Shown piece by piece: positions 1 through 64,000 of a stretch of DNA of 64,000 nt. This DNA is from Flavobacteriaceae bacterium (GTDB lineage: Bacteria > Bacteroidota > Bacteroidia > Flavobacteriales > Flavobacteriaceae), in the NCBI GenBank assembly GCA_947448525.1, contig CANFNV010000010.1, forward strand, positions 14,157 through 78,156. The letters run 5' to 3'. Below the pieces are notes generated by a model. That model was not told where the DNA came from and searched no databases. It saw only the letters and a program-made list of their open reading frames with translations. Position 1 is the stretch's first letter. Every line of letters starts with the position of its first letter. The position numbers and the translations under genes were made by a program.

Positions 1-154
1 AATAAAAAATAGAAAGGGTAAAGAAGTAACTAATAATTATGAAAAATTTTCAGAAAAAGTAGAACAATATATTACTGAAAATTTAAAAAGTGTTAAAGCT
101 GATATTAAAGCTGTAGGTTCAGGAAAAGTTGTTGTGACTTTCAGACCACTATAA
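1..154 (+). CDS. 3' end of a CDS truncated by the window edge; possibly DUF6175-like secreted protein
   Basis: Open frame from base 2: IKNRKGKEVTNNYEKFSEKVEQYITENLKSVKADIKAVGSGKVVVTFRPL, stop TAA 152-154, 18 nt before the next ATG. The family guess rests only on the C-terminal G-x-G-strand pattern and the neighbouring genes. Confidence 0.5.
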   Translation, partial: IKNRKGKEVTNNYEKFSEKVEQYITENLKSVKADIKAVGSGKVVVTFRPL

Positions 155-172
155 AAAAAATAAAAAATAAAA

Positions 173-658
173 ATGAAAAAATTCAGAATCACCTTATTTT
201 TAATATTTCTAGTGTCATTATTTAATTGTAATGCACAAAAAAATAATAGAGGCGCTGATTATACCTATGAAGTTTCGTGTTTGGGAAGCGAAATGGACGG
301 TAGTATTACAGTAGAGTCTTATGGTATGGGTAGAAATTACTCCGATGCATCAGAGCAAGCCAAAAAAAATGCAGTTATGGCTGTTATATTTAAAGGCATT
401 AAAATTGGTGTTGGTGATTGTAATAAAAGTCCTTTATTATTATCTTTTAATTCCGAAAGTAAATATGAAGACTATTTTGCATCTTTCTTTAAAGACAATG
501 GTCCTTATATGCAATATGTTAGTCTTAAAGACGAAAGAATCGGCAATAAGATTAAAAGAAATGTAAAAAAATCGGAAGAAATGCAACAGCGTAAAGTTGT
601 TGTTAGAGTAGATCGTCTTGGTATAAAGAAAAAATTGCAAGGAGATAATATTAATTAA
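173..658 (+). CDS. Secreted hypothetical protein, LPP20/FlgT-N-like fold suspected
   Basis: N-terminal signal peptide (MKKFRITLFLIFLVSLFNCNAQ); motif ESYGMGRNYSDASEQAKKNAVMAVIFKGI resembles LPP20-type strand-helix motifs. Confidence 0.6.
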   Translation: MKKFRITLFLIFLVSLFNCNAQKNNRGADYTYEVSCLGSEMDGSITVESYGMGRNYSDASEQAKKNAVMAVIFKGIKIGVGDCNKSPLLLSFNSESKYEDYFASFFKDNGPYMQYVSLKDERIGNKIKRNVKKSEEMQQRKVVVRVDRLGIKKKLQGDNIN

Positions 659-670
659 AAATTATACAAA

Positions 671-1780
671 ATGAAAAAAATAATCTTTTTTTTATGTTCT
701 TTAATGATTATAACCTCTTTAAAGGCGCAAAACAAACTTGGCAGTGCTGATGATGCTGCAAGAATTCCAATTTTAGCTTATGTACCTAGTGATATTGGTG
801 ATTTGACACCAGCGGCACAAGAGGCATTAAAGGCTCGACTTGATCGTATTGTAACAAAAGCTGGTCTAGGTGGAGCTTCAACAAATAACCGATTTATCAT
901 GACAGCTAAAATTGTTGAACTCGGTAAAGAGGTATCAAGCACTACTCCAACAATTTATTTTTACAATTTAGAAATAACATTACTTGTTGGCGATGCAGTT
1001 GAGGGCAAAATTTTTGGATCTACACTAATTGAAACCAGTGGGGTAGGAAGCAGTGAAACTAGAGCATATTTAGATGCAATTAAAAAAATCAAAGACCAAG
1101 ATCCAAAATATACTACTTTTATTGATCAAGCAAAAGTTAAAATTATTGAATATTATAATTCTAATTGCGACTTCATTATAAAAGATGCTGAAGCTTTAAC
1201 TTCTATCAAAGGTTATGATGAGGCAATTTACAAATTAGCATCAGTACCTGATGTTTGTAAAGATTGTTATGCAAAATGTTTGGATAAAATTGGGGTGGTT
1301 TATAAAGCGAAAATGGAGAATGAGTGCCAAACCTATATTTCCCAAGCTACCACACTTATGGCACAAGAAAATTATTATGAAGCTGCAGAGGTTTTATCAC
1401 CAATTTTGCCTGATCTATCTTGTTACCCAAAAGCGCAAGCTTTAATAAAAGACATAAATGACCATAAGTGCGCAACAGCAATTGGAAAAGCCAGAGGTGC
1501 TTGGGCATCTCATGATACTGCATCTACAAGCGAAGCTTTAGCATCAGTACCCTCAGATTCTAAATGCTATGCAGAAGCAGTGGCATTAGCCAATGAAGTG
1601 AAAAAATATGTAAAAGAGACTGAAAATAGAGATTTTGAGTTCATGAAACAAGAACACAAAGACGATGTTGATATCAAAAAAGCAAGAATTAAAGCAGCAA
1701 GAGACATAGGTGTTGCTTATGGAAATGGTCCAAAAGCAAAGATTGTTAGTGTTAGGTATAATATTAGAGGTTGGTGGTAA
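671..1780 (+). CDS. Secreted hypothetical protein with N-terminal alpha/beta domain and three TPR-like Cys-containing helical repeats
   Basis: Signal peptide; repeats LASVPDVCKDCY / LSPILPDLSCY / LASVPSDSKCY about 50 aa apart; ends RGWW. Confidence 0.75.
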   Translation: MKKIIFFLCSLMIITSLKAQNKLGSADDAARIPILAYVPSDIGDLTPAAQEALKARLDRIVTKAGLGGASTNNRFIMTAKIVELGKEVSSTTPTIYFYNLEITLLVGDAVEGKIFGSTLIETSGVGSSETRAYLDAIKKIKDQDPKYTTFIDQAKVKIIEYYNSNCDFIIKDAEALTSIKGYDEAIYKLASVPDVCKDCYAKCLDKIGVVYKAKMENECQTYISQATTLMAQENYYEAAEVLSPILPDLSCYPKAQALIKDINDHKCATAIGKARGAWASHDTASTSEALASVPSDSKCYAEAVALANEVKKYVKETENRDFEFMKQEHKDDVDIKKARIKAARDIGVAYGNGPKAKIVSVRYNIRGWW

Positions 1781-1868
1781 AAAGTTGTTTTGCAAATGTT
1801 AAGTATTATACCTTATACCAAAATCCCATATTTACTAATAATAAAATAAATACAATAAATTACTCAAA

Positions 1869-2519
1869 ATGAAAAAAATAGCATTTTTACTGGTTTGTTT
1901 TTACACCATTTCATATTCACAAGAGGTAAGACAAGTTTCAAGAAATGTAGAAGGAGGTATGTCTATAATTCGAGAAAATATTATACTTTATAAAGAATTT
2001 AATTTTTTTAGAGATTGGAGTAAAATGGCTGTTTTAAAATCGGGTATTGGAGAAAAAGTTGAATTGTTTCCGGTATATTTTAATGTTCCCGATAAAAAAG
2101 TAGAGCTTTATGGATTACAACTAGATGTAGAAGTAAAACCTCAAAAAGAAGGTATTGAAGTAAAAAATTCAGGTTCAATTTTAGGTTTAGTAAATAAAGG
2201 ATTTATTAAAAGATCTATATTTATTGATAAAGCTGATGTCTTAAGACTTATTACAGGTTTACAAAGAGATGTTATCCCTGAAATAAAAAATGAATTTAAA
2301 AACAAATCGAAAGAGTATGTTTTTAAATCAAAAGAGTTATTTTTCTCATTTTTTATTTATGAAAAAAAAGCTCGAATTACTATGCACGTTGTTGATTATG
2401 GACCATCTGGATTTGATAATGGCGCCAATGAACAAATAGAATTTTGGACTGAATCTAGAGTTGATGACATTCCTGAATTTTTACAAAAAGTGAAGGAAAT
2501 TTATGCCACATTAAAATAA
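1869..2519 (+). CDS. Secreted hypothetical protein
   Basis: 216-aa ORF with signal peptide MKKIAFLLVCFYTISYSQ, followed by a terminator hairpin; no family recognised. Confidence 0.7.
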   Translation: MKKIAFLLVCFYTISYSQEVRQVSRNVEGGMSIIRENIILYKEFNFFRDWSKMAVLKSGIGEKVELFPVYFNVPDKKVELYGLQLDVEVKPQKEGIEVKNSGSILGLVNKGFIKRSIFIDKADVLRLITGLQRDVIPEIKNEFKNKSKEYVFKSKELFFSFFIYEKKARITMHVVDYGPSGFDNGANEQIEFWTESRVDDIPEFLQKVKEIYATLK

Positions 2520-2528
2520 ATTATTTTT

Positions 2529-2560
2529 AAAAGGATGAAGTTTAAACTTCATCCTTTTTT
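2529..2560 (+). terminator. Intrinsic terminator (perfect palindrome, probably bidirectional)
   Basis: AAAAGGATGAAGTTT-AAACTTCATCCTTTT followed by T run, 10 nt after the stop at 2519. Confidence 0.85.
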
Positions 2561-2854
2561 ATATTAAAAACTAAAAATTCAAAAAATAGAAGTGGACTTT
2601 CTCCTTAATTATATTTACCTTATAAAATCGATACTCAACAAACCTTACCTCCCAATTTACAATTTTTTTCACAAAAACGTTTCAAATTAAGGGTAACACT
2701 ACTATTATTTTCTCTTAAAGAAAAAACAAAGTCAATGGCAAATTCTACAGCAGTTTTTTCATTAGTTTCAATTTAAAGAAAATAGCTTGTATTGTATTAG
2801 TTAAAGCGGTTCGTATCATTTCCTTTTTTATTATATTAGCCAAAACAAATAAAG

Positions 2855-3673
2855 GTGCCTGCTAAAAAACAAAACGTTTCTCTCCTACTATTTCTTTTTC
2901 TAACGCTATTATGCCAAGCACAAGTCTCGGTTTGCAGTTGGAATTTAATGAATTTTGGCAAATCAAAATCGGATAGTGAATTAGAATTTATAGCAAATAC
3001 ACTTAATAAATTCGACATCGTCACCATTCAGGAAGTAGTTGCTGGTAATGGAGGTGCGCAAGCGGTTGCTCGTTTAGTAAACATCCTCAATAACAAAGGC
3101 GCACATTGGGATTATGTTGTAAGCGACCCCACCACAAGTGACAATCCGTCGAGTGTGGAGCGATATGCTTATCTATGGAAGCCAACAAAAGTGAAAAAGA
3201 TAGGCAATAGTTGGCTCGAGCAAAATTTTGAAAAAGAGATCGATAGAGAACCTTATATGAGTACTTTTGATTATAATGGAAAGACATTTACGCTTGCTTC
3301 CTTTCATGCAGTTCCCAAAAAGAAACATCCTGAGAGCGAAATTAAATATTTCAAATCAATACCTGCTTTATATCCTAAATTGAGTCTTATTTTTATGGGT
3401 GATTTCAATTGCCCGCAATCCAATACAGTTTTTATTCCGTTAAAAAATAAGGGGTATAAAAGTACTTTAACAAATCAAAAAACAAGTTTACGTCAAAAGT
3501 GTATTGACAATGATTGTTTAGCATCTGAATATGATAATATATATTACAATTCGAGTAAAACAACAATAAAACAAGCGGGTATTGTGCCTTTTTACAACCA
3601 ATTTAGCACAAACAAAGAAGCACGACATATTTCGGACCACATACCAATTTGGGGATTGTTTCTTTTTAATTAA
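2855..3673 (+). CDS. Secreted endonuclease/exonuclease/phosphatase (DNase I-like) family protein
   Basis: GTG start, signal peptide; EEP motifs WNLMNFG, IQEV, ERYAYLW, FHAVP, MGDFN, YDNIYY, SDHIP. Confidence 0.88.
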   Translation: MPAKKQNVSLLLFLFLTLLCQAQVSVCSWNLMNFGKSKSDSELEFIANTLNKFDIVTIQEVVAGNGGAQAVARLVNILNNKGAHWDYVVSDPTTSDNPSSVERYAYLWKPTKVKKIGNSWLEQNFEKEIDREPYMSTFDYNGKTFTLASFHAVPKKKHPESEIKYFKSIPALYPKLSLIFMGDFNCPQSNTVFIPLKNKGYKSTLTNQKTSLRQKCIDNDCLASEYDNIYYNSSKTTIKQAGIVPFYNQFSTNKEARHISDHIPIWGLFLFN

Positions 3674-3743
3674 TATTGCTATTTATATTTTAAATTCAAC
3701 TGAAACCTAAATAGATTTACTAATTAGACGCTAATTTTTTGAC

Positions 3744-4517
3744 TTATTCCTCTCCTTCCTTATTCTCCTTAAAGTCATAAACATATTGAATCGGTAGAGA
3801 AACGAGTTCTTCTTGATTCACTTCTAGTTCTTCCGGTTTTGGTGGATTGACAAAATTGCCGTTTTCATCAAATCGTTTCATAAAAGCATCTTCTTGCGGA
3901 TTAAAATCGGGTTTTTCCCATTCGTATTGAATGTCTTTTACATAATCAGGTGTTTTGAATCGAACCGCAAAAACAAAACCTGATATTAATCCTGATAAAT
4001 GTCCTTCCCAAGAAATAGTTTTATCCACTTCTGGAAAAACATACCAAATCATACCGCCATACAACATTACAACAGCCAATGATAAAGCCATTAATCTATA
4101 ATATTGGGTCATCATTCCTTTAAAGAAAATAAAAGAAACCAAAACGTAAATCAAACTACTTGCGCCAATATGATAGGATTCCCGACCGATTACCCAAGTA
4201 ATAATTCCAGAAAGTAAAATGCCAAAAACCAATACTTTTAAAGAGACTTCCCTATAAAAATAAATTAAAGCCGTACACAAAATAAAAAGAGGCAACGAAT
4301 TGCTTGCGATATGGTTCAAATCGGCATGCAAAAACGGACTAAAAAAAATGCCTTGCAATCCTGATGCAGTTCTTGGCAAAATTCCGTGTTCGTTCAAATG
4401 AAGATGAAACGAATTATCAGCATAAAACACCAACCAAATAAAAAGCAATAGAAACGAAGGAATAATCCACGTTGATGCTGAAAATTTGAAATGGTTAAAT
4501 TCATTATTGTGTATCAT
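3744..4517 (-). CDS. Rhomboid family intramembrane serine protease
   Basis: Multi-TM protein with PFLHADLNHIASN, HIGASSLIY (catalytic Ser) and WEGHLSG (catalytic His). ATG at 4517 preferred over the TTG at 4550. Confidence 0.88.
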   Translation of the reverse strand: MIHNNEFNHFKFSASTWIIPSFLLLFIWLVFYADNSFHLHLNEHGILPRTASGLQGIFFSPFLHADLNHIASNSLPLFILCTALIYFYREVSLKVLVFGILLSGIITWVIGRESYHIGASSLIYVLVSFIFFKGMMTQYYRLMALSLAVVMLYGGMIWYVFPEVDKTISWEGHLSGLISGFVFAVRFKTPDYVKDIQYEWEKPDFNPQEDAFMKRFDENGNFVNPPKPEELEVNQEELVSLPIQYVYDFKENKEGEE

Positions 4518-4578
4518 ATTTGAGTAATCAATTATCAAAAATACATCCAATTATTTTTTAATGCTAATTTGTCATATC

Positions 4579-4727
4579 AATTTGGAAATGTGAAAATGAT
4601 ATAATTTGAAAATTACAATAAAAATGATTTTAAATAATTAAATTTGTAAAGTGCACATTTGAATTAAAATATGTTATCCCTATTCATTGTGCATTTTCAA
4701 ATTTCCAAATTCTTACATTTTCAAATT
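4579..4727. repeat. Inverted pair of degenerate 8-nt tandem-unit arms (AATTTGAA/TTCAAATT type)
   Basis: Left 4579-4614 AATTTGGAAATGTGAAAATGATATAATTTGAAAATT; right 4691-4727 GCATTTTCAAATTTCCAAATTCTTACATTTTCAAATT. Confidence 0.65.
4639..4646 (+). promoter_or_regulatory. Bacteroidota sigma-A -7 element for rarA
   Basis: TAAATTTG matches TAnnTTTG, 85 nt upstream of ATG 4731. Confidence 0.55.
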
Positions 4728-4730
4728 AAA

Positions 4731-6008
4731 ATGGAAGCACCTTTAGCCGAACGCATTCGTCCGCAAAAATTAGAAGATTACATCAGTCAGTTGCACTTGG
4801 TTGGTCCAAACGGCTCGTTGACACAACAAATTGCACGCGGCGTGATTCCTTCAATGATTTTTTGGGGCTCGCCAGGCACAGGAAAAACTACTTTGGCGCA
4901 AATTATTGCTAAACAAAGTCAGCGTCCGTTTTATGAATTGAGCGCCATAAATAGTGGTGTAAAAGACATTCGTGATGTGATTGAAAAAGCAAAACAAAGT
5001 GGCGGACTATTTACCGCAAAAAATCCAATCTTATTTATTGATGAGATTCATCGATTTAGTAAATCGCAACAAGATTCGCTTTTAGCAGCAGTCGAAAAAG
5101 GTTGGGTAACTCTGATTGGTGCAACCACAGAAAATCCAAGTTTTGAAGTAATTCCCGCGTTATTGTCACGTTGTCAGGTGTATGTTCTAAATCCGTTTTC
5201 AAAAGAAGATTTGTTAGCACTTTTAGAACGAGCCATGAAACAAGACGTTTCTATTTCATCCAAAAAAATCAAAATCAAAGAATCGGAAGCGTTGTTGCGA
5301 CTTTCAGGCGGGGATGGCAGAAAACTATTAAATATTTTTGAATTGGTTGTAAACGCAAGTCCTGAAGGTCAAATTACAATCACTAACAAAAAAGTTTTGG
5401 AATTAGTTCAACAAAACACAGTGCTTTATGATAAAACTGGAGAACAACATTATGATATTGTTTCGGCTTTTATCAAGTCCATTCGCGGAAGCGATCCCAA
5501 TGGGGCGGTTTATTGGTTGGCTCGAATGATTGAAGGTTGCGAAGATGTAAAATTTATTGCCAGAAGAATGTTGATTTTATCAAGTGAAGATATTGGGAAT
5601 GCCAATCCTACTGCATTTATTATGGCAAACAATACATTTCAAGCCGTTGCTACGATTGGTTATCCCGAAAGCAGAATTATCTTGAGTCAATGTGCTGTAT
5701 ATTTGGCAACTTCCCCAAAAAGTAACGCCAGTTATATGGCAATTAATGATGCCCAGGCGTTAGTAAAACAAACAGGAGATTTACCAATTCCAATTCATTT
5801 ACGAAATGCACCAACCAAATTAATGAAAGAATTGGGTTATGGCGATGAGTATCAATATTCCCATAATTATGCTAATAATTTTAGTGAGCAAGAATACCTG
5901 CCAGAAGCCATTAAAGAAACTAAATTTTATGAGCCTGGAAATAACTCCCGTGAAAATGGAACTCGTGAATTTTTAAAAAACCGTTGGAAGGATAAGTATG
6001 GGTATTAA
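4731..6008 (+). CDS. rarA: Replication-associated recombination protein A (MgsA/RarA AAA+ ATPase)
   Basis: Starts [11 protein letters not shown] (ATG 4731; the ORF-track extension from 4671 runs through the repeat arm); Walker [10 protein letters not shown], Walker [24 protein letters not shown]. Confidence 0.95.
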
Positions 6009-6722
6009 TTAGAATTGAACGTGCAACAATTCAGTGATTTTTTGATTATTCAGATAATATTCAAAAATCCATTTTTCATTGTCTTTAAAAAAAATTCCTG
6101 TATTTTCTTTTCTTTTTGCAATGTAAACGTCTTTTACAGAAGTGTATTTTATATTCATATAAACAACTTCTGGATTTGATGTAATCAAATCAAACCCTTC
6201 AATTGCTTTTTTTGGATACAAAATCATAGGCTTTCCCTCGTTGTGCTCTACTCCCTGAAAAGCTAATTCACCGACCGTTCCAATGCTTTTTTCAGAAGGC
6301 TGATACTTATGTGTTTTTAACATTCCAAAATTATCAAATGCCATTCGCAAGGCTTCATTATATGCCACTCTATATTCTTTTTCTCTACTAGTTCCTTCAT
6401 CCGATGTAGCGAGGATGTTGTTTTTGCAATCTTTAATAACTACTTTTAACTTGGTAGAAAACATAGTACTATTATTCAATACGTCTATAAAAATTTTATT
6501 ACAATTAATACTAGCAAAATCTGCTGAAAAAGTTTCATTGTCATAATAGCTTTCAAAACCATATTTCTGTAAATACATTTTAGTTATTAAATTCAAATTA
6601 TACTGATTCTCTTCTTTCAAAAAAGAGAATTTTGAAGGCATCAGAGCATATTTATACTCATTCACATTTTGTGCAAATACAACAGCAGAAAACAATAAAA
6701 ACAATACAATATATTTTTTCAT
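6009..6722 (-). CDS. Conserved secreted hypothetical protein
   Basis: Signal peptide MKKYIVLFLLFSAVVFAQ; start overlaps the yjjG-like stop (TAATG), so co-transcribed. Confidence 0.75.
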   Translation of the reverse strand: MKKYIVLFLLFSAVVFAQNVNEYKYALMPSKFSFLKEENQYNLNLITKMYLQKYGFESYYDNETFSADFASINCNKIFIDVLNNSTMFSTKLKVVIKDCKNNILATSDEGTSREKEYRVAYNEALRMAFDNFGMLKTHKYQPSEKSIGTVGELAFQGVEHNEGKPMILYPKKAIEGFDLITSNPEVVYMNIKYTSVKDVYIAKRKENTGIFFKDNEKWIFEYYLNNQKITELLHVQF

Positions 6723-7405
6723 TACAGATGTTTTTTTAATTCAATTAGGTGGTTTATTTGTTTGATATGACTCGGAATTTCTATATTTTTTTCATTAAAA
6801 TGTATTGCATCCATACCAAAATTTAATGCTCCATTTACATCGGCATCTATGCAATCGCCAATCATTATTGAGTTTGCTTTATCAACTTTTGCGATGGAAA
6901 GAGCATGTTCAAAAATCTTTGGATTTGGTTTTTTAACACCTGCCATTTCTGAATTGGTGACCGAAATAAAATAATCTATAATTCCAGAATTTATTAATTT
7001 CTTTTCTTGAACCTCGGCAAAACCGTTAGTGATAATGTGCAGTTTGTATTTGGCGCTAAGGTATTCTAAAACTTCAATTGTTCCGTCAAATAGACTATTA
7101 TTTTCGGGTAAAAAAGTAATATAGTCAATTGCCATTTGGTTTATTTCTTCGTCTAAAATATCATAATTTAGGGCATCAAACGAATTTTTCAATCTTTTAT
7201 ATCGCAATTCGTCATGTGAAATAGAATCGTTTTGATATAATTTCCAAAACGCTTGATTTATTGGAGCATATATGGAAATAAACTTTTTTGTCTCGATAGT
7301 TGGATGCTTTTCGCTAAATATCTTATCAAATGCCAACTCAGAATTTTTATCAAAATCCCAAAGAGTATGATCTAAGTCAAAAAAAACGTCAGTTATATGT
7401 TTCAT
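6722..7405 (-). CDS. YjjG-family HAD nucleotidase
   Basis: HAD motif I FFDLDHTLWDF, ITNGF, KKP, motif IV MIGDCIDADVNGA. Confidence 0.9.
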   Translation of the reverse strand: MKHITDVFFDLDHTLWDFDKNSELAFDKIFSEKHPTIETKKFISIYAPINQAFWKLYQNDSISHDELRYKRLKNSFDALNYDILDEEINQMAIDYITFLPENNSLFDGTIEVLEYLSAKYKLHIITNGFAEVQEKKLINSGIIDYFISVTNSEMAGVKKPNPKIFEHALSIAKVDKANSIMIGDCIDADVNGALNFGMDAIHFNEKNIEIPSHIKQINHLIELKKHL

Positions 7406-7407
7406 TT

Positions 7408-8091
7408 TTAAAAAATTCCTTCGTCATTAAAACTATAATATCCTGTTTCTGTTATTATAATATGATCTAGAACTATAATATCCAATTGTTGCCCTGCAAG
7501 CTTCAATTTTCTAGTTATTTCTTTATCGGGATCACTGGCTTGCAATTTTCCTGATGGATGATTGTGTGTCAAAATTAACGAAGTTGCATTATATTCCAAT
7601 GCGGTTTTAAAAATTATTCTAGTATCGACAATGGTTCCTGTTAACCCTCCTTTGGATAATTGTGCTTTATGTAGCACTTTGTTGGAATTATTAAGATACA
7701 AAACCCAAAATTCTTCGTGTGGAAGTTCTCCAATAATAGGCTGCATAATTTCAAAAACAGCTTTGCTAGATGTAATTTTGTTTAATATAATAGCATCTTC
7801 TGCCCTACGCCTTCTTCCTAATTCTAAAGCTGCCGCAATAGAAATAGCTTTGGCCTCTCCTATTCCTTTATACTCTGTAAGTTGTTGAATGGATAATTTT
7901 CCGAGTTGATTCAGATTATTATTGGCTGAAAATAATATCCTTTGGCAGAGTTGCACGGCACTTTCATTCCGTGAACCAGAACCAATAAGAATAGCAAGTA
8001 ATTCGGAATCAGATAAGGCAAATTTACCTTTTAAGAGAAATTTTTCTCGTGGGCGATCTTCTTCAGCCCATTGGTTGATTGGTGTGTACAT
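7408..8091 (-). CDS. radC: RadC family JAB-domain protein
   Basis: RPREK...ALSDSELLAILIGSG, KGIGEAKA, JAB motif HNHPSG...SDPD...DHII. ATG 8091 preferred over TTG 8118. Confidence 0.93.
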   Translation of the reverse strand: MYTPINQWAEEDRPREKFLLKGKFALSDSELLAILIGSGSRNESAVQLCQRILFSANNNLNQLGKLSIQQLTEYKGIGEAKAISIAAALELGRRRRAEDAIILNKITSSKAVFEIMQPIIGELPHEEFWVLYLNNSNKVLHKAQLSKGGLTGTIVDTRIIFKTALEYNATSLILTHNHPSGKLQASDPDKEITRKLKLAGQQLDIIVLDHIIITETGYYSFNDEGIF

Positions 8092-8275
8092 GATTATTTT
8101 GGCGTTTATAAAAAACAAAGAAACTTATTTTTTTAATATGTTCAAAATAAAATGATTGCTTTTTACTAAACAAAACCATTTATTGATCAGATTCCAAAGA
8201 ATGATAAGAATATGTAATAGTATTGTATGTTTAGTTAGTCCTTACGAAGGAATCTCTTATTTTATAATTGACAAA

Positions 8276-9631
8276 TTATCCAATTAATTGCTTCACCTCT
8301 TCAAAGTTCAATCCACCATAATTACCCGAACTCATTAAAAGCAATGCCGAATTATCAAAATTTTGACTGAACAGAAAGTTTTTAAATTCAGCTGGATTGG
8401 TATAAATGATTAAATCGTCTCTTTGGAATGATTCCGCAATTTGCTCATACGTTACTTCCTCCAATTGTTTAATTTTAACCGCATCGGGCGAATAAAAAAC
8501 CGCAGCAACATCAGCTGCGTCTAGTGCACCTTGATATTCTTTTAAAAATTCGGCATTCAAACTACTATAGGTATGCAATTCTAAACAAGCAATTAATTTT
8601 CTATCAGGATATTGATTTTTAACCGCTTTTGTAGTTGCAGAAACTTTGCTTGGTGAATGGGCAAAATCTTTGTAAGCTACTTTTCCTTTGCCTTCGGCAA
8701 TTTTTTCAAGACGTTTGCTTGCTCCTTTGAAACTCGCAATGGCTTCATAGAAGTCTGCTTCGTCAACACCCATATTTTGACAAATCCATTTGGCACCAGC
8801 TAGATTATTTAAATTATGCGCTCCAAAAACTTCAATTGGCATTGGGCCTTCGGGTGTATCTAACAAAGTAGTTCCTTCCTCAACTGTGTATGATGGGGTT
8901 GTATAAGGCATTTTTCTGATAGTATTTGTAGTTGATTCCGCTACTTTTTTAACGGTTTCGTCTTCTTCATTGTAAACTAAAATTCCGCCTTTAGTAATTT
9001 GATTTACAAAAATTTCAAATTGTTCCACATAATTCTCAAAGGTTGGAAATACATTAATATGGTCCCAAGCAATTCCAGAAATCAAAGCAATATTGGGTTG
9101 ATATAAATGAAATTTTGGACGTCTATCTATTGGGGAAGATAAATATTCATCGCCTTCTAGAACTATGAAATCATTTTCATGTGTAAGATGTACCATGGTG
9201 TCAAATCCTTCTAATTGAGCGCCAACCATATAATCTACTGCAATATTATGGTAATGCATCACATGTAAAATCATAGAAGTGATCGTTGTTTTTCCATGGG
9301 AACCACCAATTACTACTCGTGTTTTATTTTTGGATTGGTCGTATAAAAATTCGGGATACGAAAAGATTTTCAAACCCAATTCTTGTGCTTTCAACAATTC
9401 TAGATTATCTGCTTTAGCATGCATTCCTAGTATTATAGCTTCAATATTTTTAGTGATTTTTACTGGAAACCAACCCATTTCTATTGGCAGTAATCCTTTT
9501 TTTTCTAATCTCGATTTAGAGGGTTCGAAGATTGCATCATCACTCCCCGTTACTTGATATCCTTTGTTGTGTAATGCTAATGCTAAATTGTGCATTGCTG
9601 CTCCGCCAATGGCAATAAAGTGTATTCTCAT
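8276..9631 (-). CDS. Mur ligase, Mpl/MurC-like (peptidoglycan recycling ligase most likely)
   Basis: HFIAIGGAAMHNLA, GSD, P-loop GGSHGKTT, EGDEY, DFAHSP. Confidence 0.85.
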   Translation of the reverse strand: MRIHFIAIGGAAMHNLALALHNKGYQVTGSDDAIFEPSKSRLEKKGLLPIEMGWFPVKITKNIEAIILGMHAKADNLELLKAQELGLKIFSYPEFLYDQSKNKTRVVIGGSHGKTTITSMILHVMHYHNIAVDYMVGAQLEGFDTMVHLTHENDFIVLEGDEYLSSPIDRRPKFHLYQPNIALISGIAWDHINVFPTFENYVEQFEIFVNQITKGGILVYNEEDETVKKVAESTTNTIRKMPYTTPSYTVEEGTTLLDTPEGPMPIEVFGAHNLNNLAGAKWICQNMGVDEADFYEAIASFKGASKRLEKIAEGKGKVAYKDFAHSPSKVSATTKAVKNQYPDRKLIACLELHTYSSLNAEFLKEYQGALDAADVAAVFYSPDAVKIKQLEEVTYEQIAESFQRDDLIIYTNPAEFKNFLFSQNFDNSALLLMSSGNYGGLNFEEVKQLIG

Positions 9632-9633
9632 TT

Positions 9634-10332
9634 TTATGATTTAATTTTTTCTTGGTATTGTTCTAGTATTTTTTTTGCTTTATCCGAATTATGAAGCTTA
9701 ACTTTATATAACGCTAATAAACGCTCGTAAGTAATTTTAGAACCGCTTATTTCGATTGCTTTTATATAATTTTTTTCAGCACTTTTATAGCGTTCAAAAT
9801 ATTCATCTATACGGCCTTTTGATAAATAACCATCAACTGGAGATAATTTAATAAGCTCATCCGCATAGCGCTGTGCTTTTTTTTCACTTCCTCCAAAAAG
9901 CGCAGGAACTTGGAGATAATATTCAATCATAGCCCAGCGTGCTTCAATATGTTTTGGATTTAAAACAAGTGCTTTCTCAAATGATTCTTTCATTTCACCT
10001 ATCAATCGAATTGCGACCCATTTTCCACCTTCTTTCGATTTTAATCCTAAAGCGCCACCATATTTATAATAATAATTCGCTTCCTTAGGCCTTAAAATTT
10101 TGAGTTTTTGATAAAATGCAATAGCCTTATCCCATTCTTTGAATTGAACAGAAATATCCCCCAAATATTCAATTGCTTTTATTTGATTTGGATTATCTAT
10201 TAATACCGCTTCAAAAACAGGTCTTGCAAGTGAAAATTTCCCTTGATCATAAAGTTTTTCGGCTTTCTCAAAATTAGATTGAGAAAAAATACATTGAGTA
10301 ATAAGTAAGAGAAATATTATTTTTGACTTCAT
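9634..10332 (-). CDS. Tetratricopeptide repeat protein, secreted
   Basis: Signal peptide; repeated TPR-like helices (AIEYLGDI...AIAFYQKL...ANYYYKYG). Confidence 0.75.
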   Translation of the reverse strand: MKSKIIFLLLITQCIFSQSNFEKAEKLYDQGKFSLARPVFEAVLIDNPNQIKAIEYLGDISVQFKEWDKAIAFYQKLKILRPKEANYYYKYGGALGLKSKEGGKWVAIRLIGEMKESFEKALVLNPKHIEARWAMIEYYLQVPALFGGSEKKAQRYADELIKLSPVDGYLSKGRIDEYFERYKSAEKNYIKAIEISGSKITYERLLALYKVKLHNSDKAKKILEQYQEKIKS

Positions 10333-10462
10333 GGTATTTGCCCATAGAATGGAATAACAAATATACTTTAATTATTTATTTTAATACTATTTTGAAGTTT
10401 ATTACAATAAAAAAACTCCAACCTAAATTAGATCAGAGTTTCAAATAATTATTTAGTTCAAA

Positions 10463-12613
10463 TTACTTCACCAAAGTCATTTCATCAACAATGTGTTTAG
10501 CTCCCGAGAAATTCTCAATTACCCACAATACATAACGAATATCAACATTGATTGTTCTTTGTAGTTTTTTGTCGAAGATTACGTCACCAGCCATTGCTTC
10601 GATGTTTCCGTCGAAAGCGATACCAATTAATTCTCCTTTTCCATTAAGAACTGGCGAACCTGAATTTCCTCCTGTAATATCATTGTCGGTTAAGAAATTT
10701 ATGTGAAGCGAACCGTCTTTATCTCCATAACGACCGTAGTCTTTGTTTTTTGCCATATCCAAAACTTTAGTTGGCAAGTCAAATTCTTCGTCTCCTTTTT
10801 TGTATTTTTTAACTTGACTGTCTAATGTAGTGTAGTTGTTTATAGCAACTGGATTTCGTTTATCTGCTGGTAAAGCGCGAACTTTTCCGTAGGTTAAACG
10901 CAAAGTTGAGTTCGCATCTGGATATTTAATGTCTCCCATTTTTGATTCACGTAATCCTTCAACTAACAAACGAAAAGAAGCGCCATAATCGTTTTGCGCT
11001 TTAGCAATTTCATCCGATTTTGAATTGAATTGCGTTAACATATCATTAGACAAAACATACAACGGATCGTTGTCTAACATTCCTTGACTCGGCACTTGCA
11101 AAAATGCTTTCACTTTATCTAAAGAAGAAAACAGACTCAAATCAACTGCTGAGTTTACATATTTCGTAAAATCATTATTATTTTGGTCCCCAATTTTCTT
11201 AACCATTGGAGCAATGTTGTAACCTAATGATTTTGTAGCATAAAGATTCAATTGGGCTGCCAAAATATCTTTCTCTGCTGGTAAATATAAATCCTCAAAG
11301 AATTTGGTTGCTCCTTCAATGATTTGCGGGGCTAATATTGCACGTTTGGTTGCATCGGCTTTTACGTAGTTATCCAATTGTTTTCCTATAGTTCTGCCTA
11401 CTGGTCCAAGAGCAGATGTTCTGAATAATTGTTGCAAATAGTTATCGTGACGCGCTTTTTCGTTGGTTAAACCATAGAATTTATTAATCGTTGCCACTAC
11501 GTTTCCGTATTTCGATTTATTTTCGGCTTTGTTTGCCCATTTGTCAAATTTAGCTTCTTGCGCTGCTTTCGATTTTGAGGTTTCAGCTTTAGACAATGCA
11601 TCAATCATACCTTGACGGTTTTTCCAGTAGTTGGCTGTTGAAGCATATTTAGAAGCATACACCAAACGAAGTGAAGCACTCATTTCCATGTATTTTTTCA
11701 TGTTGTCCATTCCAGTTTTAGCACCTTCTACCCATGCCGGATAAGCAAATTTCACGTTTTGCTCAATTCCACCAGCAGGCATCCAACGATTGGTTCTTCC
11801 TGGATAACCCAAAATCATAGCAAAATCTCCTTCTTTTACTCCGTTTAAATTAACAGGTAAATAGTGTTTTGGTTGTAATGGAACATTGTTTACAGAATAA
11901 TCTGCTGGATTTCCATCTTTATCTGCATAAACTCTAAACATAGAGAAATCAGCAGTTTGACGTGGCCATTCCCAGTTGTCGGTGTCTCCTCCAAATTTTC
12001 CTAAACTTTCAGGTGGCACTCCTACTAAACGTACATCTTTGTAATCCTGATATACAAAATAGTAGTACTCATTTCCTTGAAAGAACGGACGAACAGAAAC
12101 GGTATATTTTCCGCCTTCGTTGTTTTCTTTTTCAATTAATGCGATTTCAGCATTGATGGCTTTTTCTCTATCAGCCTCGCTCATAGATGGGTTTACTTTT
12201 GCTAAAATACGTTTCGAACAATCGTCCATACGAACAAAGAAACGAACGTATAAGCTTGATGGTTTTCTTTCGTCAGCTCTGTTGGCTGCCCAAAAACCGT
12301 CTTTTAGCAAATTGTGTTCTGGTGTAGAAAGTTCGGCAATTCCGTCGTAACCACAATGGTGATTAGTTAAAACCAATCCATCTTTAGAGATTATTTCGGC
12401 AGTACAACCACCATTGAATTGCACAATAGCATCTTTAAGGCTGTGGTGGTTGATGCTGTAAATTTCTTCGGCTGTCAGTTGCAAGCCCATTTTTTGCATG
12501 TCGCGGTGATTTAAACGTTCGATGAACATTAAAAACCACATACCTTCATCGGCTTTTACGCTCATTGGAATAAGCAGTATTGCAGTAATAAGCGATAAAA
12601 TAATTTTTTTCAT
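10463..12613 (-). CDS. dpp7: S46 family dipeptidyl peptidase, DPP7-type
   Basis: ADEGMW N-terminus, TNHHC (His), GDTDNWEWP (Asp), TGGNSGSP (Ser); AFDGN has Gly at the S1 position (DPP11 has Arg). Confidence 0.88.
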   Translation of the reverse strand: MKKIILSLITAILLIPMSVKADEGMWFLMFIERLNHRDMQKMGLQLTAEEIYSINHHSLKDAIVQFNGGCTAEIISKDGLVLTNHHCGYDGIAELSTPEHNLLKDGFWAANRADERKPSSLYVRFFVRMDDCSKRILAKVNPSMSEADREKAINAEIALIEKENNEGGKYTVSVRPFFQGNEYYYFVYQDYKDVRLVGVPPESLGKFGGDTDNWEWPRQTADFSMFRVYADKDGNPADYSVNNVPLQPKHYLPVNLNGVKEGDFAMILGYPGRTNRWMPAGGIEQNVKFAYPAWVEGAKTGMDNMKKYMEMSASLRLVYASKYASTANYWKNRQGMIDALSKAETSKSKAAQEAKFDKWANKAENKSKYGNVVATINKFYGLTNEKARHDNYLQQLFRTSALGPVGRTIGKQLDNYVKADATKRAILAPQIIEGATKFFEDLYLPAEKDILAAQLNLYATKSLGYNIAPMVKKIGDQNNNDFTKYVNSAVDLSLFSSLDKVKAFLQVPSQGMLDNDPLYVLSNDMLTQFNSKSDEIAKAQNDYGASFRLLVEGLRESKMGDIKYPDANSTLRLTYGKVRALPADKRNPVAINNYTTLDSQVKKYKKGDEEFDLPTKVLDMAKNKDYGRYGDKDGSLHINFLTDNDITGGNSGSPVLNGKGELIGIAFDGNIEAMAGDVIFDKKLQRTINVDIRYVLWVIENFSGAKHIVDEMTLVK

Positions 12614-12744
12614 TTGATAATAATATTAGGTTATCTGTTTGTTTTCTACTTGTCGGACAAAAATACAATTTGTCACACGTTTTTTTCAGTAGAACTGCGA
12701 ATTTAGTATTTTTTTTGGGATTCACCCAATTAAGAAAAATACTT

Positions 12745-12770
12745 AAAAAAAAGCCTCGACATATCGAGGC
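12745..12770 (-). terminator. Intrinsic terminator after obgE
   Basis: GCCTCGA-CATA-TCGAGGC with A-run on the low-coordinate side (U-tract on minus strand). Confidence 0.8.
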
Positions 12771-12787
12771 ATTAAATTTATTTTAAT

Positions 12788-13822
12788 TTACAACCCATGA
12801 CTATTTTCGGGTTTATCATCTTCCACATTTAGCATTTCCCAAAGTTTGTCTTTAAGCTCAGTTAATCCTTGTTGGGCAACGGAGGAAATGAACATGTAAG
12901 GAATGCCCAGTTTGGATTTATCCAATAATTGTTTCATTTCTGCTTTCAATTCATTATCTAACATATCGCATTTAGAAATGACCAACAAACGATCTTTATC
13001 TAACATTTCTGGATTATAGCGACGTAATTCATCTAATAGAATTTCATATTCTTTTTTGATATCATCGGCATCGGCAGGAACCAAAAACAATAGCGTTGAG
13101 TTTCGTTCAATGTGACGTAAAAAATAATGACCTAATCCTTTTCCTTCGGCAGCACCTTCAATAATTCCGGGTATATCGGCAATTACAAACGATTGAAATT
13201 CTCTGTATGCCACAATTCCTAAATTCGGTTTTAATGTCGTAAAGGGGTAATCTGCAATTTTTGGCTTAGCCGAAGTTAATACAGATAATAAAGTAGATTT
13301 TCCTGCATTTGGGAAACCTACTAAACCAACATCGGCAAGAACTTTAAGTTCTAGAATAACGTCCAATTCGGCAGATGGCATTCCGGGCTGTGAATATCTT
13401 GGTGTTTGGTTGGTGGAACTTCTAAAATGCCAATTTCCTAAACCACCTTTTCCACCTTGAGCCAAAATACGCTCTTCGCCGTGTTCAGTAATTTCAAAAA
13501 GAATTTCACCTGTCTCGATGTCTTTAACCACGGTTCCAAGTGGCACTTCAACATATTTGTCTTCTCCATCATGACCTGTACTTCTCGAGCTTCCTCCATC
13601 ACCACCATGACCAGCACGCATGTGTTTTACAAACTTTAAATGAAAAAGCGTCCAAAGACTTTTATTGCCTCTCATATATACGTGTCCGCCACGACCTCCA
13701 TCACCTCCATCAGGACCACCCTTTTCAATAAATTTTTCTCTATGTAAATGCGTAGAACCCTTACCTCCTTTACCGGAAGTAACATATATTTTTACGTAGT
13801 CTACAAAATTTCCTTCTGTCAT
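12788..13822 (-). CDS. obgE: GTPase ObgE/CgtA
   Basis: [18 protein letters not shown], Gly-rich Obg fold, G1 [15 protein letters not shown]. Confidence 0.97.
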
Positions 13823-13828
13823 TTTTTT

Positions 13829-13885
13829 AGGTCTTGGGTTTTTGGTTATAGGTCTTGGGGCTATAAAACCTTGGACTTTATCCCT
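13829..13885. repeat. Degenerate heptamer array with short inverted arm
   Basis: AGGTCTT GGGTTTT TGGTTAT AGGTCTT GGGGCTA, then TAAAACC TTGGACT TTATCCC. Confidence 0.55.
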
Positions 13886-14054
13886 AATTTTAGTTGTATA
13901 TTTTATTTAAAAGTATTCTGAAAATCTAAATACACAAGAGTATTTTCAAAAAAAAAGAGCCAATATCCTTGTTTTGAATCTAGCTCCTTTTGTGTATGCA
14001 AATATCTAAAAAAAAAATGAATGCTCGAAACTTTATATCATTCAATAAATTAGA

Positions 14055-14627
14055 CTATAATTTATCAAAAATTACATTCAATCGTTCGTTTACTTCTAAT
14101 ATGGTTCCAATACCATTAACGACGTGAAATTTTCCTTGGGATTTATAGTAATCCATTAATGGTGCTGTTTTTTGATTGTATTCGTCGTAACGGTTTCTAA
14201 TTTTTTCTTCATCTTGATCGTCTGGTCTTCCTGAAGTTTTTCCTCTTTCTAATAAACGTGCTACTAAAATATTATCATCCGCTTCAAGTGCAACTGTAGC
14301 CGTAATTGTTTGGTTTTTAGTTTGCAAAAACTGATCTAAAGCTTCGGCTTGTGCCAAAGTTCTGGGAAAACCATCAAATAAAAATCCTGCTGAATGTGGA
14401 TTTTTATCTACTTCACTTTGCAACATTTGTATCGTTACTTCATCGGGAACTAAATCGCCTTTATCCATAAAGGTTTTGGCTAATTTTCCTAACTCCGTGT
14501 CATTTTTGATATTGAATCTAAAAATGTCACCCGTTGATAAGTGTGTTAAGTTGTATTTTTCTTTTAAAAATTCAGCTTGTGTGCCTTTTCCTGCTCCTGG
14601 TTTTCCAAAAAGAACGATGTTAATCAT
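14055..14627 (-). CDS. adk: Adenylate kinase
   Basis: GKPGAGKGTQA, HLSTGDIFR, GDLVPD, FDGFPRT; short (no LID) type. Confidence 0.96.
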   Translation of the reverse strand: MINIVLFGKPGAGKGTQAEFLKEKYNLTHLSTGDIFRFNIKNDTELGKLAKTFMDKGDLVPDEVTIQMLQSEVDKNPHSAGFLFDGFPRTLAQAEALDQFLQTKNQTITATVALEADDNILVARLLERGKTSGRPDDQDEEKIRNRYDEYNQKTAPLMDYYKSQGKFHVVNGIGTILEVNERLNVIFDKL

Positions 14628-14637
14628 TTGTATTTAT

Positions 14638-14743
14638 TTGATTTTTGATTTTTGATTTTTGATTTTTGATTCAACTTCTATAATGCTTCGCCAATTCGAG
14701 CAAAACTCTCGGGTCAAAAATCTCTAATCTTCAATCGTTAATT
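14638..14743. repeat. Heptamer inverted-arm element with REP-like core
   Basis: (TTGATTT)x4+TTGATTC 14638-14672; core GCTTCGCCAATTCGAGCAAAACTCTCGGGTC 14685-14715; AAAAATC TCTAATC TTCAATC GTTAATT 14716-14743. Confidence 0.8.
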
Positions 14744-14744
14744 A

Positions 14745-15275
14745 CTACTGTGCTAATTGGTAAACGTCTGCAAGATTTCTTCCTAATCCATCGTAGTCTA
14801 AACCATATCCAACGATGAATTTATTCGGAATTCGGATGCCAATGTAATCGATTTTAATATCTTTTTTGTAAGCTTCTGGTTTGAAAAACAACGAGGCAAT
14901 TTTTAAATGTTTTACATTTTTTGCTTTAAATAGGGCTTTCAATTCTTCAATAGTATTTCCTGTATCTATAATATCTTCAACGATTACGACGGTTTTTCCT
15001 TCAAGGTTTTCGTTGATTCCGATTAATTGTTTTACATCATTACTGGATTGTGTGCCTTCATATGAAGCCATTTTCATAAAACTCACCTCACACATACCTT
15101 TGTAATGTTTCATTAAGTCAGCCATCACCATAAAAGAACCATTCAAAATTCCAACAAAAATGGGAATCTCATCAAAAAAATCGTCATCCATTTGTTTGGC
15201 CATATTTGCAATTGCAAAATCAATTTCTTCTGAAGAGATGAACGGCACAAAAGTTTTATCGTGAAGATGTATCAT
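14745..15275 (-). CDS. hpt: Hypoxanthine phosphoribosyltransferase
   Basis: ILNGSFM, PRPP motif VIVEDIIDTGNT, FIVGYGLDY. Confidence 0.93.
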   Translation of the reverse strand: MIHLHDKTFVPFISSEEIDFAIANMAKQMDDDFFDEIPIFVGILNGSFMVMADLMKHYKGMCEVSFMKMASYEGTQSSNDVKQLIGINENLEGKTVVIVEDIIDTGNTIEELKALFKAKNVKHLKIASLFFKPEAYKKDIKIDYIGIRIPNKFIVGYGLDYDGLGRNLADVYQLAQ

Positions 15276-15375
15276 GTTGTGTTGTTGTTTTTTAAATAAA
15301 GAGGCAAATTTACAAACTAATAACTATTTAGAAACAAGTATTTTGAGTTTTTTGCTAATTTGGTATATTTACAGA

Positions 15376-15909
15376 ATGGATGCAGAATTTTACAATCAAA
15401 TAGCTAAAAGCTCGGCACATAGAAAAAGTAGAGATGACAATAAAGACTTTATCTTCTCTAATCCAAGCTATTTAAAGGGTTTAACCGATATTGCCTTCAA
15501 TACTAAAGACAAAAACCATCATAAAGCATGCTGGATTTTGGAACTAATTTGTGAAGAACGAATCGAGTTATTTATACCTTTTATAGATAAATTTTGCGAA
15601 ACTTTACCTGATTTTAAAATTGACAAAGCATTACGTCCTACTTCAAAAATCTGTATGTTTTTATGTAACAGCAAGAAAGTTAGCTTAACCGAATTCCAAG
15701 AAGAGAAAATAATTGAAACTTGTTTAGACCGATTAATCGATAAAGATTTAGCAGCGACTGCTGCCTATTCGATGAGAGCTTTATATGAACTTGGCAAGAA
15801 ATACGAATGGGTAAACGAGGAATTAAAAATAATCCTTTCTAAAGATTTTAGTAATCAAACTCCGGGTTATCGATTTGCTGTGAAAGACATTTTGAAACGA
15901 TTGAAATAA
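15376..15909 (+). CDS. Conserved hypothetical all-helical (HEAT/ARM-like) protein
   Basis: ATG 15376 (MDAEFY...) preferred; helical pattern ACWILELI...ALRPTSKICMFL...AAYSMRALYELG. Confidence 0.65.
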   Translation: MDAEFYNQIAKSSAHRKSRDDNKDFIFSNPSYLKGLTDIAFNTKDKNHHKACWILELICEERIELFIPFIDKFCETLPDFKIDKALRPTSKICMFLCNSKKVSLTEFQEEKIIETCLDRLIDKDLAATAAYSMRALYELGKKYEWVNEELKIILSKDFSNQTPGYRFAVKDILKRLK

Positions 15910-15921
15910 TTTTCAAATGTT

Positions 15922-15929
15922 TATCTTTG
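15922..15929 (+). promoter_or_regulatory. -7 promoter element for purK-purE
   Basis: TATCTTTG with TTG at 15901-15903, 18 nt upstream. Confidence 0.65.
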
Positions 15930-15951
15930 CGCAAACAACTACAACAACACA

Positions 15952-17106
15952 ATGAATTATTTTTCTTCCGATTTTAAACTGGGAATTCTCGGTGGCGGTC
16001 AATTAGGCAAAATGCTTTTGGCTGAAACTCGAAAATTTGACATTCAAACCTATGTTATCGACCCAAGCACAGCAGCACCAAGTCAATTTGGAGCTACTGA
16101 ATTTTTTATAGGTGATTTGATGGATTTTGATGCCATTTATGAATTCGGAAAAAAAGTGGATGTGCTTACTATCGAAATTGAAAATGTAAATTTAGATGCT
16201 TTAGATAAATTAGAGAAAGAGGGATTAGCTGTTTATCCCTCACCCAAAACCTTGCGTTTGATTCAAAATAAAGGTCGTCAAAAGGATTTTTATGTCGAGA
16301 ATGGCATTCCATCAGCACCACATCTTCGATTTACAGACCTAACAAAACTTAAATCAGCCGCCGCATCAGATAAAATTAAGATGCCCTTTGTATGGAAATG
16401 TGCTCAATTTGGTTACGATGGAAATGGTGTGAAAATAGTACGCACTGCATCCGATTTAAATAATTTACCCAATGTAGAATGCATTGCTGAAGAAATGGTG
16501 CCTTTTATAAATGAATTGGCGGTTATTGTAGCTCGTTCTGTATCTGGAGAAGTGAATACCTATCCTGTTGTTGAAATGGAATTCCATCCCGAAGCCAATC
16601 AAGTAGAGTATGTCATTTGTCCGGCACGAATAGATAATGAGATTGCCTCAAAAGCAACCAAAATTGCTTTAAAAGTTTCCGAAGCTTTTAATCATGTTGG
16701 ATTGTTAGCGGTAGAACTATTTCAAACTGAAAACGATGAAATTTTAGTCAACGAAGTAGCACCACGTCCTCATAATTCTGGGCATTATTCTATTGAAGCA
16801 AGTTATACATCGCAATTTGAAAATCATCTACGCGCCATATTAAACTTACCTCTAGGAAATACAGATAGTAAAGTTGCCGGAATTATGGTAAATTTGGTCG
16901 GTGAAGAAGGATTTTCAGGACCTGTGACCTATAAAAATATTGAAAAAATAATGGCCATTAACGGGGTAACTCCTCACATTTATGGCAAAAGAGAAACAAG
17001 ACCTTTCCGAAAAATGGGACATGTTACCATTGTAAATGAAGATATGGCAGAAGCAAGAAAAATTGCTGAAGAAGTGAAGAATACCCTCCGTGTAATTGCG
17101 GAGTAA
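15952..17106 (+). CDS. purK: N5-carboxyaminoimidazole ribonucleotide synthase
   Basis: LGILGGGQLGKML, TIEIENV, GYDGNG, NEVAPRPHNSGH, RKMGHVT. Confidence 0.96.
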   Translation: MNYFSSDFKLGILGGGQLGKMLLAETRKFDIQTYVIDPSTAAPSQFGATEFFIGDLMDFDAIYEFGKKVDVLTIEIENVNLDALDKLEKEGLAVYPSPKTLRLIQNKGRQKDFYVENGIPSAPHLRFTDLTKLKSAAASDKIKMPFVWKCAQFGYDGNGVKIVRTASDLNNLPNVECIAEEMVPFINELAVIVARSVSGEVNTYPVVEMEFHPEANQVEYVICPARIDNEIASKATKIALKVSEAFNHVGLLAVELFQTENDEILVNEVAPRPHNSGHYSIEASYTSQFENHLRAILNLPLGNTDSKVAGIMVNLVGEEGFSGPVTYKNIEKIMAINGVTPHIYGKRETRPFRKMGHVTIVNEDMAEARKIAEEVKNTLRVIAE

Positions 17107-17138
17107 TTATTAATTATCAATTGTTAATTATCAATTAA
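17104..17138. repeat. Five-unit heptamer array filling the purK-purE spacer
   Basis: TAATTAT TAATTAT CAATTGT TAATTAT CAATTAA, beginning with the purK stop codon. Confidence 0.75.
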
Positions 17139-17139
17139 T

Positions 17140-17622
17140 ATGAAAGTAGCCATAATAATGGGAAGCATATCCGATATGCCCGTGATGCAAGAAGCCATCG
17201 AAATCTTAAAAGGATTTGACATCGAAACCGAAGTAGACATCGTTTCGGCGCATAGAACACCTGAAAAATTATTTGATTTTAGTAAAAATGCACATAGTCG
17301 TGGCATTTCTGTGATTATTGCTGGTGCAGGAGGTGCGGCTCATTTACCAGGAATGGTAGCTTCAATGTCGCCACTTCCCGTGATTGGAGTTCCGATAAAA
17401 TCTAGTAATTCTATTGATGGATGGGATTCAGTTTTGTCTATTTTGCAAATGCCAGGTGGCGTGCCTGTAGCAACCGTTGCGCTAAACGGAGCAAAAAATG
17501 CCGGGATTCTAGCTGCACAAATCATTGGAAGTTCTGATAAATGTGTTTTAGACAAAATCATTTTCTATAAAGAAAGTTTGAAAGAAGCTGTGAATAAAGC
17601 CGCATCTGAATTGAAAAAATAA
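17140..17622 (+). CDS. purE: N5-CAIR mutase
   Basis: IMGSISD, SAHRTP, AGAGGAAHLPGM, SILQMPGGVPVATV. Confidence 0.97.
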   Translation: MKVAIIMGSISDMPVMQEAIEILKGFDIETEVDIVSAHRTPEKLFDFSKNAHSRGISVIIAGAGGAAHLPGMVASMSPLPVIGVPIKSSNSIDGWDSVLSILQMPGGVPVATVALNGAKNAGILAAQIIGSSDKCVLDKIIFYKESLKEAVNKAASELKK

Positions 17623-17629
17623 ATAATTG

Positions 17630-17709
17630 CATAGAGAACCACAGAGATTTGTACAGAGAAATTATTTTTCTTGAAAGTCTCTGTGAAACTCTGTGAAACT
17701 CTGTGAAAC
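17630..17709. repeat. Decamer inverted-arm element (CACAGAG / CTCTGTG)
   Basis: Left CATAGAGAAC CACAGAGATT TG TACAGAGAAA; right (CTCTGTGAAA)x3 perfect at 17679-17708. Confidence 0.8.
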
Positions 17710-17715
17710 AAAAAA

Positions 17716-19740
17716 ATGAAAATACTTACTTCAACATTCAATACCAAATACAACACAGCTCCTTTTTCGCAAATAAAGCTTGAAGAGTACAAACCTGCTT
17801 TTATAGAAAACATCGCTACTGCAAAAGCCGAAATTGACGCCATAATTAACAATCCTGAAGCTCCAACATTTGAAAACACAATTGTAGCTTTAGATTTTTC
17901 GGGGGAACAATTGGATCGGTTATCTTCTATTTTCTTTAATTTGAATTCAGCTGAAACATGTGATGAAATGCAAAAAATTGCACAAGAAGTTTCTCCAATA
18001 TTAACCGAATTTAGTAACGATATTGCTTTAAATGAAGATTTGTTCAAACGAGTAAAAGCTGTTTATGATCAAAAAGATTCTTTAACTTTAACTACAGAAC
18101 AAGCTACTTTACTAGACAAAAAATTCAAAGGTTTTTCAAGAAATGGAGCTTTGCTTAATGAAGAAGACAAATTAAAATTACGTGAAATTGATACGGAATT
18201 AGCCAAACTAAAATTAACGTATGGCGAAAATGTTTTGGCAGAAACCAATAACTATCACTTGCATATTACCAACGAAGCCGATTTGAAAGGATTGCCGGAT
18301 GACGCAAAAGAAATGGCATTCAGTTTGGCAAAATCTAAAAACCTTGAAGGGTGGGTTTTTACTTTAGATTTTCCAAGTTATTTGCCCTTTGTGACGTATG
18401 TTGACAATCGTGAATTGCGAAAAGAAATGACCATTGCGGCCGGAAAAAAAGCGTTTCAAAATAATGAATTTGACAATAAAGAAAATGTAAAAAGAATTGT
18501 AGAATTACGCCATAAACGAGCAATTTTGTTAGGTTATCAATCGCATTCTCACTTTGTTTTAGAAGAACGCATGGCACAAAATCCAGAAAAAGTGCAATCG
18601 TTTTTGAATGATTTATTAGCCAAAGCAAAACCAGCAGCCGAACGCGAATTTATTCAATTAACCGCTTTCGCAAAAGATCTCGACGGAATTGACCAGATAG
18701 AAAAATGGGATGGTTCTTATTATTCAGAAAAATTGAAACAAAAGTTATTCTGTTTGGATGATGAATTATTAAAGCCCTATTTTCAATTAGAAAAGGTTTT
18801 AAATGGAGCGTTTACCATTGCCGAAAAGTTATTTGGAATTACCTTTAAAGAAGTTTTTGATATCGATAAATACCAGGAGGAAGTTCAAACATTTGAAGTG
18901 TTAGATGAAACAAATAATTTTGTTGCCGTGTTCTACTCCGATTTTTTCCCAAGAAAAGGAAAACGTAATGGAGCTTGGATGACATCATATAAATCGCAAG
19001 CTTTGAAAAATGGAATCAATGACCGACCGCACGTTTCTATCGTATGTAATTTCACGCCTCCTACAGAAACCAAACCATCACTCCTAACTTTCAACGAAGT
19101 TACTACTTTATTTCACGAATTTGGTCACGCTTTACATGGAATGTTAGCCAATACAACCTATCCAAGTTTGTCTGGGACTTCGGTATATTGGGATTTTGTA
19201 GAATTGCCAAGTCAAGTGATGGAAAATTGGTGTTATGAGCCCGAAGCATTGGCATTGTTTGCAAAACATTATGAAACTGGTGAAATTATTCCGCAAGAAT
19301 ATGTAGAAAAAATTAAAGAAAGTGCGAGTTTTTTAGAAGGAATGGCAACTTTACGTCAATTGAGCTTTGGTATTTTAGACATGACCTATCACGGAAAATC
19401 ACAAACAATTAAAGACGTAAAAATATTTGAAAAACAAGCAATGGAAGGCACTAGCTTATATCCAGACGTTGCAGAAAATTGTATGAGTACCTCTTTTTCA
19501 CACATATTTCAAGGAGGCTATTCTTCTGGATATTACAGTTACAAATGGGCTGAAGTTTTAGATGCTGATGCATTCGCCTATTTCCAAGAAAAAGGAATTT
19601 TCAATAAAGAAGTAGCCTCTAAATTCAAAGAAAATGTATTATCTAAAGGTGGTACCGAATTGCCGATGGAATTGTATAAAAAATTTAGAGGTCATGAACC
19701 AAATGCCCATGCATTGTTGAAGAGAGCAGGATTGGTCTAG
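17716..19740 (+). CDS. dcp: M3 family metallopeptidase (peptidyl-dipeptidase Dcp-like)
   Basis: GKRNGAWM, HEXXH in FHEFGHALH, DFVELPSQ, YYSYKWAEVLDADAF. Confidence 0.9.
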   Translation: MKILTSTFNTKYNTAPFSQIKLEEYKPAFIENIATAKAEIDAIINNPEAPTFENTIVALDFSGEQLDRLSSIFFNLNSAETCDEMQKIAQEVSPILTEFSNDIALNEDLFKRVKAVYDQKDSLTLTTEQATLLDKKFKGFSRNGALLNEEDKLKLREIDTELAKLKLTYGENVLAETNNYHLHITNEADLKGLPDDAKEMAFSLAKSKNLEGWVFTLDFPSYLPFVTYVDNRELRKEMTIAAGKKAFQNNEFDNKENVKRIVELRHKRAILLGYQSHSHFVLEERMAQNPEKVQSFLNDLLAKAKPAAEREFIQLTAFAKDLDGIDQIEKWDGSYYSEKLKQKLFCLDDELLKPYFQLEKVLNGAFTIAEKLFGITFKEVFDIDKYQEEVQTFEVLDETNNFVAVFYSDFFPRKGKRNGAWMTSYKSQALKNGINDRPHVSIVCNFTPPTETKPSLLTFNEVTTLFHEFGHALHGMLANTTYPSLSGTSVYWDFVELPSQVMENWCYEPEALALFAKHYETGEIIPQEYVEKIKESASFLEGMATLRQLSFGILDMTYHGKSQTIKDVKIFEKQAMEGTSLYPDVAENCMSTSFSHIFQGGYSSGYYSYKWAEVLDADAFAYFQEKGIFNKEVASKFKENVLSKGGTELPMELYKKFRGHEPNAHALLKRAGLV

Positions 19741-19782
19741 ACTTTTTATAATAGCTATACTTTTTTTATATTATCTAGATAG

Positions 19783-19809
19783 AAACCGAAGTTTTAGCTT
19801 CGGTTTTTT
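19783..19809. terminator. Bidirectional intrinsic terminator
   Basis: AAACCGAAG-TTTTAG-CTTCGGTTTTTT between convergent genes. Confidence 0.85.
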
Positions 19810-20581
19810 ATTTACAAAATAGAAGAGCAAGAAGCCAAAATATCGGCACACTTTCTACCCAAAAGGAAGTATAATATTTATTTCGCTCAATCGTGGAAAA
19901 AAGAATAAATAGTCCAGAAATGATTCCGATTGGTAAAGATAAAAGTGATGAATTTACTTTAAAATACTCAAGAATTATAAAAAGAATTACAAGTAGAATT
20001 CCGAAAAATTTAGTGCTATTAATTCCAAATTGCTGCGGTAATGTTTGTAATGATTGATCATCTGTTTTACTATCAAAAATCTCGAACGGAATTAACAAAC
20101 TTAACAGAATTAGAAATCGTTGAATCATAGTTAAATAAAAATCCGAATCCATACGTTTAGCGATATAGAATGGAATAAAAACAGAAATTATAGTCACAAC
20201 TAAACTCACGAAAAACAATTTCAAATAACCAAACTTTCGTAAAAGAGGATAAATGAAAACCAACAATCCAGACACTAAAATTAAAATTTGAACACTTGTT
20301 TCTAACCATAAAAAGAAAAAAAGGAATCCAAAAACGGAAAGTATCGAGACTACTAAAATTCCGTAATATTTTTTGTGATGAAAATTGCCCTTCTGAAAAA
20401 TTTGGAAATATTTCAAAAAGTTATATCCAACAATAGTTCCAAAAAAAACGCAAGTTGGGTAAACAAAAAGGTGATTTAAATCATTAGAAAAATCCGTGAT
20501 ATAAACTAAACACACAACAGCAATAGCTACATGAATGGAAGATTGAATATAAAAATCGAAAATTTGCTTTACAAATCGCAT
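19808..20581 (-). CDS. Integral membrane protein, UbiA-prenyltransferase-like
   Basis: Multiple TM helices; IPFEIFDSKTDD resembles the UbiA Asp-rich motif (PFDIRD). Confidence 0.6.
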   Translation of the reverse strand: MRFVKQIFDFYIQSSIHVAIAVVCLVYITDFSNDLNHLFVYPTCVFFGTIVGYNFLKYFQIFQKGNFHHKKYYGILVVSILSVFGFLFFFLWLETSVQILILVSGLLVFIYPLLRKFGYLKLFFVSLVVTIISVFIPFYIAKRMDSDFYLTMIQRFLILLSLLIPFEIFDSKTDDQSLQTLPQQFGINSTKFFGILLVILFIILEYFKVNSSLLSLPIGIISGLFILFSTIERNKYYTSFWVESVPIFWLLALLFCK

Positions 20582-20679
20582 GCTACAAAACTAATCATTC
20601 TGTTAATAAACCGTGTTTTTAGTTAACAATTTCTCAAAATATTACCCTTTGTTTAACTTAAAAATAAAAGTTTAATAAT

Positions 20680-20687
20680 TACTTTTG
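20680..20687 (+). promoter_or_regulatory. -7 promoter element for gcvP
   Basis: TACTTTTG 70 nt upstream of the gcvP ATG. Confidence 0.6.
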
Positions 20688-20756
20688 TGTGTTTTAATCT
20701 GAACTCAATTCAGATTCTAAAACAACACACTAAATTATTCTATTTTACTTAATTAA

Positions 20757-23600
20757 ATGAAAACAGACGCTTTTGCATTACGCCACATAGGTCCAAATGA
20801 AAATGACCTAAAATATATGTTGAAAACTATTGATGTTGAGTCGATAGATCAATTGATTTCTGAAACAATTCCTAGTGACATTCGTCTGAAATCTAATTTG
20901 AATTTGGAACCTGCAATGACCGAATACGAATTTGCAAATCATATTAAAAAACTTGGTGATAAAAATAAGATGTTCAAATCTTATATCGGACTAGGTTACA
21001 ATCAAGCCATAATTCCAGCAGTTATTCAAAGAAATGTCTTTGAAAATCCGGGTTGGTATACCGCTTACACCCCATATCAAGCTGAAATAGCTCAAGGCCG
21101 TTTAGAAGCAATTTTGAATTTTCAAACCATGGTTATTGAATTAACGGGGATGGAAATTGCAAACGCATCACTACTAGATGAAGGAACTGCCGCCGCAGAA
21201 GCAATGGCATTACTTTTTGATGTTCGTTCAAGAGACCAAAAGAAAAATAACGTTACTAAATTCTTCGTTTCTGAAGAAATTTTACCGCAAACATTATCGG
21301 TTTTACAAACACGCTCTACTCCAATTGGTGTGGAATTAGTAATTGGAAACCACGAAGAATTTGATTTTTCTGACGATTTTTATGGCGCTATTCTTCAATA
21401 TCCTGGTAAATTCGGTCAAATACACGATTATGCAGGTTTTATTGCTAAGGCTAAAACAAAAGAAATTAAAGTAGCCGTTGCAGCAGATATTTTAAGTTTG
21501 ATTAAACTGACGTCTCCAGGAGAGATGGGTGCCGATGTAGTTTTAGGAACAACGCAACGTTTTGGGATACCGTTAGGATATGGTGGCCCTCACGCAGCTT
21601 ATTTTGCTACAAAATCCGAATACAAGCGTTCGATGCCAGGAAGAATTATTGGAGTTACTGTTGATACCGACGGTAATCGAGCACTTCGTATGGCGCTACA
21701 AACTCGTGAACAACACATTAAACGGGACAAAGCCACCTCGAATATTTGTACGGCACAAGTTTTGTTGTCTGTTATGGCCGGAATGTATGCTGTATTTCAC
21801 GGTCCTAAAGGTTTAGAATATATTTCCAATAAAGTGCACAATTCAGCAGCAACATTAGCAAACGAATTGGAAAAATTAGGGTTATACCAAACTAATACCG
21901 TTTTTTTTGATACAATTGTTATCAAAACGGATGCTAAAAAAGTTAAAGAAATTGCCGAACAAAACGAAGTAAATTTTCTTTATATTGATGAAAAAACCGT
22001 TTCAATTTCAATGAATGAAACTACAAGTATTGCCGACTTGAATAATATTGTTGCGATTTTTGCTGAAGCAACAGGTAAAGAATCTTCAACTATTTCTGAA
22101 TTGCAAAACGGAAATCAAATTCCTCCAAATTTAGAAAGAACCTCAACATTTTTACAACATGATGTTTTTAATAAATACCATTCAGAAACGGCGCTGATGC
22201 GTTATATCAAGATGCTAGAGCGTAAAGATTTGGCATTGAACCACTCCATGATTTCACTGGGTTCTTGCACAATGAAACTGAATGCTGCTTCTGAAATGCT
22301 GCCGCTTAGTATGGCACAATGGAATAATATTCATCCTTTTGCCCCACTAGATCAAGCGCAAGGTTATCAGGAAATGCTCTCAAAATTAGAGCAGCAATTG
22401 AATGTAGTTACCGGTTTTGCAGGAACAACTTTACAACCCAATTCAGGTGCGCAAGGTGAATATGCCGGTTTAATGGTTATTCGGGCATATCATCAATCTC
22501 GGGGCGATTATCATAGAAATATTGCATTAATTCCATCTTCAGCACATGGAACAAATCCTGCTTCGGCAGCGATGGCTGGAATGCAGGTTGTTGTTACTAA
22601 AACATTAGAAAACGGAAATATTGACGTTGAAGATTTACGAGAAAAAGCTATTCTTCACAAAGACAATCTTTCGTGTTTGATGGTAACTTATCCTTCTACA
22701 CATGGAGTATTTGAAAGTGCCATTAAAGAAATTACGGAACTTATTCACGATAATGGTGGTCAAGTTTATATGGATGGTGCAAATATGAATGCTCAAGTTG
22801 GATTAACAAATCCAGCAACAATTGGTGCAGATGTTTGTCACTTAAATTTACACAAAACATTTGCAATTCCACATGGAGGGGGTGGTCCGGGAGTTGGTCC
22901 AATTTGTGTAGCCCCACAATTAGTTCCTTTTTTACCAACAAATCCAATAATTCCTACCGGTGGTTCAACTGCTATTACAGCTATTTCTGCTGCACCTTGG
23001 GGATCGGCTTTAGTATGCTTAATTTCTTATGGATATATTTGTATGCTGGGCGCTGAAGGTTTAAAAAAATCTACAGAATATGCCATTTTGAATGCCAATT
23101 ATATTAAAGAAAAATTAAAGGGTCATTACGACACCTTGTATTCAGGTGAAATGGGTCGTGCTGCTCACGAAATGATATTGGAATGCCGTCCCTTTAAAGA
23201 AAAAGGGATTGAAGTTACAGACATTGCAAAACGATTGATGGACTATGGATTTCATGCACCGACAGTATCATTTCCGGTAGCAGGAACTTTAATGATTGAA
23301 CCAACAGAAAGTGAAAATTTAGAAGAATTAGATCGTTTTTGTGACGCTATGATTTCTATAAGAAAAGAAATTGAATCAGCAACTGCAGATAACTCCAATA
23401 ATGTTTTAAAAAATGCACCTCACACTTTAATGATGGTTACATCAGATGATTGGAATTATCCTTATACACGCGCACAAGCTGCTTTTCCGTTGAATTATGT
23501 TGCAGAAAATAAATTTTGGCCCACCGTTCGTCGTGCTGATGAAGCGTATGGTGATAGAAATTTAGTGTGTAGTTGTGCACCAATTGAGGCTTATATGTAA
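20757..23600 (+). CDS. gcvP: Glycine dehydrogenase (glycine cleavage P protein)
   Basis: FALRHIGP, YTPYQAEIAQGRLE, KATSNICTAQ, LGSCTMKLN, PLP-Lys motif HLNLHKTF, GDRNLVCSC. Confidence 0.98.
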   Translation: MKTDAFALRHIGPNENDLKYMLKTIDVESIDQLISETIPSDIRLKSNLNLEPAMTEYEFANHIKKLGDKNKMFKSYIGLGYNQAIIPAVIQRNVFENPGWYTAYTPYQAEIAQGRLEAILNFQTMVIELTGMEIANASLLDEGTAAAEAMALLFDVRSRDQKKNNVTKFFVSEEILPQTLSVLQTRSTPIGVELVIGNHEEFDFSDDFYGAILQYPGKFGQIHDYAGFIAKAKTKEIKVAVAADILSLIKLTSPGEMGADVVLGTTQRFGIPLGYGGPHAAYFATKSEYKRSMPGRIIGVTVDTDGNRALRMALQTREQHIKRDKATSNICTAQVLLSVMAGMYAVFHGPKGLEYISNKVHNSAATLANELEKLGLYQTNTVFFDTIVIKTDAKKVKEIAEQNEVNFLYIDEKTVSISMNETTSIADLNNIVAIFAEATGKESSTISELQNGNQIPPNLERTSTFLQHDVFNKYHSETALMRYIKMLERKDLALNHSMISLGSCTMKLNAASEMLPLSMAQWNNIHPFAPLDQAQGYQEMLSKLEQQLNVVTGFAGTTLQPNSGAQGEYAGLMVIRAYHQSRGDYHRNIALIPSSAHGTNPASAAMAGMQVVVTKTLENGNIDVEDLREKAILHKDNLSCLMVTYPSTHGVFESAIKEITELIHDNGGQVYMDGANMNAQVGLTNPATIGADVCHLNLHKTFAIPHGGGGPGVGPICVAPQLVPFLPTNPIIPTGGSTAITAISAAPWGSALVCLISYGYICMLGAEGLKKSTEYAILNANYIKEKLKGHYDTLYSGEMGRAAHEMILECRPFKEKGIEVTDIAKRLMDYGFHAPTVSFPVAGTLMIEPTESENLEELDRFCDAMISIRKEIESATADNSNNVLKNAPHTLMMVTSDDWNYPYTRAQAAFPLNYVAENKFWPTVRRADEAYGDRNLVCSCAPIEAYM

Positions 23601-23603
23601 TTT

Positions 23604-23684
23604 AGTCATAAAGACAACAAAGTCGAATGTCTAAAGTCCTAAAAATACTTTGGCATTCGACTTTTGACTTTAAGACATTGTGAC
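23604..23684. repeat. Heptamer inverted-arm hairpin (AAAGTC / GACTTT type)
   Basis: Left ...AAAGTC GAATGTC TAAAGTC; right GGCATTC GACTTTT GACTTTA A GACATTG; the arms are near reverse complements. Confidence 0.8.
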
Positions 23685-23692
23685 CAAAAAAA

Positions 23693-24070
23693 ATGAACGA
23701 CATTCAAAACCAAGATGACTTGTATTTAATAGTAGATGAATTTTACAAAAAACTATTAGCCGATGACAAAATCAGCTATATATTTACCGATGTTGTTAAA
23801 ATAAAAATTGAAAAACATCTGCCTATTTTAGTTACTTTTTGGTCACAAGCTATTTTAGGAACAGGAGGTTATTTTAACAATCTTACTCAAATTCATTTGG
23901 ATGTTAATGCGAAATCGTATTTATCAAAAGAGTTATTCGATATTTGGTTAATTCATTTTGATTCAGCCATTAACGAAAATTTCGCGGGATTTAATTGCGA
24001 AAGTATGAAGAATATAGCAAACAACTTATCATCTATAATGCAAATTAAAATAGCTCCAGTAAAACAGTGA
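23693..24070 (+). CDS. Group III truncated hemoglobin
   Basis: 125 aa; VDEFYKKL, IFTDVV, HLPILVTFWSQAIL, H at F8-like QIHL, FDIWL pattern of 2/2 globins. Confidence 0.85.
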   Translation: MNDIQNQDDLYLIVDEFYKKLLADDKISYIFTDVVKIKIEKHLPILVTFWSQAILGTGGYFNNLTQIHLDVNAKSYLSKELFDIWLIHFDSAINENFAGFNCESMKNIANNLSSIMQIKIAPVKQ

Positions 24071-24201
24071 ATTTAAATTTTTAATAATATTATAACCAAA
24101 TATTGATGATTTCATAATTATATGAGGGCGTATGAATTTTATAATGTAATTTAATTAATTATCATTAATTTTACATTGAATTTCTTTGATTAATTAATAG
24201 A

Positions 24202-25260
24202 ATGAATATAAAAATAACAGGTTCTGGAAGCTATATTCCAACTGAAATAGTATCTAACAGTGATTTTTTAAATCACTGTTTTATGAACGAAGATGGAACT
24301 CGTATTGCACAAGCAAACGAAATCATAACTCAAAAATTCAAAGGAATTACGGGTATCGAAGAACGCAGATATGTTTCGGATGATTTAGTGACATCAGACA
24401 TTGCTTTTATTGCTGCAAAAAGAGCTATAGAAGATTCGAAAATTGATCCTGAAACATTGGATTATATCATTTTAGCACATAACTTTGGTAATCAAAAAAA
24501 GGGGGCAATTCAAGCTGATTTAATGCCAAGTTTAGCAACAAGAGTAAAGCATGATTTACGAATTAAAAACCCAAAATGTGTTGCTTATGATATGATTTTT
24601 GGTTGTCCTGGTTGGGTAGAAGGAGTAATTCAAGCTACTGCATTTATTAAAGCTGGGATGGCTAAAAAATGTTTGGTAATTGGTGCAGAAACATTATCAA
24701 GAGTTGTAGATCCTCACGATAGAGATTCTATGATTTATTCTGATGGTGCTGGAGCAACAATTATTGAAGCTACCAAAAATGAAGGTGGTGTACTCGCACA
24801 TGAAACGGCTACCTTTACCTATGACGAAGCAAATTATCTTTACTTTGGAGGTTCATTCAACAAGGAATACAATCAAGATATTCGTTATATAAAGATGCAC
24901 GGAAGAAAAATTTATGAATTTGCTTTAACAAATGTTCCTAATGCAATGAAAGAATGTTTGGATAATAGTGGAATAGAAATACAAAGTCTCAAAAAAATTC
25001 TTATTCATCAAGCTAACGAAAAGATGGATGAAGCAATTGTACAACGATTTTATAAATTATATGAGGAAGAAGTTCCGGAAGGAATAATGCCTATGAGCAT
25101 TCACAAATTAGGAAATTCTAGCGTTGCAACCGTCCCAACATTATATGATTCATTAGTAAAAGGAAAAATTGAAAATCAATCCATCAACAAAGGTGATGTG
25201 ATTTTATTTGCCTCTGTAGGAGCTGGAATGAATATTAATGCGATTGTTTATAGAATGTAA
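24202..25260 (+). CDS. 3-oxoacyl-ACP synthase III (FabH family)
   Basis: TGIEERRY, catalytic FGCPG, DGAGA, HQAN, GNSSVAT. Confidence 0.9.
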   Translation: MNIKITGSGSYIPTEIVSNSDFLNHCFMNEDGTRIAQANEIITQKFKGITGIEERRYVSDDLVTSDIAFIAAKRAIEDSKIDPETLDYIILAHNFGNQKKGAIQADLMPSLATRVKHDLRIKNPKCVAYDMIFGCPGWVEGVIQATAFIKAGMAKKCLVIGAETLSRVVDPHDRDSMIYSDGAGATIIEATKNEGGVLAHETATFTYDEANYLYFGGSFNKEYNQDIRYIKMHGRKIYEFALTNVPNAMKECLDNSGIEIQSLKKILIHQANEKMDEAIVQRFYKLYEEEVPEGIMPMSIHKLGNSSVATVPTLYDSLVKGKIENQSINKGDVILFASVGAGMNINAIVYRM

Positions 25261-25320
25261 AATTTGGAAGTTGAAAAAAAAGTAAATTAATTAAATTAAC
25301 TGAAGGAAAGCCCAAATTCA

Positions 25321-25842
25321 ATGTACGAAAAAACATTTCCAAATAAACGATTCAAACATACTTTAGCATTTTTGAAAAAAAATGTGTCCACTGCAGAAAC
25401 CATTTTTGATTTAGGTGTGCCAAATCCATTTTCCAAAATAATGGAAGAAAATGGGTATACTGTTAAAAACACAAAAGGTGAAGATTTAGATAATAACCAA
25501 ACTGTATTACAAAATGAATCCTATACTGTATTCACTGCATTTGAAATTTTTGAACATTTGCTGAATCCTTACACAATATTACAAAACGTGAATTGTGATA
25601 AATTATTAATTTCAATACCGTTGCGATTATGGTTTTCTCCTGCTTATAAAAGTAAAACTGACATGTGGGACAGACATTACCATGAGTTTGAAGATTGGCA
25701 ATTGGATTGGCTACTAGAAAAAACTGGATGGAAAATTATTGCCAGAGAAAAGTTTACACATCCCGTTAAAAAAATTGGATTTAGACCATTATTACGATAC
25801 TTCACCCCAAGGTATTATATTGTTTATGCGGAAAAAGCATAA
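25321..25842 (+). CDS. SAM-dependent methyltransferase-like protein
   Basis: IFDLGVPNP motif I variant, AFEIFEHLLNP. Confidence 0.65.
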   Translation: MYEKTFPNKRFKHTLAFLKKNVSTAETIFDLGVPNPFSKIMEENGYTVKNTKGEDLDNNQTVLQNESYTVFTAFEIFEHLLNPYTILQNVNCDKLLISIPLRLWFSPAYKSKTDMWDRHYHEFEDWQLDWLLEKTGWKIIAREKFTHPVKKIGFRPLLRYFTPRYYIVYAEKA

Positions 25843-25884
25843 GTAAACACTAATTATTTCTATAAAAAAAGTAATAGAAACTTA

Positions 25885-26601
25885 TTATGATTCATCCATA
25901 GTATGATAAACGTTCATCACGTCATCATCCTCTTCAATTTTTTCAATCAATTTTTCTACATCTGCTATTTCAGCTTCAGTTAACTTTTTGGTTACTTGTG
26001 GAATTCTTTCGAAACCAGAAGATAGAATTTCAATACCTCTATTCTCAAGTTCTTTTTGAATGGCACCAAAACTCTCAAATGGTGCATAAATTAAAATTTC
26101 GTCTTCATCATCTGCAAAAATTTCTTCTGCACCAAAATCGATGAATTCCAATTCCATTTCTTCAATATCTACATTATTGTTTGGAATGCGAAAATTACAG
26201 GTATGATCGAACATAAATTCAACTGAACCTTGAGTTCCCATTGTGCCATTGCATTTATTGAAATAACTTCTAATGTTGGCTACAGTTCTGTTATTATTAT
26301 CGGTTGCTGTTTCAATAAGAAGTGCAATTCCATGAGGTGCATACCCTTCAAAAAGTTGCTCTTTATAGTTGGCAGTATCTTTATCCGTTGCTTTTTTAAT
26401 AGCTCGTTCTACGTTTTCTTTTGGCATGTTAGCCGCCTTCGCATTTTGAATCACGGCACGCAAACGCGAATTTGCCTCTGGATTTGGACCCCCTTCTTTT
26501 ACAGCCATTACAATGTCTTTTCCAATGCGAGTAAACGCTTTAGCCATTGCCGACCAACGTTTCATTTTTCTACCTTTTCTAAATTCGAACGCTCTTCCCA
26601 T
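25885..26601 (-). CDS. YebC/PmpR (TACO1) family protein
   Basis: KRWSAMAKAFTRI, NSRLR, NMPKENVERAI, EGYAPHG, TDNNNRT, EEDDDVMNVYH. Confidence 0.94.
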   Translation of the reverse strand: MGRAFEFRKGRKMKRWSAMAKAFTRIGKDIVMAVKEGGPNPEANSRLRAVIQNAKAANMPKENVERAIKKATDKDTANYKEQLFEGYAPHGIALLIETATDNNNRTVANIRSYFNKCNGTMGTQGSVEFMFDHTCNFRIPNNNVDIEEMELEFIDFGAEEIFADDEDEILIYAPFESFGAIQKELENRGIEILSSGFERIPQVTKKLTEAEIADVEKLIEKIEEDDDVMNVYHTMDES

Positions 26602-26638
26602 TTCTAAGAATATATTTTAGTTTAATTTAAATCGATTG

Positions 26639-26667
26639 CAAAAGTACTTCTTTCAATAAAATATCAA
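26639..26667 (-). promoter_or_regulatory. -7/-33 promoter for the yebC-like gene
   Basis: Minus strand TACTTTTG (26646-26639) with TTG at 26667-26665, 18-nt spacer. Confidence 0.6.
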
Positions 26668-26674
26668 AAGAAAC

Positions 26675-27760
26675 TTATTCTTTTTTATAAAATGGCATTT
26701 TTACCACTTTAGCAGCAATCTTTTTATCTCTAATTAAAATAAAGATTTCAGAATCAGCTGCTGTAAAATCTGTTTTAACATAACCCATTCCAATGGCTTT
26801 TCCTAAACTTGGTGCTTGTGTTCCTGAGGTTACAATTCCAATATTAGTTCCATTGGCATCAACAATTTCATAATCGTGTCTTGGAATTCCTCTGTCAATT
26901 AATTCAAAACCAATTAATTTTCTTGAAACTCCAGCTTCTTTTTGTGCTTTTAAGTTAGCTGAATTAGTGAATTCTTTGGTGAATTTCGTAATCCAACCCA
27001 AGCCAGCTTCAATTGGAGAAGTGGTATCATTAATATCATTTCCATACAAGCAGAATCCCATTTCTAATCGCAACGTATCTCGAGCCGCTAATCCGACTGG
27101 CTTAATTCCGAAAGTTTTTCCAGCTTCAAAAACAGCGTTCCAAATAGATTCAACTTCAGAATTTTTACAATAGATTTCAAATCCACCAGAACCAGTATAT
27201 CCAGTAGCAGAAATAACTACATTTTCAATTCCGGCAAAATCAGCTACTTCAAAATGATAATATTTTATTGATGCTAAATCTATTGATGTCAATGACTGCA
27301 TTGCTTCAACCGCTTTAGGCCCTTGAATAGCTAGCAAAGAATAATCTTCCGACACGTTTTTCATTTCGGCACCAAAATCATTATGTGACGAAATCCAATC
27401 CCAATCTTTATCTATATTTGAGGCATTCACAACCAATAAATAGTGTTCTTCATTTAATTTATAAACAATCAAATCATCTACAATTCCGCCCTCATTATTA
27501 GGCAAACAAGAATATTGAGCTTTACCAATTTCGAGAGTTGCAGCATCATTAGAAGTTACTTTTTGGATTAAAGCTAATGCATTTACACCCGAAATTAAAA
27601 ATTCTCCCATGTGTGAAACATCAAAAACACCTACTGCATTTCTTACGGTTTCGTGTTCTGCATTTACACCTTCATAAGAAACAGGCATATTAAAACCTGC
27701 AAACGGTACCATTTTTGCTCCTAAACTTTCGTGAACGTGCGTTAAAGCTGTATTTTTCAT
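26675..27760 (-). CDS. gcvT: Aminomethyltransferase (glycine cleavage T protein)
   Basis: [45 protein letters not shown]. Confidence 0.97.
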
Positions 27761-27930
27761 TAGTATTTTATTTGTTTAGGGTGCTAAATTAGTGTTTTTT
27801 AAAGAATTTTTGCCACTAATCATTTTGATTTTTATGTGTTTAAGAAAGAATAGTTTTATTCAACTTTTACTACTTAAAAAACGAGTAATTTTATGGTCGA
27901 TAACAAACCTTATTACGATTCCTGTTCAAA

Positions 27931-28764
27931 ATGATTAAAGTTTCCAAAGAATTTATTCTCAACCTCTATAAACCAATTGTTAGTAGCACTCACAAAGGAT
28001 TGCAAGGTCATGCCTTATTGATTGGTGGTAGTTATGGTAAAATGGGATCGGTATGTTTGTCTAGCAAAGCCGCTTTAAAATCGGGTTGTGGATTAGTAAC
28101 TTCGTTTGTTCCAAAATGTGGCTACGCCATAGTGCAAATTTGCATCCCAGAGATAATGGTTTTGACAGATGATAACGAAGTTATTATTTCCAAAATAAAA
28201 TTTAACTTTAAACCCAATGCTGTTTGTATAGGAATTGGAATGGGTCAGGATAGTCAAACTAAAAGGACTTTTTATGATTTTATTCTTCAAAACAAATACC
28301 CTTTAATAATTGATACTGATGGTTTGAATATTTTGTCAGAGAATAAAGATTGGTTATCACTTTTACCAAATAAAACCATATTAACGCCTCATAAAAAAGA
28401 ATTGGAACGATTAATTGGAATTTGGAAACTAGAGGAAGAAAAGCTGGAAAAAGTAATTCAATTATCTTTAAAATACAATTTAGTTGTTGTTATCAAACGG
28501 GCTCCAACAGTTTTAGTTTATGGAAATAAAATTTATCAAAATACCACGGGAAATCAAGCTCTGGCAACCGCAGGTAGTGGTGATGTGCTTTCGGGAATTA
28601 TCACAAGTTTCGTTGCACAAGGTTATGATACAGTTGATGCGGCTCTTTTAGGTGTTTATCTTCATGGATTAACTGCAGATTTAGGTATCATAGAAACGGG
28701 TTATCAGGCGTTTATTGCGAGTGATATTATTAACTATTTAGGAAATGCTTTTCTAAGTATTTAA
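27931..28764 (+). CDS. nnrD: ADP-dependent NAD(P)H-hydrate dehydratase (stand-alone NnrD domain)
   Basis: [46 protein letters not shown]. Confidence 0.9.
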
Positions 28765-28888
28765 AATTATGATTTATAGTATTTCGATTTTTTTACTTTC
28801 ATAAAAAAAATAAAAACTTTAATATTAAAAGAACTTCTTAAACGAAATACTTATTTCTTTTTATAATTTTGCTGTTATAAATAAACAT

Positions 28889-29737
28889 ATGAATTATTAC
28901 ATAGTTATACCTTCACACAACGAAGAAGCATTCATTTCATTAACATTACAATCTATTGTTTTGCAAACTATTTTACCTAAAAAAGTTGTTGTAGTGAATG
29001 ATAATTCAACCGATAAGACGGCTGATGTTGTTATGGAATTTTGCAATCTATATTCCTGGATAACATTAGTAAACAAAACTTCTGACGCTATTCATTTGCC
29101 AGGGAGTAAAGTAATTCAAGCGTTTCAAAAAGGATTAGAAACTTTGGATGATCATTATGATTTTATTGTAAAAGCAGATGCCGATTTGATTTTTCCGCCA
29201 AATTATTTTGAAACTATTATCAAACATTTTCAAAATGATTTAACAGTTGGAATGGTTGGAGGATTTGCTTACATAGAAAAAAATGGTGAATTTATATTAG
29301 AAAACTTAACCGATAAAGATCATATTAGAGGTGCTTTTAAATCATATAGAAAAGAAACATTTAAACAAATTGGTGGATTAAAACCTGCAATGGGTTGGGA
29401 TACGGTTGATGAACTATTATGTAAATTCTATAATTGGAATGTAGTTACTGATGCCACTTTAAAAGTAAAACATTTAAAACCAACTGGCGCGAATTATAAT
29501 AATACAGCGCGTTTCAAACAAGGAGAAGCTTTTTATACATTGGGTTACGGATTTTTAATTACTGCTATTGCTTCTGCAAAATTAGCTTTGATGAAGAAAA
29601 AACCTTTTCTTTTTATTGATTATATAAGAGGATTTTGCAAAGCCAAACTTGAAAAAAAACCACTTTTGGTTTCTCCAGAACAAGCTAAATTCATTCGTAA
29701 CTACCGACTTCAGAAGATGAAAGAAAAATTGTTTTAA
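28889..29737 (+). CDS. Glycosyltransferase family 2
   Basis: IPSHNEE, VNDNSTD, DxD in KADAD, GWDTVDE. Confidence 0.9.
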   Translation: MNYYIVIPSHNEEAFISLTLQSIVLQTILPKKVVVVNDNSTDKTADVVMEFCNLYSWITLVNKTSDAIHLPGSKVIQAFQKGLETLDDHYDFIVKADADLIFPPNYFETIIKHFQNDLTVGMVGGFAYIEKNGEFILENLTDKDHIRGAFKSYRKETFKQIGGLKPAMGWDTVDELLCKFYNWNVVTDATLKVKHLKPTGANYNNTARFKQGEAFYTLGYGFLITAIASAKLALMKKKPFLFIDYIRGFCKAKLEKKPLLVSPEQAKFIRNYRLQKMKEKLF

Positions 29738-29750
29738 GTTAAAATCTTTC

Positions 29751-29785
29751 AACTCATAACTCATAACTCATAACTTCTCACTATT
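29751..29785. repeat. Heptamer array, single arm
   Basis: (AACTCAT)x3 + AACTTCT + CACTATT. Confidence 0.75.
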
Positions 29786-29805
29786 TTTGACCATATTTAA
29801 AAATT

Positions 29806-30555
29806 ATGATGTTAGTTCGCTATTTATCGCAAATAGGAAAGTACTTTTTGATGCTAAAAGAAACCTTCAATAAACCTACAAAATGGTCTGTTATGAAAGG
29901 TTTAATATTTAAAGAAATTGATGATTTAATTATTGATTCCATTGGAATTGTAGCTTTTATTTCTTTTTTCGTAGGAGGCGTAGTTTCTATTCAAACTGCA
30001 TTAAATTTGACTAATCCTTTAATTCCTAAAGAGCTTATTGGGTTTGCTACACGTCAATCGATAATATTAGAATTTGCCCCAACATTTATTTCAATAATTA
30101 TGGCAGGAAAAATGGGATCTTTCATCACCTCGAGTATAGGAACAATGCGTGTAACAGAGCAAATAGATGCCCTTGAAGTTATGGGAGTAAATTCATTAAA
30201 TTACTTGGTTTTTCCCAAAATAATTGCCTCTCTTTTATATCCTTTTCTTATTGGAATAGCCATGTTTTTAGGAATTCTGGGCGGATGGATAGCGGGAGTT
30301 TATGGAGGATTTGTATCCAGTAATCAATTCATAACTGGACTTCAAACACAGTTTATTCCTTTTCATATTGTTTATGCTTTTATTAAAACAATCATTTTTG
30401 CATTATTATTAGCAACAATTCCTTCATTTCATGGGTATTATATGAAAGGTGGGGCTTTAGAGGTTGGAAAAGCTAGTACCGTTTCGTTTGTTTGGACCAG
30501 TGTGATGATTATTCTTATGAACTATATTTTAACCCAATTACTTTTGACAAAATGA
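29806..30555 (+). CDS. mlaE: MlaE family ABC permease
   Basis: GTMRVTEQIDALEVMG signature, TM helices; ATGA overlap with the next gene. Confidence 0.92.
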   Translation: MMLVRYLSQIGKYFLMLKETFNKPTKWSVMKGLIFKEIDDLIIDSIGIVAFISFFVGGVVSIQTALNLTNPLIPKELIGFATRQSIILEFAPTFISIIMAGKMGSFITSSIGTMRVTEQIDALEVMGVNSLNYLVFPKIIASLLYPFLIGIAMFLGILGGWIAGVYGGFVSSNQFITGLQTQFIPFHIVYAFIKTIIFALLLATIPSFHGYYMKGGALEVGKASTVSFVWTSVMIILMNYILTQLLLTK

Positions 30556-31316
30556 TAGAAGTTAAAAATATAGAAAAATCGTTTGAAGATTCTATAGTTT
30601 TGAGGGGTATTACAACCACATTTGAAACTGGAAAGACCAATTTAATTATAGGACAAAGTGGCTCTGGAAAAACAGTATTGCTAAAATCATTACTTGGGAT
30701 TTTTACTCCAGAAGTAGGAACAATTTCATTTGATGGGAGGATTTATTCTGAATTATCAGATGATGATAAACGGACTCTAAGAACCGAAATTGGAATGGTT
30801 TTTCAGGGAAGTGCTCTATTTGACAGTATGACTGTTGAGGAAAATATTGGTTTTCCATTGAAGATGTTTACTTCAAAATCCATAGCCGAAATTCAAGAGC
30901 GAGTAAACGTTGTTATAAATAGAGTAAATCTAATTAATGCGAATAACAAAAAACCATCTGAAATTTCAGGCGGAATGCAAAAACGAGTTGCTATAGCAAG
31001 AGCGATTGTGAACAATCCTAAATATCTTTTCTGTGACGAACCCAACTCGGGTTTAGACCCAAAAACGGCAATATTAATTGACAATTTAATTCACGAAATC
31101 ACAGAAGAATACAACATTACAACTGTTATTAATACTCACGACATGAACTCTGTAATGGAAATTGGCGAAAAAATAATATTCTTAAAAAATGGTGTTTTAG
31201 CTTGGGAAGGCACCAAAAATGAAGTGTTTAAAACTGATAATGAAGCTATTGTAGATTTTGTGTATTCGTCTGAGCTTTTTAAAAAAATCAGAAAAGCACA
31301 AAATAAAGAACAATAA
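30552..31316 (+). CDS. mlaF: MlaF-like ABC transporter ATP-binding protein
   Basis: ATG 30552; Walker A GQSGSGKT, FQGSALFDS, ISGGMQKRVAIARA, DEPNSGLDP. Confidence 0.9.
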   Translation: MIEVKNIEKSFEDSIVLRGITTTFETGKTNLIIGQSGSGKTVLLKSLLGIFTPEVGTISFDGRIYSELSDDDKRTLRTEIGMVFQGSALFDSMTVEENIGFPLKMFTSKSIAEIQERVNVVINRVNLINANNKKPSEISGGMQKRVAIARAIVNNPKYLFCDEPNSGLDPKTAILIDNLIHEITEEYNITTVINTHDMNSVMEIGEKIIFLKNGVLAWEGTKNEVFKTDNEAIVDFVYSSELFKKIRKAQNKEQ

Positions 31317-31336
31317 AATAGGAACATAAGTTTCTT

Positions 31337-32398
31337 TTACAATTTGTTTGCTAGCGCAGTAATTCTTTTAATATCTTGCTCTTTACTTTTTGGATAAATT
31401 AATAAAATTCCTTCTTTATCCACAACAATATAGTCATCTAAACCATCAATTACAATTAGTTTATTGGCGTCTGAACGAACTATATTATTGGAAGCATTTT
31501 CGAGAATTACTTTGGCATTTATCACGCCATTATTGTTTTCATCTTTGTCTAATTTTTCATGAAGTTGCCCCCAGGTTCCCAAATCGTTCCAATCAAAAGT
31601 TGCTGGCAAAACATAGACATTTTTAGCTTTTTCTAGTATGGCATAATCAATTGAAATATTTTCTGCATTGGCATAATTTAGATTAATAAAATGCTGCTCC
31701 AAATTGGTATTATAGCTTTCATTTCCTTCTAAAAATAAAGCGTTCATTTGAGGTTGAAATTTCTCAAAAGAGGCAATTATTGATTGAGCACTCCAAATAA
31801 AAATGCCTCCATTCCAAAGAAAATTACCTGCTTCTAAAAATGATTTTGCCGTTTCATAATTTGGTTTTTCTCTGAATTGATTCACTTTTTTAATAGGATT
31901 ATCATCCAATATATTATATTCAATATATCCAAAACCGGTATTTGGAAAGGTGGGTTGAATTCCCAAAGTCATAAGTACCTCATTACTTTCACAAAAATCA
32001 AAACACTGTTTTAGGTTACTGGCAAATTCACTTTCGTCTTCAATCCAATGATCGCTTGGCGCAACTACCATTACAGCATTTGGATTCATTTTTTGAATTT
32101 TTAAAGAAGCGTATAGAATACACGGTGCAGTATTTCGCATTGCTGGTTCCAACAGCACTTGATCTTGTTTTACCATTGGCAACTGCTCCAAAACTAAATC
32201 ATTATATTTTTCATTGGTTAAAATCAAAATATTCTCGATCGGAATTAATTTTGACAAACGGCTAAAAGTCTTTTGTATGAGCGTACTTCCAGCACCCAAC
32301 ATATCGTGAAATTGTTTAGGAAGTTCTGTTGTAGAAACTGGCCAAAATCGTGATCCCACTCCGCCTGCCATTAATATTGCGTAATAATTTTTATTCAT
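31337..32398 (-). CDS. Mannose-1-phosphate guanylyltransferase
   Basis: LMAGGVGSRFWP, PKQF, EPAMRNTAPC, PSDH, GFGYI, FREKP, SIDYAILE, WNDLGTW. Confidence 0.93.
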   Translation of the reverse strand: MNKNYYAILMAGGVGSRFWPVSTTELPKQFHDMLGAGSTLIQKTFSRLSKLIPIENILILTNEKYNDLVLEQLPMVKQDQVLLEPAMRNTAPCILYASLKIQKMNPNAVMVVAPSDHWIEDESEFASNLKQCFDFCESNEVLMTLGIQPTFPNTGFGYIEYNILDDNPIKKVNQFREKPNYETAKSFLEAGNFLWNGGIFIWSAQSIIASFEKFQPQMNALFLEGNESYNTNLEQHFINLNYANAENISIDYAILEKAKNVYVLPATFDWNDLGTWGQLHEKLDKDENNNGVINAKVILENASNNIVRSDANKLIVIDGLDDYIVVDKEGILLIYPKSKEQDIKRITALANKL

Positions 32399-32451
32399 AG
32401 TGATTTAAATTGCAATGCGGTAAAGATACAAAGTTGTAAAGATTTATACTA

Positions 32452-33054
32452 TTATCCTGGAATTATCTCCACTTCGGCATTTGCGTTAAACAAAAATAGT
32501 CTTCCTGTTTGAACCTCAATACATTCATATCGTTTGGTACGAAGTCCTTTTTTTTGAAAAATTCTACCATTTTTTATTCGAAATAAACTACCGCTTGGAA
32601 CTTCATGAACAAAATAAACATCTGGTTTTCGTTCGTCAAATTGTTTTAAAGCAAAAGCTAATTTGGCATCGGTGTCACTACTTGCTGTTGGATTTCTAAA
32701 ATGATTAGCTACCAAAGGCAAAACTGATTTTGGAAATATCTCTGGACGAACTAGCGGAACCATTAATCTTTGAAAGGTCATTTTCCATTCTACTCCATGA
32801 GGCAAGATGTTTCTTCCAAATTTTTCAAAGGCTACCAAATGAGCTATTTCATGAATTAAAGTAATAAGAAATCGGTATTTATTCAAATTGGCATTAACTG
32901 TAATTTCATGCTTTCCAGAAAGTCCTTTTCTGTAATCCCCATGGCGTGTTTGTCGCTCATTAACGATTTTTAAGTGCACCCGATTTAATTTGATTAATTC
33001 AAAACAAGGTTCAACGGCCTGTTCAGGAAGGTATTTAGATAGGACTTCACTCAT
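32452..33054 (-). CDS. SprT-like zinc metalloprotease domain protein
   Basis: TLIHEIAH (HEXXH), PHGVEWK. Confidence 0.88.
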   Translation of the reverse strand: MSEVLSKYLPEQAVEPCFELIKLNRVHLKIVNERQTRHGDYRKGLSGKHEITVNANLNKYRFLITLIHEIAHLVAFEKFGRNILPHGVEWKMTFQRLMVPLVRPEIFPKSVLPLVANHFRNPTASSDTDAKLAFALKQFDERKPDVYFVHEVPSGSLFRIKNGRIFQKKGLRTKRYECIEVQTGRLFLFNANAEVEIIPG

Positions 33055-33891
33055 TTATTTATCAATATTCTTATTTGACTCTAATAATGATTTGGCATTA
33101 AGCGAAGAAACAACTTTTTTTCCCGTTTTTGCTTCCAATTCTTTCATAGCAACTTTGGCAACATTTCCGCCTTGTTTTGCTACTTTTTTGCTTTCTTCAA
33201 AATTTTCAGGATTTACTGCTTGAGAAATATCTTTAGTAGAAGCTTCGGCTAACATATTTAATATCAATTCAGTATTGGTCATGTTATCACGAAGATTTTC
33301 TTTTTTTAACCCTTTCAGAATTTTATATTCTTTGGTAGTTTTTCCCGACCAAGATTTTGAAATAATATCCGTTAAAGTTGCAAATTGTTGTCCTTCTTTT
33401 AATCCTCTACTTTTCCACTCATCAGTGAGTTCTTTACGAATTTCAATACTTTTCAATCGTTGATTTATCCAATTTTCAGAATATCCTAATTGCAAATATT
33501 GTTCTAAAGCTCGGTCAATAGTAAGTTCTGGATCTTGAATTTCGTCTAATCTTTCAGAGGCAATTTGAGCAAACCAAAGTTTAAACGGTTCCGCTTTTGG
33601 TGATGGAATGGATTGAATTAACCTGAAAAGTTGCTCGGTATCTGCAACATCTGTTTTGTAAAACTTTCCATCTGAAGATTGCATTTTCAGTTGACTACAA
33701 TTTGTAGCCAACTGACTTCCTTCTTTTTTAAGTCGAGTTTTTAAAACGCTCCAATACTTGCGAGCATTAGGACTTTCTGTTAAAATTGCTATCACATCAA
33801 TAATAGAAACAAACCACTTTTCTTGTTCAGAATCCCAAATGGTTCTTACATTTTTACTTTCAAATAACTGAATGGCGTTTACTTTTGTCAT
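33055..33891 (-). CDS. Orphan Bro-N domain DNA-binding protein
   Basis: VRTIWD..EKWFVSIIDVIAIL, YWSVLKTRLKKEG, DGKFYKTDVADTEQLFRLIQSIPSPKAEPFKLW. Confidence 0.85.
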   Translation of the reverse strand: MTKVNAIQLFESKNVRTIWDSEQEKWFVSIIDVIAILTESPNARKYWSVLKTRLKKEGSQLATNCSQLKMQSSDGKFYKTDVADTEQLFRLIQSIPSPKAEPFKLWFAQIASERLDEIQDPELTIDRALEQYLQLGYSENWINQRLKSIEIRKELTDEWKSRGLKEGQQFATLTDIISKSWSGKTTKEYKILKGLKKENLRDNMTNTELILNMLAEASTKDISQAVNPENFEESKKVAKQGGNVAKVAMKELEAKTGKKVVSSLNAKSLLESNKNIDK

Positions 33892-33940
33892 GGTTGTATA
33901 ATTTTAAATGAAGGTACAATTTACAAAAATAATTTAATAT

Positions 33941-34618
33941 CTATGGTGTTGAACTAGAAACCTGCAACACTTTTCCGTTGTAAAATTTATTTCCAGTCAA
34001 AGCAAAATTAAAAATGTAATCGGCCATTTCTTTAGCTGAAATTGGTGCTTCGTAGCCTGGGAAAGCTTCTTGTAACATTTCAGTATTTACTGCTCCTAAT
34101 GCTAAAACATTAAATGCAATTCCTTGCTCTTTGTATTCTTCGGCTAATAATTCAGATAATGTAATTAAGGCACCTTTACTGGAACTATAAGCTGCAAGTC
34201 CGGCAAACTTTGAGCTTCCTTGAATACCGCCCATAGAGCTTATAGAAACAACGTGACTTCCCTTTTGCATATAGGGCAAACAAGTTTTTATTAAATTGGC
34301 AACACCAAAAACATTTACTTTATAAACGCGTTCAAAATCAGATTGGGTTAATTGTAAAAAAGGTTTGTTTACTATACATCCAGCATTATTAATTAAAATA
34401 TCAACTTTCTTCCAAGTTACGGCGATGAATTTATCTATTTGCTTCATTTCATCTTCTACAGCAACATCAATAGATAAGCACGTAATATTTGAGTTTACCA
34501 TTAATTCTTGAGGAATTTTCCTGGAAATTGCCAAAACTTGGTGTCCGGCATTAGCCAATTCAATAGCCAATTCATAGCCAATTCCTCGAGAAGTTCCTGT
34601 AATGATTACGTTTTTCAT
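33941..34618 (-). CDS. Short-chain dehydrogenase/reductase
   Basis: ITGTSRGIG, NNAG, SS, YxxxK in YSSSK. Confidence 0.93.
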   Translation of the reverse strand: MKNVIITGTSRGIGYELAIELANAGHQVLAISRKIPQELMVNSNITCLSIDVAVEDEMKQIDKFIAVTWKKVDILINNAGCIVNKPFLQLTQSDFERVYKVNVFGVANLIKTCLPYMQKGSHVVSISSMGGIQGSSKFAGLAAYSSSKGALITLSELLAEEYKEQGIAFNVLALGAVNTEMLQEAFPGYEAPISAKEMADYIFNFALTGNKFYNGKVLQVSSSTP

Positions 34619-34703
34619 AACTTATATTTATATTGGCTAAAATAACAAAAAAACCCTTTTAATATAAACTAAAAGGGCTTGAAAAAAAATTAACTTTTAG
34701 ATA

Positions 34704-35840
34704 CTACACCAAACCTCTAGAAATCACTATACGTTGAATTTCAGAAGTTCCTTCATAGATTTGAGTGATTTTAGAATCCCGCATCATACGTTCTACATGG
34801 TATTCAGCAACATAACCATTTCCACCATGAATTTGAACCGCTTCATTAGCAACTTCCAAAGCAATTTCCGAAGCATATAATTTTGCCATAGCACCTGAAT
34901 GGGCAATATCTTTACCTTCATCTTTTTCGCAAGCCGCTTTCATGATTAATAGTTTAGCTGCAGTAACTTTTACATACATATCGGCCAATTTAAAAGCAAT
35001 GGCTTGATGATTGAAAATTTCTTTGCCAAAAGCTTTTCTTTCGTGAGAATATTTCAAAGCGATTTCATAAGCTCCGGTTGCAATTCCGAGTGCTTGGGAG
35101 GCAATCCCAATTCTACCACCGTTTAACACATTCATGGCGAATGAAAATCCGAAACCGTCTTCACCAATTCTATTTTCTTTCGGAACTTTTACATCATTAA
35201 ACATTAAAGAATGGGTATCACTTCCGCGAATTCCCATTTTTTTCTCTTTCGGACCAATATCAAATCCTGCCCAACCTTTTTCAACAATGAAAGCATTGAT
35301 TCCTTTATGCCCTTTTTCCAAATCAGTTTGAGCAATTACCAAATAAGTCGAAGCTGAAGCACCATTAGTAATCCAATTTTTAGTTCCGTTTAACAAATAA
35401 TAATCGCCTTTGTCAATGGCTGTTGTTTTTTGTGAGGTAGCATCACTTCCAGCTTCGGGTTCGCTCAAACAAAAAGCACCTATTACTTCTCCTTTTGCAA
35501 GTGGAACCAAATATTTCATCTTTTGATCTTCACTACAATATTTTTCCATTCCAGCACAAACCAAAGAATTGTTTACGGACATAATTACGGCAGCCGAAGC
35601 ATCAACTTTGGCGATTTCGGTCATGGCTAAAACATAAGAAACGCTATCTAAACCTGCGCCACCGTATTTTGGATCGACCATCATTCCCATAAATCCCAAT
35701 TCACCCATCATTTTGACTTGCTCGGTTGGGAATTTGGAATATTCATCTCTTTCAATTACTCCAGGAAGTAATTCGGCAATTGCAAAATCTTTTGCAGCTT
35801 GCTGAATCATTAAATGCTCTTCGGTAAGATTAAAATCCAT
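34704..35840 (-). CDS. Acyl-CoA dehydrogenase
   Basis: FCLSEPEAGSDA, NGTKNWITNG, GIRGSDT, QIHGGNGY, IYEGTSEIQR. Confidence 0.95.
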   Translation of the reverse strand: MDFNLTEEHLMIQQAAKDFAIAELLPGVIERDEYSKFPTEQVKMMGELGFMGMMVDPKYGGAGLDSVSYVLAMTEIAKVDASAAVIMSVNNSLVCAGMEKYCSEDQKMKYLVPLAKGEVIGAFCLSEPEAGSDATSQKTTAIDKGDYYLLNGTKNWITNGASASTYLVIAQTDLEKGHKGINAFIVEKGWAGFDIGPKEKKMGIRGSDTHSLMFNDVKVPKENRIGEDGFGFSFAMNVLNGGRIGIASQALGIATGAYEIALKYSHERKAFGKEIFNHQAIAFKLADMYVKVTAAKLLIMKAACEKDEGKDIAHSGAMAKLYASEIALEVANEAVQIHGGNGYVAEYHVERMMRDSKITQIYEGTSEIQRIVISRGLV

Positions 35841-35935
35841 ATTTTTGATAAATTTTTATTTAGTAAATCTTTGTTTTAGAGTTCAAAAGTAGCACATTTT
35901 AATTAATATCTAAAACGTTTTCGTAATTTTAGCCA

Positions 35936-37003
35936 ATGTTTAAAAAAAACTATAATGTTATTGGTGTTATGTCAGGCACATCGCTTGATGGAATCGATTT
36001 AGCTCACATAAAATTCACAATATTTGAGGGTAAATGGAGCTATAAAATTTTAGAAGCTGAAACCATTTCTTATTCACTCGATTGGCTAAATAAATTGAAA
36101 ATTGCGGTCGGTTTTTCTGAGGAAAAATTAACGCAATTAAACGAAAATTACACAAAATTTTTAGGTGAAACAATAAAGTCATTTATTGAAAATTATCAAA
36201 TAAAAAAAATAGACATTGTTTCTTCACATGGCCATACGGTTTTACACCAACCACAAAATGGTTTTACATTACAAATTGGAAATTTACCAGAATTAGCAAC
36301 AATTTTAAATCAAAAAATAGTTTGTGATTTTCGAGTTCAAGACATAACTCTTGGTGGTCAAGGAGCCCCATTAGTACCTATCGGCGACAGCATTTTATTT
36401 TCTAATTACGATTATTGTTTGAACCTTGGAGGATTTTCAAATATTTCATTTGAAGAGAATTCCAAACGAATTGCTTTTGATATTTCTCCTGTAAATACCG
36501 TTTTAAATTTATACGCTAACAAATTAGGATTGGATTACGATGATAAAGGAAAAATTTCAAAATCAGGAAAATTAAATTCTGAATTACTCAAAGAATTAAA
36601 CGATTTAGATTATTATAAAAAACGATTTCCAAAATCTCTAGGATTTGAATTTGTAAAAGAAATTATAGTCCCTCTGATTGAAAAATATTCCATTTCTATT
36701 GAAGATAAAATGCACACGTTTACTGAACATATTGCTTTGCAAACTTCTACAGCTTTGCGCAAAAAATCAGGTAAACTATTAATCACAGGCGGTGGGGCCC
36801 ATAATGATTTTTTAATTACGCGAATACAATTTTACTTACCAAATATTGAAATCATAATTCCAGACACTAAAACAATAGAATTCAAGGAAGCTTTAATTTT
36901 TGCTTTGCTTGGCGTATTAAAATTAAGAAGTGAAATTAACGTTTTAAGTAGTGTTACCGGTGCAAAAATGGATCATTCCTCTGGAAAAATTTTTATACTT
37001 TAA
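35936..37003 (+). CDS. anmK: Anhydro-N-acetylmuramic acid kinase
   Basis: GVMSGTSLDGID, SHGHT, DFRVQD, GGQGAPLVP, NLGGFSN, GGGAHN, KEALIFA. Confidence 0.94.
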   Translation: MFKKNYNVIGVMSGTSLDGIDLAHIKFTIFEGKWSYKILEAETISYSLDWLNKLKIAVGFSEEKLTQLNENYTKFLGETIKSFIENYQIKKIDIVSSHGHTVLHQPQNGFTLQIGNLPELATILNQKIVCDFRVQDITLGGQGAPLVPIGDSILFSNYDYCLNLGGFSNISFEENSKRIAFDISPVNTVLNLYANKLGLDYDDKGKISKSGKLNSELLKELNDLDYYKKRFPKSLGFEFVKEIIVPLIEKYSISIEDKMHTFTEHIALQTSTALRKKSGKLLITGGGAHNDFLITRIQFYLPNIEIIIPDTKTIEFKEALIFALLGVLKLRSEINVLSSVTGAKMDHSSGKIFIL

Positions 37004-37065
37004 TACAAAAAATAACACGTTCTTTTTACATTTGTTTTTAGTCCTGTTTTGAACTTTAAATCAAA

Positions 37066-38592
37066 TTATTTAAAAATATTCATTTTCTCATCATATATAG
37101 GACTTTGTATTGCTAAAAAATTCAAAACACTATGGAATACATGGTTCTGAGACAACATTTTATTGGGCTTTAGTTGTTTGGAACCATCGGATAACCAAAC
37201 AATAAAGGGAATTTCAAATTGCTCTTTGGGAGCGATACTTAAAGGCAATCCGTGCATGTACAGGTTTTTTTCACCCAATGATTCGCCATGGTCAGAAACA
37301 AAAATCATTGTACTGTGAAACTGCTTTAATTGTTTTAAATCTTCTATTACTTTAGACAAAATATAATCAGTATAAACAATAGTATTATCATAGGCATTGA
37401 TCAGCTCTGTATGGGAACATTTTCCTAATTCAACACTATTACAAACGGGTTTAAAAGTCTCAAATTGAGGTGGATATTTCTGACTATATGTTGGCCCGTG
37501 ACTTGTGCTGGTATGCAACACGACCAATATTTTATTTTTTGTACTAGCTTCAATTTGTTCTTTAAGACCACTTAATAGAATTTCATCATAATTACATCTT
37601 TCTCCTTTGCAATAGGGCATTAATGCTTCTCTATTTTGATAATTCTTAATATGAACAGGTGGTTCGCCCCAATTGGTTGTTCTCCAAATAACATCTACAT
37701 TGTTTCTAAATAAATAATTTGGTAAAATTTCATACAAATCGTCAGTGTTTGTATGTTCTAAAATACCCTTTAAACCTGCTGTAGTATAGGTAGCGCAGGA
37801 TTTCGCATTAAAATGAGATACATTCGGAATTTTAGAAAGTAATGGATTTGTATTTTTAGAATAGCCATATAAAGAAAAATTCTGACTTCTAGCAGATTCA
37901 CCAATAACAAGAATTACTACCGATTTCTGATTGTCTTTAATTGTTGCATTGGGAAGAACTATTTCTTTTTGATTTTTTTTGTACTCATGGGTGTAAAAAA
38001 GGGAAATATTAACTGTATAAGACCACGGCATAGCTAATCCGCCCAATACCTTTGAATTTTTATCAATCCACAACCAATTACTGGCATTTACAAATACCAA
38101 AGCTAGAATAAATAGTAGAGTAAGAGACATGGTTTTTAAAAATTGCCCCCATACAACATTTATTATTTTAACTTTAATGATGTAAACACTCGGAATAATA
38201 CCAAATAGAATTACGTAGACTACTAATTTTAGGGAAAAAAAACTGCTGGACTCCTCAAATTTGGTATTGAGAATATTGCCAATCATGCTTTCATCAATAA
38301 TAACATTATAAGTGTTGATAAAGTAAACGGCAATCGAATTAATTATAAAAAACAATACTAATAAAAATTTTCCAACATAACGAGACAAAAAGAAAATCAA
38401 ATAAAAAACAAGAGCATTTAAAACCAACATTAGAATTACCAAACTAATTATAATAGTAATACCATTTACACCTTTATAATCAAGATTATTAAAAACAAAG
38501 GTGAAAAATGGAAGATGAAAAAATAAAAAATTAATAAAACTCATTAACAATACAAAATGAGTTATTTTAAAATTACCTTTTAAAGTAAACAT
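37066..38592 (-). CDS. eptA: Phosphoethanolamine transferase, EptA/MCR family
   Basis: N-terminal TM domain; VIGESAR (Glu), SCATYTT (catalytic Thr position), SHGPTY, YDNTIVYTD, SDHGESLGE, YMHG. Confidence 0.92.
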   Translation of the reverse strand: MFTLKGNFKITHFVLLMSFINFLFFHLPFFTFVFNNLDYKGVNGITIIISLVILMLVLNALVFYLIFFLSRYVGKFLLVLFFIINSIAVYFINTYNVIIDESMIGNILNTKFEESSSFFSLKLVVYVILFGIIPSVYIIKVKIINVVWGQFLKTMSLTLLFILALVFVNASNWLWIDKNSKVLGGLAMPWSYTVNISLFYTHEYKKNQKEIVLPNATIKDNQKSVVILVIGESARSQNFSLYGYSKNTNPLLSKIPNVSHFNAKSCATYTTAGLKGILEHTNTDDLYEILPNYLFRNNVDVIWRTTNWGEPPVHIKNYQNREALMPYCKGERCNYDEILLSGLKEQIEASTKNKILVVLHTSTSHGPTYSQKYPPQFETFKPVCNSVELGKCSHTELINAYDNTIVYTDYILSKVIEDLKQLKQFHSTMIFVSDHGESLGEKNLYMHGLPLSIAPKEQFEIPFIVWLSDGSKQLKPNKMLSQNHVFHSVLNFLAIQSPIYDEKMNIFK

Positions 38593-39445
38593 AAATAAAT
38601 TTATATAATGAAATAATTAAGCTGATTAATGCCACGTAATAGACAAACAAATTTTCATGAAATATTCTGATAACTAATAAAATAGAGCAAACCATCAACA
38701 AAGCAATAAAAAAAGGATAGGATTTTTTATTATTTATCCAAGACCAAATTTGGTATTTTTTATTAATAAAAATTCCAGAAATTCCAGAAATATAACCAAT
38801 TATACTTCCAATAATAACATCAAGCGGATAGTGAGCTCCAACACCTACTCGCGTAAAAGAAATAATTAACGCCGTTGTAATTAATAAAAAAAACCATAAT
38901 AGCTTATTCTTCCCTTTTTTGGGCATAAAAGCAAATAAAAGTACAGTCAATATTGTAAAAATAGTAATCGAATGCCCTGACGGCATACTATTATGTCCAG
39001 AAATTGTTTTTCCAACAATTTTAAAACTAGTAGTATCAAATACTGCTGCTGGTCTTGGAACTAAAAATATTTTTTTTAAAACCGTAGAAAAAAGAGCCGA
39101 AACAAGCAAAGCCGATATCAATGCTTCCCATATTTTTGGAGCATACATAATAAAAATAGTAAGAAATGACAAACAAATTAAAGCATCTCCAAACTGAGTA
39201 AGATTATAAATCAAACAAGGAAATGAAGCCAACTTAGAATTTATATAAAAAAAGTAATCTTTTTGAATTTCTATATATTTATTAATAGATAAAGCGTCTT
39301 GAGAGAAAAGAAAAAAAACAATTAAACTTAAAATGAGAATAGGTAAAAAAAACAAAGACACTTTGAGTTTGGAATAATTATAAATAACCTTAGCATTGAT
39401 TGTATATTTATTTTCTAGATTTTTATCAATAAATTTATCTAACAT
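38573..39445 (-). CDS. PAP2 family membrane phosphatase, LpxE-like lipid A 1-phosphatase candidate
   Basis: C1 LKKIFLVPRP, C2 PSGH, C3 TRVGVGAHYPLD; overlaps eptA by 20 nt. Confidence 0.85.
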   Translation of the reverse strand: MLDKFIDKNLENKYTINAKVIYNYSKLKVSLFFLPILILSLIVFFLFSQDALSINKYIEIQKDYFFYINSKLASFPCLIYNLTQFGDALICLSFLTIFIMYAPKIWEALISALLVSALFSTVLKKIFLVPRPAAVFDTTSFKIVGKTISGHNSMPSGHSITIFTILTVLLFAFMPKKGKNKLLWFFLLITTALIISFTRVGVGAHYPLDVIIGSIIGYISGISGIFINKKYQIWSWINNKKSYPFFIALLMVCSILLVIRIFHENLFVYYVALISLIISLYKFIYVYFKR

Positions 39446-39538
39446 TGCTTTAATTTTTTACTTTTTAAAAGGTGATGAACCAGTTTTTAGTAGTGTTATA
39501 CTATAAAAAAAACAAAATTCTATATTCTAAGATGAGTC

Positions 39539-39546
39539 CAAAGATA
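39539..39546 (-). promoter_or_regulatory. -7 promoter element for the PAP2-eptA operon
   Basis: Minus strand TATCTTTG about 95 nt upstream of ATG 39445. Confidence 0.45.
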
Positions 39547-39749
39547 CGAAACAAACCGTAATTTGAATTCAATTTTTAATCTTGTTTACATCTACTTATA
39601 TTCGGTTGTTTATTTTATCTTTTAAAGACAGATACAATAAATGTAGTGCGTTTGAAATAAAGAAAATAAAAAATAATCACTCTTAAAAATCCAAAACAGA
39701 AGTTTATTTTTTTCAACACTATTAAATATTAAAGTCGTAAAAATTAAAT

Positions 39750-39757
39750 TAAATTTG
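39750..39757 (+). promoter_or_regulatory. -7 promoter element for the Glu/Leu/Phe/Val dehydrogenase gene
   Basis: TAAATTTG 18 nt upstream of the ATG. Confidence 0.6.
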
Positions 39758-39774
39758 CACACAAACAAACTATA

Positions 39775-41001
39775 ATGAAAGAATTACTTAAAAAATTTGA
39801 AAATAAAACTCCTGAAATTGTATTCAATTGGAAAGATAGCGAAACTGAAGCCGAGGGTTGGACGGTTATAAATTCCTTACGAGGCGGAGCCGCTGGCGGA
39901 GGAACCCGAATGCGCAAAGGTTTAGATATGAACGAAGTCTTATCGTTAGCAAAAACGATGGAAGTTAAATTTTCTGTTTCGGGTCCTGCAATAGGTGGTG
40001 CCAAATCGGGAATAAATTTTGATCCGAATGACCCACGTAAAAAAGGTGTTTTGCAACGATGGTACAAAGCCGTTTCTCCGTTATTAAAAAGTTATTACGG
40101 AACTGGTGGCGATTTAAATGTAGACGAAATTCATGAGGTAATTCCGTTTACCGAAGAATGTGGGGTATGGCATCCACAAGAAGGCGTTTTTAATGGGCAT
40201 TTCAAACCTTCTGAGGCGGATAAAATTAATAGAATTGGGCAGTTGCGACAAGGTGTTATCAAAGTTATTGAAAACCCAAAATTTTCTCCGGATGTTTTAA
40301 GAAAATTCACCATTGCCGATATGATTACAGGTTATGGCGTTGCCGAAGCAGTACGTCATTATTACAATACCTATGGAGGCGATTTTCGTAATAAAAAAGC
40401 TATTATTCAGGGCTTTGGAAATGTAGGTTCTGCTGCTGCTTTTTATCTTGCCGAGATGGGTGTTAAAATTATTGGAATTATTGATCGTGAAGGTGGAATT
40501 ATTAATGAAATCGGATTCAACTTTGAAGAAATCAGACAATTATTCTTGAATAAAGACGGAAATAAATTGGTTGCAGACAACCTAATGCCCTTTGAAGAAA
40601 TCAATCAAAAAATATGGACAATTGGCGCTGATATTTTTGCGCCCTGCGCAGCTTCAAGATTGGTTACGAAAGACCAATTGGACAATTTAATTAGTGCTGG
40701 GTTGAAAGTCATTTCATGTGGCGCCAATGTTCCGTTTGCCGATAGAGAAATTTTCTTTGGAGCTATAATGGAAGAAACCGACAGCAAAGTAAGTTTGATT
40801 CCTGATTTTATTTCCAACTGTGGAATGGCAAGAGTTTTTGCTTATTTCATGGAAAAAAAAGTACAAATGACTGACGAAGCTATTTTCTATGATATCTCAG
40901 AAACCATTAAAAAAGCAATTGAAAGAGCGCACAATTTAAATCCAAGTACCAAAAATATTTGTGCAACCGCTTTTGAAATTGCCTTAAAACAATTAGTATA
41001 A
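39775..41001 (+). CDS. Glu/Leu/Phe/Val dehydrogenase family protein
   Basis: GGAAGGGTRM, GGAKSG, GGDLN, TGYGV, QGFGNVG, CGAN, PDFISNCG. Confidence 0.9.
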   Translation: MKELLKKFENKTPEIVFNWKDSETEAEGWTVINSLRGGAAGGGTRMRKGLDMNEVLSLAKTMEVKFSVSGPAIGGAKSGINFDPNDPRKKGVLQRWYKAVSPLLKSYYGTGGDLNVDEIHEVIPFTEECGVWHPQEGVFNGHFKPSEADKINRIGQLRQGVIKVIENPKFSPDVLRKFTIADMITGYGVAEAVRHYYNTYGGDFRNKKAIIQGFGNVGSAAAFYLAEMGVKIIGIIDREGGIINEIGFNFEEIRQLFLNKDGNKLVADNLMPFEEINQKIWTIGADIFAPCAASRLVTKDQLDNLISAGLKVISCGANVPFADREIFFGAIMEETDSKVSLIPDFISNCGMARVFAYFMEKKVQMTDEAIFYDISETIKKAIERAHNLNPSTKNICATAFEIALKQLV

Positions 41002-42153
41002 TTGAAACTAAAAAAGCTATTTAATTATTTTTTTAAAAGTGAAAAAGCTGGCGGATTAATACTTTTAATCGGTACATTCATTTCGATTGCATTATCAAAT
41101 TCTTCGTTATCAAATAAATACTTATCCATTTGGCATCATTCTATAGGGAACCACACTATCGAATATTGGATAAATGATGGATTAATGACTATTTTCTTTT
41201 TGCTAATTGGATTAGAATTAAAACGTGAAGTTTGCATTGGCGAATTATCAAATATAAAAGAGGCTACTCTACCAATAATTGGAGCTATCGGAGGAATGGT
41301 GGTTCCGGGTTTGTTATATATATCATTAAATTTGGGCACTAAAACGCATTCTGGGTTTGGTATTCCAATGGCTACTGACATTGCTTTTGCAATTGGTATT
41401 TTATCACTTTTGGGCAATAAAGTACCTCTTTCATTAAAAGTTTTTTTAACCGCATTGGCAGTTATTGACGATATAGGTGCTATTGTAATAATTGCTGTTT
41501 TTTACACCAAAACAATTTATTTTACTAACTTATTGATTTCATTATCCATTTTTGGTGTATTGATATTAATTAGAAAATTGAAAGTTAAAACTCTTTTTTG
41601 GTATTTAATCGGTGGATTTTTCATGTGGTATTTCATGCTGCACTCTGGAGTTCATGCAACAATAACAGGAATTCTACTTGCTTTTGCAATTCCATTTGGA
41701 GATGGAACCGAAAATACTCATTCGTATAAACTTCAAAAGTGGATACACAAACCGGTTGCATTCCTTATTATTCCCATATTTGTACTAAATAACACAGCAA
41801 TTATTATCGGAAAAGATTGGCTATCTTCTTTATCAGAAACTTACTCATTAGGAATTATTATTGGTTTATGTATTGGAAAACCACTCGGAATATTAAGTTT
41901 TATTTTTCTTGCAGTAAAACTAAAACTGACCAAATTACCTAAAGAGTTCAAATGGAGTCAATTAATAGGATTAGGTTTTCTGGGTGGAATTGGATTTACA
42001 ATGTCAATTTTTATAACATTATTAGCTTTTGATGACAATCAGATTATTAATAATTCCAAATTTATGATATTAATTGCATCATTCTTTTCGGGTGGAATTG
42101 GATTTATTTGGCTTAAAATAAGTAACTCTTCAAAAAAAGATTTAGATTATTAA
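41002..42153 (+). CDS. nhaA: Na+/H+ antiporter NhaA
   Basis: TTG start abutting the previous stop; WINDGLMTIFF, PMATDIAFA, LAVIDDIGAI, SGVHAT, GIGFTMSIFI. Confidence 0.93.
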   Translation: MKLKKLFNYFFKSEKAGGLILLIGTFISIALSNSSLSNKYLSIWHHSIGNHTIEYWINDGLMTIFFLLIGLELKREVCIGELSNIKEATLPIIGAIGGMVVPGLLYISLNLGTKTHSGFGIPMATDIAFAIGILSLLGNKVPLSLKVFLTALAVIDDIGAIVIIAVFYTKTIYFTNLLISLSIFGVLILIRKLKVKTLFWYLIGGFFMWYFMLHSGVHATITGILLAFAIPFGDGTENTHSYKLQKWIHKPVAFLIIPIFVLNNTAIIIGKDWLSSLSETYSLGIIIGLCIGKPLGILSFIFLAVKLKLTKLPKEFKWSQLIGLGFLGGIGFTMSIFITLLAFDDNQIINNSKFMILIASFFSGGIGFIWLKISNSSKKDLDY

Positions 42154-42203
42154 ACAACAATTTTTAGTATATTTATGCGTTAAAAAAATAAATACTAAAG
42201 CGT

Positions 42204-43127
42204 ATGAGTTTAGATTCTTCCCCTTCAGATAAAAGAAAATCGTTTGTAATAGCAAGTCTTATTTATGGTTTGTTGTTGTTGATTTTGTTTTTTATTCGCT
42301 TTTGGCCTCCTTCAGATGAAGAGATTCTTGCTATGGCAGGTGGTGGAGGTGGTGGAGGTGTTACAATCAATTTTGGTGATACCGACTTTGGTTCTGGCAA
42401 AAATTATGATAGTAAAGAATTGGAAGTAAAAAACAATACCCAACAAGCTTTGGCAAAAGAAATACCTGAAGAAGACATCATAACTCAAGATGAGGAAGGG
42501 GATAAAAGCGATGCTATTGTCGGTAAAAATGACCCTGTTAAAAATCCGAAAACACTTATAAAACCTGAAGTTGTTAAACCTTTAGAAGTCAAAAAACCTG
42601 TTGTTAAAAAAGTGGACGAAGCATTAGCAAACATTCTACACGGAAACAAAAAAGGAGGTGATGGAAACAGCAGTTCCTCTGGAAATCAAGGTCGAGCCAA
42701 CGGAGATATCAACTCGAATGGATACAATGGTTCTGGTGTCTCTGGTGGCGGCTCTGGAGGCGGTAATGGTAAAGGAAACGGTACAGGTTCTGGAATGGGT
42801 ACAGGTTCTGGAAGTGGTGGCGGAAATGGAAGTGGTACAGGAAAAGGAACTGGTTCAGGATATGCACTTGGAGGCAGAAAACCTTTAAACAAACCCGCTC
42901 CAGAAAATTGTGGAAATGATACAGGTACTATTGTAGTAAAAATAATTGTCGATAAAAATGGAACTGCAATAAGTGCTAGTCCTGGATACAGAGGAACTAA
43001 AAACTCCACTAGCTGTATGTTGAACGCTGCAAAAATAGCCGCTCTAGCAACCAAGTGGGAACCAAGTTCAATTGGTGCAGAAAAACAAGAAGGGACAATT
43101 ACCTATAATTTTACAATAATGAATTAA
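42204..43127 (+). CDS. Energy transducer TonB-like protein with Gly-rich linker
   Basis: Single N-terminal TM helix, charged/Pro segment, long G/S/N/T tract, C-terminal TonB domain (GTIVVKIIVDKNG...EGTITYNF). Confidence 0.85.
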   Translation: MSLDSSPSDKRKSFVIASLIYGLLLLILFFIRFWPPSDEEILAMAGGGGGGGVTINFGDTDFGSGKNYDSKELEVKNNTQQALAKEIPEEDIITQDEEGDKSDAIVGKNDPVKNPKTLIKPEVVKPLEVKKPVVKKVDEALANILHGNKKGGDGNSSSSGNQGRANGDINSNGYNGSGVSGGGSGGGNGKGNGTGSGMGTGSGSGGGNGSGTGKGTGSGYALGGRKPLNKPAPENCGNDTGTIVVKIIVDKNGTAISASPGYRGTKNSTSCMLNAAKIAALATKWEPSSIGAEKQEGTITYNFTIMN

Positions 43128-43159
43128 TCTCAGGTTTTGGAATTGAAAATCCAAAAACT

Positions 43160-43240
43160 ATACCTCCAAAGAACATTTTATTTTTTTTAATACACAAAAA
43201 TCAAACGGAATTACTAAAGAAAAAGCCGGTCTTAAATAAA
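43160..43240 (+). pseudogene. Possible degenerate 3' remnant of a T9SS type-B CTD cargo gene
   Basis: With frameshifts the spacer reads roughly PPRTFYFF.YTK / SNGITKEKAGL, resembling type-B CTD ends (LPxGTYFYILKY...KEKAGYLY), directly upstream of a porP/sprF gene. Confidence 0.4.
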
Positions 43241-43261
43241 TTACTATTAAATAAAAAATAA

Positions 43262-44173
43262 ATGAAAACAAAAATAATTTTCTTTGTTATGTTATTTATT
43301 GGATTTATGAGTTATTCGCAACAAGATGCTCAATACACCCAATACATGTATAATACAGAAACCATTAATCCGGCATATGCAGGATCGCGAGGAGTTTTAA
43401 GTATATTTGGATTATACCGCGCACAATGGGTCGGATTAGATGGTGCTCCAAAAACAGGCAACTTTTCAATTAACTCTCCAATTGAAAATTCAAATATTGG
43501 AGTTGGATTAACTTTAATTAATGATCAAATAGGTCCTACAGTTAGCAATTCTTTATCTGCCGATTTATCCTATACCATTAGAACCTCAGAAGTATATAAA
43601 TTATCATTTGGTTTAAAAGGAACAGCAAATTTCTTTAATTTCTATAAAGAAAAACTTAACCCTCAAATAATTACTGACCCTACTTTAGGGAATTTAAATA
43701 ATTATTTTTCCCAAAATATTGGTGCAGGGGCTTACTTGCATTCTAATAAAATGTATTTAGGATTATCAGTTCCTAATTTTTTTCAAACAAAAATGTATCA
43801 TGACAATGAATATGCTGTTTATACCCAGCGCATGAACATTTATTTTATTGGAGGTTATGTCTTTAATTTATCTCCAGATATCAAGTTTAAGCCGGCCTTT
43901 TTAGTAAAAACTGTTTATGGAGCGCCTTTACAATTAAATCTTTCAGCAAATATGTTGTTTTATGATAAATTTATGCTTGGTGCTGCTTATAGATGGGATG
44001 CAGCAGGAAGTTTGATGGCAGGATTTCAAGTTAGTGAAGGCCTGTATATTGGTTATGGGTATGATTTAGATACTACCCATTTGGCGCACTATAACTCAGG
44101 TTCACATGAAATATTTTTACGATATGAGTTTTTTAAACATAATAATAGAATTGTTTCACCAAGATTTTTTTAA
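43262..44173 (+). CDS. PorP/SprF family T9SS membrane protein
   Basis: QQDAQYTQYMYN..INPAYAG, YRAQWVGLDGAP, GSHEIFLRY, SPRFF C-terminus. Confidence 0.95.
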   Translation: MKTKIIFFVMLFIGFMSYSQQDAQYTQYMYNTETINPAYAGSRGVLSIFGLYRAQWVGLDGAPKTGNFSINSPIENSNIGVGLTLINDQIGPTVSNSLSADLSYTIRTSEVYKLSFGLKGTANFFNFYKEKLNPQIITDPTLGNLNNYFSQNIGAGAYLHSNKMYLGLSVPNFFQTKMYHDNEYAVYTQRMNIYFIGGYVFNLSPDIKFKPAFLVKTVYGAPLQLNLSANMLFYDKFMLGAAYRWDAAGSLMAGFQVSEGLYIGYGYDLDTTHLAHYNSGSHEIFLRYEFFKHNNRIVSPRFF

Positions 44174-44185
44174 TATTTATATAGG

Positions 44186-46147
44186 ATGAAAAATAAAATA
44201 AAATACTTAATTCTTGCAGGGATTGTTTCTTTGAACATTAATGCACAATCTGTAAAAATTAAAGAAGTTAAAGCAGCTAATCAATATGAAAAATTTGCTT
44301 ATGTAAATGCAATTAAAACCTACGAACGAATATTTGCAAAAGGGTATAAATCACAAGATTTATTGGAAAAATTAGGAGATTCCTATTATTTTAAAGCCGA
44401 TTTAAATAATGCTGCAAAATGGTATACTGAACTTTTCAATTTTTCTCAAGATATAACCCCAGAATATTATTACCGCTATTCGCAATCATTAAAAGCTATA
44501 AAAGATTATAAAAAAGCAGATGAGATGATGGCTGTATTTATTCAAAAAAACGGTAACGATTTAAGAGCAAAATTAGCCAACTCGCAAAAAAATTATTTAG
44601 AACAAATTAAAAAAAATTCTGGGCGTTTTATTATTAATAATGCAGGAATAAACTCAAAATATTCTGATTACGGAAGTAGTTTTTATAAAAATAAAATAAT
44701 TTTTACATCCGCTAGAGATACTGGAGGCATTGTAAATAGAACTCACGATTGGACAGGTGAAAGTTTTACCAATTTATACGATGCAGATACACTATCAAAC
44801 GTTTCTAAATTAAAACCTGCCAAATTTGGAGCTAATTTAAATTCCAAATTTCATGAAGCTACACCAGTGTTTACCAAAGATGGCAAAACTGTATATTTTA
44901 CTAGAAATAATTTTTTAAATGGTAAAAAAAGGAAAGACACGCAAAATTCAACTTTATTGAAAATTTATAAAGCAACTATAGTGGATTCTAAATTCACAAA
45001 CATAACTGAATTACCATTCAATAGTGACAATTATAATGTTGCACATCCTGCACTCAGTACAGATGAAAAAACGTTGTATTTTGCATCCAATATGCCAGGT
45101 ACTTTAGGACAATCTGACTTATTTAAAGTGGCCATAAATACGGATGGAAGTTTTGGAAATCCAGTAAATTTAGGGAATGTAATCAATACTGAAGGAAGAG
45201 AAACATTTCCAATGATAACATCCGATAATGAAATTTATTTTGCTTCAGACGGGCATCCCGGGCTTGGAGGATTAGATGTTTTTGTGTCAAAAATGGAGAA
45301 AGAAGGAAATTATAAATATGTAATTAATGTGGGGGAACCCGTAAATAGTTCGCAAGATGACTTTGCATTTTTAATAAATGATATTACAAGAGTTGGATAT
45401 GTAACATCCAATAGAGAAGGCGGACTAGGAAGTGATGATATTTATAAATTTAAAGAAACCAAAAAAATTGAATACCCTTGTGAACAGCTTTTAAAAGGAG
45501 ATGTAACAGAAAAAGCAAACGGACTTCCATTAGCATATTCTAGAGTAACCCTTTCGGATTCAGAATACAAAATGCTAAAAGATAGTTCCACGGATGGCGA
45601 AGGAAAATTTGATTTTGGTACTGTGGATTGCGATTCTAAATATTATGTAAAAGCCGAGAAAAGTGAGTATTCTACTGCTGAAAAAACAGTGCCTATTCCG
45701 AACGAATCTGGAGAAACCTTCGTAGGTTTAGAACTTGAAAAAGAAGTAAACGAAGTAAAAGTTAACGATGATTTATTTAAAGCTTTTGCTATTAAACAAA
45801 TTTACTTTGATTTAGACAAATCCTTCATTCGTATAGATGCCGAAGTAGCGTTAGCCAAAATTTTAGATGTTTTAGAACAATATCCAGCCATGGAAATTGA
45901 TATTCGTTCGCACACCGATTGTCGCCAAACTGCTAAATACAATCTTTCATTGTCCGATAGGAGAGCCAAATCAACCATGGCTTGGTTAATTCAAAAAGGA
46001 ATCAATAAATCAAGAATCACCGGAAGAGGTTATGGAGAATCACAACTTATAAATAATTGTGGATGTGAACCAACAAATGAATCTAATTGCACTGAAGAAC
46101 AACATCAAGCCAATAGAAGATCCGAGTTTATTATTACGAAGTTATAA
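44186..46147 (+). CDS. PorE-like OmpA family protein (TPR - PD40 propeller - carboxypeptidase-reg - OmpA_C)
   Basis: TPR N-terminus, PD40 repeats (HEATPVF, AHPALS, ETFP, GLGGLDVF), IYFDLDKS, SHTDCR, NLSLSDRRA, NRRSEF. Confidence 0.92.
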   Translation: MKNKIKYLILAGIVSLNINAQSVKIKEVKAANQYEKFAYVNAIKTYERIFAKGYKSQDLLEKLGDSYYFKADLNNAAKWYTELFNFSQDITPEYYYRYSQSLKAIKDYKKADEMMAVFIQKNGNDLRAKLANSQKNYLEQIKKNSGRFIINNAGINSKYSDYGSSFYKNKIIFTSARDTGGIVNRTHDWTGESFTNLYDADTLSNVSKLKPAKFGANLNSKFHEATPVFTKDGKTVYFTRNNFLNGKKRKDTQNSTLLKIYKATIVDSKFTNITELPFNSDNYNVAHPALSTDEKTLYFASNMPGTLGQSDLFKVAINTDGSFGNPVNLGNVINTEGRETFPMITSDNEIYFASDGHPGLGGLDVFVSKMEKEGNYKYVINVGEPVNSSQDDFAFLINDITRVGYVTSNREGGLGSDDIYKFKETKKIEYPCEQLLKGDVTEKANGLPLAYSRVTLSDSEYKMLKDSSTDGEGKFDFGTVDCDSKYYVKAEKSEYSTAEKTVPIPNESGETFVGLELEKEVNEVKVNDDLFKAFAIKQIYFDLDKSFIRIDAEVALAKILDVLEQYPAMEIDIRSHTDCRQTAKYNLSLSDRRAKSTMAWLIQKGINKSRITGRGYGESQLINNCGCEPTNESNCTEEQHQANRRSEFIITKL

Positions 46148-46182
46148 TTGATATTTACCCTAACTTATTGAAGAAATACAAT

Positions 46183-46346
46183 AAAAAAATAACCCCTAAA
46201 ATTAATTTAGAGGCTATTGGTACAAGTGGGCGATATTGATTTAACTTCAAATCAAATGTTGGATTTTTTAGAATATTTTATTGAGGAAATGTCATAAAAA
46301 AAACCTCTAAATTGCTTTAGAGGTTTTTGGTACGACAGTGGGCGAT
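46183..46346. mobile_element. att-like scar: imperfect direct repeat of terminator + tRNA-Val 3' end
   Basis: Copy A 46183-46234 ...AACCCCTAAAATTAATTTAGAGGCTATTGGTACAAGTGGGCGAT; copy B 46296-46346 ...AACCTCTAAATTGCTTTAGAGGTTTTTGGTACGACAGTGGGCGAT; identical core AGTGGGCGAT. Confidence 0.6.
46296..46328 (-). terminator. Intrinsic terminator after tRNA-Val
   Basis: AAAAACCTCTAAA-TTGC-TTTAGAGGTTTTT. Confidence 0.85.
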
Positions 46347-46413
46347 GAGGGGTTCGAACCCCCGACCCCCTCGGTGTAAACGAGGTGCTCTGAACCAGCT
46401 GAGCTAATCGCCC
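46339..46413 (-). tRNA. tRNA-Val(TAC)
   Basis: GGGCGATTAGCTCAGCTGGTTCAGAGCACCTCGTTTACACCGAGGGGGTCGGGGGTTCGAACCCCTCATCGCCCA; acceptor stem GGGCGAT/ATCGCCC, anticodon stem CCTCG/CGAGG, TTCGAA T-loop; CCA not encoded. Confidence 0.97.
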
Positions 46414-46435
46414 GATTAGTGCTTGATTGCGAGTG

Positions 46436-46466
46436 CAAATATAACACTCTTTTTTACATCTACAAA
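46436..46466 (-). promoter_or_regulatory. -7/-33 promoter of tRNA-Val
   Basis: Minus strand TATATTTG (46443-46436) and TTTG (46466-46463) with a 19-nt spacer. Confidence 0.7.
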
Positions 46467-46481
46467 TATATTTTTAAAAAT

Positions 46482-47702
46482 TTACAAAATTTCTGCTACA
46501 ACAAAAGTACTTCCCCCTATATAAATTAGATCGTTTTTATTTGCATTTTTTAGAGCATCTTGATAAGCGGTTAAAACAGAATAATATACTTTCCCGTTAA
46601 GTTGAAAATCTTTTGCTTTTTGCATTAAAGTTTCTGCTTCTAAACCACGTGATACGTTTGGTTTACAGAAATAATATTTTGCACCTACAGGAAATAATGG
46701 TAAAATTTCATCTAAATTTTTGTCGTTTACTACTCCTAAAACAATATGCAATACTTGAAATTTTTCTTTTTGAACTTGATGTAAAACTATCTTTAGTCCA
46801 TCAGCATTGTGAGCCGTGTCGCAAATTGCTTTTGGGTTTTCATTTATTTGCTGCCAGCGGCCTTGTAACCCTGTATTTTTAACAACATTTGAAAAACCAT
46901 TTTTGATGTCTTGTTCTGATATTTTAAATTCCTTTTGATTTTGTAAAACAGCAACAGTTTGTTGCACCGTTTTTTTATTTGACAATTGATAATCCCCTAA
47001 TAAAACGGACGGAAAAGTTTTCTTAATTAAATCAGATGCAAAATAAATTTCTGAATTTGTGTCCGTAGCTTTTGCTGAAAAAACTTCTTTAGTTTCTGTT
47101 GTAAATTCTCCAATAACAACAGGTATATTTTGTTTTATAATCCCCGCTTTTTCGTGTGCAATACAGGATAAAGTGTTCCCTAAAAATTGGGTGTGATCCA
47201 ATCCAATATTTGTAATAATGGAAACCAATGGAGTTATAACATTGGTAGAATCCAATCTCCCACCCATGCCTACTTCTATAATATTTATATCTGTTTTTTC
47301 TTTTACAAAATATTCAAATGCCAATCCAACAGTCATTTCAAAAAAACTCAGTTCGTTTGATTCAAAGAATGATTTGTTCTTCGATACAAATTTGCAAACA
47401 AAATCTTCAGAAATTTCTAGTCCATTTACTTTAATGCGTTCTCTAAAATCCTTTAGATGAGGCGAAGTATACAAACCTACCTTATAACCTGCTTCTTGTA
47501 AAACAGAAGCTAATAGATGGGAGGTAGATCCTTTTCCGTTGGTACCAGCAACATGAATACATTTTATTTTATTTTCAGGATGATTCAAGTGTATCATTAA
47601 CAAAATGGTATTAGTCAAATCTTCTTTATAAGCCGAAGCGCCTTGAAGTTGATATACCGGAAGTTGATTAAACAACCATTCCTTAGTCTCTTTATAGTTC
47701 AT
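46482..47702 (-). CDS. folC: Bifunctional folylpolyglutamate synthase/dihydrofolate synthase
   Basis: HVAGTNGKGST, YTSPHL, EVGMGGRLDSTN, HEKAGI, GRWQ, DTAHN. Confidence 0.96.
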   Translation of the reverse strand: MNYKETKEWLFNQLPVYQLQGASAYKEDLTNTILLMIHLNHPENKIKCIHVAGTNGKGSTSHLLASVLQEAGYKVGLYTSPHLKDFRERIKVNGLEISEDFVCKFVSKNKSFFESNELSFFEMTVGLAFEYFVKEKTDINIIEVGMGGRLDSTNVITPLVSIITNIGLDHTQFLGNTLSCIAHEKAGIIKQNIPVVIGEFTTETKEVFSAKATDTNSEIYFASDLIKKTFPSVLLGDYQLSNKKTVQQTVAVLQNQKEFKISEQDIKNGFSNVVKNTGLQGRWQQINENPKAICDTAHNADGLKIVLHQVQKEKFQVLHIVLGVVNDKNLDEILPLFPVGAKYYFCKPNVSRGLEAETLMQKAKDFQLNGKVYYSVLTAYQDALKNANKNDLIYIGGSTFVVAEIL

Positions 47703-47706
47703 TTCT

Positions 47707-47742
47707 TTTTAAATAATAATTTCATTTTAAATAATAATTTCA
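47707..47742. repeat. Perfect 18-bp tandem duplication
   Basis: (TTTTAAATAATAATTTCA)x2 immediately upstream of the folC ATG. Confidence 0.85.
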
Positions 47743-47828
47743 CAATTTTGTAGTTTACTTTAATATAGAATTTATCTTTATTGCAAATTTGAGATTATTT
47801 TTAATACTAAATCAAAAATAAAATTTAT

Positions 47829-48539
47829 ATGACTAACTTTTTTCTTCAAATCCAAAATGATTCAATTGCAAAAGCCGCAGGCGCAGTAATTGAAGGTACG
47901 GCAAAAACTAATGAGATTTCGGTTTTAGGATTTATAATAAAAGGAGGTTTTTTCCTTATTCCTATTGCACTTTTGTTGTTTTACACATTTTATTTAATAA
48001 TTGAACGCTTCTTATACATTCATAAACGCGCGGTAATTGATCCAAATTTGATTCGCGATATTCGTGATAATTTGAATGCCGGAAATCTTGATGCCGCAGT
48101 TTCTATTGCAGAAAGAAACGGAACTGCTTCTGGATATGTTCTTCGTGAAGGAATTTTAACCATTGGAAGACCAATTTCTGAAATTGAATCTAATATGGAA
48201 CGTGCAGCTAATATTGAAATTGGTGAAATGGAACGAAAACTAGGACAATTAGGACTTATCGCTGGGATTGCGCCAACATTTGGATTTATTGGTACGATTT
48301 CAGGAGTTATCAAAATTTTTTATAGCATTTCTCAAACAGAAGATATTAGCATTGGAAATATCTCAGGGGGACTTTATGAAAAAATGATTAGTTCTGGTTC
48401 AGGACTTGTAGTGGGTATTATTGCTTATTCGGCCTATCACTTGTTTAACGGAAAAATAGATGGTTTTGCGTTAAGCATTCAAAAACAAGTGTTAGATTTT
48501 GTTAATATAATTCAACGTCCAAATGGTAAAACGAAATAA
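47829..48539 (+). CDS. exbB: MotA/TolQ/ExbB proton channel protein
   Basis: IAGIAPTFGFIGTISGVI, GGLYEKMISSGSGLVVGI. Confidence 0.92.
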   Translation: MTNFFLQIQNDSIAKAAGAVIEGTAKTNEISVLGFIIKGGFFLIPIALLLFYTFYLIIERFLYIHKRAVIDPNLIRDIRDNLNAGNLDAAVSIAERNGTASGYVLREGILTIGRPISEIESNMERAANIEIGEMERKLGQLGLIAGIAPTFGFIGTISGVIKIFYSISQTEDISIGNISGGLYEKMISSGSGLVVGIIAYSAYHLFNGKIDGFALSIQKQVLDFVNIIQRPNGKTK

Positions 48540-48918
48540 ACGATTTCATGCGGAAGTAGCTACTTCATCTCTGAGTGACATCATGTTTTTCTTGCTTTTG
48601 TTTTTCTTAATTATATCCACATTAGCCAATCCGAATGTGATTAAAATGACCTTGCCAAAATCTAAAACGAACGAAAAAACCAACAAACAACTCATTAGTT
48701 TATCGGTAACCGAAGAAAAGCGTTTTTATTTGGATAAAGAAGAAGTGGCTTTTGATCAATTAGAAACTACTTTATTATCAAAAATGGGCGATTCAAAAGA
48801 CCAAACTGTAGTGGTTCGAATTCCTTTCAATCTTCAAGTTCAAGATTTAGTAGATGTATTGCAAATTGGCGTTAAGAACAAATTAAAGTTTGTTATCGCT
48901 ACTAATAATTCCAAATAA
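48523..48918 (+). CDS. exbD: Biopolymer transport protein ExbD
   Basis: SSLSDIMFFLLLFFLI with the conserved TM Asp; overlaps exbB. Confidence 0.92.
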   Translation: MVKRNKRFHAEVATSSLSDIMFFLLLFFLIISTLANPNVIKMTLPKSKTNEKTNKQLISLSVTEEKRFYLDKEEVAFDQLETTLLSKMGDSKDQTVVVRIPFNLQVQDLVDVLQIGVKNKLKFVIATNNSK

Positions 48919-48940
48919 CTTGGAATTGATTTACTAATAT

Positions 48941-48974
48941 AAAAAATGCCCAAAATATTAATTTTTTGGGCTTT
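48941..48974. terminator. Bidirectional terminator between exbD and miaE
   Basis: GCCCAAAA...TTTTGGGC with flanking A and T runs. Confidence 0.7.
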
Positions 48975-48984
48975 ATTTATTTTG

Positions 48985-49566
48985 TTATCCGTGAATCGTT
49001 TCCGCTTTTCCATAGTTGCTTATCAATTCGCCTTCAAATTCAATCCATTCTTTCCAACGCTTGTCTACATCAACTTTTTCAGTATATTTTCGAGCAAATC
49101 CTAAAAAAGAAGTATAATGTCCTGCTTCACTAATCATCAATTCTCTATAAAATTTGGCTAGTTCTTTATCTTCAATATTTTGTGAAAGGACTTTAAAACG
49201 TTCACAACTTCTTGCTTCAATCATTGCCGAAAATAAAAGTCTATCTATAAAAGCATCATTGCGACTTCCATCTTTTTTCATGAATTTAAAAAGCTCATTT
49301 ACATAATGATCTTTTCGTTCTCTTCCCAAAGTTAATCCGCGCTCTTTGATAATGTTATGCACCATTTGAAAATGTTGTAATTCTTCTTGAGCAATTTCTA
49401 GCAACGAAGTAACCAAATCTTCATGTTCAGAGTTTTGAGTAATTAAAGTAATTACATTAGTTGCTGCTTTTTGTTCACACCAAGCATGATCGGTAAGAAT
49501 CTCTTCAATATTGGATTCAACTATAGTTACCCATCTTGGATCGGTTTTCAATTTTAGACCTAACAT
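48985..49566 (-). CDS. miaE: tRNA-(ms2io6A) hydroxylase, MiaE family
   Basis: DHAWCEQKAA, EELQHF, IEARSCERF, SEAGHY di-iron ligands. Confidence 0.9.
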   Translation of the reverse strand: MLGLKLKTDPRWVTIVESNIEEILTDHAWCEQKAATNVITLITQNSEHEDLVTSLLEIAQEELQHFQMVHNIIKERGLTLGRERKDHYVNELFKFMKKDGSRNDAFIDRLLFSAMIEARSCERFKVLSQNIEDKELAKFYRELMISEAGHYTSFLGFARKYTEKVDVDKRWKEWIEFEGELISNYGKAETIHG

Positions 49567-49627
49567 TTTTATACAATTTTAGAGTATTGCAAAATTATGT
49601 CTTTTCTTTGTATTTGTATTTGATATT

Positions 49628-50860
49628 ATGCTAAAATCTATAAGTTTATTAATCATTGGTTTTGTTTGGCCCGAACCAAAATCATCCGCTGCTGGAAATC
49701 GAATGATGCAGCTGATTGAATTGTTTCTGGTAGATGGTTACGAAATTACTTTTGCAAGTACGGCACTGAATTTAGAATTTTCGGAAGATTTATCAATTTT
49801 TGGAATTGAATGTAAATCAATCGAATTGAATTCTTCCACTTTTGATGAATTCCTAAAAAAATTAAGCCCAACGATTGTTTTATTTGATCGATTTATGGTG
49901 GAAGAACAATTTGGCTGGCGGGTTTCTGAAAATTGTCCAAATGCTTTAAAAATATTGGATACAGAAGATTTGCATTGTTTGCGTCAGGCAAGACAATTGG
50001 CAGTTAAAGAAAATCGAGAGTTTACATTTGATGATTTATTTACTGATGTTGCTAAAAGAGAAATTGCTAGTATTTTAAGATGTGATGTTTCATTAATGGT
50101 TTCTGAATTTGAAATTGAATTGCTTCAAAATCAATTTAAAATATCAAAAGAGTTACTTTATTATTTACCAATTTTTGCAAATAAACTAGATGATATTCCA
50201 TCATTTGATAAACGAAATGATTTTGTTTTTATTGGAAACTTTCTTCATGAGCCCAATTGGGATTGTGTACGCTATCTATCAGAAATTATTTGGCCAATTC
50301 TGCATATGAAATTACCTGAAACTAAAATGTTGATTTATGGTGCATATCCAGCTCAAAAAGTACTACAACTTCACAACGAAAAACAGAATTTTCATATCAT
50401 GGGACGAGCAGAAAATGCTTTTGATGTTGTAAAAAATGTAAAATTGGTCCTCGCTCCTATTCGTTTTGGGGCAGGAATTAAAGGAAAATTGATAGAGGCG
50501 ATGCAATGTGGCACTCCGAGTGTAACTACTCCTGTTGGTGCCGAAGCAATGTATGGAAATCTAAACTGGAATGGTTTTGTAAAAGACAATCCAAATGATT
50601 TTGTTGATGCAGCAGTTTTACTTTATCAGGAGGAAAAACTTTGGAATAAAAGTCAGAAAAATGGATTTGATATTTTAGAAAATCGATATAAAAAATCCTT
50701 ATTTGCAGAAGACTTTATTATTCATGTTGATTCGCTTTTGGACCATTTAGAGCGCCATAGAAACGCCAATTTTATGGGAGCAATTTTGCAACACCACTCT
50801 CATTCAAGCACAAAATATATGGGTAAATGGATAGAGGAAAAGAATAAGAAACCGAATTAA
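49628..50860 (+). CDS. Glycosyltransferase (GT4-like)
   Basis: WPEPKSSAAG, FIGNFLHEPN, APIRFGAGIKGKLIEAM. Confidence 0.85.
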   Translation: MLKSISLLIIGFVWPEPKSSAAGNRMMQLIELFLVDGYEITFASTALNLEFSEDLSIFGIECKSIELNSSTFDEFLKKLSPTIVLFDRFMVEEQFGWRVSENCPNALKILDTEDLHCLRQARQLAVKENREFTFDDLFTDVAKREIASILRCDVSLMVSEFEIELLQNQFKISKELLYYLPIFANKLDDIPSFDKRNDFVFIGNFLHEPNWDCVRYLSEIIWPILHMKLPETKMLIYGAYPAQKVLQLHNEKQNFHIMGRAENAFDVVKNVKLVLAPIRFGAGIKGKLIEAMQCGTPSVTTPVGAEAMYGNLNWNGFVKDNPNDFVDAAVLLYQEEKLWNKSQKNGFDILENRYKKSLFAEDFIIHVDSLLDHLERHRNANFMGAILQHHSHSSTKYMGKWIEEKNKKPN

Positions 50861-50867
50861 GTTCCAA

Positions 50868-50899
50868 TAAAAAATCCTGCTCATCGCTGAACAGGATTT
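50868..50899 (-). terminator. Intrinsic terminator after pdhC
   Basis: AAAAAATCCTG...CAGGATTT hairpin between convergent genes. Confidence 0.75.
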
Positions 50900-50917
50900 G
50901 GTTTAGAATTATCTTAA

Positions 50918-52540
50918 TTATGCCAGCATGGTTACTGGATTCTCAATAAACATTTTTAAAGTTTGTAAAAACTGTGCTCCAGTAGCACCATCAATGGTTC
51001 TGTGGTCACAAGCTAATGAAAGCATCATCGTATTTCCTACAACAATTTGACCATTTTTAACAACTGGTTTTTCAATGATTGCTCCAACAGATAATATAGC
51101 CGAATTGGGTTGGTTAATAATGGAATTAAATTCAACAATGCCAAACATTCCAAGATTAGAAACCGTAAAAGTACTTCCTTCCATTTCGGTTGGTAGTAAT
51201 TTTTTAGTTTTTGCTCTTCCTGCTAAATCTCTTACACTAGCACCTATTTGAGATAAGTTCATAGCGTCTGTAAAACGTAAAACCGGAACTACTAATCCGT
51301 CTTCTACAGCTACAGCTACTCCAATATTTACATGGTGATTGATGGTAGTAGCATCTTCTTTCCATTGTGAATTTATTTTTGGATGCTTTTTCAATGCCAT
51401 TGCACAGGCTTTGATTACCATATCGTTGAACGAAACTTTAGTATCTGGAACAGCGTTTATAATAGCTCTCGATCTCATAGCTTCATCCATGCTTACTTCA
51501 ATTGTTAAGTTGTAATGAGGAGCTGTAAAAAGTGATTCTGCCAAACGTTTCGCAATGATTTTACGCATTTGCGAATTTTTGATTTCTTCGGTAACTACTT
51601 CTCCAACTGGCATAAATGGTTTTGCTACCGTTTGAGTTTCTATTTGAGCAACAGCTTGCGGCGCTGCAACCGGAGTCGAAGAATTGAATTTTTCTATATC
51701 ACTTTTTACTATTCTTCCGTTTTCACCAGAACCTGTAACTTGAGATAGGTTAATTCCTTTGTCTTTAGCTATTTGTTTTGCTAATGGAGAGGCGAAGATT
51801 CGATCATTTGAATTGGAAGTTGGAATTTGATAGCTAGAGGTTGTAGCAACTGGAGCTTGAACTTTTTCTATATTTTCAGTAACTGCTACTTCTCCTTTAC
51901 CATAATTTTCTGCTATACCTGTAATGTCTGTTCCGGCAGGACCAATAATAGCTAAGACGCTATCTACTGGAGCCGATTCACCTTCGTTAATTCCAATAAA
52001 CAACAAAGTTCCTGAGTTGAACGATTCGAATTCCATCGTTGCTTTATCGGTTTCTATTTCGGCAAGGATATCACCTTCTTTTACCATATCACCCACTTTT
52101 TTCAACCAAGTTGCCACGGTTCCAGTAGTCATCGTGTCACTCAAACGAGGCATTGTGATTACTTTTACATTAGCAGGTAAGGTTGTAGGTTGTGGGTTAT
52201 GGGTTGTAGGAGTGGGAAATTTTTCTTCGGTTTTTGTTTCGGCTACATTACTAGCTCCCCCTACAAGGGTTGGAGGGTTTATAAGTGCTGAAATGTCTTC
52301 TCCTTCTTTTCCTATAATTGCAAGAAGTGAGTCAACAGGAGCCGATTCGCCTTCTGGAATACCGATGTGTAATAAAACCCCTGAATTGAAAGATTCAAAT
52401 TCCATTGTTGCTTTATCGGTTTCTATTTCGGCTAAAATGTCACCTTCTTTTATTGTATCACCTACTTTTTTAAGCCATGTTGCAACAGTTCCTTCTGTCA
52501 TAGTATCGCTCAAACGAGGCATGTTTATTACTGTTGCCAT
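50918..52540 (-). CDS. pdhC: Pyruvate dehydrogenase E2, dihydrolipoamide acetyltransferase (two lipoyl domains)
   Basis: Two copies of MPRLSDTMT..ETDKATME; E3-binding ASPLAKQIA; catalytic CDHRTIDGA. Confidence 0.97.
   Translation of the reverse strand: MATVINMPRLSDTMTEGTVATWLKKVGDTIKEGDILAEIETDKATMEFESFNSGVLLHIGIPEGESAPVDSLLAIIGKEGEDISALINPPTLVGGASNVAETKTEEKFPTPTTHNPQPTTLPANVKVITMPRLSDTMTTGTVATWLKKVGDMVKEGDILAEIETDKATMEFESFNSGTLLFIGINEGESAPVDSVLAIIGPAGTDITGIAENYGKGEVAVTENIEKVQAPVATTSSYQIPTSNSNDRIFASPLAKQIAKDKGINLSQVTGSGENGRIVKSDIEKFNSSTPVAAPQAVAQIETQTVAKPFMPVGEVVTEEIKNSQMRKIIAKRLAESLFTAPHYNLTIEVSMDEAMRSRAIINAVPDTKVSFNDMVIKACAMALKKHPKINSQWKEDATTINHHVNIGVAVAVEDGLVVPVLRFTDAMNLSQIGASVRDLAGRAKTKKLLPTEMEGSTFTVSNLGMFGIVEFNSIINQPNSAILSVGAIIEKPVVKNGQIVVGNTMMLSLACDHRTIDGATGAQFLQTLKMFIENPVTMLA
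52180..52277. repeat. In-frame heptamer array plus REP-like palindrome in the pdhC inter-lipoyl linker
   Basis: AGGTTGT AGGTTGT GGGTTAT GGGTTGT (52180-52207); GCTCCCCCTACAAGGGTTGGAGGG (52254-52277). Confidence 0.7.
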
Positions 52541-52542
52541 AA

Positions 52543-53541
52543 TTATAATCTATGAGAAATGAAAGGATAGTTTTCTTGTTCGTATACCACATCATACAAT
52601 TGTTGTGGTTCTGGAAAAGGAGATTCTTCGGCAAATTTTTCACATTCGTCAACCAAGTCTTTCACACGCTGGTCAATTGTTTCAATTTCTGCTTCGGTGG
52701 CGTATTTTTTTTCTTTTATAATATCTAAAACTTGAGTAATTGGATCTATTTTTCTGTATTCTTCCACTTCGTCTTTTGTACGATATAGTTGAGCATCAGA
52801 CATGGAATGACCTCTGTAACGGTATGTTTTCATTTCTAAAAATGTTGGTCCGTCACCACGACGTGCTCTGTCTATAGCTTCTTGCATTGCTTCAGCTACT
52901 TTCACAGGATTCATTCCGTCAACAGGACCACAAGGCATTTCATAACCTAAACCAAGTTTCCAAATATCGGTGTGGTTCGCTGTTCGTTCAACAGAAGTTC
53001 CCATAGCATAGCCATTGTTTTCACAAATGAATACTACTGGAAGTTTCCATAACATTGCCATATTGAAAGCTTCATGAAGCGAACCTTGACGTGCAGCACC
53101 ATCACCAAAATAGGTCATTGTAACTCCGCCTGTTTCAAAATATTTATCGGCAAAAGCCATTCCAGCACCAACAGGAATTTGAGCGCCCACGATTCCGTGA
53201 CCACCAAAAAAACCTTTTTCTTTAGAAAAAATATGCATAGAACCACCCATTCCTTTAGAAGTTCCGGTTACTTTTCCGAACAACTCGGCCATAACTCTTT
53301 TTGGATCAACACCCATTGCTATTGGCTGAACGTGATTACGATAAGCAGTAATCATTTTATCTTTTGACAAGTCCATTGCATGAATTGCACCTGCAAGAAC
53401 TGCTTCTTGACCGTTATATAAATGTAAAAATCCTCTAACTTTTTGTTGGATGTAAACAGCAGCTAATTTGTCTTCAAATTTTCTCCAAAACTGCATTTCT
53501 TCATACCATTGAAGATAGGTTTCTTTTGTAATTGGTTTCAT
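52543..53541 (-). CDS. pdhA: Pyruvate dehydrogenase E1 alpha subunit
   Basis: GFLHLYNGQEA, GGSMH, GDGA TPP motif, YRYRGHSMSD. Confidence 0.97.
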   Translation of the reverse strand: MKPITKETYLQWYEEMQFWRKFEDKLAAVYIQQKVRGFLHLYNGQEAVLAGAIHAMDLSKDKMITAYRNHVQPIAMGVDPKRVMAELFGKVTGTSKGMGGSMHIFSKEKGFFGGHGIVGAQIPVGAGMAFADKYFETGGVTMTYFGDGAARQGSLHEAFNMAMLWKLPVVFICENNGYAMGTSVERTANHTDIWKLGLGYEMPCGPVDGMNPVKVAEAMQEAIDRARRGDGPTFLEMKTYRYRGHSMSDAQLYRTKDEVEEYRKIDPITQVLDIIKEKKYATEAEIETIDQRVKDLVDECEKFAEESPFPEPQQLYDVVYEQENYPFISHRL

Positions 53542-53613
53542 TTTTTAATGAATTACTAGATTAATTTATTGTAATCGGTTCTCAAAACTGATTATTCTAT
53601 AATTTGAGAATTG

Positions 53614-53621
53614 CAAAAGTA
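53614..53621 (-). promoter_or_regulatory. -7 promoter element for pdhA-pdhC
   Basis: Minus strand TACTTTTG 73 nt upstream of the pdhA ATG. Confidence 0.55.
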
Positions 53622-53712
53622 AGATATTGATAGTAGATGTAAAAATAAATGATAATGAAAATGTAATTTTTTTAAACACTTTTTTCTTTAATATTAACTA
53701 TATCGTTATAGC

Positions 53713-54195
53713 TTACAAGGATGTTTTGTCAAAGGTAAGTGGTAATAAGTTATTTATTGAATTTGATTTGTAAACTTCCCCTGATGCACCCATGAAATAA
53801 ATTTCAATAGGCGTTTCTTGTTTGAATTCATATTCTGCTATAGATTGTCGGCATGCACCACAAGGCGGAATTGGCGACAATGTTGGATTAGTATCAGATG
53901 CTGCAGAGATTGCAAATTTTACAATTTTAGCACTCGGATATACGGCTCCTGCTTGAAATACAGCTACTCTTTCTGCACATAGGCCCGATGGATACGCTGC
54001 ATTTTCTTGATTAGAACCCAATACAATTTTACCATTATCTAATAAAATTGCTGCTCCGACTCTGAATCTCGAATAAGGCGCATAAGCATTTTTACGGATT
54101 TCAATTGCTTGATTCATTAAAGATTGAATTTCTGATGGCAAACTAGTAACCGAATCAAACACTTCAAATGTGGTGGTAATTTTAATTTCTTTCAT
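53713..54195 (-). CDS. cdd: Cytidine deaminase
   Basis: AYAPYSRFRVGAA, NQENAAYPSGLCAE, PCGACRQ. Confidence 0.95.
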   Translation of the reverse strand: MKEIKITTTFEVFDSVTSLPSEIQSLMNQAIEIRKNAYAPYSRFRVGAAILLDNGKIVLGSNQENAAYPSGLCAERVAVFQAGAVYPSAKIVKFAISAASDTNPTLSPIPPCGACRQSIAEYEFKQETPIEIYFMGASGEVYKSNSINNLLPLTFDKTSL

Positions 54196-54264
54196 TAGTT
54201 ATAGAGGAAAAAAAATCCAAATTTCGGTAAAGAAATTTGGATGTAATTAAATTTTAATATTTTA

Positions 54265-55497
54265 CTATAAATCATCGTATTTATCACCAAAATTAAAGGT
54301 CAGAGAAAAACGAAGCGTATTTTCTAAAGGGTTTTTAACTTTGGAAGCAGAGAACAAGTAAGACACGTCAACTTTAACTACATTGTACTTGAAACCAGCT
54401 CCTAGTGAGAAGAATTTTCTGGCTCCCTTCATTGGGCTTTCGTGGAAATAACCCATTCTAAAAGCAAAAGAATCTTGATAGGAATATTCTGAACCAACGG
54501 AATACGTAAACTCTTTTAGTTCTTCTGACAAACCACCTGGTGCATCGTTAAAAGATTTAAACATCCCTGAAACCCAATTGATTTTTTTATAATCCGAATA
54601 CGCTTGACTAAGGTCGTTGTTGTCAATTACTCCATCACCATTATAATCAGTCATGTGACTGGAATCTATTTGAGGAGTTGGTACCATTAATTTTGCAAAT
54701 TCCACATTTAGAGCCACTTTACTGTACTCATCAAGAATAAAGTCAAAACCTCCTCCAATGCGCATATTGGCAGGAAGATAATTAGAAGTAATATCGTTTT
54801 TGGTATTATCATAACTGATTTTCGGACCCATATTTTGGAAATTGAATCCCAAACGGTACCTTCCATTAAAGTCATTAAACGCTATTTCTTCCGATTGATA
54901 AAAACCAGCAACATCTACTGCAAAAGACTTTCCAGCTACTGCATCGGTATTAACATCAGCAATTTTTAAGTTGGATCTAATGTACCTTCCACCCACAGCC
55001 ATACTAAAATGATTACTTAATTTCAGGGAATAGGAGCCATCCAAAGCCAACTCGTTTGGCTTGACAACATTGGCTGGATCGTCAAAATTTTGTCTTAATT
55101 CTATTTCACCCAAACTGAAATAACGCAAACTGGTTGCAAAGGCACTTCGTTCTGAAAGTCGATTGTAGTAATTTACTTGACCTAATGAAATATCGTTTAC
55201 TAATTGAGTTAAGTATGGTGTATAACTGATTGAAAATCCTTGCTTATCAAGTGCAAAAGCATATTTTGCAGGGTTCCACTGTTGTGAATAGGCATCAGCA
55301 GAGGTAGCAACCCCTTGATCGGCCATACCCGCAGCACGAGCATCGGCCGCCACAAGTAAAAATGGAACACCTGTTGTTATTACTCTTTCTTGTGCATTAC
55401 TAGGTTGACTGTACAATACAACCATTAGTAAAACTAAAATCGTTTTACTTGAACAGTTAAGTTTATTTATGAGGAATTCGTGAAGTTTCAATTTCAT
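54265..55497 (-). CDS. porV: T9SS outer-membrane shuttle PorV
   Basis: VITTGVPFLLVAADARAAGMAD, SYTPYL, GYFHE..KGARKFF, LENTLRFSL; start likely ATG 55497 (ORF track extends to 55548). Confidence 0.95.
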   Translation of the reverse strand: MKLKLHEFLINKLNCSSKTILVLLMVVLYSQPSNAQERVITTGVPFLLVAADARAAGMADQGVATSADAYSQQWNPAKYAFALDKQGFSISYTPYLTQLVNDISLGQVNYYNRLSERSAFATSLRYFSLGEIELRQNFDDPANVVKPNELALDGSYSLKLSNHFSMAVGGRYIRSNLKIADVNTDAVAGKSFAVDVAGFYQSEEIAFNDFNGRYRLGFNFQNMGPKISYDNTKNDITSNYLPANMRIGGGFDFILDEYSKVALNVEFAKLMVPTPQIDSSHMTDYNGDGVIDNNDLSQAYSDYKKINWVSGMFKSFNDAPGGLSEELKEFTYSVGSEYSYQDSFAFRMGYFHESPMKGARKFFSLGAGFKYNVVKVDVSYLFSASKVKNPLENTLRFSLTFNFGDKYDDL

Positions 55498-55534
55498 TTT
55501 CAATTTATAAATATTTAACAAATATAGTATTTTC

Positions 55535-58500
55535 TTAAAGGATAACAAGTTTTTCTATTTTTTCTGCTTTATTTCCAGAAATAGTTGAACGAACGGTTAG
55601 TTTGTATATATAGACCCCTTTACCTATTTTATCTCCAAAATCATCTTTACCGTCCCAAGTGATTTCTCTTGACAGAAACCCGTCAGTAGTTACTGTTTGG
55701 TTGATTGTTTTTACAATTTTGCCGGTAATTGTAATTATTTGAACTTGAACCTCTAACGGTTCGTATGGTTTGTTGTGATTGAACCAAAACTGGGTATAAT
55801 TTACAAACGGATTGGGATAATTCAAAACATTACTTAGGGTTACACCATCACTGTCGGCAACAACAAATTGAATTTCGGCAGACACAAAGTTATTATAAAC
55901 ATCCCAAGCTTTAAATTTAAGGGTGTGTAATCCTTTAGCTAAATTTCTAAATGGAAATCTAATTTTACCTTTAGTGTAATTATTTAATTCCGTTTCGTAA
56001 TAATCGTTTAAAATATAGGGTTTTGTTTCATCTCCATCCAATATGGCAACAATATCATGACCTATTCCGCTTGCGGTATTTATTCCATGTTCATCTTCTA
56101 GAAATACTAGAAAGAAAGGTGAAACATTGGAGATACCGCCGTTAACAAAAGATTCGTCGTTCATGTAGAGGCGCACTTTTGGGGGCGTTATATCTGCAAC
56201 AGCATTGGTGTTAATACCTCCCACTTTTATGTCTAAGTTATAACCTGTTTTATCGAGTAATACTTGATTTCGCTTGGCATAAAAACTGACTCTTCCATTT
56301 CCTAAAGGAATTTTAATATCTCTTGGAACCACGAATCCTAATTCAAAATTGCCGTTGTTTACGGAAGCATTTCCTCTAAAAATAGTTTCTCCCAAATTTG
56401 CAAAACTTATTGGCGGACTGTATCCATCATTATTTAAAGTTGAACGGGAATAATTTTTATCAAATACATTAACGGCAATATCGCCATTATAATTGGTCAA
56501 TAAATTTCCAGATTCATCACGAACTTCACCAGATAATTTAACATAACTAAGTGCTTTTAAATCATCTATAGGCTGCGTTATTGAAACATCATTAACTTTA
56601 GTGAGCACCACTTTTGGTTTTGGAATTGCCAACAATAATGCAGGATCACCAAGATAAGAAGTGACGCTAATTGCGGAGTTGTCATTACTCTCACTTTTGG
56701 TTAATCGCAGTGCTTCAGCTATAGAGATATTAGAATTTGAACTTAAACCATAACCTAAAAGATATTGAGATAAAATGCTGTTAAACTGAAAAGCATAACT
56801 AATTTCTCTTGTAGTCGTGACCATAGAGATAGCTCCGCCTTTTGGGTTCCAATAGGTATATTCTCCTGCAGTTGGTCGATAGGGATTGTCAAAACGAGAA
56901 AACTGACATGTAATTGTAATAAATAAAGGATACTTGAATTGATTATTAAAATTATACCCGTCCAGTTTGTCCCAAAGTCGTTCTCCCGTCAAACCATCTT
57001 CTCCACCATGACCTAGGTAATTAAATATTAATGCCCCATGTTCAAAATCATTAGTCATTTCCTCTTTTGCCGCTGGATATCTTGCACCACCAGCAGTAGT
57101 TTCTTGTTGATAAGAATCTAATAGTATTTTTTTAAAGTTAAAAAATGGTTTATTAGCGTACACATCATCTGTTAAACTATTTTGTGCATCCTGTAAAACA
57201 TTGTCACCATCTTTGTCAGTATCGTCTGAAATGGCTACATAATTATTTCTCCAACTTCCGTACGATTTTATGTCATGATATTCTAATACTTTATTTATCA
57301 TTTCATCTGCCTGTTGAACCGAGGACACCAACATTCTGCCCACAGCAATATCTGGTTTACCATAATAGCTATCTAAATTTCCTTCGTTATCATCCATTTC
57401 TACAAAAAAATCATCGGATGAAAAGGATGCCGAAGTTTCATAATAACTACTAACGGCATGATAAATTGGAACAATATTGGTGTTATTTGGGATTCTATTT
57501 TTAAAATCGAAGGAAGCATCGCCAAATAAATTGACATATTTTACTCTAGCCGATGGTGAAGAGGCATTTTGATACACATATTTTATGAAATTTCTAATGG
57601 CCCCGATATCTTGTTTACCTCCCCCAAATTCTTGATATATGGCATCTAAGTTTACTACTTTTACATTCAAACCCGAATAACTTCTATGAAAATTAGCCAA
57701 TTTTTCGGCTTCAGAGTTTAAAAAACCTGAGGTTATTATCAAATAATCAATGTCTTGAAAACTTCCTTGTGAATTAATAAAAATAGTTCCTTTCAAATTT
57801 TGATTTGAAACGGAAGTATTTAGCTCTTTCCCTGGTGTATAAAAATCAGATTCATCAATGGCGACATACTTTTTAGAATTCAAAAAATCTTTAAATGAAA
57901 AATTACTTTGTGACGAATTGGAAATTGAAGCAACATTATAGATATCGGTAATATCCCATACTTGACTAATGTTTGTTGCATTTGAAAATTGATAGTTGGC
58001 AATAGAATTTATTTGACTGTTGGTATTAGTATATTGAAATCGGAACTGTCTTCCTATGCCATTCAAATTGCTTTTTGCCGAAATATTAATAAAATCCAAA
58101 TACCCTTTAGATGTGGGAACTCCACTATTGTTGAAAGTTAATTTTACACTGATGTTTTGAGCTGCTGTAATATTTGACACTATTGAACTTTGAGCCGCAA
58201 CAATTCCTGTATTTAATAAAACCGCAGATAAATTCATAGTTCCAATATTTTGTCCATTGACAGCCGCAGTAAAAGAAGTAGCAACTACAGAATTTCCTCC
58301 GGTGTGAATCTCAATTTTGGCGGGTGCAGTGGTAACGATGTTCGGTAAATTAAAATCAAAAATTTGTTCATTAGTCATGCTAAAATTTTCTCCAAACCAA
58401 GTTCTTCCTAATCGACCAATGTTGGTTAAATCTACTTCGTGAAATTGATAATCATCAAATGTGGTTACGTTTTCTGTTGCACTTCCACTTGGCTGAATCA

Positions 58501-59365
58501 TCTGTGCGATTCGTTTTCCATTTCCTCCATCTACATTTATATAATAGTATGAAGCGTCGGAATACAAATTAATATTTGTTTTATTTTCAGCGCTCCAATT
58601 ATCAACTCCTTCTGCATAAAACAGAATATAATCGTTATCGTCAAAAGAGCCATCCGATTCACCAATTACTTGAATAGCATTTTCCTGCAAATCATTGGTA
58701 TAGGGAACACTGTTTTTAAGAGGCAACATTCGCCCACCATTTCCGTATATTTTAATGTTTTGTGGATTTATAGCATTAACATTGAATCCTAAATCAGACA
58801 TAAAACCTTTTGATATTTTGTAAACACCTGATTTTGTAACATAAATTCGTTTCCAAAATCCAGATGCAAGAACAGAATTTGAGACGCTAGCAGTATTTTG
58901 GAAATTATTTGTTTTTGAATTTGTTGAAGCAAAAGAATAATTATAGTTAAAAGAAATAACTTTTTTATAGCCACTTTCATCTTTAAAAATTGGAAAAAAT
59001 TTAAATAAAACAGAAATTTTATCACGAGAAATTTCATTTTTAATAGAGGCGTTTATACTGTTCTTAATGTTTTTTTTATCTAGGTCACCTAGTTGAGATT
59101 CATCAATAGATACAAAAACAATATTTGAAATTATCAAAGATTTTTCATCAATCAATGAAGATGAATCAATTTTTTTAATAAAAAAAATTTCTTTTGTTTG
59201 AATGTCAAAGTTAAAACTATCCGATTCAAATTGAGGTAAATTGAATTTAAAATCACTAAACGGATAATTGGTTTTTTCAATCCAATTAATAGTAATAGCC
59301 CCTGAGTATTGAGCATGAATCAACAAAGTAAACAAAAACAACAATAAGGTAACAAACTTTTTCAT
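55535..59365 (-). CDS. porU: T9SS sortase PorU (C25 gingipain-like) with type-A CTD
   Basis: FYAEG, LFGDASFD, AVGR, catalytic YLGHGG and ITCQFSRFD, CTD YPNPF...WDGKDDFG...GVYIYKL. Confidence 0.96.
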   Translation of the reverse strand: MKKFVTLLLFLFTLLIHAQYSGAITINWIEKTNYPFSDFKFNLPQFESDSFNFDIQTKEIFFIKKIDSSSLIDEKSLIISNIVFVSIDESQLGDLDKKNIKNSINASIKNEISRDKISVLFKFFPIFKDESGYKKVISFNYNYSFASTNSKTNNFQNTASVSNSVLASGFWKRIYVTKSGVYKISKGFMSDLGFNVNAINPQNIKIYGNGGRMLPLKNSVPYTNDLQENAIQVIGESDGSFDDNDYILFYAEGVDNWSAENKTNINLYSDASYYYINVDGGNGKRIAQMIQPSGSATENVTTFDDYQFHEVDLTNIGRLGRTWFGENFSMTNEQIFDFNLPNIVTTAPAKIEIHTGGNSVVATSFTAAVNGQNIGTMNLSAVLLNTGIVAAQSSIVSNITAAQNISVKLTFNNSGVPTSKGYLDFINISAKSNLNGIGRQFRFQYTNTNSQINSIANYQFSNATNISQVWDITDIYNVASISNSSQSNFSFKDFLNSKKYVAIDESDFYTPGKELNTSVSNQNLKGTIFINSQGSFQDIDYLIITSGFLNSEAEKLANFHRSYSGLNVKVVNLDAIYQEFGGGKQDIGAIRNFIKYVYQNASSPSARVKYVNLFGDASFDFKNRIPNNTNIVPIYHAVSSYYETSASFSSDDFFVEMDDNEGNLDSYYGKPDIAVGRMLVSSVQQADEMINKVLEYHDIKSYGSWRNNYVAISDDTDKDGDNVLQDAQNSLTDDVYANKPFFNFKKILLDSYQQETTAGGARYPAAKEEMTNDFEHGALIFNYLGHGGEDGLTGERLWDKLDGYNFNNQFKYPLFITITCQFSRFDNPYRPTAGEYTYWNPKGGAISMVTTTREISYAFQFNSILSQYLLGYGLSSNSNISIAEALRLTKSESNDNSAISVTSYLGDPALLLAIPKPKVVLTKVNDVSITQPIDDLKALSYVKLSGEVRDESGNLLTNYNGDIAVNVFDKNYSRSTLNNDGYSPPISFANLGETIFRGNASVNNGNFELGFVVPRDIKIPLGNGRVSFYAKRNQVLLDKTGYNLDIKVGGINTNAVADITPPKVRLYMNDESFVNGGISNVSPFFLVFLEDEHGINTASGIGHDIVAILDGDETKPYILNDYYETELNNYTKGKIRFPFRNLAKGLHTLKFKAWDVYNNFVSAEIQFVVADSDGVTLSNVLNYPNPFVNYTQFWFNHNKPYEPLEVQVQIITITGKIVKTINQTVTTDGFLSREITWDGKDDFGDKIGKGVYIYKLTVRSTISGNKAEKIEKLVIL

Positions 59366-59564
59366 TGATAAGTTAACGTAATTTTATTTTAAATATTACG
59401 AAAGGTAAAAATAAAATTTTTAAATCGTTTTAAACAATAATAAAAAAGAAATAGCGTTATCATTATTAATGACTGAAAAAAAAATTATTAATATTAAAAA
59501 AGATGTTGCAATATCAAGGTTAATTATTATATTGCACCTCGAAAATTTATTACCTAATAAGAGT

Positions 59565-61283
59565 ATGAGAGTTAACAAATTTATGACAATCAAGTTGTTA
59601 CTAGTGTTGGCACTAATGGCAAGTTTTACAAGTTGTAGCAAAAAATCAAGTTCTAATGCAGGATCTAAAGCTACAGGATGGAAAATCAATGACAAAAAAG
59701 GAGGATTCCAGTATGCTTCTAAATTTAAAAAACAAGAAACAGCGCCGGGATTGGTTTTGGTTGAAGGAGGAACATTTACAATGGGTAAAGTTGCAGATGA
59801 TCCTATGCACGATTGGAACAACACTCCAAATCAACAACATGTCCAATCTTTTTACATGGATGAAACCGAAGTAACCAATGTAATGTATATGGAATACTTA
59901 GATTGGTTGAAAAGGGTTTTCCCACCAGAAGAAGAAAATTATAAAAATATTTACGAAGGTGCTTCTCTTGATACACTAGTATGGAGAAATAGATTGGGTT
60001 ATAACGAAACCATGACCAATAACTATTTAAGACATCCTGCTTATGCAGAATATCCAGTAGTAGGGGTAAATTGGATTCAAGCCACCGAATATTCTAAATG
60101 GAGAACAGACCGTGTAAATGAATCAGTTCTTGAAAGAGAAGGATACCTGAAAAAAGATGCTAAAGTTACTGATGCTAAAGCAGAAGCTACTTTTAGTACT
60201 GACACTTATATAATTGCTCCAACCAAAACTTATGGAGGTGATGATAAAATTGTTTTAAAAGGGCAGAAAAACTCTAAAGCTGCTGGAAAAGGCGGAACAA
60301 AAGGAGCAGATGGAACAACAAAAGAAGCTAAAAATTTATATGCTAACAGAAGTTCGGGTTTAATTTTACCTGAATACAGACTTCCAACAGAAGCTGAATG
60401 GGAATATGCTGCAGCTGCAGATGTAGGTCAACGAGAATATAATGTTTACAAAGGCCAAAAGAAATACCCTTGGTCAGGAAGTTATACACGTTCTAGTAAA
60501 AGAGCAATAAAAGGTGATCAATTAGCCAATTTCAAACAAGGAAAAGGAGATTATGGTGGAATTGCTGGTTGGTCTGATGATGGAGCTGATATTACTAACA
60601 AAGTAAAATCATATCCTCCAAATGACTTTGGCTTGTATGATATGGCAGGAAACGTTGCTGAATGGGTTGCAGATGTTTACAGACCTATTGTTGATGATGA
60701 AGGAAACGATTTCAACTATTTTAGAGGAAACGTTTATATGAAAGATAAAATCGGTGAAGATGGAAAAGCCGAATTAGTTTCTAAAGAAACACAAAAATTT
60801 GACACTATGTCTAACGGTAGAGTTATGGCAAGAAATTTTCCAGGACAAATTGCTCAAGTTCCTGTTGATGATAAAGAAACTTATTTGAGACAAAACTTTG
60901 ATAAAAGCAACGAAAAAAATTATAGAGATGGTGACAAACAATCTACAAGATATTTTGATTTTGGAAGTTCAGAAGAAGGCGACGGGAAATTACCTGATGC
61001 AAAAAAAATGTATGATTCACCAAAACATAATGTATCCACAGACAGTATTGGAAACATGATTCGTAAATATGACCATTCTAATAAAAGAACAACATTAGTT
61101 AACGATGATGTAAGAGTCTACAAAGGTGGTTCATGGAAAGACAGAGCCTACTGGTTGGATCCAGCTCAAAGAAGATACTTCCCGCAAGATATGGCAACTG
61201 ATTATATTGGATTTAGATGTGCCATGTCAAGAGTTGGGCCAAAATCTGATTCTAAAAAAACAGCAAGAAATAAAAAAAGATAA
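59565..61283 (+). CDS. gldJ: Gliding motility lipoprotein GldJ
   Basis: Lipobox FTSC; FGE-sulfatase domain (FYMDETEVTN, YPVVGVNW, RLPTEAEWEYAA, GLYDMAGNVAEW, IGFRCAM); divergent from porU; start ATG 59565. Confidence 0.95.
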   Translation: MRVNKFMTIKLLLVLALMASFTSCSKKSSSNAGSKATGWKINDKKGGFQYASKFKKQETAPGLVLVEGGTFTMGKVADDPMHDWNNTPNQQHVQSFYMDETEVTNVMYMEYLDWLKRVFPPEEENYKNIYEGASLDTLVWRNRLGYNETMTNNYLRHPAYAEYPVVGVNWIQATEYSKWRTDRVNESVLEREGYLKKDAKVTDAKAEATFSTDTYIIAPTKTYGGDDKIVLKGQKNSKAAGKGGTKGADGTTKEAKNLYANRSSGLILPEYRLPTEAEWEYAAAADVGQREYNVYKGQKKYPWSGSYTRSSKRAIKGDQLANFKQGKGDYGGIAGWSDDGADITNKVKSYPPNDFGLYDMAGNVAEWVADVYRPIVDDEGNDFNYFRGNVYMKDKIGEDGKAELVSKETQKFDTMSNGRVMARNFPGQIAQVPVDDKETYLRQNFDKSNEKNYRDGDKQSTRYFDFGSSEEGDGKLPDAKKMYDSPKHNVSTDSIGNMIRKYDHSNKRTTLVNDDVRVYKGGSWKDRAYWLDPAQRRYFPQDMATDYIGFRCAMSRVGPKSDSKKTARNKKR

Positions 61284-61303
61284 TTCTTTTATAATAATGT
61301 AGC

Positions 61304-61328
61304 AAAAGCCCTTTAATTAGGGCTTTTT
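61304..61328 (+). terminator. Intrinsic terminator after gldJ
   Basis: AAAAGCCCT-TTAATT-AGGGCTTTTT. Confidence 0.85.
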
Positions 61329-61346
61329 GTTTATAACTATTTTTAA

Positions 61347-62630
61347 ATGACTCTAGCCGAAATTCACAATTTGTACCTACAATCTAGCGGAATTGTAATA
61401 GACACACAAAAAATTGAACCAAACTCTTTTTTTGTAGCTTTAAAAGGAGAACGCTTTGACGCAAATACTTTTACAAAAGAAGCTCTTGAAAAAGGATGTT
61501 CAGTTGTAATAATTGACAATAAAGAATACTATATTGATGGAAAAACAATTCTTGTCGAAGACAGCTTAAAAACTTTACAAGAATTAGCTAAATTTCATAG
61601 AGATTATTTAAAAATTCCTATTATTGCAATTACCGGAAGTAACGGGAAAACGACAACTAAAGAATTAATTCAAGTTGTACTTTTAAAAAAATTCAACACA
61701 AAAGCCACTTTTGGAAATTTGAATAACCACATTGGAGTTCCATTAACCTTATTATCCTTTAATAAAAAAACTGAAATCGGAATTGTTGAAATGGGTGCCA
61801 ATCACCAAAAAGAAATTGAATTCTTATGTGAAATAGCTAAACCAGATTTTGGTTATATTACCAATTTTGGAAAAGCTCATCTTGAGGGATTTGGTGGAAT
61901 TTTAGGTGTGATTAAAGGAAAAAGTGAAATGTATAATTATCTTCAAACTAATAATAAAAAAGCATTTGTAAATTTTGACGATGCCATTCAAGTAGAAAAA
62001 ACGAAAAATATTGAAAGATTTACATTTAGCACTATAAATAAAGACTGTAATGTTTTTATTAAAAATTGCACTGCCAATCCAATGGTTTCAATGAATTACA
62101 ATAACATTGAAATTAAATCACATTTAATCGGTTTGTATAACGCAAATAATATTAATGCAGCAATAACAATTGGAAATTATTTTGGTGTTTCTGAAGAAGA
62201 AATAAAAGAGGCAGTAGAATGTTATATCCCAGAGAACAATCGTTCGCAATTAATATCAAAAAACAGTAATGAAATAATTCTCGATGCATATAATGCGAAT
62301 CCTAGCAGTATGCTGGTTGCCTTGGATAATTTTCTTCAATTAAAAAATTCAAAAAAAACAATTATTATTGGGGATATGTTTGAACTTGGTAAAGAAAGTA
62401 GTAAAGAACATCAGTTGATAGTAAATTTTTTAAAAAAAACAGATACTATTCAATGTTTCTTTATTGGAAAAGACTTCTATGTTAATAAAAATGAAAAAAT
62501 ACATCATAATTTCTATAAAGATTTTGAATCATTTACTGAATATTTAAAAGAAAATTCTTTTTCAAATACGTTGTTATTAATTAAAGGATCCCGAGGAATG
62601 GCACTTGAAAGAACTTTAGAATACATCTAA
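61347..62630 (+). CDS. murF: UDP-MurNAc-tripeptide--D-Ala-D-Ala ligase
   Basis: ALKGERFDA, ITGSNGKTTTKE, NLNNHIGVPLT, VEMGANH, DAYNANP, GDMFELG, KGSRG. Confidence 0.96.
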   Translation: MTLAEIHNLYLQSSGIVIDTQKIEPNSFFVALKGERFDANTFTKEALEKGCSVVIIDNKEYYIDGKTILVEDSLKTLQELAKFHRDYLKIPIIAITGSNGKTTTKELIQVVLLKKFNTKATFGNLNNHIGVPLTLLSFNKKTEIGIVEMGANHQKEIEFLCEIAKPDFGYITNFGKAHLEGFGGILGVIKGKSEMYNYLQTNNKKAFVNFDDAIQVEKTKNIERFTFSTINKDCNVFIKNCTANPMVSMNYNNIEIKSHLIGLYNANNINAAITIGNYFGVSEEEIKEAVECYIPENNRSQLISKNSNEIILDAYNANPSSMLVALDNFLQLKNSKKTIIIGDMFELGKESSKEHQLIVNFLKKTDTIQCFFIGKDFYVNKNEKIHHNFYKDFESFTEYLKENSFSNTLLLIKGSRGMALERTLEYI

Positions 62631-62655
62631 AAATTTGCTTTAAATAGAGCTATAC

Positions 62656-63942
62656 CTATAATTTTTTGGCTACTTTATCAATTGCATTAATTGTAAAATC
62701 TAAATCTTCGTAGGTTAATGCATCCGTTATAAACCATGTTTCATAAGCTGATGGTGCAATGTAAATTCCTTCGCTCAACATTCCGTGAAAGAACTTTTTG
62801 AAAGTTACGTTGTCCCCTTTCTTTGCTGTATCAAAATCAAACACTGGATTTGCATTAAAATGTACAGAAATCATTGAGCCCACTCTATTTATTGTAAAAT
62901 CAATTTTATGTTTAGTCAATATATTTCTGATTCCAATTTCTAAATAAGCACTTTTTTCTTCTAGTCTTTTAAAAATTTGATCGTCGGCATTTAAAGATTG
63001 TAACATTGTCAATCCGGCTGCCATAGCTAATGGATTTCCTGATAAAGTTCCAGCTTGATAAACGGGACCTATTGGTGCTAAATAATTCATTATTTCATTT
63101 CTCGACGCAAAAGCACCAACAGGCAAACCGCCACCAATAACTTTTCCGAAGCACACAATGTCAGCTTTGATGTTATATAATTCCTGAACTCCACCTTTAG
63201 CGAGTCGGAAACCAGTCATTACTTCATCAAATATCAACAAGGTCCCATTATCTAAACAAAGTTGTCTTAATCCTTCTAAAAATCCATATTTTGGTGGAAT
63301 ACAACCCATGTTTCCGGCAACTGGCTCAACAATAATTGCAGCTATTTCGTTTTTATTTGCTTCGAACAAAGCTCTTACATTTTCAATATTATTAAAAGTG
63401 GCCAATAAAGTATCTTTTGCAGTTCCTTGAGTAACCCCAGGACTATTTGGGGTTCCAAAAGTACTTGCTCCGCTTCCAGCTTGAATCAAAAAAGAATCTG
63501 AATGTCCATGATAACAACCTGCAAATTTGACAATCTTATCCCTTTTCGTAAATCCACGAGCCAAACGAATTGCGCTCATACAAGCTTCCGTTCCTGAATT
63601 CACAAACCTAATTTTATCAATATTAGGAACCATAGCAACCGCTAATTCTGCAATTTTTGTTTCTAATTCTGTTGGCATACCAAAGGAAGTTCCAAGTTGA
63701 GCTCTTTCTGTAATAGCTTCAATAACTGGCGGATAGGCATGACCTAAAATCATAGGTCCCCATGAATTGATAAAATCAATAAGCTTATTTCCGTCTTCGT
63801 CATAAAGATAAGCGCCCTTAGCACTTTTAACAAAAATTGGGTTGCCTCCTACTCCTTTAAAAGCGCGAACAGGAGAATTTACGCCCCCTGGAATTACTTT
63901 TTCAGCATCAACAAAAAGCTGACTACTTCTTTGATATTGCAT
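62656..63942 (-). CDS. hemL: Glutamate-1-semialdehyde 2,1-aminomutase
   Basis: [51 protein letters not shown]. Confidence 0.97.
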
Positions 63943-63948
63943 TATAAA

Positions 63949-64000
63949 TTAGTGTATTAGCAAACTCTGCCCAACAGACAAAGTATCATTAAAAATATTA
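63949..64000 (-). CDS. 3' end of a CDS truncated by the window edge, LysM-like C-terminus
   Basis: Minus strand NIFNDTLSVGQSLLIH*, matching the LysM x-L-x-x-G-Q-x-L-x-I ending. Confidence 0.55.
   Translation of the reverse strand, partial: NIFNDTLSVGQSLLIH

Follow-up and report, generated by a model that had tools for sequence, protein, structure and literature searches.

Repeat-bearing spacers of the window

Seven intergenic spacers of the window (the whole stretch of 64,000 nucleotides analysed here) carry tandem repeats of short units, and all seven sites are gene-less. An earlier sequence-only reading had claimed repeats at each of them, which was borne out except that the repeat at 4579 is weak and that at 13830-13879 degenerate; it had also assigned an inverted two-arm design to five sites. 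RNA folding recovered that design at three of the seven, 14638, 17630 and 23604, and not at 4579, 13829, 17104 or 29751. Between purE (stop codon at 17620-17622) and dcp (ATG at 17716) lies a gene-less CACAGAG-type hairpin (17630..17709, + strand). Its left arm (17630-17659) reads CATAGAG/CACAGAG/TACAGAGA, its loop spans 17660-17676, and its right arm (17677-17709) is made of three copies of CTCTGTGAAA, reported by TRF as 3.1 perfect copies (100% identity) at 17679-17709. The RNA fold of 17620-17715 reaches -28.9 kcal/mol (z = -7.0), covariation is weak (two compensatory pairs, with a positive covariation term), and a homologue of the hairpin, also gene-less, is present in L020, L021, L022 and L029. 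Unit and polarity match those of the arms which frame the genome's own gene for a GxxExxY PD-(D/E)xK nuclease (PF13366/TIGR04256) at C1:193899-194270, and CTCTGTGNNNCTCTGTG was found in only three of 199 fetched loci, each of them a GxxExxY cassette. Judged by its sequence, the purE-dcp element belongs to the arm family framing that gene and is a copy that lacks the gene; the association of CACAGAG/CTCTGTG arms with GxxExxY genes proved exact.

The hpt-adk spacer is filled by a gene-less two-armed element on the minus strand (14628..14744). Read in the sense direction (- strand), a left arm of GATTGAA/GATTAGA/GATTTTT (14714-14736) is followed by a 42-nt core and by a right arm of five AATCAAA units (14637-14671; TTTGATT x5, perfect, in TRF), which ends 10 nt before the adk start. 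In the fold of 14628-14744 the arms are paired (z = -2.9), and the polarity, with a G-rich arm leading and a C-rich arm following, is that of cassettes carrying a four-helix-bundle gene (PF05635/TIGR02436, '23S rRNA intervening-sequence protein'). The orthologous spacer is 21-42 nt long and armless in seven genomes (L003, L004, L006, L012, L013, L025 and L030), and in L005, L009 and L014 it holds two-armed hairpins built from different units. After gcvP (stop codon at 23598-23600) a further gene-less hairpin (23605..23676, + strand) has arm units of the AAAGTC and GACTTT types; the fold of 23598-23692 reaches -27.4 kcal/mol (z = -5.8) and the inverted repeat of this spacer (C10:37757-37848) is significant (z = 6.3).

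The remaining four sites are of other kinds. A solitary C-rich array of 3.6 perfect AACTCAT units in TRF (29751..29775, + strand) lies 14 nt past the stop of the preceding gene and 31 nt short of the following start and forms no hairpin (z = -0.3); the same unit serves as an arm beside the four-helix-bundle gene at C1:324898-325257 and recurs at C1:6819, and the array is read as a solo right arm. Abutting the obg start, a degenerate direct repeat with a C-rich sense strand (13830..13879, - strand; GGTCTTGGG twice plus CCTTGGAC) is a possible decayed right arm. A genome search gave no further copy of it, and the fold at 13829 was not significant (z = -1.6), its sole strong hairpin being the ordinary adk terminator. 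The 33-nt purK-purE spacer is filled by an AT-only array (17104..17137, + strand; TAATTAT/AATTATCAATTGTT x2.4, 81-89% matches) for which the fold did not confirm two arms (z = -0.5). The same spacer holds two-armed hairpins of 7-8-nt units with different sequences in most Flavobacterium species, and in nine species a small membrane-protein ORF as well; whether the array at 17104 belongs to the element class is uncertain. In a divergent promoter spacer, the AATTTGAA-like repeat (4579..4614, no strand assigned) is weak, with a minimal TRF score of 30 and 67% matches; an inverted copy (TTCAAATT) sought in the sequence was absent, and the fold gave z = +0.5. This site is probably not a member of the class; neither 4579 nor 17104 fits the two-arm design.

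Repeat arrays across the genome and the genes they frame

The Flavobacterium genome, 2.15 Mb in size, contains 24 exact arrays of 7-nt and nine of 8-nt units, counting those with three copies or more, against four at period 6 and one at period 9. Spacers hold 12 heptamer arrays against about 0.03 expected under an order-3 Markov null, and the arrays detected by TRF come to about 75 with heptamer, 31 with octamer and 15 with decamer units. The short-unit repeats are genuine and far more frequent than chance. In the genome-wide scan for inverted arrays, 14 have an inverted partner within 60 nt versus 4.4 +/- 2.0 in a permutation null, so the two-armed forms are also real, but they are a minority. 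The earlier description of the units as sequence-unrelated was overstated: they form recurring families, with AAAAGTTT at seven loci, AATTATG at five, AACTTCC and AAAAGTC at four each, AACTCAT at three and CRCRRAK (C[AG]C[AG][AG]A[GT]) at 29. The CRCRRAK loci contain 52 phased pairs (null, 2-8 pairs); 27 of these loci are intergenic and only two come with the gene. The genome has 40 or more unit types and only about eight cargo genes. Array density is 0.49-0.65 per kb in the two classes of co-directional spacers, 0.28 in divergent and 0.17 in convergent ones.

All eight PF05635 and both PF13366 matches of this genome sit between tandem-unit arms. When 1,809 genes were scanned blind for flanks that resemble each other in inverted orientation, the cargo genes ranked 1, 2, 3 and 5. 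Elsewhere in Flavobacterium the median flank score was 42 for 27 GxxExxY loci and 35.5 for 28 four-helix-bundle loci (controls: median 20, 95th percentile 27), and 28 loci from other Bacteroidota families are likewise arm-flanked. The link between arms and these two gene families, which had been put forward earlier, holds for every such gene of the genome and for most of 83 further loci sampled from the genus and the phylum. Of 55 cargo genes, 52 point the same way as the genes on either side, and the closest solved structure to the four-helix-bundle cargo is 2GSC (E = 2.7e-22). Six of 104 arrays lie no more than 600 nt from a cargo gene (0.6 expected), and about 98 of the 104 are far from any. 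In the predicted fold of the whole cassette at C1:193800-194330 (z = -4.5) the arms close a stem around the ORF, and this stem is common to the MFE and centroid structures; RNase III is encoded in the genome.

A G-rich left arm and a C-rich right arm were found in 21 of 22 four-helix-bundle and 18 of 24 GxxExxY cassettes. The rule also holds for the genome's gene-less arrays (Mann-Whitney p = 0.02), and the two-armed gene-less loci have CRCRRAK in the left arm and its complement in the right in eight cases out of eight. The arm period is 9-10 nt with GxxExxY genes, whose units have the CRCRRAK core conserved across species and sites, and 7, 8 or 14 nt with four-helix-bundle genes. Between different sites, arm similarity correlates with cargo identity (Spearman 0.44, reached in 0/500 permutations, and 0.21, 1/500); arm type tracks cargo lineage.

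Orthologous sites and decay

The site orthologous to C17:20339-20427 was followed through 30 species, among which nine copies are occupied, one is internally deleted, eight, including that of this genome, are gene-less with homologous arms, and one is a footprint. Compared with its sister L157, the internally deleted copy of L154 keeps the cargo leader, the first codons and the 3' end, while the gene of the occupied copy in L159 is frameshifted by a 14-nt deletion. The state of the site differs between well-supported sister species. At two further sites this genome has a gene-less hairpin where relatives carry cassettes; at C3:131560-131644 the arm type equals that of the occupied relative, and at C15:21799-21850 the units differ from those of the relatives' cassettes. 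Three orthologous sites (groES-groEL, C15:31023 and C5:106359) are clean, lacking arms altogether, so that there the arms arrive together with the gene. Occupancy is mostly inherited vertically, and the direction of change was observed as cargo loss only.

For the suggestion that the window elements are empty or internally deleted cassettes, such decay can be seen directly at one orthologous site, C17:20339-20427. No four-helix-bundle or GxxExxY gene was present anywhere in the 20-kb purE regions of 80 related genomes, which cover the spacers at 13829, 14638, 17104, 17630 and 23604 wherever synteny is preserved, and the descent of the window elements from cassettes is accordingly argued from arm type and polarity only.

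Origin of the arrays

We favour, and consider reasonably probable, a reading in which the arrays represent arms of a class of polar cassettes able to form hairpins ('foldback' cassettes), some surviving as complete pairs and some as solitary remnants. A full cassette consists of a single small gene with an arm on its left and another on its right, the arms mutually inverted and each a tandem array of short units; it lies in sense orientation between co-directional genes and spans nearly the entire interval from upstream stop to downstream start. Starting from the observed anatomy, cargo association, polarity, decay series and predicted long-range stem, the mobility and function of the cassettes may be pictured as follows. 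New sites would be gained now and then, with mostly vertical inheritance otherwise, and decay in place would lead from frameshift, through internal deletion between repeated units, to a gene-less hairpin and then to a solo array or footprint. Transcription would enter the cassette by read-through from the gene upstream, and the arms would pair as a long stem cut by RNase III, as in 23S rRNA intervening sequences; such a cut would render insertion within a transcription unit harmless and release the cargo mRNA. Replication slippage may alter the unit number, the complementarity of both arms being maintained, and the cargo protein may recognise its own units, like Ssn with NTS repeats and RAYT with REP sequences. 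The inter-gene arrays of the window would then, on balance, mostly be leftover arms of a widespread and undescribed kind of one-gene cassette, a reading under which two small protein families are tied to the 7-base tandem repeats whose excess in bacteria has long lacked an explanation.

It is unlikely, though worth serious consideration, that the arrays are ordinary long SSRs arising de novo in non-coding AT-rich spacers of any kind from a bias of the replication machinery to slip by 7-8-nt units, with the cassette arms shaped by that process too and the window arrays unrelated to the cassettes. Among long SSRs, heptamers form the most frequent class in many prokaryotes, and their excess, reported from many genomes, has been attributed to polymerase slippage (Mrazek 2007, as cited in the introduction of PMC4679880); a small local-sequence array differs between the close relatives L001 and L008 by whole units (two 8-mers), most arrays are single-armed and distant from cargo, and unit types are many. 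Slippage alone, however, leaves unexplained the excess of inverted partners (14 vs 4.4), the constant polarity relative to transcription, the cargo-dependent period (7-8 vs 9-10 nt), the conservation of the CRCRRAK core across species and sites, and the scarcity of arrays in convergent and divergent spacers. We are doubtful that the hairpins are primary, serving the host as intercistronic RNA elements that process, stabilise or insulate, with the genes as secondary tenants of the loop. Gene-less CRCRRAK loci do outnumber gene-bearing ones (27 vs 2), the purE-dcp hairpin is kept cargo-free in five species, hairpins adjoin start codons in co-directional spacers and cargo is invariably within the loop; but arm type follows cargo lineage across different sites, the armless clean sites indicate that arms and gene appear together, and deletion intermediates trace a route from cassette to hairpin. 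The same spacers are hairpin-free in many close relatives, which argues against an essential host function.

A very improbable alternative would see the arrays as sites before start codons bound by a translational regulator (S1, a cold-shock protein or a CsrA-like protein). Such binding has been proposed for TAACTGA repeats upstream of starts in Beggiatoaceae (PMC4679880), TAACTGA arrays are present here at C1:114132 and C5:123594, and of the 44 arrays that co-directional spacers contain, 19 stop 15 nt or less before the start codon downstream. Nearly as many (15/44) abut the upstream stop codon, however, the unit sequences are too diverse for a single binding protein, and inverted partners and cargo genes would go unexplained. 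That a RAYT (Y1 transposase) spread the elements as palindromes of the REP/REPIN kind, or that they are intrinsic terminators, is scarcely credible, even though they are intergenic, hairpin-forming and downstream of genes: no Y1_Tnp gene was found in the genome (90% complete) and a single high-copy sequence family is absent, while canonical A-run/stem/T-run terminators are plentiful, concentrated in convergent spacers (52/151) and differently built, and the three window hairpins (14638, 17630 and 23604) are followed by A-runs and not U-tracts.

Among known systems, eukaryotic foldback (FB) transposons have long inverted arms with variable numbers of short tandem repeats and an optional coding centre; they are transposase-dependent and all copies belong to a single sequence family, and their resemblance to the cassettes would be one of architectural analogy only. 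Heptanucleotide repeats (STRR) were reportedly described in cyanobacteria by Mazel in 1990. REP/REPIN-RAYT systems are similar in that intergenic palindromes outnumber the associated small gene they flank, and differ in having a Y1 transposase and one high-copy family, whereas the cassettes have many low-copy unit families and internally repetitive arms. The claim that the system is not described was only partly right, since intervening sequences (IVS) with the same ORF family (PMC4990558), repeat-framed Ssn nucleases (PMC11893778) and heptamer arrays before start codons (PMC4679880) have all been published; the nearest published relatives of the cassettes are the 23S rRNA IVS, Ssn/NTS and REP/RAYT. 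The heptamer LSSRs (STRR, the LSSRs of Mrazek 2007 and TAACTGA) consist of 7-nt units repeated in tandem 2-6 times or more; they lie between genes, often immediately 5' of start codons, are reported from a few Bacteroidetes alongside 'other heptamer direct repeats', and are described as direct repeats without an inverted partner or associated gene; the arrays here are tied to cassette arms of fixed polarity. The ORF-bearing IVS of 23S rRNA in Coxiella burnetii and Leptospira (PMC4990558) have in common with the cassettes the ORF family (S23p, PF05635), terminal inverted repeats forming an ORF-enclosing stem, a position inside a host transcript, and an ORF that decays in place, with ORF-less forms. 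They lie in rRNA helices 25/45, whereas the cassettes lie in protein-gene spacers, have arms of tandem 7-10-nt units, would be cleaved by RNase III only by extension, and add an unrelated second cargo family, the GxxExxY nuclease, in the same design. Ssn with its NTS/SRM repeats (PMC11893778) is a small nuclease gene with hairpin-forming repeats on both sides, and these repeats are also met without the gene at other places in the genome, much as two GxxExxY genes stand here against 27 gene-less CRCRRAK loci. Ssn has a GIY-YIG fold and hundreds of repeat copies, in contrast to the PD-(D/E)xK or non-enzymatic four-helix-bundle cargo and the tens of copies of the cassettes, whose repeats are arrays of tandem units arranged as two inverted arms. 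In six Flavobacterium species the spacer orthologous to C17:20339-20427 holds Ssn-like GIY-YIG genes flanked by hairpins of their own.

Cargo genes and their inverted arms

The host Flavobacterium genome (2.15 Mb, 32.5% G+C, 33 contigs, designated C1, C3 and so forth) contains eight matches to PF05635, which correspond to four genes that are intact and two that have decayed, the latter with two matches each, and two matches to PF13366. Its placement in Flavobacterium comes from comparison of genes flanking the repeats. The NCBIfam names are TIGR02436 four helix bundle protein for the PF05635 genes and TIGR04256 GxxExxY protein for the PF13366 genes. The sequence-only reading had proposed a link between inverted repeat arms and such genes, and indeed all of those in the host genome sit between arms of tandem units, an arrangement of left arm, one small gene (the cargo) and right arm which is called here a cassette. 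The GxxExxY cassette at C1:193812-194754 has CACAGAGGTT x3 on one side of the gene and CTCTGTG arrays on the other; the four-helix-bundle gene at C1:324898-325257 has GTTGTGG/GTTTTGA units on one side and AACTCA[AT]/AACCCAC on the other; the cargo at C4:128197-128550 is flanked by TTAGAC/GTCTAA units, and that at C19:18734-19186 by GTTTAG/CTAAAC hairpins on both sides. When the 5' and 3' flanks of all 1,809 genes were compared blind for inverted similarity, cargo genes took ranks 1, 2, 3 and 5; they scored 39-45, where the median is 19 and the 99th percentile 30. Of 104 arrays, six are situated no more than 600 nt from a cargo gene, where 0.6 are expected. An RNA fold of the whole cassette C1:193800-194330 (z = -4.5) pairs the arms in a stem of ~30 bp that encloses the ORF, and this stem is common to the MFE and centroid structures. 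At the same site a ~150-nt unit, composed of the last GxxExxY codons, the CTCTGTG right arm and the first ~20 codons of a downstream signal-peptide gene, is present in four tandem copies (C1:194270-194776; L086:1860-2370); multiplied arms also occur there in the relatives' loci L090 and L094.

The same design was found across the genus. PF13366 is present in 50 of 61 Flavobacterium genomes, with 0-9 copies each, and PF05635 in every one of 41 Flavobacterium genomes and, among Bacteroidota, in 87 of 121. Flavobacterium johnsoniae, a species cultured in the laboratory, has both cargo families as well as hairpins of CRCRRAK/CAGT type. Among the genus loci the median flank inverted-repeat score is 42 for 27 GxxExxY genes and 35.5 for 28 four-helix-bundle genes, as against 20 in controls, whose 95th percentile is 27, and 28 loci of other families, spanning 32-62% G+C, show a like design with a median score of 32. 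Full-text literature searches returned no description of it, the nearest papers being PMC4990558, PMC11893778 and PMC4679880. The cassette class is real, widespread and, as far as could be found, undescribed in print.

Arms and cargo are related in several respects. The arm period is 9-10 nt for GxxExxY genes and 7, 8 or 14 nt for four-helix-bundle genes, and the GxxExxY arms have in common a C[AG]C[AG][AG]A[GT] core (CRCRRAK), their ends often reading TTAACC[GA]CAA...TTG[CT]GGTTAA. Between different sites, arm similarity correlates with cargo identity (Spearman 0.44, 0/500 permutations, and 0.21, 1/500), values which may be inflated by pairs from the same site that went unrecognised. Left and right arms have changed jointly at one shared site, where L111, L112, L117 and L118 have CTAAG//CTTAG and L122 and L124 have CAAAGG//CCTTTG. 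The GxxExxY motif is kept in 26 of 27 proteins, as is a D...ExK motif (likewise 26/27); sequence searches gave no PDB relatives of the GxxExxY protein. Upstream of the cargo ATG, at 20-40 nt, a motif near TATACGCCAAAAT is conserved in L084, L087, L100, L114 and L150; this leader motif is common to GxxExxY and four-helix-bundle cassettes and is missing from the leader of the host genome's own GxxExxY gene.

Cassettes have a fixed orientation with respect to transcription. Fifty-two of 55 cargo genes point the same way as both neighbours, and one was located between groES and groEL. Read along the sense strand, 21 of 22 four-helix-bundle cassettes (p = 1e-5) and 18 of 24 GxxExxY cassettes have a G-rich left arm and a C-rich right arm. 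The gene-less arrays of the host genome, those near cargo excluded, obey the same rule: no strand composition or position bias was detected over whole spacers, and it appeared after spacers were split into halves, the mean G-C skew being +0.16 for upstream halves and -0.39 for downstream halves (Mann-Whitney test, one-sided, p = 0.02). Phased pairs of CRCRRAK number 52 in 29 loci, versus 2-8 pairs in shuffles; 27 of these 29 loci are intergenic, only two carry the cargo gene, and the CRCRRAK arm comes first in all eight loci that have both arm types.

Gene-less elements and known repeat systems

Within the window (C10:14157-78156), short-unit repeats are present at all seven spacers for which they had been claimed, named here by position. 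There are perfect arrays of TTTGATT x5 (14637-14671), CTCTGTGAAA x3.1 (17679-17709) and AACTCAT x3.6 (29751-29775), an AT-only array of good quality (17104-17137), a marginal repeat with 67% matches (4579-4614) and a degenerate direct repeat (13830-13879). A design of two inverted arms had been proposed for five sites. It was borne out at three, with inverted arms of tandem 7-10-nt units at 14628-14744 (site 14638), 17630-17709 and 23605-23676 (site 23604) and sense-strand RNA folds far better than shuffles (z = -2.9 for 14628-14744, -7.0 for 17620-17715 and -5.8 for 23598-23692), but not at 4579 and 13829 by the same fold test; the TTCAAATT partner arm expected at 4579 is absent from the sequence there. 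At 4579, 13829, 17104 and 29751 two such arms are lacking and the sense folds are not far better than those of shuffles. Nor are the units unrelated in sequence from site to site, as had been thought: they group into recurring families. The unit at 29751, AACTCAT, also builds the arm next to a four-helix-bundle gene elsewhere in the host genome, and the 17630 element shares unit, spacing and polarity with the arms of the host genome's own GxxExxY gene; its exact unit pair CTCTGTGNNNCTCTGTG recurs in 3 of 199 fetched loci, each of them a GxxExxY cassette.

Six of the seven window spacers are co-directional. The order of arms at 17630 and 14638 is that of the cassettes, the leading arm being G-rich or of CRCRRAK type, and at 29751 and 13829 a solo C-rich array lies towards the start codon. 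No ORF, and so neither a PF05635 nor a PF13366 gene, lies between arms at any window site. Searches for cargo remnants gave no match elsewhere for the 17630 loop and one weak match for the 14638 core (E = 0.05). Four-helix-bundle and GxxExxY genes are also missing from the purE-region loci of 80 relatives, which cover spacers 13829, 14638, 17104, 17630 and 23604 where synteny holds; the nearest relatives in this collection have PurE identities of 89-96% and are all other species. With no cargo gene inside them or in these loci, the window elements are classed as gene-less derivatives and not as full members, and their descent from cassettes is argued from arm type and polarity. The 17630 hairpin is homologous to gene-less hairpins 3' of purE in four more distant species, its homologues varying too little for more than weak covariation, and closer relatives have TTAAG- or CAGT-type hairpins in its place. 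In seven relatives the hpt-adk spacer has no arms and measures 21-42 nt; in three others it contains a two-armed hairpin built from different units. On balance the sequence-only observation is confirmed in part and its interpretation supported in part: the window contains three gene-less hairpins and two probable solo arms of the cassette class, and two of its seven sites are probably not members. A further heptamer array (AGGTTGT x4.4) lies at 52180-52210 of the window (C10:66336-66366), within a long ORF and 330 nt from its start.

Such arrays are in marked excess over the whole genome. Exact arrays of at least three copies number 24 at period 7, nine at period 8, four at period 6 and one at period 9, and 12 intergenic heptamer arrays were observed where an order-3 Markov simulation expects 0.03 per genome; this agrees with the definition of LSSR/STRR heptamers, tandem 5-11-nt units repeated beyond chance. 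With mismatches allowed, Tandem Repeats Finder reports ~75 arrays of heptamers, 31 of octamers and 15 of decamers. The purE regions of further Flavobacterium species have the same 7/8-nt excess, which is weaker in other genera. Across the genome 14 arrays have an inverted copy of their unit no more than 60 nt away, where a permutation null gives 4.4 +/- 2.0, clean examples being C7:74751-74827 and C11:29393-29465, and array density is 0.49-0.65 per kb in co-directional spacers versus 0.17 in convergent ones. The longest array of the genome, ATTTTCT[AC] x29 at C3:149120-149404, directly follows AAAGTCG x5.4 in a 547-nt spacer that also contains a CGCAAAT/ATTTGCG hairpin. TAACTGA, a unit described in Beggiatoaceae and Cyanobacteria, forms arrays at C1:114132-114175 (x6.3) and C5:123594-123620 (x3.9), one of which stops 7 nt before a start codon. 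Arrays of TAACTGA and of other heptamers have been reported 5' of start codons in a few Bacteroidetes (PMC4679880).

Several known systems resemble these elements in part. The intervening sequences (IVS) of 23S rRNA share with the host cassettes outside the window the terminal inverted repeats that form a stem around a PF05635 ORF, of which the window copies have the stem only; IVS sit in helix 25 or 45, and all the sites studied here lie between protein-coding genes, with no rRNA match and no known RNA family returned by Rfam for window positions 1-32000. Ssn nucleases with their NTS/SRM repeats likewise combine a gene with hairpins, but they are GIY-YIG proteins (cd10448), the cargo here being TIGR02436 or TIGR04256, and GIY-YIG genes with hairpins were found in relatives only. 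Dispersed REP/REPIN repeats served by a RAYT are rejected, since the genome has no match to PF01797 (Y1 transposase) and its largest unit family counts only seven loci.

Readings of the arms as ordinary sequence features were also rejected. Intrinsic terminators do form inverted repeats, and most of the 127 spacers (of 1,022, versus 9 in the null) with a significant one hold canonical A-run/stem/T-run terminators, mainly in convergent spacers (52/151), with 11 of the 127 overlapping a tandem array; however, a terminator has a short G+C-rich stem and a U-tract, and the arms are AT-rich, 25-35 nt long and followed by A-runs. Derivation of TAACTTTG-like units from the Bacteroidetes -7 promoter box (TAnnTTTG) suits few arrays and leaves arms and polarity unexplained. 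Target-site duplications piled up by successive rounds of insertion and excision would yield direct flanks, and inverted ones are seen. A role for units of non-multiple-of-three length as three-frame stops is at odds with AATCAAA and other units. The spacer of the 13829 repeat also contains the intrinsic terminator of adk, an ordinary one on the - strand (window 13937-13985) in which a U-run comes after the stem AAAAGGAGCUAGA...UUGGCUCUUUU.

Turnover at orthologous sites

Sites orthologous to cassettes of other species were located in the host genome. Three of these hold gene-less hairpins, whose arm type matches that of the occupied relatives at C3:131560-131644 and C17:20339-20427 and whose units differ at C15:21799-21850; one holds a decayed four-helix-bundle gene (C5:34780-35150); and three are clean, namely groES-groEL, C15:31023-31026 and C5:106359-106423. 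At the three clean sites arms and gene appear jointly.

The C17 site was fetched from 30 species. It is occupied in nine, including L159 with a 14-nt deletion in the gene, and gene-less with homologous arms in eight, the host genome included; one species has only a footprint (TTTAACC..GGTAAAA), four have a different arm type and one has other sequence (L167). In six, the site is taken by an Ssn-like GIY-YIG gene accompanied by a hairpin of its own. In the remaining locus, L154, an internal deletion has spared the left arm, leader, first codons, stop region and, in shortened form, the right arm; its two junctions lie in short direct repeats or arm units. The flanking-protein tree has well-supported sister pairs in unlike states (L154/L157, L153/L156 and L161/L163). 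Decay to internally deleted or empty copies, as the sequence-only reading had supposed, is visible at the C17 site; for the window spacers it is argued from arm type and polarity. The arrays of the close relatives L001 and L008 differ by whole units, and these whole-unit differences, together with the unit-mediated deletions, show slippage and recombination among units.

Proposed working and other genes in such spacers

The sense orientation of the cassettes within co-directional pairs, the lack of terminators of their own and the precedent of S23p-bearing IVS, which are cut by RNase III (PMC4990558), suggest that a cassette would be transcribed by read-through and then processed by RNase III, and an rnc gene for this enzyme was found in the host genome. 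By analogy with Ssn nucleases, which cut ssDNA beside the hairpin repeats framing their own genes (PMC11893778), it is a reasonable idea that the cargo protein may recognise its own arms.

A far broader proposal, which we hold to be unlikely, would make the cargo proteins sequence-specific readers of their own phased arms (7-8 nt for the four-helix-bundle protein, 9-10 nt for GxxExxY) and the cassettes autonomous, selfish elements colonising operon spacers and rRNA helices; the gene-less arms would then account for most of the long-standing heptanucleotide excess of Bacteroidota, and the same explanation would extend to the STRR of Cyanobacteria and the TAACTGA repeats of Beggiatoaceae. Apart from this proposal, TIGR02436 and TIGR04256, very large families of unknown function, and the decades-old puzzle of 7-nt repeat excess in some bacterial genomes may belong to one system; if so, 23S rRNA intervening sequences would be a special case of a general cassette able to sit harmlessly inside transcription units. 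The cassette model predicts that each protein binds its own unit, that RNase III cuts within the arms and that unit-mediated deletion removes the cargo. Better annotation of intergenic "junk" in Bacteroidota would follow and, if the likeness to Ssn extends so far, new sequence- or structure-specific nucleic-acid tools might too.

Other genes occupy the same kinds of spacer, their families being assigned by reading of the sequence and not by Pfam. The purK-purE and purE-dcp spacers contain small ORFs unrelated to the cargo, among them membrane peptides, a toxin-antitoxin-like pair, a reverse-strand 222-aa protein and a DUF559-like ORF. Solo nuclease-like genes between inverted repeats of their own lie upstream of the C17:19575 orthologue (L142, L145-L147, L149 and L163) and in the purE-dcp spacer (L033 and L006), in the form of Ssn-like GIY-YIG genes with GATGCTGAAACGAGTTCAGCATC hairpins, one GIY-YIG gene between GGTCGAGCGCAGTCGAGACC repeats and one DUF559-like gene between TTGTCCCCTTGAGGGGAC repeats. 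The purK-purE spacer of nine species (L001, L004, L007, L008, L013, L019, L020, L027 and L029) has small membrane-protein ORFs of two unrelated kinds, 69-104 aa long, between arm sets of CAGT/GAAAC type, and the ORF in L007 is flanked by perfect GC-rich inverted repeats (AGCCCCCTAACCCC...).
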